Below, piece by piece: positions 1 to 64,000 of a stretch of 64,000 nucleotides of DNA. The notes under the pieces are model-generated. The model was given only the letters and a program-made list of their open reading frames with translations. It made no database searches and was not told the DNA's origin. The translations under genes were made by a program, and so were the position numbers. Source of the stretch: Leucoraja ocellata (taxonomy: Eukaryota); NCBI GenBank assembly GCA_036785375.1, contig JAWMAR010000203.1:3906001-3970000 (forward strand), read 5' to 3'. Every line of letters begins with the position of its first letter. The stretch's first letter is position 1.

Positions 1-520
1 GCTGTCTGAGCTGTGAATCAACTGAACACACTGAATGTCTACTGAACTGTGAGTTTGTTGTTTTGTGTGGTTTTATGGTGGTTTCACCCTGCATGAAATG
101 GTATGAAACTGCATTTGAATTTGGTGGCCTTTGACCCTGCTTGAAGTGGAATGAAACTGCACTTGAATTTGACGGCCTTGCACCCTGCTTGAAGTGGTTG
201 GAAGCTGTACTTGAATTTGGTGGCCTTGCACCCTGCTCATAGTGGTATGAAATTGCACTTGAAATTGGTGGCCTTGCACCCTGCTTGAAATGGAATTTCA
301 AGGAATAGTCATGAGTCAACTGCCAGCCCACCAGCCATGAGTTAGCTGCCAGCAGATCAGGCTTGAGGGACTGAGCTGCCACCCCAAGAACCCATACCAG
401 CACTCCAGAAAGCACCCCCACTGGCCACCAATATTGGAATTGGTGGAGAGGTAGAATATTGCGTCGGTGGACCAGCCCTCCCGTGTGAACATGGGACCCA
501 ACGGATCCCACTTAGTCTAG
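1..520 (+). mobile_element. 3' part of a non-autonomous Helitron with a 48-bp minisatellite, inserted into DIRS
   Basis: Hairpin GGGACCC-aac-GGATCCC (493-509), then CTAG at 517-520 followed by T. The 48-bp tandem units (~75-300) recur at 37790-37896 and 39256-39400. Confidence 0.8.
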
Positions 521-3500
521 TATTTCTAGTAAAAAAGATGGTGGATGTCGCATCATCGTTGACTTAACTACATTGAATACTTTTGTTAAGTATATACACT
601 TTAAAATGGAAACATTTGTGACTGCCAAACAATTGATTTCCAAAGAATACTTTATGGCAAGCATCGATTGAAAAGATGCATACTATTCAGACCTATTCAC
701 AAGGATCATCGTAGATACCTAAAATTTACCTGGATGGGGCAACTATGGCAGTACAAATCATTGCCTAATGGCCTAACATCAGCCCCAAGAATGTTTACCA
801 AATATTAAAACCAGCCTTGGCAATATTAAGAAAACAAAAACATATTGTCATGGCATATCTTGTTGATAATAGGCAAAACCATGGAATTGGCTAATTCAGC
901 AGTATTAGCTACTAGACATTTATTTGAAACCTTGGGGTTTGTCATACATCCAGATAAATCTAAGTTGATGCCATCCACAACTATGGACTATCTGGGATTC
1001 ACAATTAACTCGGTCCGCATGTCTGTAATGTTGCCAAAAGAAAAATCAGCAGAATTTGCACAAATGTGTAACACATTAATGGTTAACAATCGACCAACCA
1101 TCCGACAAGTGGCAAGAGTAATTGGGAAATTGGTAGCAGCATTACCAGCTACCCAGTTTGGACCTTTGCATTATCAAAACTTACAAAGAGCAAAGGTGCA
1201 AGCGATAAAACAACATGCAGGTCACTTTGACCGAACCATGAAATTGCCCATTGAAGCAATATTAGAGTTACAATGGTGGATAGAGAACATTGGCATAGTT
1301 ACAGTCCCATCATTATCAATAACCCAACGTTAACAATACAAACAGATGCCAGTGCTCAAGGCTGGGGAGCAACTAATACCATATCCAGCACAGGTGGTGG
1401 ATGGACTAATCTAGAAATCATCACTACTACAGACACTGGGCATAAACTATTTGGAAATGTTGGGTGCGTTCTATGGTTTAAAAGCATATTGTACAAATAT
1501 GCACCATTTGGATGTTCATTTGCAGATTGACAATACCACAGTGGTGGCCTATATTAACCATATGGGCGGGATAAAATCAATATCATGTGAGGGTGTCAAC
1601 ACAATCTGGCAATGGTGGTCGACAAACATATTTGGCTATCGGCAACTTACCTACCAGGTAAGCTAAATACAGTGGCAGACACCAGGTCACACAAGTTCAA
1701 TGATAACACCGAATGGATGTTAAACCCCAAAGTATTTGCTGACATTACAAAGCAATATGGAACACCAGATATCGATCTCTTTGCATCCCGACTGAATCAC
1801 CAGGTACCGATGTATGTCGCTTGGGAACCAGACCCTGAGGCAGTGGCGATGGATGCATTCACGCTGAACTGGGGGAACTATTTTTTCTATGCTTTTCCAC
1901 TCTTCTGCCTCATCAGTCGGGTACTACGCAACATACAGATGGACTCTGCTTCAGGCATTTTGATATTACTCGACTGGCCTACATAGCCATGGTTCCCAGT
2001 GGTCCTTGACAGGGTCGTTGAAACACCAATGACCATTCCCAGTGGACCAGATCTACTGATTCACCCTGTGTCATGCGAAAGCCATCCATGCCATGACAGA
2101 ATAAGCCTACTGGGTTGCAGATTCTAAAAATACCTTTTGCTGGACCTGGGATTGTCAAACAGGACCATGAACACGATGACAGCATCTCACCGACTCTCCA
2201 CCAAGAAACAATATCTCTCGAGTATAAGAAAATGGGAAACATACTGCTCGAGAACAGGGACAACCTACACATCAACCACCATAACAAATGTACTGGAGTT
2301 CCTGGTCAGCCTTTTCACCATGATGAAGGTCTGAGCTATAGCGCTATCAATTGTGCTAGAAGTGCACTGTCAACCTACCTAAGACAGGCACCAGGACAAC
2401 AGGCCATAAGGTCTCATCTGCTGGTGGCTAAATTAATGAGAGGGATCTTCATTTCTAACCCCCCTAGACCAAGGTACACCAAGATCTGGGATGTCAGTGT
2501 TGTCCTGACATACCTAAGAGGATGGACACCAGCCAGATCCCTCACTCTGGAACAGCTTACCCTGAAAACGGCCATGCTGATAGCATTAGTCTCAGCACAA
2601 AAGGTCCAGTCCCTTTACTTACTCGGACTGGACAATATGGTCATAACACCAGACCAAATAACATTCACTATTCAGGAGTTGGTAAAACAGAGCAGACCAG
2701 GAACTTCAGGTCTTATTATGGAATTCCGGGCGTACCCACCTGATGAGTTTATGTGTCATGACTCACCTTCTACTATACATCAACACAACTAAAGATTCCC
2801 GAGGGAGAGAAAAAGCCACGATGGGTCAGCCACAAAAAACCACATGGTCGGGTGTCGAGTCAAACCATATCCAGATGGCTCAACCAGGTACTGGGAGCTG
2901 CTGGAGTGGATACTGATATTTACACATCTCACTCCACCAGGGCAGCATCCACGTCGGCGGCTAAAAGAATGGACGTGCCAATAGACCACATCCTGGCAAC
3001 AGCGGGGTGGTCCATGGAAAGAACATTTCAAACGTTCTACAACAAGCTATTAGCAGAACCTGTTTTATTTGCAGAGAGAATTTTAGACTCTGCAAACATA
3101 TAATTTAAGCCCGGGGGAGCATTCTTTTTTCTTTGTTATTGTTTTCAAATAAATACCATTATTTTTTATAAACAGATTCATGTTTGATTACGATAATATA
3201 CTTCCTCCCTTGGATGACTTCGGCAGCGAGTGAAGTATGAACTGTTACATGGTTTGAAATCACAGAGCTTTTGATCTTTATTTTATGAGGAGTTACGATG
3301 AGGGATTACGTGCCCTCCGCTCCCACCCTCAATTATAGAGATCAACTGGTAACTTTGTTCTCCTTATCTTTACTATGTTTATTTCAATTATTGTGTTGTT
3401 TTCTGTGATTCCACATCACTGGTATGTCGCGCATGCGTGCTGGACGGGGTCTTCACGTAATCCCTCATCGTAACTCCTCATACAATAAAGATCAAACTTC

Positions 3501-3532
3501 AAATTGGCAAGTTCTCGTTTAATCTTACTATT
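521..3532 (+). mobile_element. DIRS1-like tyrosine-recombinase retrotransposon (degenerate: RT/RNaseH, methyltransferase-like domain, YR, terminal repeats)
   Basis: Frameshifted RT (KKDGGCRIIVDL, DYLGF), RNaseH (QTDAS..GWG, IDNTTVVAYIN, ADTRS), DIDLFAS...YAFP domain, YR (HSTRAAS...GWS...FY), and a 43-bp inverted pair at 3270-3312 / 3454-3496. Confidence 0.92.
2137..3103 (+). pseudogene. DIRS tyrosine recombinase, frameshifted
   Basis: ORF pieces 2137-2334, 2115-2792 and 2852-3103 carry YR motifs (LSYSAINCARSALS, WDVSVVL, HSTRA). Confidence 0.85.
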
Positions 3533-3559
3533 ACATAGCACAAACCTGGCCATCATTGT

Positions 3560-4185
3560 CTCAAGAGTTCAAGTTCAAGAGAGTTTATTGTCATGTGTCC
3601 CAGATAGGACAATGAAATTCTTGCTTTGCTTCAGCACAACAGAATATTGTAGGCATAATAAATACAGAACAGATCAGTGTGTCCATATACCATTGAATAT
3701 ATATATACACACTTAAAGAAGCATATAAAGTGCAATAGGCTATTAAAGTTCAGAGTTTTGTTTGAGTTGAGTCTAATAGCCTGATGGCTGTGGGGAAGTA
3801 GCTATTCCTGAACCTGGATGTTGCAGATTTCTGGCTCCTGCACCTTCTACCTGAAGGTAGCAGGGAGATGAGTGTGTGGCCAGGATGGTGTGGGTCCTTG
3901 ATGATGCTGCCAGCCTTTTTGATGCAGTGACTGTGGTAGATCCCCTCGATGGTAGGGAAGTCAGACCCGATGATGGACTGGGCAGTGTTTACAATTTTTT
4001 GTAGTCTTTTCTGCTCCTGGGTGCACACGTTGCCAAACCAAGCCACGATGCAACTGGTCAGCATGCTCTCTACTGTTCACCTGTAGAAATTAGAGAGAGA
4101 GTCCTCCTTGACATGCCGACTCTCCATAATCTTCTCAGGAAGTAGAGGCGCTGATGAGCTTTTTTTATAATTGCATCAGTGTTCT
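3560..4185 (-). mobile_element. Rex1/Babar-type LINE 3' fragment
   Basis: LTSCIVAWFGN...RLQKIVNTAQSIIG...LLPSGRR...RFRNSYFP C-terminus, followed by a short tandem tail. Confidence 0.8.
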
Positions 4186-6255
4186 GGGGCCATGAGAGAA
4201 ATGACAGCACTATCAGGACCCTTCGTCAAGACAGACCTCGGAATGTTCTTAAATACTCATCACATTCAGCAAATAAAATGCTGGGGGAATTCAGTGGGTC
4301 AGGCAGTATCTGTGGAGAAAATGGATAAACAAAATTTCGGGTCGGGACCTTTCTTCAGGCTCTGAAATAGTCTTTGTTTTGAGTCTGAAGAAGGGATCTG
4401 ACCCACAGCATAACTAGCCTATTCCATCCACAGATGTTGCCTGACCCTCTGAGTTACTCCAGCACTTTGTCCCTTTTTGTTGTAAATTAGCATCTTGAGT
4501 TCCATGCATCTCCATGTCAGTCTTTAATGCTTCCATCCAACATGCGAACCAATGAAGTGAACTCCTTAATGATAAATAGAATAATGTTACTGCACAAAAC
4601 CCAGAGAGCCACACAGACTTCATTCATTAAATTGATGTGGACAGGCATAGCCAAATACATTTAAATTCAATGAAAGTATTTTTCAAATGATACATCACTG
4701 CCGCAGGCATCAAAAATCAGACTTCCATGTTCTTTGTTGAAATGAGATACAAAATATTATCTCAAACCATCTTCAGCTTGCAAACCCAAGTGCTTCTCTC
4801 AAACCATCGGCTGTGACCTTGAAGTTTAAATCAGCAATTGAGAACGGTTCAGTGCCTCACATATTCAAATTAAGAAGAGTAATTGCTCAAATAGCAGTGG
4901 AACCTTGCAATTTTGGCACCAAAACGTGGAGCTCTTCTTAACTCTAATTTCCTTTCATGCACAAGTTGAAATGCACTTGTGAAAAAACTGAAAGACAAAC
5001 CATAATGTTACAATGAATTTAACTATTAGATTTTTTTCATCCAAAAAGACTTTGCTACATTGTCAAAGTGCCAAGTGACAACTCATTAAGGAAGGATATC
5101 AAATGTGTACATTCATAAGTTCATAAGTACTAAGAACAGAATTAGGTCATTCGGACAATTGAAGCTACTACACCATTCAATCATGGCTGATCATGGCCCA
5201 TCACACATGAGGGTGGCACGGTGGCAAGGCGACATAGCTACTGCCTTACAGCGGCAGAGACCCAGGTTCGATCCTGACTACGGGTACGAAGTTTCTACGT
5301 TCTCCCCGTGACTTGCATGGGTTTAGGTTTCCTCCCACTGCAAAGGCATACAGGTGTGTAGGTTAATTGGATTGGTGTAAATGTAAAATTGTCCCCAGTG
5401 TGTTCATGTGCGGGGATCACTGGCCGGCGCGGACTCGGTGGGCTGAAGGGCCTGAAGATAGACACAAAAAGCTGGAGTAACTCAGCGGGACAGGCAGCAT
5501 CTCTGGAGAGAAGGAATGGGTGACGTTTTTCGGAATGAGACCCTTCTTCAGACTGGTTAGGGATAAGGGAAACGAGAAATATAGACAGTGACGTGGAGAG
5601 ATAAAGAACAATAAATAAAAGACACGCAGAAAAGTAACAATGATAAAGGAAACAGGCCATTGTTAGCTGTTTGTCGGGTGAAAACGAGAAGCTATTTTGG
5701 GGAAGTGGGACGTGGCAACTATTGGTGTACTGAAGTGGTGAGGCAGCTGCTGGAGGTGGCGGACGGTGCGTTTACGGTGGCCACGGGCGGTGGGGTTGGT
5801 GGAAGTGGCCGCGGGAGGCACTGCAGCTGTCGGGCAAGTGAGCGGATCGAGCACAGCCTGCGGCAGCTGCAGGGAGCGGTGGTGGAAAGAGCCAACGATT
5901 TACTGCACACTTGAACCAAGCAGGGAGCATCTCAACTTCACACACTACACCTATTGATTCTTTGCTGTGCTGCTTGGAAAATGTCACCGCAGAAAGGCAC
6001 CTGTTTTTTCATCAATGCCTCTACTTCCTGATTCAGTAAGTCAACAAATACTCTCCTGAACTTCTACGGGTGTACTGTAGTGAGCATATTGACTGGTTGC
6101 ATCACGGCCTGGTTCAGCAACTTGAACGCCCAGGAACATAGATCACTGCAAAAAGTGGTGAACACTGCCCAGTCCATCACGAGTACTGACCTCCCCACCA
6201 TTTACAGGAAGGGATTTACAGGTAATGACAGCCAGAACCACATCACCCTGGCCAC

Positions 6256-7141
6256 CAAAGATCTTATAGCGGAGCAAGATGGGCTACTCCTGTGAAATGC
6301 AATGGGCTGACGTGTAGTCCGCTATGGCGGGGATCCTGGGCATTTTTCCACGCCCATTTTAGTAACCTGAGCCTACCTGATCTGACCCGACTCGCAGTGT
6401 AATCAATGTTGCGGGGCAACAGTTTGTGTGGGTTAGATTCATAAATCTGTCAGTTCAAACTTCTTGTCAAGAATAAAATTTGACTCTGGTAATTGTCTTT
6501 TTTAATGTTTTTTAAATCATTTCTTTTTAAATGGCTCACAAGCAGTGTTTGAGTTGATTTTGTAGTAACCGGAACCGACCCGACTCGCAGGGTAATTGAC
6601 ATTGCGGGGAAACTTTTTGTGTGTGACATAGGGATAGATTCGTAATTCTGTTAGTTCATAATTCTGTTAATTCATGTTAAAGAATAAAATGTTTATAAAC
6701 ATACATACATGAAAATTATATAAATGTATATAATCATATAACACACACAATTATATTTCTTCTGATCCAATAATGAACTTTATTTCAGACTAGACACGGG
6801 ACATTAAATAAGAAACATTGTAAATAAGAAACATTGTAAACCTCCCCGCAACTTCACACACACTAGGCCTTATCCCCTCTCCCGCTGCCCCAGGCCACAC
6901 ACTCCCTCTCCTCGCTGCCCCGGGCCCCACACTCCCTCTCCCGCTGCCCCGGACCCCACACTCCCTCTCTCCGCTGCGGATCCAATCTTTGGCCAGAAGC
7001 GAGATGGCGGAGCAAGATGGCGGAACAAGATGGCGGAGGCAGGTTGCTAAAATGTGTCATAAAATCGCACATGAATCCGCCCATGAGCGTACTACACGTT
7101 TGCGTGAGAGTAACCCATCCTGCTTCGCTATAAGATCTTCG
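6256..7141. mobile_element. Non-autonomous TIR DNA transposon, P-superfamily-like
   Basis: ~28-bp TIRs (CAAAGATCTTATAGCGGAGCAAGATGGG and its near reverse complement), 8-bp TSD ctggccac/ttggccac; it splits a Rex1 fragment. Confidence 0.75.
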
Positions 7142-7220
7142 TTGGCCACACTCTCATTTTACTCCTGTCATCAACAGCCTGAAAACTGTGACATCCAGGT
7201 TCAGGAGCAGCTTCTTCCCA

Positions 7221-7588
7221 NNNNNNNNNNNNNNNNNNNNNNNNNNNNNNNNNNNNNNNNNNNNNNNNNNNNNNNNNNNNNNNNNNNNNNNNNNNNNNNN
7301 NNNNNNNNNNNNNNNNNNNNNNNNNNNNNNNNNNNNNNNNNNNNNNNNNNNNNNNNNNNNNNNNNNNNNNNNNNNNNNNNNNNNNNNNNNNNNNNNNNNN
7401 NNNNNNNNNNNNNNNNNNNNNNNNNNNNNNNNNNNNNNNNNNNNNNNNNNNNNNNNNNNNNNNNNNNNNNNNNNNNNNNNNNNNNNNNNNNNNNNNNNNN
7501 NNNNNNNNNNNNNNNNNNNNNNNNNNNNNNNNNNNNNNNNNNNNNNNNNNNNNNNNNNNNNNNNNNNNNNNNNNNNNNNNNNNNNNNN
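7221..7588. other. Assembly gap (N run), followed by a (CA)n-type microsatellite at 7589-7747
   Basis: Seen directly. Confidence 0.99.
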
Positions 7589-7796
7589 CCACGCACACAC
7601 CCACACCCACACATACACCCACACACACATACACACACACGCACATACACCCACATACACCCACACGCACACACCCACACCCACACATACACCCACACAC
7701 ACATACACACACACGCACACATACACATACACACACGCACGCACACATCTTCCTTGGACCTGGAATTTCACACTGTAAAGTGCCGTCCCTACTATG

Positions 7797-8468
7797 CATG
7801 GGCCACGGACCCCAGGGGGCTGCAGCCCCTCCACTTTTTTGACAAGACATGTTTCATAACTCAAATAATCCAGCACGCCAGCGTATTTTTCTCGTCTTCT
7901 GAGGACTTCCGCCATCCAGAATCTCAGAACAAGCGCACAGTGAGCGCAGCAAAACCACGACCAGCCGCGGTGGAAACTGACTGCCCCCCCAAACCCTTCC
8001 CTCCGCTCCGCTCAACACCCAATCACAGTGTGGTTCAGTCGAGATATGGGGCAGTGAACGAAGCGCTGTGATTAGCCACCGAGCGGAAGGGAGGGAGGGT
8101 GGGAGAGAGAGTCGGCCCCGAGAGAGAGAGAGAAAGTGAGAGAGAGAGAAAAAAAAAAGCACTTGAAATTATAATACATTAAAAAAAATATCAAATTTTC
8201 AATACCGTGGAAGGCACTGGCGTATCCCGGGGGGAAGGGGGGGGGGGGAGGGATGGGGGATATATCCACCCCACTTTTTGAGTTGGGGGATGGCCTGTAT
8301 TATCCCCCAGTTTTTGGAGGTGGAGCAACAACAACAAATAATAATTGTGCCACCATCTCACACTCTACCCCCACCCGGCTCCGCTCCGCTCCCTCACCGG
8401 GCACCCCCGAGGCCAGTGATCAGTGATCGCTCAGCCCCAACACTTTCACAAACGTTCCGCAGCCCCTG
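7797..8468. mobile_element. Degenerate TIR element (hAT-like CAGGGG terminus)
   Basis: catgggccacggacc versus reverse-complement caggggctgcggaac (11/15). Flanked by ctatg direct repeats; interrupts a LINE remnant. Confidence 0.5.
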
Positions 8469-8876
8469 CTATGTACCCAGGGAATTAACCTGAAGTTGTG
8501 GAATTCCCTGCCACAGAGGGCAGTGGAGGCCAAGTCACTGGATGGATTTAAGAGAGAGTTAGATAGAGCTCTAAGGGCGAGTGGAATCAAGGGATATGGG
8601 GAGAAGGCAGGCACGGGTTATTGATTGTTGACGATCAGCCATGATCACAATGAATGGCCTCCTCCTGCACCTATTTTCTATGTGTCTATGTTTCTATGTA
8701 ACCTCAGCTATCCTGAGAGCAGCTACACCCCCCCCCCCCCCCCCCCCCCCCCCATGCAGACATCAAGCTTGTCCTGAACGAACTGCACTCCACCAACAAT
8801 AGCCTCGAGCCAAAATACCTCAACGCCTTGGTCATTGTAGCTGGAGACTTCAATCAATTTACAGAGGGGCATTTAA

Positions 8877-9067
8877 CCCTCTGTAACGGATACTCCTGCT
8901 AGCTGGGCCACACTCTGGAACTTCATCGAGGCTTTCCGTGGGTTACCTTCAGGAAAGCCGATCTTACCCATGGGTGAACCCATGGAAAGCAACTCGCCCA
9001 GACGGAGTTCCTGGCTGTATTCTTAGTAGCAGCGTGGACCAGCTAGCAGAAGTATTCATTACAGCGG
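8877..9067. mobile_element. Palindromic MITE with TTAA flanks (piggyBac-like)
   Basis: TTAA|CCCTCTGTAACGGATACTCCTGCTAGCTGG...CCAGCTAGCAGAAGTATTCATTACAGCGG|TTAA. Confidence 0.65.
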
Positions 9068-9372
9068 TTAATTGGCCTTTGTAAATAACCCCAAGTGTGT
9101 AGAGAAAGGATGAGGAAATGGAATGACATAGAAATAGTGTGAATGGGTGATCAATGGTGGGCTTGGATTACTCAGTGGGCTGAAGGGCCTGTTTCTATGC
9201 TGTATCATTCAATTCAATGTTAATATTAAATTCAATGTAATATATTATTCTACTCCATTAATAGCAACTGCCTCCGTCACGGTTCATTTGTCTACAGTAA
9301 AGTTTACAGAGATCCAGCAGGAAAACAGGCACTTTGGCGTACTGAGTCTGCAATGACCAGTGATAACCCCAT

Positions 9373-9659
9373 TACTTACTTACTTACGTAGTGCTTCCTG
9401 GCAAGTAGGGCAGCAACGAAGGTCCTCCACTCAGTAGTATTGATTGTTTCAGTTGTTGTTTCTATCACAGGGTTGTTAGCCCTGTGCTCAACCTCCAACC
9501 TGGAGGACCAGTGGATCGCTCTTCGTCTCATCTCTACCCTTCGACCTGTCCAGTATGGGAGACCCAAACAGGAGACGAATCTCCCGCTGGCATCGCTCTA
9601 GGGGTCACGGAGACACACAAGCTCCCCGACCACGATAAGGTTGCAATCCAACGGGGAGA
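9373..9659 (-). mobile_element. RTE-derived short retroposon inserted in a V-SINE
   Basis: (TAAG)n tail and WRTFVAAL, typical of the end of an RTE ORF. Confidence 0.65.
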
Positions 9660-10454
9660 GATAACACCGTACATTAGCACTATCCCACACAAGAGGGACA
9701 ATTTACCAAAGCCAATTCATCTGTAGACCTGCACATTTTTGGAGTATGGGAGGAAACCTGAGCAACTGGAGAAAACCCACGTGGTCACAGGGAGAACATA
9801 CAAAGTCCGTACAGCCAACACCCAGAGTCAGGGTCAAACCTGGGTCTCTGGTGCTGTGAGGCAGCAACTCTACTGCTGTGCCACTGTGCTTGACAGTGCA
9901 TGTACAGTATTAAAAACGGTTTTCTAATTATATCTAAAAGTGTGAGAATAGTCAGAATATGAATTCAAGCCTCAGCAACAGATGTGTTTGAACAGTGATA
10001 TGGAAGATGCATTACCTAAGAGCATTGCAGGACAGATCTTAATGATCTATTTTTGTACAGAGTTGAATAATAGTTGGCCATTATAATCTTTAAATCTGAA
10101 TTAATTGAAACTATTTTTAATCTTAAATATAATTTTAATTCCATTCCTATAATAGCAACTGGCTCTGTCATGGTTTGTGTGTTTAGCCACAGCTTGTTAC
10201 AATGTAAACCAAGTGATTAACAGGTATCAGTGCACTATTAATAGATGAATATGAAACAGTTGTACAAATAAGCCTTAATAAATTTACGAATGATTCCGAC
10301 CCTAATCCACGTTCTCCAGAGTTGCCGTCAAACCAGCTCAGTTAGTCCAAAACTTTTTCTTCCTGAACTAAATAAATATATTTATTGAAGTATGGTCAGA
10401 ATAAAATGCTGTCTGTTTTAGTTGCAGTGCCAGAGTTGACATGACTCATTAACA

Positions 10455-10685
10455 GGCGACACAGTGGCTCAGCGGGTAGAGCTGCTGCCTCACAATGCCA
10501 GAGACCCGGGTCCAATCCTGACCTCTGGTGCTGCCTGTGTGGAGTTTACACGTTCTCCCTGTGACGGCGTGGGTTTCCTCCCACATCCCCAAAACGTGCG
10601 GGTTTGTAGGTTAATTGACCCTGTGTAAACTGTCCCTAGTGTGTGGGGAGTGGATGAGAAAGTGGGTTAACACAGAACTAGTGTA
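10455..10685 (+). mobile_element. tRNA-derived V-SINE (HE1-like), representative copy. Others lie at about 5212, 12515(-), 16050(-), 22230, 23605, 24575(-), 25243, 25950, 29115(-), 31960(-), 45158, 46055(-), 46545(-) and 55548
   Basis: tRNA-like head with A/B boxes, V-domain core (gtggagttt...cgttctccc...gtgggtttcc...cccaca) and, in full-length copies, a CR1-like tail (gggccgaagggcctgtttc). Confidence 0.85.
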
Positions 10686-11126
10686 GAAACAAGGAACTGT
10701 AAATGTTGGTTTACTAAAGGGCACAAAATGCTGGAGTCATTCACTGGGTCAGGCAGCATCTCTAGACATGGATCGGTGATGTTTCAGGTTGGGACACTTC
10801 TTCAGACAGAGTATATCTGCAGCATAACTTGTATCCAAACTCTAAATGTTACGCACATAATTACTTTAGCCTTTAAGATTAATTTTTGCCCCAGGTTTTA
10901 GAAGTTGGGATTTACCTGTAACATGGTAACATGACCATACCAGGCATGGGAGCCAACCCCGATTAGGAAACAACCCTATGTGGTGTTCTGTTGTTAGCAG
11001 GTGTAACAGGTGTAAGCCATGCAAGCAGCAACTTTCCATAGCATCATTCTGCTGCTATTTGATGCTAGATGATGCTGTTCCAAATACAGTAGCATATTCA
11101 GTGTCAATTGAACAGTGACTAAACTA

Positions 11127-12398
11127 TCTGTCTGTCTGTCTGTCTGTCTGCCTGTCTGTCTGTCCGTCCGTCCATCTATCTTCTATCTCTGATCTTGTGC
11201 TCATCCGGTTTGCGGAGTTTTTCTATTTGAGCAAAAAAGGTCACTTCGCCAGCTCACTCACAGTTCCCCTGTGGTGAGAGTGCAACAAGTTTCATTCTGA
11301 TTGGTAGTATATTGCAAAAGTTAGCGAGGTTTAGAAATCTTAAAAACACACGTGCGCAGATCGATCTCCTCCCCTGCCAGTCAGCGCCACGTGGATTAGT
11401 CTCTTCTGTCACTTCCTGGGATGGTCCGCCCTTCCTGTGCCATCGTGTCTTTACTGCAGCTGAGGATGGCCTGCGGAGGTCTCCAACCAGACACAATTTT
11501 CGGAGGGACCGGAAGCCAAGTGGCACGGTGTCGGAGATGTCGCCAAACGGAAAGCTCTGATCCCGACGGAGGAGAACGACCAGCGCCCAGCGCCCACTGT
11601 GGTACCCAACGCACCGCCAGCTCCAGTCCCTTCCCCACTGGTCCCCCTCGCTGGCTCCTGCCTCTCTCCCCCGTGATACCCTCCTCTCCCCATGCCTCTT
11701 CCCCCGTCTTTTCTCCAAGCTCCCTCCCACTCACCCTTCTCCCCCCGCAACCCCCCACCCACACACACCCTTCCCCTCCACACACCCCCTCCCTCACACG
11801 CCCCCTCCCCCACACCCCCACACCCCCTCCCACATCCCTCCCACCCACACACACCCCTCCCCCCACAACCCCCTCCCATCCATAACCCCCCCCGCGCACA
11901 CACTCATCCCCCCACAAGCCCCCCCACCCACACACCCCCTTCCCCTCCACACACCCCCTCCCTCACACACCCCCTCCCCCACACCCACCCCTCCCACATC
12001 CCTCCTCCCCCCTCCCACATCCCTCCCACTCACAACACACCTCCCCTCCCACCCCACACCACCCCGCCACACACCCCCACCCACCCACCTTCCCTCACAC
12101 GCCCCCTCCCCTCCCCTCCCCTCCCCCCTACCCATAGCCCCCGTCACACACTCCCCCACCTACCTTCCCTCACATATCCCCTACCCTACCCCCTCTCCGT
12201 ACCCCCCTGCCACACACTCCCCTTCCCTCCTCCTCCTCCCCTACCGCACATGAAGAGGAGGGGGATGAGGGTAAATGAGCCACGCCTGCGCAGTTGGGGG
12301 CTATGGGTGAGTGGTGGAATATTGCGTTGGGGAATGTGTTGCGTTGGGGGACCAGGCCTCCCGTATGACTGGGACCTAATGGGTCCCACTTAATCTAG
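11127..12398 (+). mobile_element. Non-autonomous Helitron with a (TCTG)n microsatellite and a C-rich low-complexity interior
   Basis: 3' hairpin GGGACCT-aat-GGGTCCC plus CTAG|T. The last ~60 bp are homologous to 455-520. The 5' boundary is approximate. Confidence 0.72.
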
Positions 12399-13871
12399 TA
12401 TTTGCTAAATGTATCACTCATGCATTCAATATGCAAATTCCTTCTGGCAAAAAGTCTGTGAATCTCAAGCTCCCAATGACAGAGCTCATTTCAATTAGTT
12501 ATTTAAATTAAAAAGTACAGCATGGAAACAGGCCCTTTGGCCCACTGAGTCCACATCAACCTGTTCACGCTAGTTCTATGTTATCCCACTTTCACATTCA
12601 CTCCCTACACACTAGGGGCAATTTACAGAGGGCCAATTAACCTACAAACCCGTGACTCGGGATGTGGGATGAAATTAGAGAACCTGGAGGAAACCCACGC
12701 GGTCACAGGGAGAACGTGCAAACTCCACATACGCAGTCAGCACCCGAGGTCAGGATTGAACACGGGTCCATGGAGCTGTGAGGCAGCTGCTCTACCAGCT
12801 GCACCATTATGCCGCCACAAGCTTTGTTCAGCACTGTTTTCACTTTCCAATTGATAGAAACTTTTGAAACAAGTGTCAATTTGCATGGTGTTCAATCACC
12901 TTCCATCAGGTAGCTCTGTCCGATTCTCCAATCCACCTCGATGCAGACATTGGACTTTGTCTGTGGTGCTGGTGTGCTGCAATGCTGACAACTATATTCT
13001 GCACACTGGATCTTCCCCTTCGTCTGCTGATTGTACTCATGTCTTGCATCACCTGATTTGATTGGATAGGATGCAAAACAAAACTGTATACGTGACAATA
13101 AGAAACCTGAACCTAAATCTAAATCTTATCGTTGCTGGCTCTAAATCCTGGAATCATTAACCTACAAACTTGCTGATGACTCAAGGCATGTGTATGAATG
13201 AATATCTCTTCACAAACAAATTCTACAACAAATTACATTCATGTTTTTAAGTATGCAATGCAAACCATTGAACACTTCTTGCCATAATGATGCAGCTTAG
13301 TCCAGTTCAGTTTATTATTTTATTTTGCTTATTATTTATTTATTATCATTTAATTAATTAATTAGTTCACTTATTTATTTGTCTATCTGTTTATTTATTT
13401 ATGGGTTTCTTTTTTTAATCATTTTAGTTTATTGTCACGTGAACCAAGGTACGGTTGAAGGTTTTTTGTTGTGCGCTATCCAGCCAGCAGAAAGATTATA
13501 CTTGAATACAATCATGCTGCACACAGTGTTTTGATACAGGATAAAGGATATAACATTTAGTGCAAGATAAAGTCCAGTAAAGTCCATTTAATGATAGTCT
13601 AAGGGTCTCCAATGAGGTAGATGGTAGATCAGGACCCCTCTCTAGTTGTTGAGGGGACGGTTCAGTTGCCTGATAACATCTGGGAAGAAACTGTTTTTCT
13701 GTTCTTGTTCTTTGCCTTGGATGTTTTGTGGAATGGTGCCGTGCACGGATGTGATCTGTCAGAGCACTGGAGACTGCTGCCATCTAATATAAAACCCAAT
13801 TTAACTTTACCTTCCCTAGTCTGCGTTTGAGATCCAGGCTCAGAGTGCAATAAGTCAATTGGAAAGCACAA

Positions 13872-13889
13872 CAGCGCCATCTCCTGGCC
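13872..13889 (-). promoter_or_regulatory. CTCF-like motif
   Basis: Minus strand GGCCAGGAGATGGCGCTG closely matches the CTCF core, and lies in a non-repeat island. Confidence 0.45.
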
Positions 13890-14012
13890 AAGATAAACAT
13901 CAACCAGCAATACAGCTCCCCGGTCCCACTCAATGTATTGCCAGAGTCGAGAGTTTAATTGTCATATGTGCCCACAATGGAAATATTGAAATTGTTAATA
14001 CACAGAGAAAAT

Positions 14013-15165
14013 AGCTCAGCATTTAACACGATAATCCCCCAGCATCTGGTGAGCAAACTGGCACCCTTAGGATTCAATACCAGACTGTGCAACTGGATCC
14101 TGGATTTCCTTTCTGAAAGACCCCAGTCTGTGCGGGTGGGGAAGAACACCTCCTCGGTCATCACACTGAGCACCGGCTCCCCTCAGGGCTGTGTCCTGAG
14201 TCCACTGCTCTTTACATTGATGACACATGACTGTGTCGCCAGGTCCACTACTAACCATATCATCAAATACGCAGATGACACAACAGTAGTGGGCCTCATC
14301 CGCAACAATGACGACCAGGCATATAGAGAGGAGGTGGAACAGCTGGTGAACTGGTGCAGCAGGAACAACCTTCTCCTAAATGTGGACAAAACCAAGGAGA
14401 TTGTCGTCGATTTCAGAAGGAAAATTCAGCCCAGTCACACTCCACTTTGCATCAACAACTCAGCAGTGGAGCAGGTGAAAAGCATCAAGTTCCTGGGGGT
14501 GCATATAACGGACACTTTAAACTGGTCCACAAACATTACATCTCTGGCAAAACGGGCACAGCAGCGGTTGTACTTCCTCCGCAGGTTGAGAAGTTTACAC
14601 CTCCACCCTCCCATCCTCGCCACTTTCTACAGAAGCACAATTTGAGTCGGTCATGACCAGCTGCATCTCTACGTGGTGCGGCAGCTGTACAGCTGCGGAC
14701 TGGAAGTGCCTTCAGAGAGTGGTGAGGACAGCGGAAAAAATCATTGAGACTTCTCTTCCTTCCATCATGGACATGGGGTACAAGCGCTGATTGATTAGAG
14801 CTAAGGGCATTACCAGAGCACCCACAATTTGGACTGTTTATACTGCTTAACTCTGGGAGGAGGTACCGCAGCATGAAGAGTGGGACAACCAGGTTCTGCA
14901 ACAGCTTCATCCCCCAGGCCATAAGATTACTGAACAATCAACAAAACCGAGGCTAGAACTTTTTAAATATCGACACTTTTTAAAAACTTTTTATATATAT
15001 TTATTTTACAGAACCATGCACATGAGGCATTTTTATGGACGCACCTAGCAATTTTTACTATTACCTGATTTTGGAGAGTCAAATGCAACGAAATTTCGTT
15101 CAAGGTGCACTGTGTCTAGGTGTATATCTGAATGACAATAAAAGTTTTCATTCATTCAAATATAT
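14013..15165 (+). mobile_element. Rex1/Babar LINE, 5'-truncated, with RT
   Basis: SSAFNTI...[13 protein letters not shown]...KYADDTT...[10 protein letters not shown]; ends in a (TTCA)n tail. Confidence 0.9.
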
Positions 15166-17401
15166 AATTAACAACAAGTCAATAACCACAAAACTGAAGC
15201 AAAAAAAAAACAAAAGTCGTTAGTGTAGAATTTCACAGTTGCTGAGGTTAGTGTTGTGTTGTGTTCAAGAGCCTGATGGTTGTTGGGAAGAAGCTGTTCT
15301 TGAACCTGGAGGTCATGGTTTTCAGGCTTCTTCGTGGTCAGGGTGGTGTGTGTCTCTGATGATGCCGGCTGCCTTTTTGGAGGCAACGTCTCCTGTCGAT
15401 ACCTTCAATGGTGGGGAGGTAAGTACCTGTGATGGACCGGTCAGTGTCCACCAGTCTCGGTAATCTCATTTGTTCCGCGGCATTCAAGAAAAATTGAACA
15501 ATCCACCCGATAGCTTCCCCCGAATGTTACATATTTATTCCAACTAATATATTAAATGCTTACCTTTATTAAAAGGCCTTATAGACTATACATTTTAATT
15601 CTCAGTTATTCTATTAGACTATGAGACCCATTTGCATACAGATTAATTTTCATAACGGCAAGCTTTTAGACTTTGAATATTTCAAATATTTCATGCTAAC
15701 CACAAGTGGCTGTGGACACGTTGATAGAACAAACACATGCTACAACTTCTGGAAATTCACATGTTGTGTCACATTTATTTCACACAGAGAGACATTTTTC
15801 ACACAGAGAGTGATGAATCTCTGGAACTCTCTGCCACAGAAGGTAGTTGAGGCCAGTTCATTGGCTATATTTAAGAGGCAGTTAGATGTGGCTCTTGTGG
15901 CTAAATGGATCAGGGGTTATGGAGAGAAGGCAGGTACAGGATACTGAGTTGGATGATCAGCCATGATCATATTGAAGGGCGGTGCAGGCTCAAAGGGCCG
16001 AATGGCCTACTCCTGCACCTATTTTCTATGTTTCTATGTTTCTATTCAAACTAGCTCTATCCTATGCACTAGAGCCAATTTATAGATTTGGAGTGTGGAA
16101 GGAAACCGGAGCACCCAGAGAAAGCCCACAGGTCACAGGGTGAACATGCGAACTACAAACAGACAGCACCCGTAGCCAAGATAGAACCCGGGCCTCTGAG
16201 GCCATAAGTCAGCAACTTTACCTCTGCGCCATCGTGCCACCCTAAGTTTTATTGAGAACTAAAGACTTGTCTTCAGTTCGTAAGCAGTTTCCTCCCACAT
16301 CCCAAAGATGTGCAGGCTTGTAGGTTAATTGACTTTGGTAGCAATTGTCCTTGACGTGCAGGATAGTGTTAGTGTACAGTGCTATTTGGTGCAGGCACGC
16401 TGGGCCGAAGGCCCTGTTTCTGCTCTGTATGCCTGAGTAAATGGCAAAAGTCCTAACTTGGAATGGCTCTCTGGTCTTGAGGCATTTGTGAGATTATTTG
16501 CTAGTACCATGCTCTAGATAGTATTTAAGAAAGAACTGAAGATGCTGGAAAATCGAAGGTGGACAAAAATGCTGGAGAAACTCAGCGGGTGAGGCAGCAT
16601 CGATGGAGCGAAGGAAAAGGTGACGTTTTGGGTCTCTAGATAATGTTGCATTGTGTCAAGTCCTTTATTTAATGATTGGCATTAATGATTGTCATAGGAG
16701 TCCATCATTTGTACAATTTCCTTTGGAGGTTTTGCCAGGTTTTCAATTTTGTTTACGATTCTTCTATGATTAAACAAAATAACCGTCTTGTTTGATTTAA
16801 AAAACCATTTGGTGTTTGAATGTTACTTTTAATATGATAAACTCTCCAAGGAATATGTAATTGGTTATTATTTTGTCAAAGCAAACTTAGTTCATGCAGT
16901 TATCAATGCTTATCTCCCAGATGACAGACTAAGAGAAAACAAGGGTCTGAGCTATAGGGTGAGGTTGGGCAGGGTAGGACTTTATTCCATGGAGCGCTGG
17001 AGGATGAGGGTTGATCTTAAAGAGGTGTATAAGATCATGAGGGGAAAAGATAGAGTGAATGCAGAGAGTCTTTTACCCAGTGTAGGGGAATCAAGAATCA
17101 GACAGCGGTTTTATGTGAGAGGGGAAAGATTTAATATGAATCTGAGGGGCAAACCTTTTCACTGAGAGTGGTGGGTATATGGAACGAGCCACCAGAGGAG
17201 GTATACGATAAGTTTATGTCATAGGAACAGAAGTAGGCCATTCGGCCCATCGAGTCTACTCCGTCATTCAATCAAGGTTGATCTATCTTTCCCTTGCCCC
17301 CATTCTCCTGCCTTCTCCCCATAATCCTTGACACCCATACTAATCAAGAAACATTGGTAACAGCATTTAAAAGCATTTATTCACGTTATCCTGTATCTGT
17401 A

Positions 17402-20400
17402 CGGTACCCTGACATGGCGTAGAAGGACGAGAAGCCGAAGCAAAGAAGTGGAAGCCAAATAACAGAACGGAAACGACGCCGAAAAGCAAAATAACCGAGA
17501 GGACGGGACACTAAAAGCCAACTAACCGAAAGGGCGCAATGCCGAAAAGCCACATAATGGACATGACGTCGCCGGGGGGGCGGGACTTGTCAGCATCCAT
17601 CACATCACTGGCCGGGGGAGACGGGAGGGTGGGGTCATTGCCCCACACAAGACCGCCCGGGGCTGGAGGGTGACTGGGCGCTCTGCACCCGAGCACCAAG
17701 GTGTAAGCGGCCGAAGGAGCGCATCCCTAAGGACAGCCCCCACTCTTCCCCCCCAGGGTCAGCGCTGTCCGACCATGGCGGCCCTCCACCTCATGTCTCC
17801 CGTGCAGCCGCACTGACGGGCTGTGGGTCGGTAGCGCACACACATACGGGGCCGGGTGGAGCATTGTTGGGGACAGTCTGGTCCATCCGCCCACCCAGAG
17901 TCACTGACCGCGATGCACCACCACCGGACCCCGACACCCCACACCGGGTGATTCACCCCGCCCGCCCGCCTCGGCCACGGGACAGACAGCCCGGGGCGCT
18001 GGCAGCCTAGTAATTCACTTTTAAAACATGGGGAGGGACACAAATTCCCTGGAGGGCCGATGACAAGTGTGCATGACAACGAACAATTTAATTTCCTCCC
18101 ATTCCCCCCCCCCCCCCCCACCGACAACAATAAGCACGTTTTTATTATTTAAATACAGTACTACCGTCTGGCTGCGTATTTAACAGTGTCATTTCCACAG
18201 CGGTGTCGAGTACATTGTACTTTCCCCCCCACAGACGATACTCTCAAACCACATACCTTACCTCTATTACCCCTCTACATAAAAACAAAGTGTCAATGCC
18301 TCTTCAAGGTCTACTAATCCACCCATGGCTTCAGTTGCAGGTACAGCTGAAGGGATTTGGCGCTCGGAACAATTACTGCATTAGAAGATCATCTGAGCAT
18401 CTTGAAATCAATCTCATGAGCACGAGTGAAAGATAGCCGAGCGATGCGGTATCGATCTGCCCACATCGCACAGAGTGGAAAAGAATGAAATGGAAATTGC
18501 AACTTATACAATGTGTCATCAATACATCGATCCACATTCCTCAGTAAATGTAATTGTGTTTTGACCATGTACTAATGACGCCGAGTTCCTTTGAATAAAA
18601 TTCATGGGAGAATTTCTTAAAACTCACTGTCATTGCTCCAGATCGCGAGCACGGGCCTCTTCTAGTGTGACATTATTTAATTCTTCCACGTTATTTTATT
18701 CTCTCGCTCTCTCTCTCTCCTCTCTCCCCTCGCCCTTCTCTCTCTCCTTCCATCCCTCATTCTCTCTCCCTCTCTTGCTGTGTCTCTGTCTTTCGCTCTC
18801 TCCCTCCCTCCCTCCCTCTCTCTCTCCTGCTCCCCATCTCGTCTCTCTCGCTCCCTCACTCCCTCTCTCTCACCCTCTCGCCTCGGCATTCTTGGAATCA
18901 TTTGCCATTTTGCCGGGACGGCTGCATCTGCGGTTCCTTCCTGTTAGGAGGGGGAAGCCCTGGCCTGTGGCGGCCCCTGGTTCATTCCCTCCGCAGGTGC
19001 CACCTGGCCCGCTAAACGGCAAATGCTGGAACAATTGAAAGACAAAAACGCTGGAGAAACTCAGCGGGTGAGGCAGCATCTCATCCACTGAGTTTCTCCA
19101 GCATTTTTGTCCACCCACGTTATTTAGTAAGTTGTACCCGTCATTTAGGGATGTTATATGAATTTAAAAAGAATAAGTTTATGTGAGTTATTTTCTTTCT
19201 CACCTTCAAGGTTAGTTCTTCTGTTTGCCTTTATTTGCTTCAGTTTTATTTAGTGTTATTTATCTTGTTGTGGTTGGAGCTTTTGAACGATTTAAACATA
19301 TGGGATTTTGTAAATTCATATAAATTCATAGCGTCGCCCGAGCGCCAAATCCCTTCAGCTGTACCTGCAACTGAAGCTACGGGTGGATTAGTAGACCTTG
19401 AAGAGGCATTGGCACTTTGTTTTTGTGTAGAGGGGTAATAGAGAAGGGCTCCGGGCCGCGAGCTCACTGACTGAATGATACAGACGTCCTGACTGAAAAT
19501 CACACCCTTCCGATCAATTATTTTAGGATAAGCCTTTCAAGAGAACTTGTTACTTTTTGCTTTGCCCATTTTCAAAATATAGAATTTTGAATTTGCCGTT
19601 TGATTGGTACAAGGAGACTACAAAGCTCGTAATATCTATTTTTTTTACACACTGTAACTTTCCACATTTCTACTTTTGGGTATGTACTGTATGTGGCAAT
19701 TATGGCTCATGGAATTTTCTCCCACACTACTAGTTATATTCGTAACAACATATTTAAATGTGTGAAATTTTCGATCTTTCCCAACCCATTAAAAAAATGC
19801 CTGATGAAGGGACTCAACCCTAAACGTCCCCTAGCCATTCACTCCATACATAGACAGAAAATGATGGTGTAACTCAGGGGGCCAGGCAACATCTCTGGAG
19901 AGAAGGAATAGGTGGCGTTTTGGGTCGAGACCCTTCTTCGGACCCTCCATAGATCCAGCCTGGCCTGCTGAGTTCTCCAGAACTTTATGTTTTGCTCTTA
20001 AAATAAATCCGTGGTCCGCTGAAGAAACAACACGATAGACCACTCAGGAAGTGCCAGTTTTGCTGTACACTTCATACTGTAGAACATATCATGATACACC
20101 CCGGTGATTTAATGGGGTTAGATTATTTTTTTTAATCGAGTACCCACCCTATGTACCTTATATCAGATTTAAATTGGAATTACAATTTTTTTGTTTTCCT
20201 ATTTGTCAATTTTTCATGCCCGATTATTTGGCGGCCAATCAACCGCTGTCTCTAAGGGGGTTGCATCCAATCACTGGCCAGCTTCCCTTCAAATTCCCGT
20301 CCAATCAACAAATTGGTCTCCTCCTGTTCAATCAGCCGCTGTCTACAAGGGCATTGTGTCTAATCACATAATGCGCGGGTCACTCAACAGCCAATCAGAC

Positions 20401-22036
20401 GCAGTATCCGAGGGGCATTGCGACCAATCAGCGACCAGCTTCCCTTACTGAGATACCTAACTTTATTTGACTGAGTTACTGATACAATATGTATGTAATC
20501 ATCATATCCAGAGCTTATAGGCTCAAATGGCCCTGAAGTTTCCGTATTACAAAAAATTGATCATGGGGGGCTCTACCCCCCATTCCTTCCCAATGTCTGC
20601 CTCACGGACCTTAGCATACCATTCGTTCCTAAAACCCATTTCCATCACAGATTGTGGTATGTGTCTTTAAATTTTAGACTGCCCGTAATATTGTGGGTGG
20701 GATTTATGACGTATTTTAGGGCGTGTTTGGAGCTAAGTTTCTTGTGCAGAAGCTTAGTTTTTAGTTTAGTTTCGGACCAGCATGGGGAAGGTTTACCCTT
20801 TAACCATGCGAAGTGTAACGGAGACACGAGGAGTTTTCTAACATTTAATACAATAAGCTGGAGTTCGATGAAGATTATAGTGTACGAGTCAGAAGAAGTT
20901 TGGACGTACGTTATTGTTTTTCATCAACAATAAAGAATTTATTAATCAAAAGACTTTTTTGAAGATTTATCTGTGAAGAAGCTCCGAAGGTCCCCGAAGG
21001 AGAGCTTGCATGCGTACACAGACATTTCCCTTAACCATGTAGTCCATTTAGTGGCTAGAGGGAATAATCTCTTGAACGATATAAAAATCTTCTGCTACAA
21101 TGCATATTCGGGAAAAAGATTAAACATATGGCAAATATGTTATTGCTGCCTTTGTGTCGGGGAAGGGTGAAAGTTGCAGTTGAATAATTTGCAATTTCCA
21201 TTTCATTCATTTCCACTCTGTGTGATGTGATGTCCTCAGATGATCTTCTAATTCGCCGTCTATCCCCGACCGCGGTGGGGGGGGGAGGGGTGTAAATCAC
21301 TCGGTGTGGGTCAGGGTCTGGGGATTGGGGGGGTGAATCACTCGGTGTGGGTCAGGGTCTGGGGATCGGGGGGGTGAATCACTCGGTGTGGGTCAGGGTC
21401 TGGGGATTGGGGGGGGTGTAAATCACTCAGTGTGGGTCAGGGTCTGGGGTCTGGGGATCGGGGGGGTGAATCACCCTTGTGTGGGGGTCGGTGTCCAGTG
21501 GAGGGGCATCGCGGTCAGTGACTCTGGGTGGGTGGAGGGACCAGACTGTCCCCAACTCTGCTCCACCCGGCCCCGTGTGTGTGTGCGCTGCCGCCCCACA
21601 GCCTGTCACAGTGCGGCCGCACAGGGGAGATGACGTGGTGGGCGGCCATGGCCGGAGACGCTGACCCCGGGGGGGTAGAGTGGGGGCTGTCCCGATGGAT
21701 GCGCTCCTTCGGCCGCTTACACCTTGGTGCTCAGGTTCAGAGCGCCGTCACCCTCCAGCCCCAGGCAGTCTAGTGTCGGGCAATGACCCCCACCCTCCCG
21801 TCACCCACGGCCAGTCATGTGATGGACGCAGGTGTCTGGACCAATCGCTGACAAGTCCCGTTCCCCCCCCCCCCCTGTCCGTTATTTGGCTTTTCGGCAT
21901 TGCGTCCCGCCCTTTCGGTTATTTGGGTTGTAGACGACCTGCCCTTTCGGTTATTTGGCTTTTCTGTGTAGTTTCCGTTCGGTTATTTGTCTTCCACTTC
22001 TTCACTTCGGCTTCTCGTCCTTCGATGCCATGTCCG
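17402..22036. mobile_element. 4.6-kb foldback-type element with ~0.9-1.2-kb inverted arms and a distinct interior
   Basis: Termini GACATGGC..GAAGGACGAGAAGCCGAAG and its reverse complement; subterminal AAGCCAAATAACCGAA-type repeats. The host repeat rejoins as ctgtatctgta|cactgtgg (TA-type target). Confidence 0.75.
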
Positions 22037-23223
22037 TGCACTGTGGGAGACTCGATTGTAATCATGTTTTGTCTTTCCATTGACTTGATAGCTGCAACAA
22101 AAGCTTCTCACTGTACCTCAGTACTCGTGACAATACACTAAACCAAACTGTCGAATTTGTTAACAGTATTTGGTGACATGCCAAAGCTCCTTAAACGTGG
22201 CACTAGCATAAAATAAACTAAAAGCTACTGGTGCGGCACGATGGCACAGCAGGAGAGCTGCTGCTTTACAGCGCCAGACACCCAGGTTCAATCCTGACTA
22301 CGTGTGCTGTCTGTACGGAGTTTGTACATTCTCCCTGTGACCTGCGTAGCTTTCTCCGGCTGCTCTGGTTTCTTCCCACATTCCAAAGACGTCCAAGTTT
22401 GTAGGTTAATTGGCTTGGTATTATTGTAAATTGGCCCTTGTGTGTGTAGAATAACATCAGTGAGCGGGGATCGCTGGTCAGCATGGACTGGGTGGGCCAA
22501 AGGGCCTGTTTCTGCGCTGTCTCTAAATTAATCTAAACTAAAATTACATAGATGAGAAAGCTTTAGAATGCCTAACATGGGCAAATGGGACTAATATAGA
22601 TGGGACATTGGGTCGGCATGGACGAGTTGGGCTGAAGGGCCTGTTTCAGTGTTGCGTGACTCTGTATAGAATTAGAATTGACAGACTCTTGGCATTTGCA
22701 AGTGATGCATGGCCTCCTAATATAAACCAGCATATAAACCACATAAACTGGAAAATCTTCATTCCTCTCAGCATGTGCTGGCATGCTGTCTGCCCAACCC
22801 TCCATATTTCAACAAGAGAGTATTCCTGTTGTACAACCCCCACGAGAATGTGGACAACATGATCATGATCAGGACCGAGCACAGATTCTGAGATGCGTGC
22901 AGGGTTTGAAGCCGTGATGCATGCTTCAGACGTTTCCAATCAGCAAGGGGGCGATTGGCAAATCTCTCTCAGGGTTCCTGTGAAGCCAGTGATCATTGAG
23001 GGACAGTCCCTTGTCAGGCTGTTGCTTTGCTGGCTGCCATTGTCAAGTTGTTAAGAAATACAACTCAGTTACAGAGGTAGACAAAAATGTTGGAGAAACT
23101 CAGTGGGTGAGGCAGCATCTATGGAGCGAAGGAAATAGGCAATGTTTTGGGTCGAAACCCTTCTTCAGACAGTTACAGAGGATACGAACAGCATGGTTTG
23201 AAAGATAAGCTCTATTTCCTGTC

Positions 23224-23406
23224 TTCTTCGGGCATTTGAGGCAGCAGAAGTCTGCAGCAGGGCGATACCATCTGGTTCGACAAAGGGCGTATGCTCTGGG
23301 TTGGCGCCAAGCTGTGGCAACTGAGCTGCTGTTTCTGTTTGTTGTTATTAGCCTGACTGAGGTCAGTTGACAGGGCTCACCACGGGGAGGTCGACAACAT
23401 GAGCCC
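23224..23406 (-). mobile_element. Short retroposon (RTE-like tail) with a 14-bp TSD
   Basis: Perfect direct repeats ctctatttcctgtc at 23210-23223 and 23407-23420. Confidence 0.65.
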
Positions 23407-23717
23407 CTCTATTTCCTGTCACTGAATACTAGACTATCTAATCTTTAGTTATCAATGTTAACTATGGGCAAATTGGGTCAAAAGGCCTGTTTCTGGGCGG
23501 AATTGCTATGACTATTATTATGACCAATACGTCCACTCCATGAAATGAAGCCCCTGTTTTGTAATGGTATTTTAACTAGTTTCAAGGATTTAAAAGAGTC
23601 AAGAGGGTGGCATGGTGGCACAGCGACAGAGTTGCTGCTTTACAGCACCAGAGACCCAGGTTCAATCCTGACCACAGGTGCTGTCTGTACGGAGTTTGTA
23701 TGTTCTCCATGTGACCA

Positions 23718-24226
23718 CCGGGTGACGCCAGCAATGGCTGCCTCGCCAACAGTCTGTCCAACCCTTCCTTCTTTGTTGTTTGTTTGTACGTGGCAAATGT
23801 GTGTTTTTAGTCCTCTTTAGCTTGTTTTATGTGGGGGATGTGACCTCGGGAGCTCCAAGCCACAGGAGCTTCGATCGCCCCCGACTGCGAATGGTTCGGG
23901 CACGGGAGCTTCAACCGACATGACACGAGAGCTATGATCACCCCAACACGGGGGCTTCAACCGCCAACTGCGGGAGCTTCGATCGCCCCGACTGCAGATG
24001 GTTCGACTGTCCCGCCCGTGAGAGAATAAGAAAGAAGTAGATTGGACCTTATTGCCTTCCATCACAATGGGGAATGTGGGGATTCCGCTGTGGTGGATGT
24101 TTATACTAAATTTTATGTAGTTGTGTGTCCTGTTGCTTTTTTTTTAGTATGACTGCAATTCGTAATTCGAGTTGCACTGTACATTGCACATTGGACAATG
24201 TGACAATAAACTGACCTTTGAACCTT
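23718..24226 (+). mobile_element. Non-autonomous retroposon with a Rex1-like tail, inserted in a V-SINE
   Basis: TSD tgacca; tail gtgacaataaa followed by (ACCTTTGA)n. Confidence 0.7.
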
Positions 24227-27200
24227 TGACCATGTGGGTTTTCTCAGGGTGCTCCGGTTTCTTCAAATATTCCAAAGATGTACAATTTTGTTGGTTAATT
24301 GGTTTCTGTAAATTGTCCCTAGTGTGTCCCTAGTGGTAGTGTATGGTGTGATCGCTGGTCGGCATGGATACGGTGGGTTGAAGGCCTGTTTCTACACTGT
24401 ATCTCTAAAGTAAAGTAAGGTCTAAAGTCACTCAACATTTCCATCTGCAAGTCCTTACATATATATCCATGCCTCAAAAATCCATAATCCACCTCCCACT
24501 GATGCTTCTACCATGTGCAAGGTAGAATGCAACAGAATAATATTCAACGAGTTGATTGAATGATTAATTGAAAGAGGCAGCATGGAAACAGGCCCTTCAA
24601 CCCACCGAGTCCGTGCCGGCCATCGATCACCCCTTCATACTAGTTCTATGTTATCCATCCCACTTTCTTATCCACACCCTGCACACAAGGCTCAATATTT
24701 GCAGAAGCCAATTCACCTGCATTTGGGATGTGGGATGTGGGATGTGGGAGGAAACCGGAGCATCTGGAGGAAACCCAGGCAGTCATAAAGAGAACGTGCA
24801 AACTCCACACACAGACAACACCAGAGGACAGGATGGAATCTGGCCTCTCTGACACCACTCCTGACACATTTTGCTATATTTAAGAGGGAGTTAGATGTGG
24901 CCCTTGTGGCTAAAGGGATCAGGGGGTATGGAGAGAAGGCAGGTACAGGATACTGAATTGGATGATCAGTCATGATCATATTGACTGGCGGTGCAGGCTC
25001 GAAGGGCCGAATGGCCTACTCCTGCATCTATTTTCTATGTTTCTATGTTTCTATGTAACCTGGGACTTTGGTGTGGTGAGGTGGCTGCCTTTCTATTGAG
25101 TGGTAAGAGCAACTGAAATGGGCAAAATATTGAGTCTGTGCCAAACCACATTGTGCCACAACCGGTTTGTCTTCAATTCTTTCTTTATCTGCTGCCATCA
25201 CCTTGTAAAATGTTGTAAATCATCTTGGAACCTGCAAGTATAGGGTGACACAGTGGTGCAGCTGCTGGAGCCACTGCCTCATGGCACTAGAGACCCAAGT
25301 TTGGTTCTCACCTCTGTAGTGCCTGTGTGGAGTTTGCACGTTCTCTCTGTGCCCACATGGGTATCCATCAGGTGCTCCAATTCTCTCACAGATCCCAAAG
25401 ACGCATGATTTGTGGGTTAATTGGCCCCTGTAAAATTGCTCCCTAGTGTGCAGGGAGTGGATGAGAAAATGGGAGCACTAGTGTAAATAGGAGATTGATG
25501 GTCAGTGTGGACTCGGTGGGGTGAGTTGGACAAGGACACTCCCACTTCCCCCCTCTCCCATCAAGCAAGAGGTACTGAAGTGGGAAAACGCACACCTCCA
25601 GATTCAGGGACAGTATCTTCCCAGCTGTTATCGAGCAATGGAAACATCCTATCACTATCTATAGTGCAGCCCTGACCTCCCATCTACCCCCATTGGAGGC
25701 CCCTGCTCTACTTTTAATCAAACTTTATTGGACTTTACCTTGCACTAAACCTTATTCCCTTTATCCTGCAAATGTACACAGTGGATGGCTTCATTATAAT
25801 CATGTATAGCCTTTCTGCTCGCTGGTTAGCACGCAACAAAAGCTTTTTACTGTACCTCTGTACATGTGACAATAAACTATACTAACTATTTTGTGAATAT
25901 TTACTTTGTGATGAACTGTTAAGTTCCTGCAAACATTCTGTCTAAAGACTCAGTGGCGCAGCAGTAAAGATACTGCCTTACAGCACCGGAGACCCATGTT
26001 CCATCCTGACTACGGGTGCTGTCTGTATGGAGTTTGTACATTCTCCCTGTGATCTGTGTAGATTTTCTCCAGGTGCTCCGGTTTCCTCCCGCATTCTAAA
26101 GGTTTGTGGGTTTGGTAAAATTGTAAATAGTCTCTCGTGTGTAGGATAGTGTTAGTGTGCGGGGATCGTTGATCAACATGGACTCAGTGGGCTGAAGGGC
26201 CTGTATACTCGCTGTATCTATGAACTAAGCTAAACTTAAATGCTTTTAACAATTATCCATGTGTAAGAAAGAACTGCAGATGCTGGTTTAAACCAAGGAT
26301 AGAAACAAAATGCTGGAGTAACTCAGCGGGTCAGACAACATCTCTGGAGAGACACAAAAAACTGGAATATCTCCAGAGATGCTGCCTATCCCGCTGAGTT
26401 ACTCCAACTTTTTGTGTCTAACGAATATCCATGCCATTTCTTTCACCTCGTCTTGTATTTTTTTCGCCATTCGTTGAAAAGAGCCATTGAGAGTATTACA
26501 GGGTTTGCTGCCTGGTCCTTGGTAATGATACATACAATAAAGAGCCAGAAAGACAGGAAATGTTCTATTGTGGTCAGTCAGCCCAACAACCCTTGCCCGT
26601 ATTTCTACTCTGTTGTAACTTAGTCATAAAGCCCGAGTGGAAAAAGTGCCATTTTTGTGGTTAGTCTCAAACCTTGTGAAATGCTTAATCGACCCTGAGC
26701 AACAGGAACTGCAGATGCTTGTTTACAAAACCAAAACACAAAATGTGCTGGAGTAACTCAGTGGGTCAGGCAGCATCTCTGGAGAACATGGACAGGTGTC
26801 TGAAGAAGGGTTCCAACCCGAAATATCACCCATCCTTTTCCCCCAGAGATGTGGCTGAGCCGCTGAGTTAATCCAGCACTCTGTGTCTATCGCCGGTATA
26901 AACCAGCATCTGCAATTCCAACCTGCAAATGAATAGGTGATTTTTAGGGTTGGAACCCTTCTGCAGATTGATTTTGTGGAGCGGTGGGAGGGGAGAAAGC
27001 TGAAAGAGGAATCACAGATGCGGGAGCTATAAGAGAGTGTCTTTACTCAGAGAGTGGTAGCTGTGTGGAATGAGCTTCCAGTGAAGGTGGTGGAGGCAGG
27101 TTCGTTTTTATCATTTAAAAATAAATTGGATAGTTATATGGATGGGAAGGGAATGGAGGGTTATGGTCTGAGCGCAGGTATATGGGACTAGGGGAGATTA

Positions 27201-27596
27201 TGTGTTCGGCACGGACTAGAAGGGTCGAGATGGCCTGTTTCCGTGCTGAAATTGTTATATGGTTATATGGTTATAAGAGAGGGTCTCACAGAAGTCTCAT
27301 CAGAGAGAGGAGGAGAACTTCAAAGTAGGAAGGCCTTGAGGAGATTTTGCAATGGAAAAGTAAAATGCAGACACAGGGAACTACAGATGCTGGTTTACAA
27401 AAAAAGACACAAAGCACTGGAGTATCTCAGCGGGTCAGGCAGCATCTCTGGAAGACATGGATAGGCGATGTCTTCAGCTGTATAGCAATATACAGAGGTC
27501 CATTTTTAGCTTGTTTGGCATAGAAACATGGAAACATAGAAAATAGGTGCAGGAGGAGGCCATTTGGCCCTTCGAGCCAGCACCGCCATTCATTGT

Positions 27597-28561
27597 TCGA
27601 GGAGGAGCCATCTTGGAGGAACGGCTGCTAACCAGCTGCCGTCCGTTAAACTCGCTTTTTAAAAAAAAGTTTTTAGTTAGTCCTGTCTCGTCCGTTTGGA
27701 GAAATGGACTTTTTAATGTGGGGTGAAGGGGGCAATTTTATTTCTAGGTCCCTACCTGGTCGGTGAGGCAGCTCTTTCTCCGGGCTGCCCGTTGACCCGT
27801 CCTCGTGGCCTACCAGCGGGCTTGGAGCTCCGTTTCCTGGCGGCGACCGCCCAGCACCTCGGCCTCGGTGGCAGCACAGCGCTGGAGCGCTATTGCGGAG
27901 CGGAGCGGGCGATGCCTTGCCTGGGTCGCCGCGCTGGAGCGATGCGCTGGAGTTCCGGTGAGCTGAGACCACCGAGTTCAACACCTCCGGGCTGCGGATC
28001 TGCGGAGCGGTGCGGGCGGCGCCGATTTCAACATCGGGAGCCTGGGAGCTCCAAACCGGCGCAGCCTTGTCGGCTCCAGAAGCCGCGGTCTCCAGCTAGA
28101 AAGCGGACGTTCCAGGTGGCCCAGCCGCTGAGAGGACTCTCCCGACGCCGGGTCAACACAACCCGGTGAGAACGGCCAGGAACATCGGGCCTCCGTGGAG
28201 GCAACTGTGGTGGCCTCAATAGGCCTGACTTTGGGGTGAACTTGGGGTTGGGGACTGGACATTGTGTCTTCCCCCACAGTGGTGTCCATTGTGAGGGGAT
28301 GATTTTATTGTCTGTACGTAATCCTGTTAGTCTTTGTCCAAGATGGCTGCCGTGAAGGGAGAGTGGACGCTGGCGCGCTTTAGCTGCCGCTGCTCTCTCT
28401 TCACATTGTGTTTTTGATTTTCTGTTTTTGGACTGAATTCTGTTTTTAGTTTGTGTCTCTGTGATGTCTTTATTATTTATTTTACTCTGATTATATGTTT
28501 ATATTCCTGTTAATCTATGTAAGGTGGCCTTGAGATGTCTGAAAGGCGCCCAATAAATAAA

Positions 28562-28592
<31 letters not shown>
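27597..28592 (+). mobile_element. GC-rich non-autonomous retroposon with an L2-type 3' tail
   Basis: TSD attgt; tail tgtaagg..ccttgag..tgaaaggcgc..aataaataaa(ATT)n; splits a CR1 3' end. Confidence 0.72.
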
Positions 28593-28595
<3 letters not shown>

Positions 28596-31500
28596 GTGAT
28601 CATGGCTGATCATCTTGCAAACATAGCACAAACACTTTTTATGACTGACTTTAAAATTGATTGATTGATTTATTGAAAGGTACAGCGTGGAAATAGGCCT
28701 TTCGGCCCATCGAGTCCACGCCGACCATCGATCACCCATTCACATTAGGTCCTGTTATGGGAAGACGAAAATGCTGGAGACACTCAGCGGGTGAGGCAGC
28801 ATCTATGGAGCAAAGGAAATAGGCAACGTTTCGGGTCGAGACCCTTTTTCAGGCCCAAAACATTGCCAATTTCCTTTGCTCCTAGATGCTGCCTCACCTG
28901 CTGAGATTCTCCAGCATTTTTGTCTACCTTTGATTTTCCAGCATCTGCAGTTCCTTCTTAAACAGGTCTTTGTTACGGGTATTTTTAAAGCAGAGAATGA
29001 CAGGTTCTTGTTCTTGAATCAACGGTTATTGGGAGAAGGCTGGAGAATGGGGTCGAGGGAAAACTAGATCGGGCATGATCAAATGGCGGAGCAAACTTGA
29101 TGGGCCGAATGGCCTAGTTATACCACTTTCCCCATTCACTACACACTAGGGAGCAATTTACAGAGGCAAAGTAACCTACAAACCTGCACGGCTTTAGGAT
29201 GTGGGAGGTAACCGTAGCACTCAGAGGAAATCCATGGTCACATAGAGAATGTACAAACTCAACACAGACAGCACCTGAAGTCAGGATTGAACCCTGGTCC
29301 ATGGGGCTGTGAGGCAGTCGTTCTACCAGTTGTGCCACTGTGCCACACAAATTAAACACTGTGAAGTTGTCAATGTAGCTTTGGTGGCAGCTCAGATAAT
29401 TAACCCTGTAATGTCACTTATTCTGTTGAATCTGCTGTTCCTTAGGTGACTTACAGTTCATGTTCTAACCTACATTCTGAATCATGATGGATAGGCACTA
29501 TCAAGGCCCAAAATGCCAACCTCAGATTTTCAACAGAGCAGAAGAACCCTTCCAAGATTAGAGATGCATAAAACTATAATTGGACAAACTTGGATTGTTT
29601 TTTCTGGACCACCAGAGGCTGAGGGGAAACCTGATAGAAGTAGATGATGGTCTGAGAGGCAGAGATGGGGTAGACAGTCAGAATCTTGTCTCAGAGTAGA
29701 AATATAAAATACTAGAAAGGCTATAGTTTTAATGTGAGAGGGACAAACGACAACAGGCTTTTATGGCCAAGTTAAGACACTATCATTTTTGACAATTCAC
29801 AGTTTCTGTTTCGTCCCAGCTGTTATCAGGTGACTGAACCGTCCTCTCACTAACTAGAGAGTGGTCCTGTGGTACCATCAACCTCATTGGAGACCCTTGG
29901 ACCATCTTTAAACTGACTTTACTGGACTTTATCTTGCACTAAACATTATAGCCTTTATCCTGTATCTGTGCACTGTGGATGGCTTGATATAGCTTTTCAC
30001 AGCTATAATCATGCATAGTTTTTCCGCTGACTGGCTAGCATGCAAGGAAAGCTTTTTACTGTATGTGTACGTATGACAATAATTAACTTGGCTAAACGGT
30101 GATCTTGAACGATACAGGATGGCGCCAGAAACATGCCGACTCTTGTGCACTGACTCAGTGCAATATTCTTACACTCTTGAACTGAAGCATGAACGTGCTG
30201 ATATATAGTAAGATTTTTACTGAACCTCTGACAAAAGTTTAAGGGAGATATGCGGGGCTGGGTTTTGTTTTATGCAGAGGGTAATGGGTGCGCGGAACAT
30301 GCTGCCGGGGGTGGTGGTGGAGGCAGGTGCAATAGTGGCATTTAAGATACAATTAATGGGAATACCGGTATTTACATAGGCACATGGACATGCAACAAGA
30401 GAAGGGATATGGATTACATGTAGGCTAAGGAGATTAGTTTACCTTGGCATCATGTTCTGCACAGACATTGTGGGCTGAAGGGCCTGTTCTCGTGCTGTAC
30501 TGATCTGTGTTCTGTTATTGATATTTAGGTTAAAATTATTAGACAAAAATGTTTAGACAGGCACATGGATACACAGGGAATGGACAAGTATGGATTATGT
30601 GCAGGTTGATAACAGAGTGTTTTTGCATCATGTTTTTAGCACACTTTACCCATCCTTTTGATATGATCAAAGGAAACAATAATAGTCATGAAGACTTTTA
30701 GATGTTGATGCATCAACGTCTGACACAATTAAGAGAAACAACAGAGTCCATGTTGACCTAATTAAGATGGTCACCTGACCAAGACAAACACATTGTTGGT
30801 TTTGACCTAATTCAGACTCTCCAGTTACTTGGCCTGATAGATGTAGTTCAACAATTACACATGAAGATGGTGTCAACATCAAACAGTGGGAATGCTAGAG
30901 GCCCATTAATTAGCAACTCACTAAACTGGAGGTACAGCACCTCATATTCCGCTTGGGTAACTTACAACCTAGAAAGTGCTGGAGTAAGTCAGCGGGTCAG
31001 GCAGCATCTCGAGTACATGGATAGGCAATGTTTCGTGTCGGGACCCATCTTTGGACTGAACCGTATGAAAATTGAATCTCCAATTTTATTAAATACTTTC
31101 CTCCTCTCTCCCTTTCTTGTTCTCTCCACCCTAGTGCACACTTATCTTTCCACAATCTCTTCCTATCTCCCCCCCCCCCCGCACACTCGCCTCTTCCACC
31201 CACATCACTCCCTGACTGTATATTTCACTCCTCCTCTTCTCTCCTTATCTGACATCCTTTTGTCTCTTTTTCATCCAGCCTTTATCTTTTATTCAACCTA
31301 TTTGCTAATCAACCTCGCCCACCATCACTTGTGTCCACCTATCACTTACCAGGCTTTGTCCTACTCCCACCTCTCTTTTCTAGCTTGTTCAAGAAGGAAC
31401 TGCAGAAGCTAGAAAAGAGAAGGTAGACAAAAATGCTGGCAAAACTCAGCGGGTGCGGCAGCATCTACGGAGCGAAGGAAATAGGCAACATTTCGGGGCG

Positions 31501-32710
31501 AAACTCTTCTTCGTACAGCCTGAAGAATGGTTTTGGCCCGAAACGTTGCCTATTTCCTTCGCTCCATAGATGCTGCTGCACCCGCTGAGTTTCTCCAACA
31601 TTTTTGTCTCTTTTCTAGCTTTCTCCCACAGTTGCTTCCTAACCCGCTGAGTTACTCAAGCACTTTATGATTTACTGTAGACATAACAATACAGCTATCT
31701 CCAAATATACAACAAGATTGCTTGACAACAGGTAGGGATCCTTCAAAATTGCATTTAAAGTGGATTCAACCCTCTTCCATCAGGTAAGAAGTACAGAAGC
31801 TGGAAAACGCAAGCCTCCAAATTCAGGGACAGTTTCTTTCCAGCTATTAGCAGGCAACTGAACCATCCTATCACCAATTGGAGAGTGGTCCTGATCTACC
31901 ACATTGGAAACTGTCAGACTCTCCTTAATTGGACTTTACAGGACTTTAGATTAGTTTGGAGCAACAGCATGGAAACAGGCCCATCGGCCACCGAATCTGC
32001 GCCAGTCAACAAAAGTATACGAGTTCTATCCAATTCGTTCGGGCCAATTTCCAGAAGCCAATTAACCACCAGACTGCACGTCTTTGGAATGTGGGAGGAA
32101 ACTGGAACGCCCTTAGAAAACCCTTGCAGTCACACGGAGAACATACAAACACCGTACAGATAGAACCCGTAGTCAGGACCGAACCCGTGTCTCTGGCATT
32201 GTAAGGCGGCAACTCTACAGCTGTGCCATCGTGCCGCCCAGATCTTGCACTACATGTCATTCCCTTTACCCTGTGGAAGGCTTGATTGGAATCATGTATT
32301 GTCATTCCGCTGACTGGTTAGCACACAATAAAAAATGCTTTTAACTGTACCTCGGTACACGTGACAATAATCTAAACTAAAGTGAACTAAGCTGGGTGGA
32401 GATGTTCATGGGCAGGATGTGGTGGGAGCAGAGAGTGATTGCAAAATATGAGTAAATATCACCATGTTTGCTTCTGCGTAATTTATTGTAATGGCTTGCG
32501 CATGTTTTGAAGCAGTGGTCTGGAATTGATCTGACCTCAGATGTGACCAACTAGAGATACAGTGGTAAACAGAACAAAGTATTGCCGTGTTAGATTCCAC
32601 GATCTATTGCTCCAGTTTTCTCCGGTGTCAGGTAAAAGCGAAAATTATCCCCACAATCTAATTCCCTGCATTAACCACTCTGACAAGAAAACTCCATTAA
32701 AAAAAGAAAG

Positions 32711-33580
32711 ATTTTTCCAAAATTTGAGTATAAGCTTTTTTCCCATTATTAGCCCGTAATTAAGTAAGTTCTTTTGAAACACGTTTAATTCGGGGTTACC
32801 TTCCGATATTCCAAAAATGATCCATTCTGCTTTTGGTACAAGTTTTATTTTAAATAATTTTGTGAAGATTTCAAATATTTTGTTCCAGAATTTTTGGATT
32901 TTTATACAGAAAACAAAAGAGTGCGCTATGGTAGCTTCTTGTGACTGACATTTATCACAAATGGGTGAGACATTGGGGAAAAGTTTATTTATTTTAGTTT
33001 TTGAATAATATAATCTATGTAATGTTTTATATTGAATTAGAGTATGTCTAATAAAAATGTGGATTTCAAACATGTTCGAAACACTACACTTGGAAGAGAT
33101 GAGACTCCTCCTAGCAGGCAAAGCAGATCACTTCCAAAAGACGTGGTCTGCATTTACGGAACTATTACAAGCATAAGGTGCAATAGTAATTTAAAATATA
33201 AATGGTACCAGGATCTGGTAACGGGGGGTATAAAATAAATTTAAAAGAAACACGGTTGGTATATCCTTTTTTGCGGAGTTTTGTGTTACAATAGAGCGAT
33301 TGTTTTTCCTTTTTTTTCCTTTTCTTTCTAGGGTCTATTTCCTTTCTTTACTTCCTTCTCTAACTTCTTCCCTAAGGGGCTTTCCTGCACCTTCACGATT
33401 CTTGCTCACTTTCCTTACTTCTTTTATTTCTACTTTTTTTAAAGCTCGAAAAACGAAGTGGTACAACAAATGTAATAAGATATATGCGATGTATTAATGT
33501 AATTTACTGTACTTCTAATAAAAATAAAATAAAAATAAATAATAAATAAATAAATAAATAAAGAATAATTTTAAAAAAAA
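32711..33580 (+). mobile_element. L1-clade LINE 3' end with a 5' inversion
   Basis: The Cys-rich ORF2 end is on the minus strand (to ...LILKFWKN). Its continuation IKMWISNMFETLHLEE is on the plus strand from ~33050, followed by an A-rich tail. Confidence 0.85.
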
Positions 33581-34062
33581 AGCAACTGTGACACAAGTAA
33601 CTGTGGTCTGCAAGATGATTGAATCTGGAACAAAACACAATGTGCTGGAGGAACTCAGCAGGACAGGCAGCGTATGGATCAAGACCCTTCTTCAGATTAG
33701 TTGTAGTGGGGATGGGAGAGAAAGATGGAAAAGAGAGGTGGGGTGGGGGGGGGGGGGGGAAGTGGAATTTAGACTTTAAGACCTTTAGACTTTAGACATT
33801 GAAAGGAGACAAAAGAGTGTCAGGTATGGAGAACAAAGGAGTGAAATGTGAAGCCCAGGTTGAGGGTGGAAGGATGATGGGTGTGGTGGGTAGATGGAAA
33901 CCGATAGGGGAATAGTAGGAGAAATGGGTGCTCGCTGGGACGGGGGGGAAAGGGGTAAACGAGTAAAAGGTGGAAAGGGAAGGGCACAGGAAAATGAAGG
34001 GGGGGGGGCGGTGCTGGGGAAGGACTTTATAACTTACAATTGGAGGATTCAAAGTTCATACT

Positions 34063-34845
34063 AGATAGATAGATAGCCTTTTATTGTCATTCAGACCGAA
34101 GTCTGAACGAAATTGCAGCAGTCATACATACAATACCATACAATAAAACAACAATAAACACACATTAACATCCACCACAGTGAGTCCACCCAGCATCTCC
34201 TCACTGTGATGGAGGCAAAAGTCTTAGGTTGCAGTCTCTTCCCTCCTCTTCTCCCTCTGCGCTGGGGCGATACCCCCCCCCCCGGGCGATGTTAAGAACA
34301 GTCCCGCCGCTCAAACACCGCGGCCCGGGGTGGTTGAAGCTGCCGCCCACCAGTTCTGCAGAAGCAGCTGCTGGCCCGCGGCCGAACCCCGGACTCAGGC
34401 CACCGCCGCCAGAACACCGTCCCAGCCACCCTCACGTGAGTACCGTACCATCTTCAGCCTCGGGCTGGGCCGCCCCGACTTGGGCGCCGAACCTCCCCCG
34501 GACCGGGCCGCCCCGACTTGGGCGTCGCTTCTCCCCCGGACCGGGCCGCCCCGACTTGGGCGCCGAACCTCCCTCGGGCTGCCAGCGCCGTACCTTCCCG
34601 AGCTCGGCCGCTCCGACGGGAGCCTCGTTCCACCCTCGGGCTGGCCGCCCTCACGGGAGCGTCCCAACCTCTTCCAGCCCTGAGCCGGACCACCCTCACG
34701 GGAGCGAGCTCAGAGCAAGTCCTGACGGTGCTCTGCCTCCGGAGCCTCGAGGTCGTCAGCTCCATTAGGCCTCAGCACAGACGGAGGCAGAGAAGGGGAA
34801 TACGACAAAAAGGTCGTATTCCCCGGCAGGGAGAGACTGCAAACC
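34063..34845 (-). mobile_element. GC-rich non-autonomous retroposon with a Rex1-like tail and ~39-bp internal tandem repeats
   Basis: TSD catact; tail aatttcgttcag...gaatgacaataaa(CTAT)n; inserted in a Penelope remnant. Confidence 0.72.
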
Positions 34846-35489
34846 CATACTGTTGGGTTGTCAGCTTCCCAAGTGGAATATGTTCCTCCAGTTTGATTTT
34901 ACATAACCTGTGAAAATGCAGAGTTGCCCAGGTAATCTTGAATCATTCGAATTCACTCGCCCAGAGGGTCATGGACGGTCAATAACTGAGTGTATCCGGC
35001 AAGATGGGGCTGAGGTTAATGATGGCCAAAGATCTTCTTCAGTGGAGGACCAGGCACAAGCGATGAATGGCCATCTCATCCTTCTGATCTTTTCCTTGTT
35101 CCTTCTTAATCAAAGGGGGGACTGTAATGAATATTTTAAAATCTAAAATATATTTATTAATTGGATTGGGAGGGTGTTTAAGCCTCTGGGCCAATTGCAG
35201 GCTTATGGGACTAACCCAATATGTCAAGTTGATCGGAATGTACAAGATGGGCCAAATGGCCTATTTCCACTCTATGACTTTAATGGACTATAATTTAAAA
35301 ATACAACAGAATGAAGAATGTAAAGTTCCAATTCATTCATTTAACAACATGCATGTTAAGAATTTAAAGTATCAATAATCTGTCAGACTAATAATGTTGG
35401 ACTAACTCAGCAAGTCGGGCAGCATCTCTGGAGAAGGACAGACAATGTTTCGGATCAGGACACTCCTTCAGACTGAGAAAGAGTCAAGC

Positions 35490-36345
35490 TGTAATTCCGG
35501 TTCCTAAACTGACCCCCCTTAGTCAAACACTGAAAATGAGCACTGGAAATTTATTGCACAATACCAATACCAATACAATACCTAATCCAATACCATGGGT
35601 CCGATCCTTGTCTCTAATTTTCAAGCCCAACAGCCTTGCGCAAATAGAACAAACCACAGAAGATCAGCACACCCCAATATGCTCTCCCCTCTTTTATACC
35701 TTTATAGACTCTTGGCACGAAGGGGAGGGGGGGGGGGCAACCATGACAAGCCAATTATCGATAAGGGTTACAAAATACATTGAATGACAGTTCCCTAACC
35801 CAATCACATAAAATATCACATAACATAGTTTCAATGCAAGGTAGACAAAATTGCTGGAGAAACTCAGCGGGTGTGGCAGTATCTATGGTGCGAAGGAAAT
35901 AGGCAACGTTTCGGGCTGAAACCCTGAAACATTGCCTATTTCCTTCGCTCCATAGCTGCTGCCGCACCCGCTGAGTTTCTCCAGCAATTTTGACTACCTT
36001 CGATTTTCCAGCATCTGCAGTTCCTTCTTGAACATAGTTTCAATACAAAGCACTTTAGTGGAAAACAATTCTGTTAGGTAAAGAAACATTCTCCCAGGTA
36101 AAGTAAACATCTTGGGTAAGGCCCCTCTCCTGGACCAATCATAATTAGCGGCGGGAAGACTCTGCAACATTCTTGTAACCCATTATTTCCCCAACCAATC
36201 CCAAGCATGCATTTGCAACAGGACCTAGCTCCTTCTGCAAAATCTCATACGTATTACCAATTAAAGGCCATCTGGACATCAACCTCTATTCAACCCCTTT
36301 CCAGGCAACAGACTCTCTGGAGCCATGATCCTCATAGTCTTTACA
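35490..36345 (-). mobile_element. Probable solo LTR, interrupted by a short Penelope-derived element (~35840-36030)
   Basis: TGTAA...TTACA termini, TATAAAAG (35698-35691) and then AATAAA (35555-35550) on the minus strand. No clear TSD. The inner insert is flanked by aacatagtttcaat repeats. Confidence 0.55.
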
Positions 36346-37224
36346 GACTTTGCAAAAGAAGACAAGCAGTTTTTACAGAAGCAGAAATCCTCCATTTTGT
36401 CAGGCACACAAAATGCCTGATATTATCAAAGCAACATCTCTGGAGGACATGGATGGGTGATGTTTTAGGGCAAGACCCATCTTCAGTGTGACCCTGCTCT
36501 AGATAGATACAAAGTGCTGGGGTAACTGAGCGGGTCTCTGGAACAACAAAAAGGTGATGTTTTGGGTCGGAACCCTTCTTCTGAAAGTAGAGATGTGGGC
36601 CTCATTGGTTTGGCAGCCAACATAATCAAAGACTTGCCCCACCCCGGCATTCCTTTTTCTCCCTGCTCCCCAGGCAGAAGGTACAGAAGCTTGAAAATGC
36701 ACACCAACAGATTCAGGAACAGCTTCTTCCCCTCCGTTATCGGGCTTCCGAACGGTCCTTTCATAAGCTAGGGTACTGTCCAATTCACCTCTATCCCATT
36801 GCGGACATTGGACTGATGCGCTACAATGCTGAGAACTATATTCTGCACTCTGTATCTTCCCCTTTGCTCTACCTCTTGTATTTGACTTCATTGTATTTAC
36901 TGGTGTATGTATAGTAATATCTGATTTGATTGGATAGCATGCAAAACAAAGCTTTTCACTGTACCTCACTACACACGGCAATAATAAAGCTAAACATTTG
37001 GAACTCTGAGAAGGCGATCAAGGCCGAGTCAGATCAATTGGTTTTGAGCTCAAGGAAAGTAATTGAATAGAGAATTAAGTTTCAGAAGCCGTGCTACAGC
37101 CTCTAGTTTCTGTTTCTTATATTCTACGTATATTGTTTGCGAGAAGAGTGTGTGGTTTTATGATAATTATCAGTTTGTGGTCTCGTTGAAGAGGGACAAT
37201 TTATTACTCTGGGTTATGGGCTCT

Positions 37225-37371
37225 TCATAAATTATTTTTATCTTTGACCTTTAAGACGGCATATTCTGTTTCTTGGGATTGCTCGGTCCATCTCAATTGC
37301 TGTCTTCGCTGTCCCTTGTTGAAATAAACAGGCGCATAATGCAGATTTTCATTGTTTATTGAAACATTATC
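37225..37371 (-). CDS. Exon 6, terminal cytoplasmic exon DNVSINNENLHYAPVYFNKGQRRQQLRWTEQSQETEYAVLKVKDKNNL*
   Basis: Strong acceptor ttgttatttttctgttacag|, phase 0. Contains LHYAPV (ITIM) and TEYAVL (ITSM-like). AATAAA at 37205-37200. Confidence 0.85.
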   Translation of the reverse strand, partial: DNVSINNENLHYAPVYFNKGQRRQQLRWTEQSQETEYAVLKVKDKNNL

Positions 37372-40300
37372 CTGTAACAGAAAAATAACAAGTAACAATA
37401 AGGCTCACTTGGAAACAGTTGTGTTACATTCATATCATAGAGTTATACAGCATGGAAACAGACCCATCGGCCCAACTGGTCTACGCCGACTAAGATGCCC
37501 CATCCAAGCATGTCCCATTTGCCCGTGGTTGGCTCTCGTCCCTGTAAACCTTTCCTGTCCATGCACCCGTCCATGCACCCGTCTATGCACCCGTCCACGC
37601 ACCCATCCACGCACCTGTCCAAATATATTTTAAATGGTGTTATATTCTCTGCCTCAACTACCTCCTCAGGTGGTTCGTTCCATATACCCACCACCCTCTG
37701 ATTGATAAAGTTGCCCCTCAGGTTTTTCCCTCTCACATTAAACATATGCCTTCTATTTCTCAACTAGACTAAGTGGCTATTCCTTGAAATTCCATTTCAA
37801 GCAGAGTGCAAGGCCACCAAATTCAAGTGCAGTTTAATACCTCTTCGAGCAGGGTGCAAGGCAACAAAATTCAAGTGCAGTTTCATACCACTTCAAACCA
37901 TATAACCATATAACAATTACAGCAGGGAAACAGGCCATCTCGGCCCTACAAGTCCGTGCCAAACAACTTTTTTTCCCTTAGTCCCACCTGCCTGCACTCA
38001 TACCATAACCCTCCATTCTCTTCTCATCCATATGCCTATCCAATTTATTTTTAAATGATACCAACGAACATGCCGCCACCACTTCCACTGGAAGCTCATT
38101 CCACACCGCTACCACTCTCTGAGTAAAGAAGTTCCCCCTCATGTTACCCTTAAACTTCTGTCCCTTAATTCTGAAGTCATGTCCTCTTGTTTGAATCTTC
38201 CCTATTCTCAAAGGGAAAAGCTTGTCCACATCAACTCTGTCTATCCCTCTCATTATTTTAAAGACCTCTATCAAGTCCCCCCTTAACCTTCTGCGCTCCA
38301 GAGAATAAAGACCTAACTTATTCAACCTATCTCTGTAACTTAGTTGTTGAAACCCAGGCAACATTCTAGTAAATCTCCTCTGTACTCTCTCTATTTTGTT
38401 GACATCCTTCCTATAATTGGGCGACCAAAATTGTACACCATACTCCAGATTTGGTCTCACCAATGCCTTGTACATTTTTAACATTACATCCCAGCTTCTA
38501 TATTCAATGCTCTGATTTATAAAGGCTAGCATACCAAAAGCTTTCTTTACCACCCTATCTATATGAGATTCCACCTTCAAGGAACTATGCACGGTTATTC
38601 CCAGATCCCTCTGTTCAACTGTATTCTTCAATTCCCTACCATTTACCATGTACGTCCTATTTTGATTTGTCCTGCCAAGGTGTCACATTTATCCGCATTA
38701 AACTCCATCTGCCATCTTTCAGCCCATTTTTCCAAACGGCCTAAATCACTCTGTAGACTTTGGAAATCCTCTTCATTATCCACAACACCCCCTATCTTGG
38801 TATCATCTGCATACTTACTAATCCAATTTACCACCCCTTCATCCAGATCATTGATGTACATGACAAACAACAAAGGACCCAACACAGATCCCTGAGGCAC
38901 CCCACTAGTCACCTGCCTCCAACCCGACAAACAGCCATCCACCATTACCCTCTGGCTTCTCCCATTCAGCCACTGTTGAATCCATCTTGCTATTCCTGCA
39001 TTTATACCCAACAGTTTAACCTTCTTAACCAACCTTGCATGAGGAACCTTGTCAAAGGCCTTACTAAAGTCCATATAGACAACATCCACTGCTTTACCCT
39101 CGTCAATTTCCCTAGTAACCTCTTCAAAAAATTCAAGAAGATTAGTCAAACATGACCTTCCAGGCACAAATCCATGTTGACTGTTCCTAATCAGACCCTG
39201 TTTATCCAGATGCTTATATATATTATTTCTAAGTATCTTTTCCATTAATTTGCCCATCAAGCAGGGTGCAAGGCCACCAAATACAGGTTCAGTTTCCTAC
39301 CACTTCAAGCAGGGTGCAAGGTCACCAATTTCAAATGTAGTTTCATACCATTTCATGCAGGGTGCAACGACACCATATTCAAATGCAGTTTCATACCATT
39401 TCAAAATCACAGCCGTAAGTGGTCGCGTTTTATCTAAAATCAATATAGTGCAAACAGGAAGTTGTCAAGTTTAGACAAGCAACCATTTGCAGGCAGTGCC
39501 TTTTGACTTCAACCCACCCCCCCCCAAAAACCCTCCATCCAGCAGAGGCAGGAGACAGAATGGCAAATTATTTAAAAACATTAATATCTCTCTGATATTT
39601 CATCGATGGGAAAAATCCTCCGACCCAGAAGGCGGACGGGGGCTCTGAGCGAGGTGGCCAAAAATGATGGCCGTAGGTGATGGCGGTCTCTCAGAAATAA
39701 CCATATAACCATATAACAATTACAGCACGGAAACAGGCCATCTCGGCCCTACAAGTCCATGCCGAACAAATTTTATTCCCCTTAGTCCCACCTGCCTGCA
39801 CTCGTACCATAACCCTCCATTCCCTTCTCATCCATATGCCTATCCAATTTATTTTTAAATGATACCAATGAACCTGCCTCCACCACTTCCACTGGGAGCT
39901 CATTCCACACCGCCACCACTCTCTGCGTAAAGAAGTTCCCCCTCATATTACCCCTAAACTTCTGTCCCTTAATTCTGAAGTCATGTCCTCTTGTTTGAAT
40001 CTTCCCTATTCTCAAAGGGAAAAGCTTGTCCACATCAACTCTGTCTATCCCTCTCATCATTTTAAAGACCTCTATCATGTCCCCCCTTAACCTTCTGCGC
40101 TCCAAAGAATAAAGCCCTAACTTGTTCAACCTTTCTCTGTAACTTAGTTGCTGAAACCCAGGCAACATTCTGGTAAATCTCCTCTGTACTCTCTCTATTT
40201 TGTTGACATCCTTCCTATAATTTGGCGACCAAAATTGTACACCATACTCCAGATTTGGCCTCACCAATGCCTTGTACAATTTTAACATTACATCCCAGCT

Positions 40301-43300
40301 TCTATACTCAATGCTCTGATTTATAAAGGCTAGCATACCAAAAGCTTTCTTTACCACCCTATCTATATGAGATTCCACCTTCAAGGAACTATGCACGGTT
40401 ATACCCAGATCCCTCTGTTCAACTGTATTCTTCAATTCCCTACCATTTACCATGTACGTCCTATTTTGATTTGTCCTGCCAAGGTGTAGCACCTCACATT
40501 TATCAGCATTAAACTCCATCTGCCATCTTTCAGCCCATTTTTCCAAATGGCCTAAATCACTATGTAGACTTTGGAAATCCTCTTCATTATCCACAACACC
40601 CCCTATCTTGGTATCATCTGCATACTTACTAATCCAATTTACCACACCTTCATCCAGATCATTGCTGTACATGACAAACAACAAAGGACCCAACACAGAT
40701 CCCTGAGGCACCCCACTAGTCACCTGCCTCCAACCCGATAAACAGCCATCCACCATTACCCTCTGGCTTCTCCCATTCAGCCACTGTTGAATCCATCTTG
40801 CTATTCCTGCATTTATACCCAACAGTTGAACCTTCTTAACCAACCTTCCATGAGGAACCTTGTCAAAGGCCTTACTAAAGTCCATATAGACAACATCCAC
40901 TGCTTTACCCTCGTCAATTTCCCTAGTAACCTCGTTACGGGGTCGGAGCTACAACCGGCGCCGCCCGCAGCCCCACCGGCCACAGCGCTGCGGAGCTTAC
41001 TGCACGGCGACCCGGTAAGGCATTGACCACTCCCCGCCACTCCGACCAGGTAGGGGACTAAGAATTAAAGTTTACCCCTTCACCCCCCCTTCACATAAAA
41101 GCCCTCCAAACTAACTGACTAACATTTCAGCAATGATTTACAGATGTTTAAGCGTCTCCCGGTCTCCGGGGAGGAGGCAGCCGCTACAGTAGTACAGACC
41201 TGCGTTGACCGTGGGTCGTTTCGGGTCAAGTTTGGCGCCAAACGCGAGCTTTGGTGCGCAAACAACATCTGGAAAAAATGGCCGGTTTTCGGAGTTTTTC
41301 GGTTTCCGGAACACCGGATAAAAGGTTGTGCACCTGTATTCCCGTTTCTAATGACATTTGAAATATTTCTGTCATAGCCCCGGCTATTTCTACACTAACT
41401 TCCCTCAATGTCCTAGGGAATATCCTGTCAGGACCTGGAGACTTATCCACTTTTATATTTTTCAAAAGTGTCAGTACTTCTTTTACTTTGAACCTCATAG
41501 TATCCATAGCTACTCTACTAGTTTCCCTTACCTCACATAATTCAATATCCTTCTCCTTGGTGAATACCGAAGAAAAAAAATTGTTCAATATCTCCCCCAT
41601 CTCTTTTGGCTCTGCAGATAGCTGTCCACTCTGTCTCTCCAATGGACCAATTTTATCCCTCGTTATCCTTTTGCTATTAATATAGCTGTAGAAACCCTTT
41701 GGATTGACTTTCACCTTACTTGCCAAAGCAACCTCATATCTTCTTTTAGCTTTTCTAATTTCTTTCTTAAGATTCTTTTTACATTCCTTATACTCCTCAA
41801 GCACCTCATTTACTTCATGCTGCCTATAATTATTGTAGATCTCCCTCTTTTTCCGAACAAGATGTCCAATTTCCCTTGAAAACCAGGGCTCTTTCCAATT
41901 TTTACTGTTTCCTTTCAACCGAACAGGAACATAAAGATTCTGTACTCTTAAAATTTCCCCTTTAAATGTCCTCCATTTCTCTTCTACATCTTTCCCATAA
42001 AACAAAATGTCCCAGTTCACTCCTTTTAAATCATCTCGCATCGCATCAAAGTTAGCCTTTCTCCAATCAAAAATCTCAACCCTAGGTCCAGTTCTGACCC
42101 TCTCCATAATTATCTTGAAACTAATGGTATTGTGATCACTGGACCCGAAGTGCTCCCCAACGCATACCTCCGCCACCTGTCCCATCTCATTTCCTAACAG
42201 GAGGTCCAGCACTGCCCCTCCTCTAGTAGGTACCTCTATGTATTGCTGCAAAAAACTATCCTGCACACATTTTACAAACTCCAACCCATCCAGCCCATTT
42301 ACAGAATGTGTTTCCCAGTCTATGTGTGGAAAGTTGAAATCTCCCACAATCACTACCTTGTGCTTACTACTAATCTCTGCTATCTCCTTACATATTTGCT
42401 CTTCCAGTTCTCGTTCCCCGTTTGGCGGTCTATAATACACCCCTATAAGTGTTGCTACACCTTTCCCACTTCTCAATTCCATCCAAATAGCCTCCCTAGA
42501 TGAGCCCTCCAATCTATCCTGCCAAAGCACTGCTGTAATATCTTCCCTGACTAGCAATGCAACACCTCCACCTCTTGCCCCTCCAATTCTATCACACCTG
42601 AAGCAGCAAAATCCTGGAATATTTAGTTTCCAATCACAGCCCTCCTGCAACCACGTTTCACTGATCGCCACAACATCATACTTCCAGGTGTCTATCCAGA
42701 CTCTAAGCTCATCCACCTTTCTTACAATGCTCCTAGCATTAAAATATGCACATTTAAGAAAACCCCCGTCCCTTATTCTCTGTTTATTTCCTTTTTTTTC
42801 TTTCTCCTCTTGTGTCCGAGTGCTTCCCATTTCTGCTTCCTGCCTCCCATTCGGTCTACTACCTTTCGCTATTTGAGTCCCTCGCCCCAACCATTCTAGT
42901 TTAAAGTCTCCCCAGCTGCCTTTGCAAATTTCCCCGCTAGGATATTGGTCCCCCTCGGGTTCAAGTGCAACCCATCCTTTCTGTACAGGTCCCACCTTCC
43001 CCAAAAGAAGTCCCAATGATCCAGGAACTTGAATCCCTGCCCTCTGCACCAGTCTTTCAGCCACGCATTTATCCTCCACCTCGCTCCATTCCTACTCTCA
43101 CTGTCGCGTGGCACAGGCAGTAATCCTGAGATTGTTACCTTTTTGGTCCTTTTTCTTAACTCTCCTCCCAACTCCCTAAATCCTCCCTTCAGGACCTCTT
43201 CCCTTTTTTTTCCTATGTCATTGGTACCTATATGTACCACGACCTCAGGCTCCTCTCCCTCTGATTTAAGGATATCTTGGATGCGTTGAGACACGTCCGA

Positions 43301-46300
43301 GACCTTGGCACCAGGGAGGCAGACCACCATCCTGGTCTCCCGACTGCGTCCACAGAATCGCCTATCCGACCCCCTAACAATAGAGTCCCCAATTACTATT
43401 GCCCTCTTTTTTTCCCTAGCTTTTGGAGCAACAGGGCCGGTCTCTGTGCTGGAGGCCCGTCCGTTGTCACTACCCCCAGGTAGGCTGTCACCCCCATCCG
43501 TACTCAAACAGGAGTACTTATTTGCGAGGTGTACCGACATTGGAGTACTCACTCGTTCCTGCCCACACACACAGCACAGCACTAAATCACAGCACAGCGA
43601 GCCAAAAGCGGTCCAGATCAGACTTTTAGTAATATATAGATTCCCTTTTCTGGGTAAAAGACTCATCTATTCCCATCATCATTTTATACACATCTATAAT
43701 ATCGCCACTTATGCTCCTGTGCTCCAGGAATAGTGTCTTAGCCCACCCAACCTCTCCCTACAGCTCAGGCCCTCAGGTCCTGGCAACATCATTGTAAACC
43801 TTCTCTGCATACATTCCACCTTATTGTTATAAACATTTTATTGTTCATTTTAGAATTGGCGAAGAGGGGGAGTTTTAGAACTTTAGAAAATTGAGGACAA
43901 AAATAGAATGGAGATGAGAGGATTTATTTTGCCAGATGGTGGTGAATCTGTGGAATTCATTAGCACAGACAGTGGTGGGGGCCAAGACATTGGGTATCTT
44001 TAATGGGGAGAATGATAGATTCTTGATTAGTATGGGTGTCAAAGATTACGGGGAGAATGCAGGATAATTGGTTGAGAGGGAAAATTAGATCAGCCATGAG
44101 TGAATATCGGAGCAGACTCGATGGGCTGAATGACCTAATTCTGCTACTATGTCTGATGATCTTATGGTCATTTTATTTTTCGCTGAATCTAATGAGGTAT
44201 AAATACTCTGTTCCTGATTTATGTTGAAAAGTCATGTGAAGATCAGTAACGAATTTGATTTGTAAACACCAAATGGGCAAAACCTAAAGTGTGGATGTGT
44301 GTGTCCATGTGATCGATGGGCATGTGACACTTGTGTGCAATATCTGTTTCACTGATATCATTGTCAACATCTCCGAGGAATGTAGCAGGTTACAAAGAGA
44401 GGTGGGCACTGCCTAGTCCATCACAGGAACAGACCGCCCCAACATCGAAGGGATCTGCAGGAGGCGCTGCCTCAAAAAGTCAACCAATAACATCAAAAAC
44501 ACACCCTGGCTGGAGAAAGTCAATGAGCCACATGTCTGTGTGGTGAATAGGTGATGTTTTGGGTCGGGACCCTTCTTCAGACTGGGGGAGGGGAGAGGGG
44601 TAGTAGCGGGGAGGAACTGGAAGTAAGCAAAGACTGGGACAAATCAGGGCCGGCAACAAATGATCTCAGGCAGGTTGGTATTGATGGGATTGTTGTTGGC
44701 AGGGCACAGTGTGATATGACGGTGGAATATTGCTAGAATCAGAGAACTTTACGCTGGCAATTCATATTTTACTGAAGTGACCTCCAACTGCAAAAACTCA
44801 TGCAACCACTCACTGAGCTGTTTAAGGAGAAAACCCACCCCCATCACTTTCAGTTGCTGCACATTCAGTACGGGGAGTCCAGGGAAAGATATCGGGCAGA
44901 ATTAATTAATTCATCCATGCTCTAATTTCCTCCCAAAGGGTTTGTGGTCTTCTGTAAATTGCCCCCAGTGTGTAGGGAATATCTGTGCCTGCTATAATCT
45001 GCCATTGTGACCTGTATCTGACCAACTCTAAAAGGACAAGATTAACAGCTGTTTGGTTTGTCGCGCGCTATCAGGTTTTGTGTGTATAAAATGATACGGA
45101 GGTGAAAGTCAGTCTGCGGAGTGCAACTAATGTCATGTGCAAAAAGGTGCATGATTAGGGGGCACATTGGCGCAGCGGTAGAGTTGCTGCCTCACCGCGG
45201 CAGAGACCTGGTTTTAATCCTGACTGACTACACGTGCTGTCTGTTCAAAGTTTATATGTTCTCCCCTTCATCGCGTGGGATCTCTAGATGCTCCAGTTTC
45301 CTCCCACACTCCAAAGACATACAGGTTTGTAGGTTAATTGGCTTTGGTAAATTTCTAAAATGTCCATAGTGCGTAGGATCGCGCTAGTGTAAGAGGTGAT
45401 TGCTGGTCGGTGCGGACTCGGTGGGCCAAATGTCCTGTTTCCACGCTGTATCTCTAAAGTCTAATCAGACTTGGTCAAGATATGTCATTTCATTAACGCT
45501 AGGATATACACTTGAAGAAGTGAGAAATAACATTGAGGACAATGAGACCCTGGAATTATACTCCAAGCTTAAAGTCTTCACAGAGCAGAAGAATAAAAAA
45601 GTAACAGAACCGCACTTTAATAAATACGCAAGGAACTGCAGATGGTGGCTTAGAAAAAAAGACAAAGTGCTTGAATAACGCAGCCAGACTTCCCTATCGT
45701 GGAAAAGACCCTGCATTCACTATATCGAGTAAACCAGGCACTTGAGGTCGTTTTACGCATAGGCGATTTAGTTGAAAAGAATGAAATCCAACGCAAATTC
45801 GCAGCAACATCTTCAACTGGTTATTAACAACGAAACTCATTACACAGCAATGTCCAATGACTGGTATGCAGTTGATCACAAGGCCTCCTTGAAGAGGAAG
45901 TGTGCTTTGGAATATGGAACTCACTTTGTTAGCAGTTTAGTTCCAGCTGATGGAAGCAAACGGCAACCAAGTTAAATGCATTGAAAAATTCTCTCAATCG
46001 GAAAAGTACAAAGTGACCATTCGGGTTTGCTGACACAAGGAACTGCTGATGTATTAGAGAAACAGGCCCTTCGGCCCACCGAGTCTGCGCCGACCAGCAA
46101 ATAACACCGGCGCTAGCACTATCCTACACACAAGCGATCATTTTTACAGAAGCCAATTAACCTGTACGCCTTTGGAGAATGAGCAGCCAGAACCCGGTGA
46201 AAATCCACGAGGTCACAGGGAAAACATACAAACTCCGTACCGACAGCAACTGTAGTCAGGATCAAACCTGGGTCTCTGGTGCTGTAAAGCAGCAACTCTA

Positions 46301-49300
46301 TCACTGCGCCAACGTGCCGCAGAATGGCTTGTGTTCTTAGTCCATTACATCCAATAGTGCTGGTGAATTTGTTCATATAAGCTGACAATACCTCAGTGTA
46401 CATTAGAACATCGTGCATGCAACATAAGGGTAAATATCAAACTAAATTACTCACCTCATTTACTGAGTTTTTTTGTTTTCTCATGCTTTGAATATCAACA
46501 GTTGCGTCATGGACAGATGATTCTATAAAAATATCATGAAGATTTAGTGTACTTCAGAGGTACAGGACAGAAACAGGCCATTCAGCCCACTGAGTCTATG
46601 CCGCCCATCGATCACGCTAGTTCTATGTTATCCCACTTTCTCATCCACTCCCTACACACTAGGGGCAATTTACAGAGGCCAATTAACCTACAAACCCAAA
46701 CATGAGAGGAAACCGGAGCATTCTGAAAAAACCCATGAGGTCACAGGGAGAACGTGCAAACTCCACATGGACAGCACCCAGTCAGGATTGAACCCGCTGT
46801 GAGGCAACAGCTCTACAAGCTGCAACACTGTGTCGCCCTAATTTTGTTTAGATTATTTTAATCTCACCGGGAACTAAATACAATATTCACTTTACATGCT
46901 CAGTTGTTAGTTAAATTACAAAATAAGATGTACAATGTATACATTACCTTTTCCTTTCTTCAATTTACTGTGGTAATTATACACAATCCAGATGCATATT
47001 GGCACTATTAGGATCAGACTCAGTAGAATGAAATAATACTCGGAGGATCCTTGAAAATCACAATTGAAATATGAATCAAAACTATGCTCCAATGAATAGC
47101 AAATATAATCATGACTAATGCATGTTACGTTAATATAAATGCACTGTTACATAAAACATTAAACATGTATTTAGTTTAGTTTCAGTTTGTTTAAAGAAAC
47201 AGAATAGAACCTGGTGCTTCTGCCCACCGAGTCCACACTGGCCATCGCTCACCTGCTCACACCAATTCTATGTTATCACACTTTCCCACCCAACGGAAAT
47301 GATGCCGAAAAGCCAAATAACCAAATGGACGCAACGCCAAAAAGCCAACTAATCGAACGGACGCAACGCCGAAAAGCCGAATAACCAAAACGGCGGGACA
47401 CTAAAAACCAAATAACCGAAAGGGCGCATTGCTGAAAAGCCAACTCACTGAACGCCAAAAAATAATGGGCGGGACTTGTCAGCGATTGGTCCAGACCCCC
47501 GCGTCCATCACATCACTGGCTGGGGGAGACGGGAGAGTGGGGATCATTTTCCTCACATAAGATCGCCTGGAGCTAGGGGGTGACTGGGCGTTTGGAACAT
47601 GAGCACCAAGGTGTAAGCAGCCGAAGGAGCGCATCCCTCGGGACAGACCCCACTCCCCCCCCCCCCCCCGGATCTCCCCCGTGCAGCCACATTGTGACAG
47701 GCTGTGGGTCGGCAGCGCACACACACACGGGCCCGGGTGAAACGGGACCGTGGACACACGGGGAGAAAAACTTGGCAACGTCCCCGGCCCGTCAGCTGCA
47801 GCAGAGTTGGGGACAGTCTGGTCCCTCTGCCCACCCAGAGTCACTGACCACGATGCCCCGCCACCAGACCTCGACCCCCAGACCAGGGCGATTCACCCCA
47901 CACCGAACAATTTTATCTCCTCCCACTACCCCCCTCCCCCTTTCCCTTGACACCAAGAAGCACATTTTATTTATTGTTTAAACACAGTAATACCATCTGG
48001 TTGCCTGCGTAACGCACACAACAAGCTCCCACGCATAAAACATCAGATTATTTTCAGTTTATTTGCAGTTCATTTGTGTTTTTGAACTTTGCACATTTAA
48101 CAGCCATTTTTACAGCGGTGTTGAGTACATCGTACTTTTCTTCCCCCCCGCAGATGATACATTACTCTCGAATCACATACCTCACCTCTATTGCCCCTCT
48201 ACATAAATGAGCGCATTAGAAGATCATCTGAGCATCTTGAAATCAATCTCATGAGGGTGAAAGTGTTCATCTCATGAGGGTGAATAAGTTGCAATTTCCA
48301 TTTCATTCTTTTCCACTGTGTGTGATGTGGGCAGATCGATACCGCATCGCTCGGCTATCTTTCACTCGTGCTCATGAGATTGATTTCAAGATGCTCAGAT
48401 GATCTTCTAATGCAGTCATTGTTCCTAGTGCCAATCCCTTCAGCTATACCTGCAACTGAAGCTATGGGTGGATTAGTAGACCTTGAAGGGGCATTGTCAT
48501 TTTATTTTTATGTAGAGGGGTAATAGAGGTAAGTTATGTGTTGTGAGAGTAATGTATCATCTGCGGGGGTGAAAAAGTATCATCTGCGGGGGGGGGGGGG
48601 GGGGGGGGGGGTGTGGGAGGAGATAAAATTGTTCATTGTCATGCACACTTGTCATCGGCCCGCCAGGGAATTTGTGTCCCCCCCCACCATGTTTTAAAAG
48701 CGATTTACTTTGACTGCCAGTGAATCACCCGGTGTGGGTGTCGGTGGTGTGAATTACCCCAAGTGTGTGTCGGGGTCCGGGGAGGGTGAACCACCCTGGT
48801 GTGGGTGTCGGGGTCCGCTGGTGGTGCATTGCGGTCAGTGAATCTGGGTGGGTGGAGGGACCAGACTGTCCCCAACTCTGCGGGGGGGAGGGTGGGGGCC
48901 GTCCTGAGAGATGCGCTCCTTCGCCCCCTTACACCTTGGTGCTCGGGTTCACAATGCCCAGTGACCCTCCAGCCCCGGTGTGGGAAAATGACCCCCACCT
49001 TCCCGTCTCCTCCGGCCAGTGATGTAATGGACAAGTCCTGCCCCCCGTCGACATCATGTTCGTTATTTGGCTTTTGTTCGGTTATTTGGCTTTTCGGCGT
49101 TGCGTCCGTTTGGTTATTTGGCTTAATATTCTAGTTCTACAAATATCTATCCTTAAAGAAATGAGACAGGCCTTTCAGAGGAGAAAACCTACATTATTCT
49201 ATTCATAGATTAACATTCTTACTATTCACTAAGTTTACTGTTACTGGGGTAAAGATTGGTTCCTTGTGTTGTAAATGACCGCAAGATAACGTGTTGTAAA

Positions 49301-52300
49301 TGGGGTCAAGGAAAGAGCGTTCACGTCGCGGCCCTGTTTCCACCAATCTCCCACCATCACGCACAAGAAGCACAACAAGCGCAAGACAGACATCATTGTA
49401 TGGCTGTGGCTGAACAACTTCTAATCTTGGGTGTGGACTCGATAAGTGTTGTTAATTACCGAGCTGTTTATGAGAAGTGAAACATTTCACAAACCACTAG
49501 GGTTCTTTGCAAAATCAGCTGCGTAACTGCTTTCTAAAAGCCTCTTAAACACCACTATCATATCTGCCTCCACCAGTGGCAGTGCATTCCAGGCACCCAC
49601 CACCCTGTGTACAAAAACTCACCCCCTGCACATCTTCGTTAAACTTTGCCCCTTATAAACCAAAGAACAAGGAGAAATCATTATGCAAAATCAACAGTGA
49701 ATCCTTTATGTGATGGTCTGTCTTGGAATGTGTTGTGTACAGAATCTGCCAACTTCATAGAGCATAGAACATAGTAAAGGCCCTTCAGTTTGCAATGTCT
49801 GTGACAAACATGGAGCCAAGTTAAACCAATCTTATCTGCCTGCACGTGAATCATATCCCTCCATTCCCTGCACATCCATATGCCTATCTAAACACCTCTT
49901 TAATGCCACTATCATATCAGCCTCCACCACCACTACTAGCAACATGTTCCAGGCACTCGCCACCCTCTGTGTAAAACAACTTGTCCCATACATCTCCTTT
50001 AAACTTTGCCTCTCTCACCTTGAAGCTATGTCCTCTAGTCCTTGACATTTCCACTATATAGCTTTCACATTGATTTGCTATAACTGCTTACTGGCTTCAG
50101 TAAATCATTTACTATGAAACCAAGATCTCCCAAATCACAGAGCATAAACTGTGACTTGTAATTCTGGCATATAATAATAAAGCACTACATTGTAAGTAAA
50201 GTAACCAATCTACAATGAGAAGCTTTTAAAAAAAAGTTAAAGAAAAGAAAGAAAATGCTGGAAATATGCAGCAGGTCAGGCAGCAAATGTGGAAAGAGAA
50301 ACAAAGTTAAAGAAACAGGTCAAGGACCGATCGTGAGAACAGGGGAAAAAATAGATGATAGAGAGATGAGCAGAATTTCATAGGAAGGAACTGCAGATGC
50401 TGGTTCAAATCGAAGATAGACACAAAATGCTGCAGTAACTCAGTGGGACTGGCAGCATCTGTGGAGGGAAGGAATGGGTGATGTTTCGGGTCGAGACTCT
50501 TCTTCAGACTGAAAGTCAAGGGGAAGGGAAACAAGAGATATCGACAATGATGTCGAGATATAGAACAACTGAATGAAAGATATGCAAAACCATATTGATG
50601 ATAAAGGAAACAGGTCAATGTTAGCTGTAGCTATGTGAGAACAAAAAACTGTTGTGACTTGGATGGGGAGGGATGGAGAGAGAGAGGGAATTCAAAGGTT
50701 ACTTGAAGTTAGAGAAATCAATATTCATACCCCTGGGTTGTAAGTTGCCCAAGCGTAATATGAGATGTTGTTCCTCCAATTTCCTTTTTTTTTAAATAGA
50801 TTTTTATTAGAGGCATCTGCATATCATAATCCAAACCAGTACAGACTTTGTTTAATGGTTACATATTAAATATCCAGGTTTCCAGGGAGCCAGTTACCAA
50901 AGTAGCTGGGATCCTCCTTTATCGGTTACATGTTAACATTGCCTCTAATTATTTATTTATATTTATAGATAGGAAAATAAAGAAAGAAAGAAGGAAATTA
51001 GAAAAATAGGATAAACTATCAATAATACAACTTGGGGCCAGAGAACATAACTATTCATCTAGTCCTGGGTTCAGGCTTCAGTCCGGCCTCCGCACTAGTC
51101 CGATCTACCCTTCAAATAATCTATAAATGGAGACCATATTCTAGTAAATAATTCTGGTTTGTCAATTAAGACAAATCTAATTTTTTCCAAATGTAAGGTC
51201 TCCGACATCTCCATAATCCACATCTTGATTGTGGGGGTTGTTGGGTTTTCCAAAATTTTAATATCAATTTTTTCCCAATTATTATAATGTAATCAAGGAC
51301 ATTTCTTTGGTTTATTGTGAGTTTTAGGTAATGTTCTGATATGCCCAATATTATTAATTTAGGATTGGGATCCATTTGGATATTGACAACTACAGAGATT
51401 ATTTTAAAAATATCCATCCAGTAATTTTTAATTTCGCTACAGTTTACAAAAGTATGGGTTGAATTAGCCACGTGGGATTGAAATTTATCACAGAGAGGAG
51501 AGATATTAGGAAACATTCTATTTAAATTTGTTTTAAAATAATGCAGTCTATGTAGTGCTTTAAATTGTATTAAAGAATGTATGGCATTTAACGAACATTG
51601 GTGTATATGTTGTAGGCTTTCGTCCCAAATATCTTTTGTTATAGGTTGAGCTAATTCCTTTTTCCATGCTGGTCTGTATAATTCCGTCGACGGATTCTCA
51701 CTGTCTATAAAAGTATTATAAATGTGAGATATTAATTTGACTGTGTTAGGGTGTTTATTCAAACATTCATCTCAAATCTCTGGTTCTCTGGTTCTGTATT
51801 CTCATGTATGCGATTTAACATAATCTTTAAATTGTAAATATCAAAAAGATTTATTAGAATGTAATCCGTAATTCTGTTGTAACTCCTGAAACGAGAGAAA
51901 AATACAATTTCTATAAAGATGTCCCATCTTTTTAATTCCATGATTTTTCCATTGTACAAAACCTTTATCCAACACTGAGGGTTTAAATGAGGGATTATTT
52001 GCAATGGGGAGAGAAAGTGATAAATTATCCAATTTTAATGTCTTTTTTAGTTGTTTCCAAATTCGAATACCACTATATATTATAGGGTTTTCACTATAGA
52101 TTTTTTAATTCAATTTTGTGGGAGCTAACAGAATCGGACCAATTTCAAAAGGCAAACAGTCTTCCTTTTCCATCTTTAACCAGTCTGGTTGTTGATCCAT
52201 ATCTTCCAACAAAAAATTCATATTTTTGACATTGACTGCCCAAAAGTAAAATAAAAAATTTGGTAAAACCAATCCTCCTTTGGTCTTGGATTTGCATAAG

Positions 52301-55300
52301 TGTTTTTTGCTTATTCTATGGTTCTTATAATTCCAAATAAAACTTGTCACTATAGAGTCAACTTTTTAAAATAAATATTTTGGGAGATTTATAGGAATTG
52401 ATTGTAAAAGCAATTGCGGAAGGAAAATCATTTTTATAGCATTAAATCTACCGAGCATTGAAATGAGAAGTGTTTTCCAATAGTGAATATTATTATGCAA
52501 TTTATTAAGTAAAGGCATGAAATTTGATTTAAATAAAGAAGTATATTTCATGGTCACATAAATTCCTAGGTATTTACATTTTTGTTTGACTATTCTGAAA
52601 GGTGATTGTTGCAATATGTATAACTTGGCATAATCTTACTTTTATTCCAATTAATTCTATATCCCGAAAATAAACCAAATTGAGTTACAAGATTTAACAA
52701 GTTTGGAATGCTGATTTCTGGGTTTGCAATATATAGTAATACATCGTCTGCATATAGAGAGATTTTATTAACTGTGTTTTTAGTATTATACCCATATATT
52801 ACTGGATGTGCTCGAACACTTTCTGCTAGTGGTTCAATATCAAGGGCGAATAATAATGGAGATAACGGGCATCCTTGTCTGAAACCTTTAGATAAATATA
52901 ATTTTGTTGATAACATTTGATTTGTCATTATGCTAGCTGTTGGGTTAGTGTATAAAAGCTTAACCCATGTGCAAAACGTCTCACCCAGTTGAAATGTTTC
53001 CATCACCGAGAATAAATAGGGCCATTCCTCCAATTTCCATTTAACCTCACTTTGACAATGGAGGAGGCCTAGAACAGAAAGGTTAGAGTGGGAATGAGAA
53101 GGAGAATTAAATGTGTTTAGCAACTGGGAGATCAGGTAGGGCCAGGCAGACTGTGAGAAGGTGTTCAGCGAAATGATGGCCCAGTCTACATTTGGTCTCG
53201 CCGATATATAAGAGTCCACATCTTGAACAACGGATACAGTAGGTGAGGTTGGAGGAGATGCAAGTGAATCTCTGCCTAACCTGAAAGGACTACCGGGATC
53301 CCGGGACGGAGTCGAGGGAGATGGTATAGGGACAGGTGTTGCATCTCTTGTGGTTGCAGGGGAATTTTTTCCAGGGTGATATTCCTGGGGGAAAAGTGGC
53401 AATAATTTCAAAAGTAAATAAACATCATAAGATGGACACAAATTGCTGTAGTAACTCAGCGGTTCAGTCAGCATCTCTAAAGAAAAGAAATACTGTAGGT
53501 GACGTTTCGGGTCGCAACCCTTTTTCAGACAGATAGATAGATAGAGAATGTAGGAACGAAATGCAGATGCTGGTTTATACCAAAGATAGACCAATGAAAA
53601 CAAGTAAACTACTCTAAAGTAGAACATATAACAATACAGGAACAGGTCCTTCAGCCCACAATGTCCATGAAGATATGATGCCAAGTTAAACTAATCTCTG
53701 TTTGCATATCATCCATATCCCTCCATTCCCTGCAATTCCATGTGCCTATCAAAACCTCTAACCTCTAACACCACAAAATCGCATCTGCATCCCCCACCAC
53801 CCCTGGCAGCATGATCCAGCTCACACCACCCTCAATAAAAACTTTAAATGCTCCTAAGATCATGAGGATTTGTGAAGAGAAAATCAGATTCATCGTTTCA
53901 GGTCAAAACCTGTCAGAACTATTTTTAACTTTTTTGTTTTAATTTAGTTTAGTTTATTGTTACATGGACTGAGATGCAGCAAAAAGCTTTTGTTTTCTCA
54001 TCAAAATACACAATTTTGCTTTTTCCCCCCACATTATGCTAGACTTCACATCTATTTTCTTGTTCATATATTCTATCCACAATCAACATTCCTATCTGTC
54101 TTTGTATAATTCGAAAATTCAGCAACATCACAACGCTGCCTTCATAGGAGTCGTGTACATTACAATATTTCATAATATAATATTCAGTCTGAAGAAGGGT
54201 CCTGACCCGAAACATCACCTATCCATGTTCTCCAGAGATGCTGCCTGACCCAGCAATTTGTGCCCTTTTCCCACCGTTCCACCATATTCCACTGTCCTTG
54301 TAAGGAAACCAAGTTGATTTAACAGCAACACTATAACCGGTGGGGCACCGGGAGTGAAATTGAAGTGGTAATAATTAAGTATTGTGTATAGTTTATGGAG
54401 ATACAAGGAACTGCAGATGCTGGAATCTTGAGCAAAACACAACGTGTTGGAGCCACTCAGCGGGTCAGGCAGCATCTGTGGAGGGAATGGACAGACGATG
54501 TTTGGATCGGGAATGTTCGTCAGTCTGAAACGTCGTCTGTTCATCCCCTCCACAGATGCTGCTTGACCCGCTGCATTTGTTTATAGTTTATATATTTACC
54601 TAAACCCTTTTTGTCGAGATCCCATCTGTGCGTCGATGAACGCAGAATAAATTAAATTAATTAAACAATATGAAATTTGCAGACACAAGGAACCGCAGAT
54701 GCCGGAATCTTGAGCAAAACTCAAAGTGCTGGGGGAACTCAGTGGGTCAGGCAGCATCTGTGAGCTGAAGGGTCCCGAACCGAAACGACTCATGTCCATT
54801 CCCTCCACAGATGCTGAGTTCCTCCAGCACTTTGTGTGTTGCTCAAGATTCCAGCATCTGCAGTTTCTCGAGTATCATTTTTATACATCTTTCTTCAACT
54901 TTCATTATTATTTGAGACATTTACCGTTAAAATACAGGGTACAAGATGTATATAATAATGTCATCATTTTAAAATGATGAGAGGGATAGACAGAGTTGAT
55001 GTGGATCAGCTTTTCCCTTTGAGAATAGGGAAGATTCAAACAAGAGGACATGACTTCAGAATTAAGGGACAGAAGTTTAGGGGTAACATGAGGGGGAACT
55101 TCTTTACTCAGAGAGTGGTAGCGGTGTGGAATGAACTTCCAGTGGAAGTGGTGGAGGCAGGTTCATTGGTATCATTTAATAATAAATTGGATAGGCATAT
55201 GGATGAGAAGGGAATGGAGGGTTATGGTATGAGTGCAGGCAGGTGGGACTAAGGGAAAAAAGTTGTTCGGCACGGATTTGTAGGGCCGAGATGGCCTGTT

Positions 55301-55401
55301 TCCGTGCTGTAATTGTTATATGGTTATATGGTTAATATATTGATATGATAAAGCACTTACGCCGTATTGTAACGGTAAATGTTTCAAATAATAATGAAGA
55401 A

Positions 55402-55443
<42 letters not shown>

Positions 55444-58400
55444 AGCTGATATCATCGATGCATAAACATACATATATATAATATATAAGGCAGCAACTCA
55501 AATATGTATATATATATATATATATCGATGCACAGATGAACTGTACTTGAGTTGCTGCCTTACAGCGCAGTAGACGCGGGTTCAATCCTGACTACGGGTG
55601 TTGGATGTGCGGAGTCTGTACGTTCTCGTGACCTTCGTGGGTTTTTTTCCGGGTGCTCCGGTTTCCTCCCACACTCCAAAGACGTACAAGTTTGTAGGTT
55701 AATTGGCTTCAGCAAAATTGTAAATTGTCCCCAATGTGCAGGATAGTGTTAGTGTATGATGTGTTTAAGAAGAAGCGTCTCGACCCGAAACGTCGCATAT
55801 CCTTCTCTACATAGATGCTGCCTCACCCGCTGAGTTCCTCCAGCGTGTGTTTGTCTAGCCAGTTTATGAGGTGATCGCTGATCGGCCGAAATGCCCTTTT
55901 CCGCGTATCTCTAAAGTCTGAAAGTCTAAAAGCATATCTGCAGTTGATATTGTACACATTGAGTGATCTTATACACTTTTGATCAGGTTTATGAATTACG
56001 TTCAACGTTCTCCAGAGATGCTACTACACGCTAGTTACTTCAACACTTTGTGTCTTTTTTGTAATCTAGAATCTGCAGTTCATTGTGGCTACGTTTAACA
56101 AATGTGTACACATGTACTATTAAACCTTGCAACCTTGGACATGTGTAGGAAGGACCTGCAGATGCTAGTTTACAGCGCAGATAGACACAAAATGTTGGAG
56201 TAACTCGGCAGTAACTGAGCCGCTGAGTTACTCTAGCACTCTGTGTATCTTCAGTAATTGGAGGACGTTAGCTGCCACGTTCATTCAAGCCACTTACTTG
56301 GGATAGGATGGAAACGTTCGCTCACCGAGCCCGTCCCCGTGAGGTGCTGAACCAGGCAGGTGACGACCATGCCCGCCTCTAGCCGAGGGCCGGTGAGCCG
56401 CAGCCGGGAGCTCACGTTGAAGCTTCCATCCTCATTCTCCCTCAGCGGCCCCGCTTCTGTTTCATAGGACAACTGGCCCACGACAGCCCAGGACATGTTC
56501 AGCTCCCTCGGGAAGAATCCGGCGGCCACACAAGTCAGGCTCCGCGTCTCTGCGCCTTTTACCCCGGTCTCCAGGGTCAGGGAGATGTCAGGCTTCGCTG
56601 CGTAAAGTAGGAAAATAACACGCTGTGAATCTTCCTGTCGCGCTCAGTCATGCATGAAGCAACTATGATAACACGGCACGCCGTGCACCTGCTTAAGGAG
56701 CAACCAAGTTATTCAATGGATTATTAGCGGAATAAAGAAGAGCTGCAAACGCTGGTTTATACCGAAGAAAGGCACAAGTACTGGCGTAACTCAAATGGTC
56801 AGTCGGCATCTCTGGAGAACATGGATAGCTGACGAGACACAAAGTGCTGGAGTAACTCTTCATGGAAGATATGTGATAACCATATAACCATATAACAATT
56901 ACAGCACGGAAACAGGCCATCTCGACCCTTCTAGTCCGTGCCGAACACATAATCTCCCCTAGTCCCATATACCTGCGCTCAGACCATAACCCTCCATTCC
57001 CTTCCCATCCATATGTTTCGGGTCTGGTTACATCTACAGACTACATCTCTTCAGTCTGTGTCTCAAAATGCACAATAAGAGAGAAAAATACAGGAAGCGA
57101 ATGGAATGGAAGTGGAGACACAAGGGATTGGAGATGCTGGAATTTTTAAGAATAATGAGTAAGCCATTTAGAATGGAGATGAGGGAAAACATTTCTCCCA
57201 GAGAGTTGTGAATCTGCGGAATTCTCTGCCTCAGAAGGCAGTGGGGGCCAAGTCTCTGGATGCTTTTAAGAGAGTTATAGAGCTCTTAAAGATAGCGGAG
57301 TCCATGGATATGGGGAGAAGGCAGGAACGGGATACTGACTGTGGATGTTCAGCCATGATCACAGTGAATCTGCGGGGGGAATGGACAGGCGGCGTTTCCG
57401 GTCGGGACCATTCTTCGGTCTGAATCGCCGCCTGTCCATTCATTCCACAGATGCTGCCGGACCCGCCGAGTTCCTCCAGCACTTTGGGTATTTTAATGCA
57501 TGAAATGGAAGTGAATATGTAGACGGTAAACTAAATCCAAGCAGATGATGGACATCTAAAACAGAACATATAAATATTCAGCCGGACAGGCCTGATTCGT
57601 GGGAAGAGAATAACGGTCCATGTTCTCCAGAGATGCTGCCTGACTCGATGAGTTACTCCAGCACTTTGCGTCTTTGTTTTTAAACCAGCCCCTGCAGTTC
57701 CTTGTGTCTCAGGGTCAGGGTTTCGACTGGAAGCCTTCAATGTGAATCGGTAAATTATCCCCCCCCCCCCCCACACCACACACACACGCACACAGATACG
57801 GGCCGACCCGATGAGTAGCTCCAGCATTTTCAGTTACATCTGGCACTGCCCTGGCCCAGATTGGTCAGAAGATGGATTCACGTTGCCAGAATTATTTAAC
57901 AGAGTCTGGTCGGGTCGGGCTCCCTCTCGCCAGCCCGTGGGCGATGGGAGAGCGGCCGCACGTTTGCATTGTAGCTGCCTCCCTTCAATGAAGCGTTGGG
58001 AATATCCCCACTGTCCGCTGATACAGTGGGCTGGGGACCTCACACACGTCCCAAGTTCCCCAACACCAAACCTCCACGAATGCTGCCTTAACCGCCGAGT
58101 TCCCCGTTACTTTGTGTTTTGCTTAAGACTCCAGCTCCTGCAGTTCCCCGTCTCCACTTCTATTTATTTACCTTCCTGCATTTTATCTTTCTCTATTAAT
58201 GTGCACGTTGAGGCACAAACCAACCCAGGCTGACGAAGGGCCCTGACCCTAAACGTCTCCTCTCCATGATCTCCAGAGATGCTGCCTGACCCGCTGTTAC
58301 TCCATCACTTTGAGTCTGCCCTCTCTCACTGCTGCTCTCCTGGATCTTACGCTTATATTTAGTTATGTTCATTTTCACACATATACATGATGCATCTGCC

Positions 58401-60792
58401 GCACATTTGGTTATCGCAGCCGGGAATTGTTTCAAGGCCCAGTTATTCTACTTCCCTGGAGCCAAGAAGCAAATGTTAAACCGAACTTGACAAAGACAAG
58501 AATCCTTCAGCCGGTCAGGTCGAGGGAATCTAGAAACAACTGAGAGAAACAAAGAGGCTTTTAGAAACATAGAAATTAGGTGCAGGAGTAGGCCATTCGG
58601 CCCTTCGAGCCTGCACCGCCATTCAATATGATCATGGCTGATCATCCAACTCAGTATCCCGTACCTGCCCTCTCCATACCCTCTGATCCCTTTAGCCACA
58701 AGGGCCACATCTAACTCCCTCTTAAATATAGCCAATGAACTGGCCTCGACTACATTCTGTGGCAGAGAATTCCAGAGATTCACCACTCTCTGTGTGAAAA
58801 AAGTTCTCCTCATCTCAGTTTTAAAGGATATCCCCCTTATCCTTAAGCTGTGACCCCTTGTCCTGGACTTCCCCAACATCGGGAACAATCTTCCTGCATC
58901 TAGCCTGTCCAACCCCTTAAGAATTTTGTAAGTTTCTATAAGATCCCCTCTCAATCTTCTAAATTCTAGAGAGTATAAACCGAGTCTATCCAGTCTTCGT
59001 GGACCTTTTGTCAGACTGGGCTGGTTTGTGCCGGAAAATGAGCATTAATAGAGAGAGATGAAATGCAGGAATGAAATGGAAGTAGAGACATGGAACTGCA
59101 GGCGCTGCAGTCTTAAGCAAAACACAAACTGCTGGAGGAACTCAGCGGTTAAGGCCGCATCTGTGGAGAGAATGGACAGGTGGCGTTTCGGGTTGGGGAA
59201 CTTGGGATTCGTGCGATTCACCAACTCCATCGCATCAGATCTCGGGGTGGCTGTGGAGGCAGATTCGATCGTAGAGTTTAAGAGACTTTTGGATAGACAC
59301 ATGTTTGTTTAACTTGGCCTCATGGGCCGCACGAACATTGTGGGCTGAAGGGCCTGTTCCTGTTGTATGTTCTATATTAATTACCTTGGATATGTAATGT
59401 GGTTCCGTTTCCTATAATCGTTTTCCAGGGGGATGTATCACGAATCAGTACCACACAATGGTAAATGTCTGCATCGTGCACAGTCACCTCCCGAATGACC
59501 AGCGAGCCCACGGACACGAACAGTCGGTCGCCTGTCTTCAGAAAACTCTTGGTCTTGTTGTCCCAGAGCTCCGGGTTGTCTTTCGTCCGAAACCAGTATT
59601 GCCTCATTGAAACTACCTCCCCCTCTCCAGGTAGCAGGGAGCAGGTGAACGTAGCTGTCTGTCCTCGGAGAAGTGCAAGAGAAGCAGGAGACTGGTTCAC
59701 CCTCACACCGACAGCGGACCCTGGCACGGAAAGTGAACATAGTTAGCGACGTCTTCCGACTAACTCGAGTTTACTATCATGGGCACAAGGACAGCGAGGT
59801 CCATGCACAATTAACCCCCCCCCCTCCCCCCCCTCCTCTCCTCTCTCACCTGTAACCACTTGTGTAGGAAGGAACTGCAGATGCTGATCTATATCGAAGA
59901 CAGACACAAAGTGCTGGAGACGCTAGTAGAATCTCTGGAGAACATATCTGAAGAAAGGTCGCGACGCGAAACGTCATCTGTCCATGTTCTCCAGAGATGC
60001 TGCCTGACCCGCTGAGTTACTCCAGTACTGTGTTTTGTTCAAGATTCCAGCATCTGCATTTCCTTGTGTCTCTTACATTTATTTGCGTTAACGTCCTCAT
60101 GTAAACTTACATTAACTGCATTCCCAGCATCTACAGTTCCTTGTGTCGCTTATGTTTAAGATAGACACAAGGTACAGGAGTAACTCAGCGGGTCAGGCAG
60201 CATCTCTGGAGATAAATGACGAGTGACGCTTCGAGTCGGAACCCCTCGCTTAAATTTAGTCTTGTTAAGTTTCTGACATAGAAACATAGAAAATAGGTGC
60301 AGAAGGAGGCCATTCGGCCCTTCGAGCCAGCACCGCCATTCATTGTGATCATGGCTGATCGTCCCCAATCAATAACCCGTGCCTGCCTTCTCCCCATGTT
60401 GGTCTCCACTGTCCTCTGTGGCAGGGAATTCCACAAATTCACAACTCTCTGGTTGAAAAAGCTGTTTCTCACCTTAGTCTGTAATGGTCTCCCCTTCATT
60501 CTTATTGTAACTACATTTTCAATTTCTGCTTTTGTGTCTAAATTAAAAATTTGCTTGCAACAGCATCAAATGCACTTACACAGAAACAAACACATATTCA
60601 AAAACAAATTGAACGTAAATCACTCATGACATTTTCAAAAGACGGCAAAAAAGCAAAAAACATCAATGCAAAAGCCATAGAAAGAAACAAGTTATAGGAA
60701 GACAACGTGAACAGGTTGGCAAGGGTGAACATGAATGACTTACCTGGGAGAAAGAGGCAGAGAGTGGAGATGAATTGTGTAAACGATGACAT
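37225..60792 (-). CDS. Six-exon type I membrane IgSF receptor (leader-VJ-C1-TM-cytoplasmic ITIM/ITSM), 333 aa, SIRP-like inhibitory receptor
   Basis: Exons of 49+336+300+102+68+147 nt = 1002 nt. All junctions are GT-AG with compatible phases (1,1,1,1,0), and the spliced frame is open from ATG 60792 to TGA 37225. Joining these exons into one transcript is inferred. Confidence 0.85.
37897..39255 (-). mobile_element. Young CR1 LINE, 5'-truncated (RT C-terminal half)
   Basis: QHGF..GRSCLTNL, DFSKAFDKV, GVPQGSVLGP, KYADDTK; one frameshift; (GGTTATAT)n tail. Confidence 0.95.
39698..43557 (-). mobile_element. Near-full-length CR1 LINE: ORF1 SGNH esterase, ORF2 APE endonuclease and RT, interrupted at 40934-41336
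   Basis: ORF1 IGDSIVRG..HIGTND..DGLHLN; ORF2 NARSI..ISETW..GDFN..SDH; RT ORF at 39782-40900. Confidence 0.95.
40934..41336. mobile_element. One-ended Tigger/pogo-like DNA element fragment inside CR1 ORF2
   Basis: On the minus strand TA|CAGGTGCACAACCTTTTATCCGG is followed by CCGAAAA repeats. The other TIR and part of CR1 ORF2 are deleted. Confidence 0.6.
46455..46522 (-). CDS. Exon 5, cytoplasmic (E)SSVHDATVDIQSMRKQKNSVNE
   Basis: Acceptor tttttatag|, donor GAG|GTGAGT, phase 1 to 0, open frame. Confidence 0.8.
46948..47049 (-). CDS. Exon 4, transmembrane (R)SSEYYFILLSLILIVPICIWIVYNYHSKLKKGK
   Basis: Acceptor gattttcaag|, uncharged hydrophobic helix followed by a basic stop-transfer segment, donor G|GTAATG, phase 1-1. 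Confidence 0.85.
47291..49123. mobile_element. Foldback element of the same family as 17402-22036, arms almost abutting
   Basis: 47291-48283 matches the 17460-18430 arm; 48285-49123 is its inverted counterpart. Confidence 0.8.
50384..53350 (-). mobile_element. Penelope-like element 3' part (GIY-YIG endonuclease plus hammerhead-bearing terminal repeat), split by an L1
   Basis: The minus strand of 53040-53290 reads FTCISSNLTYCIRCSRCGLLYIGETK...EH. It continues after the L1 at 50784 into the ctgaagaag...gaaac repeat. Confidence 0.85.
50785..53024 (-). mobile_element. L1-clade LINE, 5'-truncated and frameshifted
   Basis: RQGCPLSPLLF, LYADD, KYLGI, Cys-rich end and poly(A); perfect 14-bp TSD ttcctccaatttcc (50771-50784, 53025-53038). 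Confidence 0.93.
54186..54220 (+). ncRNA. Minimal type I hammerhead ribozyme-like motif in a Penelope-derived repeat (representative copy)
   Basis: CTGAAGA-a-GGGTC.ct.GACCC-GAAA-caTC: conserved core boxes and stem II are present; stem I is weak. Confidence 0.6.
54900..55399. repeat. ~36-bp inverted repeat pair (MITE-like) with a CR1 3' fragment (~54960-55335) inserted between the arms
   Basis: ttcattattatttgagacatttaccgttaaaatac versus the reverse complement of gtattgtaacggtaaatgtttcaaataataatgaa. Confidence 0.6.
56298..56597 (-). CDS. Exon 3, IgC1 domain
   Basis: AKPDISL...LTCVAAGFFPRELNMSW...ENEDGSFNVSSRLRL...VTCLVQH shows the C1-set signatures. Acceptor ttttcctactttacgcag|, donor A|GTAAGT. 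Confidence 0.93.
58560..58997 (-). mobile_element. CR1 3' fragment of a second subfamily (TTTCTATG tail); related copies at 15790-16045, 24870-25056 and 60277-60500
   Basis: RGDLIETYKI...TRGHSL...FFTQRVVNLWNSLP. Confidence 0.9.
59385..59720 (-). CDS. Exon 2, IgV domain with germline-joined J-like segment
   Basis: VNQSP...ATFTC...YWFR...LVIREVTVHDADIYHC...IIGNGTTLHIQ. CTAAC branch point plus ccag acceptor; G|GTAATT donor. Confidence 0.93.
60744..60792 (-). CDS. Exon 1, signal peptide MSSFTQFISTLCLFLP(G)
   Basis: ccaaaATGTC start, hydrophobic core, phase-1 donor CCAG|GTAAGT; continues as G-SAVG in the V exon, like an Ig leader. Confidence 0.85.
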
Positions 60793-60794
60793 TT

Positions 60795-60915
60795 TGGTGA
60801 AGGAAGTGCCGAGACACGGATTACACGGAGCCGCTGGTCATTCTGCAGAATTCACAACCGCTGCCAGTTTTTCTGCGCTGCTGTGCGTCAGATCGACCGC
60901 AGATTGGCCGGTAGT
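60795..60915 (-). promoter_or_regulatory. Candidate proximal promoter of the IgSF gene
   Basis: Non-repeat, CpG-containing segment upstream of the ATG with an ETS-type GGAAGT (~60802), a RUNX-like AACCGC (~60856) and a CCAAT box (60903-60907 on the minus strand). Confidence 0.4.
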
Positions 60916-61183
60916 TCAGTGAAACAACTTTTCGTACATTTGTGGAAACGAGGAACTGAAGATGCTGGTTTACAAGAAAAGAGGCACAGAGTGCTGGAGT
61001 AACTCAGCGGATCACGCAGCATCTGCAGAGAACATGAATAGGAACCAACCCGAAACATCACCTCTCCACGTTCTCCAGACTTGCTGCCCGAGCGCTGAGT
61101 TACTCCAGCGCTTTGTGTCTTCATTCATTCGACCCGACACGTATCTCTTCTTACACAGACATGCAGTAAGTCTCGTTTGTTTA

Positions 61184-61933
61184 AAGACCTGTCCCACTTT
61201 TCCGTCATTTATGCGACAGGCCAGTAGTGACTGACGCGCGACGGTCGCGCGCGTCATCACCCGTCCTTATCCATCTTCAAATATTTTACCTGCTCTGCAA
61301 GTAGAATTAGTCAGCGTATTGGCATCATTTGTTAAGTGAAACATTGATTAAATTATTGTTTGCTGTAAAAATTCATTTACTTTTAAACTTTCTGAAATAC
61401 TCCCACAAACACAACATTGTATTCCATTATAGCAGTTTGAGGGTTTGAACGCAGCTTAAGAATTAGTTTGCAAATTTTTTTAATGGTGTTAGTGAAATTG
61501 TTGGTGGTTTTTAAAAAAAAAACGAATTTGGTTATTAGTGTTCTTTTAGGATATAAAATTTGCAATCCTTACCTGGATGTTAACTTTTGAAACATCCTTA
61601 ACTAAGGATGTTTCAAAATTGCTTATTAAGGTGTTACTCTGAAAGCATTGATGCTTACGGCATAATTATTTTCTCATTGTGGCCGACTGACGTAACCATG
61701 CGTCACCACGCAATACACGTGAGACGTCGGGACGCAGTGTGCGACGCTAATGCGTCAGCGTGTGTACGGGATACGTCACGCAGGTGGCACGCGAGATACC
61801 TCGGACAACTCCATACTCCTCCATGCGCCCGTCCCGCGCTATCCACACGCTACCCATGCGTCACAATGCGTTGACCTATTTTACATATGATGTGTAAATG
61901 AGGCGTAAATGACGGCCAAGTGGGACATGTCCT
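61184..61933. mobile_element. PIF/Harbinger-like non-autonomous element
   Basis: TIRs aagacctgtcccactt / aggacatgtcccactt, TTA duplicated on both sides, CpG-rich subterminal regions. Confidence 0.7.
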
Positions 61934-61935
61934 TT

Positions 61936-64000
61936 ACCATATAACCATATCACAATTACAGCATGGAAACAGGCCATCTCGACCCTTCTTGTTCCGTGCC
62001 GAACACGTATTCTTCCTTAGTCCCATATACCTGCACTCAGACCATAACCCTCCATTCCTTTCCGGTCCATATAACTATCCAATTTATTTTTAAATGATAA
62101 AAACGAACCTGCCTCCACCACCTTCACTGGAAGCTCATTCCACACAGCCACCACTCTCTGAATAAAGAAGTTCCCCCTCATGTTCCCCCTAAATTCTCAA
62201 GTCATGTCCCCTTGTTGGAATCTTCCCTACTCTCAGTGGGAAAAGCTTATCCACGTCAACTCTGTCTATACCTCTCATAATTTTAAAGACCTCTATCAAG
62301 TCCCCCCTTAACCTTCTGCGCTCCAAAGAATAAAGCCCTAACTTGTTCAACCTTTCTCTGTAACTTAGTTGCTGAAACCTAGGCAACTTTTCTAGTAAAT
62401 CGGAGCTATTGGGGGTTGATACTGGCACATGCAACTGGGTCCTGAACTTTCTGTCGCAACGGCAGCAGACAGCCAGGGTGGGCAGTAGGACATCAAAAAC
62501 CATAGCCGTGAGCACTGGCTCACCCCAAGGCTGTGTCCTAAGCCCCCTTCTGTTTAGTCTGCTGACACACGACTGTACTGCCAGACTCGATAACAACTTC
62601 ATCAACAAGTTCGCTGATGACACAACAGTGGTGGGTCTCATCAGTGACAATGATGAATCGGCGTACAGGATGGAGGTGGAGCTGCTCACAGGTTGGTGCA
62701 AATCCCACAACCTCATTCTTAACGTGGGAAAAACTAAGGAGATGGTGGTTGACTTCAGGAGGGCGGGGAAACAACACCATACACCTCTGCACATCGACGG
62801 AGCTGATGTGGAAAGGGTCAGCAGCATGAAGTTCCTAGGACTACATCTGTCTGATGACCTGACGTCCACGGCCAACACCACAGCTCTGGTCAAAAGAGCC
62901 CAGCAGCGACTTCACCCTCTCCGAAGACTACGTAAAGCAGGCCTCCCCACTATACACCTACGGACTTTTTATAGGGGGACTGTCGAGAGCACATTGACCT
63001 ACGGCATCACTTCCTGGTTCGGGAGCTGCAAGGCGTACGAACGGCACCAACTAGACAGGATAGTGAAGACCGCCAGCAGGATTATTGGTGCTCCACTCCC
63101 CTTCCTGCTGGACATATACAGGAAGAGATGTATCAGCAGAGCCATCTCCATCATCAAAGACCCTTACCACCCATCGCATGACATTTTCTCCATCCTGCCA
63201 TCTGGGAAGAGGTACAGGAGCATTAGCTGCAAAACCAGCAGGATGCTCCTCAGCTTCTCGTCACAGGCTATAAGACTGCTAAATGGACTTTGCCCCCTGC
63301 CAAGTATCGCGCACAAACCCCCACACTGCAGCAGAGCCACTGTTGTGCCGCTGCCGGTCGGAACGCTTGTTGAATGTTTAGTAGAGTGTTAAATTTGTTC
63401 ATGATACATGTATTTTTTTTTTTATTTCTATTTATTTTTCATGCACACTGAATGGACACTGGTTGAGCAACGTTTTTTTGTTTCCTCTGGGTATGCGAAT
63501 ACTCAGGAAATGACAATAAAGATATACAATACAATACAAATCTCCTCTGTACTCTCTCTATTTTGTTGACATCCTTCCTATAATTAGGCGACCAAAATTG
63601 TACACCATACTCCAGAATTGGCCTCACCAATGCCTTGTACAATTTTAACATTACATCCCAACTTCTATATTCAATGCTCTGATTTATAAATGCCAGCACA
63701 TCAAAAGCTTTCTTTACCACCCTTTCTACATGAGATTCCACTTTCAGGGAACTGTGCACAGTTATTCCCAGATCCCTCTGTTCACCTGCATTCTTCAATT
63801 CCTTACCATTTACCATGTACGTCCTATTTTGATTTGTCCTGCCAAGATGTAGCACCTCACACTTATCAGCATTAAACTCCATCTGCCATCTTTCAGCGCA
63901 CTCTCCCAACTGGCATAAATCTCTCTGTAGACTTTGAAAATCGACTTCATTATCCACAACCCCACCTATCTTAGCATCATCTGCATACTTACTAATCCAA
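61936..64000 (-). mobile_element. Young CR1 LINE 3' part, interrupted by Rex1
   Basis: Highly similar to 37897-39255, with the same (GGTTATAT)n tail. Confidence 0.92.
62402..63537 (+). mobile_element. Rex1/Babar LINE, 5'-truncated, intact RT C-terminal frame
   Basis: 327-aa ORF with [10 protein letters not shown] and KFADD; (ACAAT)n tail; TSD aaatc. Confidence 0.92.

What the first reader, a model, noticed from the sequence alone, without database searches (positions are those of the whole stretch)
37225..60792. Hidden non-rearranging VJ-C1 receptor with an ITIM plus ITSM-like tail
Seen: six exons spread over 23.6 kb of repeats splice in frame with canonical sites into leader-V-C1-TM-tail. 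The TM and both cytoplasmic exons are absent from the ORF track. The V exon already contains a J-like G-x-G-T strand (IIGNGTTLHI), and I saw no RSS beside it. Known: C1-set domains are largely restricted to Ig, TCR, MHC, tapasin and SIRP-type proteins, and mammalian SIRPs are V-C1-C1. Inference: this is a one-V/one-C1 chain shaped like a TCR or light chain but wired to a PD-1/SIRPalpha-type inhibitory tail. In a cartilaginous fish it is a candidate relative of the pre-RAG antigen-receptor ancestor, or an undescribed checkpoint receptor.
Basis: partly seen in the sequence, partly recalled or inferred. Interest (0 to 1): 0.9.

Follow-up and report, generated by a model that had tools for sequence, protein, structure and literature searches.

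The report
Ray/shark SIRP-like inhibitory receptor gene
This is a real six-exon gene for a cell-surface receptor with one antibody-like variable domain, one constant domain and an inhibitory tail, the cartilaginous-fish counterpart of the SIRP "don't-eat-me" receptors; it is already predicted in other sharks and rays but has not been studied.

Summary
On the minus strand, six exons with GT-AG sites and matching phases (60792..37225) encode a 333-aa protein. It has a split leader, a germline-joined VJ-type V-set domain, one C1-set domain, an uncharged TM and a tail with LHYAPV (ITIM) and TEYAVL (ITSM-like).

It is not a hidden novelty. Every exon, including the TM exon and the 68-nt exon 5, matches predicted proteins of 13 elasmobranch species. 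NCBI names these inconsistently: SIRP-alpha/beta-1-like, Ig kappa-like, TCR-beta-like. The gene groups with batoid copies.

The family aligns end to end with a caecilian "SHPS-1-like" protein, with four tail tyrosines in register. Among the four PDB chains whose per-stretch scores I saw, the family profile's best contiguous V-C1 match is human SIRP-alpha d1-d2. Batoids also carry an Arg-TM activating twin. The V domain alone, however, looks more like VL, TCR or VNAR than SIRP d1, so orthology to mammalian SIRPA is unproven.

In this window two frameshifts removed the distal tail, leaving two tyrosine motifs. Expression is not shown: one related-species RNA run gave about 0 depth. I found no paper on elasmobranch SIRPs. 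One review calls SIRP origins unknown, and a 2026 survey dates the family to tetrapods.

Verdict: new member of a known kind, moderate interest.

The parts
60744..60792 (-). Exon 1: start codon and most of the signal peptide (split leader), phase-1 donor
   Evidence: Sequence; splice check. MSSFTQFISTLCLFLP resembles the Hypanus N-terminus ..WLFLPAPAVG (sequence seen, compared by eye).
59385..59720 (-). Exon 2: end of leader plus a V-set domain that already contains the J-like G strand (GNGTTLHIQ); no RSS
   Evidence: Pfam V-set 1.7e-7. 63% identical to Pristis P0050 (69/109). No heptamer in 59001-60000. AlphaFold model pLDDT 87.7, with V-type neighbours.
56298..56597 (-). Exon 3: one C1-set domain (GFFP in the BC loop, 13 residues between Cys and Trp, CLVQH)
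   Evidence: Pfam C1-set 5.3e-13. Hallmarks as listed in PMC2785349. Model pLDDT 85.8, with neighbours among MHC II, B7-H6, Ig C and beta-2-microglobulin. 58% identical to Pristis.
46948..47049 (-). Exon 4: stalk, uncharged transmembrane helix (YYFILLSLILIVPICIWIV) and basic stop-transfer stretch
   Evidence: Hydrophobicity scan; sequence. tblastn with P0050 gave 60% identity, E 2e-8.
46455..46522 (-). Exon 5: 68-nt cytoplasmic exon (ESSVHDATVDIQSMRKQKNSVNE), phase 1 in and phase 0 out
   Evidence: Best splice score of all candidates; sequence. 58% identical to Pristis EPSVHDKNVDNQITRKRIKDSVNK, E 0.001.
37225..37371 (-). Exon 6: tail with ITIM LHYAPV and ITSM-like TEYAVL, then TGA; AATAAA at 37205
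   Evidence: Sequence. tblastn gave 58-60% identity to P0050, P0052 and P0005, E 1e-11 to 2e-14. PolyA signal found.
37127..37250 (-). Out-of-frame remnants of the ancestral distal tail, now downstream of the stop (YEEP.. in frame +1; CPSSTRPQTDNYHKTTHSSRKQYT in frame +2)
   Evidence: tblastn of relatives' tails: P0005 to 37250-37215; P0052 and P0054 to 37198-37127 at 50-52% identity.

Best explanation
The region holds one intact gene for a type-I membrane receptor of the SIRP type. It has a signal peptide, a germline-joined VJ-type V domain that presumably binds the ligand, one C1-set domain, an uncharged transmembrane helix and a cytoplasmic tail with an ITIM and an ITSM-like motif.

It is the copy, in a batoid-like lineage, of a gene conserved across sharks and rays.

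Inferred mechanism, by analogy with SIRP-alpha and other ITIM receptors: ligand engagement leads to Src-family phosphorylation of the two tyrosines. These dock the SH2 domains of SHP-1/SHP-2-type phosphatases and damp activation of the cell that carries the receptor, probably a myeloid cell. In batoids the inhibitory form is paired with a twin that has an arginine in the membrane span and a short tail, the usual design of an activating partner.

Shown here: exon structure, domain types, motifs, conservation in 13 species, and collinearity with a tetrapod SIRP-like protein.

Inferred: expression, ligand, phosphatase recruitment, cell type, and true orthology to mammalian SIRPA.
For: Exons, phases and GT-AG sites. 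Pfam V-set and C1-set.

A V-domain search of 1.84 billion representatives found 49 proteins at E<=0.001. The best single-stretch hits were elasmobranch proteins (P0002 Pristis 63%, P0003 Hypanus 54%, P0005 Scyliorhinus 50%, P0006 Narcine 50%), named SIRP-beta-1-like or SHPS-1-like by NCBI.

Searches with P0005 and with the family profile returned 15 and 17 proteins, all elasmobranch. These map onto the V, C1, TM, exon 5 and exon 6 exons of the window.

The C1 tree puts the window inside the batoid clade with 100/100 support.

hhalign of the family against caecilian SHPS-1-like P0032 gave probability 99.8 over 337 columns, with the four tail tyrosines in register. BLASTP gave 29% identity over 329 aa, E 2e-25.

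Family profile against PDB: per-stretch scores were printed only for the four top-ranked chains. Among them the best contiguous stretch is human SIRP-alpha d1-d2, 66.9 bits over profile 21-218, sharing G.GT.L...AKP at the V/C1 border, F.PRD in the BC loop and CEV.HVT. UrIg2 scored 56.8 and Ig about 46.

Arg-TM short-tail twins occur in Pristis, Hemitrygon and Mobula.
Against: The V domain alone does not look like SIRP d1. With the window V, none of the best 60 of 85 PDB matches is a SIRP. With a V-only family profile, none of the best 60 of 998 is a SIRP; VL, TCR alpha/delta, VNAR and CD8-beta lead. Foldseek gives the same picture.

The C1 domain alone is about equidistant from Ig CH, UrIg2 and SIRP.

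The caecilian protein used as a bridge itself hits light chains and UrIg2 as well as SIRP-alpha, and its name is automatic.

Per-stretch scores of ordinary light chains and TCR chains against the family profile were not seen, so SIRP-alpha is not shown to be the best contiguous match overall.

There is only one C1 domain and two tyrosine motifs, against two C1 domains in mammalian SIRPs.

There is no expression evidence. The RNA run X23, from a related species of unknown tissue with about 6% of the run read, gave depth 0-0.3 on the bins that lie wholly or mostly within the leader, V and C1 exons, and the differences table records one read on V and one on C1.

The tail is truncated by two frameshifts. 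Differences from close relatives' DNA are mostly nonsynonymous (7 of 9 in V, 8 of 9 in C1), which fits either positive selection or relaxed constraint.

Synteny could not be tested.
Confidence: 0.7

Rival explanations
1. It is a separate, old lineage of non-rearranging VJ-C1 receptors that is not orthologous to tetrapod SIRPs. It would stand beside UrIg and UrIg2 as a relic close to the pre-RAG antigen-receptor gene, having gained an ITIM tail independently.
For: V-only searches rank VL, TCR alpha/delta, VNAR and NKp30-type V domains above any SIRP d1. The window C1's top PDB entry by summed score is UrIg2. No non-elasmobranch protein passed the two word-seeded family searches. A 2026 survey dates the SIRP family to Tetrapoda (PMC13262535, table passage seen).
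Against: It is collinear from V to the fourth tail tyrosine with a tetrapod SHPS-1-like protein. Among the four chains whose per-stretch scores were seen, the best contiguous V-C1 match of the family profile is SIRP-alpha, not UrIg2 or Ig. The paired inhibitory/activating design is as in SIRP-alpha/beta. UrIg has three C domains and is secreted; UrIg2 has nine or more (PMC12227049, section 7 and passages read). The word-seeded searches are blind to distant relatives.
Confidence: 0.18
2. In this species the gene is decaying into a unitary pseudogene. The tail has already lost its end, substitutions are mostly amino-acid changing, and it is not transcribed.
For: Two frameshifts occur after KVKDKNNL, and the distal tail survives only out of frame. 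There are 7 nonsynonymous to 2 synonymous differences in V and 8 to 1 in C1 against relatives' contigs. The terminal branch is long: 0.47 and 0.57 against medians of 0.11 and 0.13. RNA depth is about zero.
Against: All 333 codons over six exons are open, with all ten splice dinucleotides canonical. Both domain cysteines, the Trp, the C1 hallmarks and both tyrosine motifs are kept. The lost part had already lost its tyrosines in other batoids (Pristis, Hypanus, Mobula birostris keep only two motifs). The RNA run is from another species, of unknown tissue, and only about 6% of it was read.
Confidence: 0.1
3. There are two unrelated genes: a secreted leader-V-C1 gene, plus chance or foreign TM/ITIM exons downstream.
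For: There are 9.2-kb and 9.1-kb repeat-filled introns, and no read evidence for the C1-TM or exon 5-6 joints (could not span them).
Against: Relatives' single proteins contain V, C1, TM, exon 5 and the tail in the same order. Each piece matches the window at 58-63% identity for Pristis. All phases fit.
Confidence: 0.02

Closest known systems
SIRP-alpha (SHPS-1, PTPNS1) and the SIRP paired-receptor family of tetrapods
   Same: N-terminal V domain with a J-like G strand in one exon, followed by C1-set domain(s), a single TM and tyrosine-based inhibitory motifs. An activating twin with a basic TM residue exists in relatives. Shared border and loop motifs with human SIRP-alpha d1-d2 appear in the profile alignment. 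It is collinear with a caecilian SHPS-1-like protein through four tail tyrosines.
   Different: It has one C1 domain instead of two; I recall that chicken SIRP is also V-C1, but did not check this. The window copy has only two tyrosine motifs. V-domain sequence and fold rank antigen-receptor V domains above SIRP d1. The ligand is unknown, and synteny was not tested.
Predicted elasmobranch proteins such as XP_051870356.1 (Pristis pectinata, 'signal-regulatory protein beta-1-like X1') and XP_038658211.1 (Scyliorhinus canicula, 'SHPS-1-like')
   Same: Same exon-by-exon architecture. Identity to Pristis is 63% in V and 58% in C1. The C1 tree follows the shark/batoid split. These are orthologues or near-orthologues.
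   Different: Shark copies keep four tail tyrosine motifs. Batoid copies keep two but retain the distal tail in frame. The window copy ends right after the second motif. Hypanus and Mobula birostris have a duplicated C1.
UrIg and UrIg2 (non-rearranging VJ-C1 genes of elasmobranchs; PMC12227049)
   Same: Non-rearranging VJ exon with a split leader, followed by C1-type domains, in the same animals. UrIg2 is the top PDB entry for the C1 exon by summed score.
   Different: UrIg has three C domains and is secreted. UrIg2 has nine to eleven C domains. Word searches of that paper for ITIM, ITSM and 'inhibitory' found nothing. The best single UrIg2 stretch scores below SIRP-alpha against the family profile.
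Rearranging antigen-receptor chains (Ig light chain, TCR alpha/delta, IgNAR V)
   Same: One V plus one C1 layout. The V-domain sequence and predicted fold are closest to these.
   Different: V and J are in one exon with no RSS. There is an ITIM tail instead of a short tail with charged-TM assembly. It is one gene, not a cluster.
NKp30 (NCR3), NITR, PD-1
   Same: VJ-type or V domains on signalling receptors. NKp30 appears among both sequence and fold matches. The ITIM-then-ITSM order resembles what I recall for PD-1.
   Different: From recall, not tested here: NKp30 and PD-1 have no C1 domain, and NITRs are teleost genes with a V and an I-type domain.

Membership tests
SIRP family | Membrane-distal V-set domain of VJ type encoded by one exon | tested here: met
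   Pfam V-set. GNGTTLHIQ lies inside the V exon and no RSS heptamer is nearby. SIRP is listed among joined-VJ IgSF in PMC11599192 (passage).
SIRP family | Membrane-proximal domains are C1-set | tested here: met
   Pfam C1-set 5.3e-13. GFFP, 13 residues between Cys and Trp, and C-L-V-Q-H match the hallmarks given in PMC2785349. Fold neighbours are C1 domains.
SIRP family | Three extracellular domains, V-C1-C1 (mammalian definition, PMC12975943 passage) | tested here: not met
   Only one C1 exon lies in the window; a tblastn and motif scan of all 64 kb found no second one. Most relatives also have one, while Hypanus and Mobula birostris have two.
SIRP family | Alpha-type member: uncharged TM and cytoplasmic tyrosine motifs that recruit SHP-1/2 | tested here: inconclusive
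   The TM has no charged residue. LHYAPV and TEYAVL are present. Sharks have four motifs, and the window and other batoids have two. Phosphatase binding is not testable here.
SIRP family | Paired activating member with a basic residue in the TM | tested here: inconclusive
   Present in relatives (P0051, P0064, P0065, each with Arg in the TM and a short tail). None lies in this window; the rest of the genome was not searched.
SIRP family | Sequence closer to SIRPs than to other V-C1 proteins | tested here: inconclusive
   Family profile: SIRP-alpha d1-d2 has the best contiguous stretch among the four chains with printed per-stretch scores (66.9 bits against UrIg2 56.8). V-only profile: no SIRP in the best 60 of 998. 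The C1 domain alone is about equidistant.
SIRP family | Orthology by synteny with the tetrapod SIRP cluster; CD47 binding | not testable with these tools
No binding assay is possible.
UrIg / UrIg2 | VJ domain followed by three (UrIg) or nine or more (UrIg2) C1-type domains; secreted, or TM without inhibitory motifs | tested here: not met
   There is one C1 exon and an ITIM tail. Architecture taken from PMC12227049, section 7 and the introduction passage.
Rearranging Ig/TCR genes | Separate V and J segments flanked by RSS | tested here: not met
   The J-like strand is within the V exon, which splices directly to C1. No heptamer occurs in 59001-60000.
ITIM / ITSM motifs | ITIM (S/I/V/L)xYxx(I/V/L); ITSM TxYxx(V/I) (consensus recalled) | tested here: met
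   LHYAPV fits the ITIM consensus. TEYAVL has the ITSM Thr at -2 but Leu at +3, so it is ITSM-like only. Both motifs are conserved across the family.

The most novel reading that the evidence does not exclude
The elasmobranch single-C1 family is the true early form of SIRP. This would move the origin of the SIRP checkpoint from tetrapods back to the first jawed vertebrates. Its V domain would still look like an antigen-receptor V because it sits close to the non-rearranging VJ-C1 gene from which Ig/TCR arose. It would then be a third such relic beside UrIg and UrIg2, but wired as a membrane-bound inhibitory/activating pair, as the 'myeloid primitive receptor' idea of Hatherley et al. 2009 proposed.
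Probability: 0.2. Interest if true: 0.75.

Novelty: new member of a known kind. Interest (0 to 1): 0.45.

Why it matters
SIRP-alpha is a major innate checkpoint. [quoted passage not shown] A 2026 survey of IgSF families places SIRP at Tetrapoda (PMC13262535, table passage read).

A gene conserved across sharks and rays, with the full V-C1-TM-tyrosine-motif layout and an activating twin, would make that question directly testable in the oldest jawed vertebrates. It also bears on the debate, revived by UrIg and UrIg2, about which non-rearranging VJ-C1 genes resemble the target of the RAG transposon.

For this window alone the yield is smaller. It is one more orthologue, with a lineage-specific shortened tail.

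Tried and rejected
The V exon alone in the word-seeded protein search gave nothing: 5 candidates, none scored. That tool sees only proteins of 62-196 aa for this query.

The ESM Atlas returned only generic V-set and C1-set clusters, one of them 'SHPS1 phosphatase (fragment)' for C1.

I looked for a second V or C1 exon, or an alternative charged TM exon, in the 64 kb. None was found. A 'DTGNYRC' hit at 27370 (+) lies in repeat-derived sequence with stops and was dropped.

The multi-domain top hits of the representative search (P0001, P0004, P0007 and others) are generic Ig-repeat proteins or merged models without J-like or C1 hallmarks. They were set aside.

Fold searches confirmed V-type and C1-type folds but could not separate SIRP from Ig, TCR or MHC.

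The caecilian bridge protein is itself ambiguous against PDB.

Read laying: I chose 56200-60850 (leader, V, C1) because it holds the most exon sequence. It showed no usable RNA coverage and only repeat-driven joints. The C1-TM and exon 5-6 joints, and the frameshift site near 37225, were therefore not checked by reads.

A proper phylogeny against curated SIRP, IgL, TCR, UrIg, NKp30 and NITR sets was not possible.

Dornburg & Yoder 2022 and Flajnik et al. 2023 are not held and may bear on this. Supplementary files were not opened.

The joined (spliced) protein model was never assembled or searched. All searches, folds and alignments of the window used single exons.


Full report
WHAT IS THERE. 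The finding lies on the minus strand. Reading the sequence and checking each boundary by script gives six exons.

- Leader: 60792..60744, 49 nt.
- V: 59720..59385, 336 nt.
- C1: 56597..56298, 300 nt.
- TM: 47049..46948, 102 nt.
- Cytoplasmic exon 5: 46522..46455, 68 nt.
- Last exon: 37371..37225, 147 nt including TGA.

Every intron starts with GT and ends with AG. The phases run 1,1,1,1,0, and the sum is 1002 nt, or 333 codons plus stop. The introns are 1021, 2787, 9248, 425 and 9083 nt long.

Among all phase-compatible AG...GT intervals between the TM exon and the last exon, it had by far the best splice score. It is 58% identical to the matching piece of the Pristis protein.

The introns are largely repeats. 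A LINE with a GDSL-type ORF1, an APE endonuclease and a reverse transcriptase lies on the same strand at 37978-43666, and there are further RT pieces at 52593-53684. Apart from repeats, I found no other gene in the 64 kb.

DOMAINS. The V exon scores as Pfam V-set (1.7e-7) and the next exon as C1-set (5.3e-13).

The V exon carries the two cysteines, the Trp (YWFR), DADIYHC, and the J-like strand GNGTTLHIQ before its phase-1 donor. No RSS heptamer lies within 59001-60000.

The C1 exon shows the three C1 hallmarks listed by Hatherley et al. 2009 (PMC2785349, passages read). These are an aromatic-aromatic-Pro at the BC loop (GFFP), exactly 13 residues between the B-strand Cys and the C-strand Trp, and x-V-x-H after the F-strand Cys (CLVQH).

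I folded each exon on its own with a family alignment. The V model has mean pLDDT 87.7 (only two of the five models were confident). Its neighbours are shark VNAR, TCR V-alpha, VL and NKp30. The C1 model has mean pLDDT 85.8. Its neighbours are the B7-H6 C domain, MHC class II alpha-2/beta-2, Ig constant domains and beta-2-microglobulin.

The TM segment, YYFILLSLILIVPICIWIV, has no charged residue. The last exon encodes ..NENLHYAPVYF..(24 residues between the tyrosines)..QETEYAVLKVKDKNNL-stop. LHYAPV fits the ITIM consensus. TEYAVL has the Thr of an ITSM but Leu at +3, so 'ITSM-like' is the right word. Both consensus patterns are recalled.

RELATIVES. The V exon was searched against 1.84 billion representatives. 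It found 49 proteins at E<=0.001 and 7 at E<=1e-10.

The best single-domain matches are Pristis pectinata (63%), Hypanus sabinus (54%), Scyliorhinus canicula (50%) and Narcine bancroftii (50%). NCBI names them 'signal-regulatory protein beta-1-like', 'tyrosine-protein phosphatase non-receptor type substrate 1-like' or 'uncharacterized'.

Searching with the catshark protein, and then with an 8-sequence family profile, returned 15 and 17 proteins, all from elasmobranchs. Across that makes 13 species. The automatic names are inconsistent and also include 'immunoglobulin kappa light chain-like', 'Ig heavy chain Mem5-like' and 'T cell receptor beta chain-like'. Those two searches are seeded by shared words and limited by length, so their silence about other vertebrates means little.

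All these proteins map back onto the window's V, C1, TM and last exons, and with a short-query search onto exon 5.

In trees of each domain, the C1 exon falls inside a batoid clade with 100/100 support. The V exon falls outside the well-supported shark clade but is otherwise unresolved. The window has a long terminal branch, 0.47 and 0.57 against medians of 0.11 and 0.13. So the window probably comes from a ray or skate lineage without a close annotated relative in the set. The gene tree looks like a species tree, so these are orthologues.

THE TAIL. Shark copies carry four tyrosine motifs: LHYA.V, TEYA.L, V.YS.V and T.YASL. Full-length batoid copies (Pristis, Hypanus, Mobula birostris) keep only the first two, although the distal tail is still in frame.

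In the window the protein stops right after the second motif. The homologous distal sequence is still recognisable downstream, but in the two other frames: 37250-37215 with YEEP, and 37198-37127 with CPSS...NYHKTTHSSRKQ. Two frameshifts therefore separate it from the ancestral frame.

Because the lost part had already lost its tyrosines in batoids, I read this as a shortened but working tail rather than as gene death. I could not check the site with reads.

IS IT A SIRP? Evidence for:

- The family aligns with a caecilian protein that NCBI calls SHPS-1-like (P0032) from the V domain through C1 and TM to the end. All four tail tyrosines are in register (hhalign probability 99.8, 337 columns; BLASTP 29% over 329 aa, E 2e-25).
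- I ran the family profile against PDB sequences. Per-stretch scores were printed only for the four top-ranked chains. Among these, the best single contiguous stretch is human SIRP-alpha d1-d2 (66.9 bits, profile 21-218). It shares the G.GT.L...AKP border between V and C1, F.PRD in the BC loop and CEV.HVT. UrIg2 scores 56.8 and Ig chains about 46. Higher total scores of heavy chains come from their several C domains.
- Pristis, Hemitrygon and Mobula hypostoma have a twin with the same ectodomain, an Arg in the TM and a short tail. This is the alpha/beta design of SIRPs.

Evidence against, or neutral:

- The window V alone, and a V-only family profile, rank VL, TCR alpha/delta, VNAR, CD8-beta and NKp30 first. 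No SIRP is among the best 60 shown (of 85 and of 998 matches). Foldseek agrees.
- The C1 alone is about equally far from Ig CH, UrIg2 and SIRP.
- The caecilian bridge protein is itself ambiguous against PDB.
- I did not see per-stretch scores of ordinary light chains or TCR chains against the family profile.
- Mammalian SIRPs have two C1 domains.
- Synteny could not be tested.

My reading is that it works like SIRP-alpha, is most probably a SIRP-family member in the broad sense, and that one-to-one orthology to mammalian SIRPA is open.

EXPRESSION AND VARIATION. No indexed run on record as RNA holds the stretch.

I laid 56200-60850 on one raw RNA run of a related organism (X23, polyA, about 6% of it read) and on contigs of three other runs. 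RNA depth on the bins lying wholly or mostly within the leader, V and C1 exons was 0 to 0.3, and the differences table records one read on V and one on C1. All other depth and all listed joints came from repeats. This is no evidence of silence: it is another species, the tissue is unknown and only a small sample was read. But expression remains unshown.

The DNA contigs show that the window is close to, but not identical with, two sampled organisms. X17 has 11 differences in 439 nt over the V exon. X20 is about 94% identical.

Of the 9 X17 differences inside the V exon, 7 change the amino acid. Three of these lie together in the loop just before GNGT. Of the 9 listed X20 differences in the C1 exon, 8 change the amino acid, and X20 also has an in-frame 6-nt deletion at 56330. 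Only the best-supported differences were listed (317 more were not shown), so these are not full counts. The pattern fits either diversifying selection on an immune receptor or relaxed constraint. I cannot tell which.

HOW IT LIKELY WORKS. Shown: a signal peptide, an outward-facing VJ-type V domain on a C1 stalk, a plain TM, and two conserved tyrosine motifs 25 positions apart (28 in relatives).

Inferred from what is established for SIRP-alpha and ITIM receptors (PMC12975943, passages read): ligand binding by the V domain, tyrosine phosphorylation, docking of SHP-1/SHP-2, and inhibition of the carrying cell. In batoids this would be balanced by the Arg-TM twin signalling through an adaptor. 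The ligand, the cell type and the phosphatase binding are untested.

KNOWN OR NEW. SIRP is a recognised member of the joined-VJ IgSF set (PMC11599192, passage). Its V-C1 layout has long been read as a link to the antigen-receptor precursor (PMC2785349, passages).

UrIg and UrIg2, the recently described non-rearranging VJ-C1 genes of elasmobranchs, differ in having three or nine and more C domains. Word searches of that paper for ITIM, ITSM, SIRP and 'inhibitory' found nothing (PMC12227049: section 7 read, word searches, further passages).

The full-text searches that were answered found no paper describing SIRP-like genes in sharks or rays. A 2022 review says SIRP origins remain unknown and lists mammals, Gallus and Anolis (PMC9652883, passage). 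A 2026 survey table places the SIRP family at Tetrapoda (PMC13262535, passage).

Two possibly relevant papers, Dornburg & Yoder 2022 and Flajnik et al. 2023, are not held. Supplements were closed.

The family is thus present in databases under automatic names but, as far as I could see, uncharacterised. This window adds one more orthologue, with a shortened tail.

EARLIER NOTES OF THE SCAN. A note on the same tail motifs (s1-885324) agrees with what I see. Two notes on other pieces of this genome report a UrIg-type gene (s1-884603) and a leader-V-C1 gene read as secreted (s1-886530). I did not test them. The second could be worth checking as the possible Arg-TM twin or a soluble form.

VERDICT. 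It is a real, apparently intact SIRP-type inhibitory receptor gene of an elasmobranch: a new member of a known kind. Interest is moderate, because the family as a whole, not this copy, could settle where SIRPs began.

Noticed in passing
window 37127-37250 (-): After the stop codon, the ancestral distal tail survives out of frame in two pieces (YEEP.. and CPSS..NYHKTTHSSRKQ). Two frameshifts therefore shortened the tail in this lineage.
   Followed up: partly
proteins P0051 (Pristis), P0064 (Hemitrygon), P0065 (Mobula hypostoma): Batoids have a twin gene product with the same V-C1 ectodomain, an arginine inside the TM and a short tail. This is an activating-type partner, as with SIRP-beta. None is in this window.
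   Followed up: partly
window 59385-59720 and 56298-56597, against runs X17 and X20: Differences from relatives' DNA contigs are mostly amino-acid changing (7 of 9 in V, 8 of 9 in C1). Three lie clustered in the loop before GNGT. X20 has an in-frame 6-nt deletion at 56330.
   Followed up: partly
window 37978-43666 (-): A LINE with a GDSL-esterase ORF1, an APE endonuclease and an RT lies on the gene's own strand inside the last intron. Part of its RT region is present twice (38643-39260 and 39782-40900).
   Followed up: partly
window 46948-47049 (-) and family alignment A1: The TM helix is unusually well conserved across sharks and rays (YYF.LLSLI.IVP.C.WII, with Pro and Cys). This hints at a conserved partner within the membrane.
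   Followed up: no
window 59395-59410 (-) and alignments A1, A4: Most batoid copies (four of the five seen; Hypanus has GSGT), like the window, have an N-glycosylation sequon inside the J-like motif (GNGT). The orectolobiform sharks Stegostoma and Hemiscyllium also have GNGT; the other four shark copies in A1 have GEGT or GEET.
   Followed up: no
NCBI names of the family: The same orthologous gene is auto-named SIRP-alpha-like, SIRP-beta-1-like, Ig kappa light chain-like, Ig heavy chain Mem5-like, TCR beta chain-like or uncharacterized in different species.
   Followed up: yes
window 7221-7588: An N stretch of 368 bases is followed by sequence whose ORF translations (H/T/P on one strand, C/V/G on the other) point to a CA/GT-type simple repeat. 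It was left untouched.
   Followed up: no
other pieces of the same genome (notes s1-884603, s1-886530): Earlier first-stage notes report a UrIg-type VJ plus three-C1 gene and a leader-V-C1 gene read as secreted. The genome may therefore hold several non-rearranging VJ-C1 genes.
   Followed up: no
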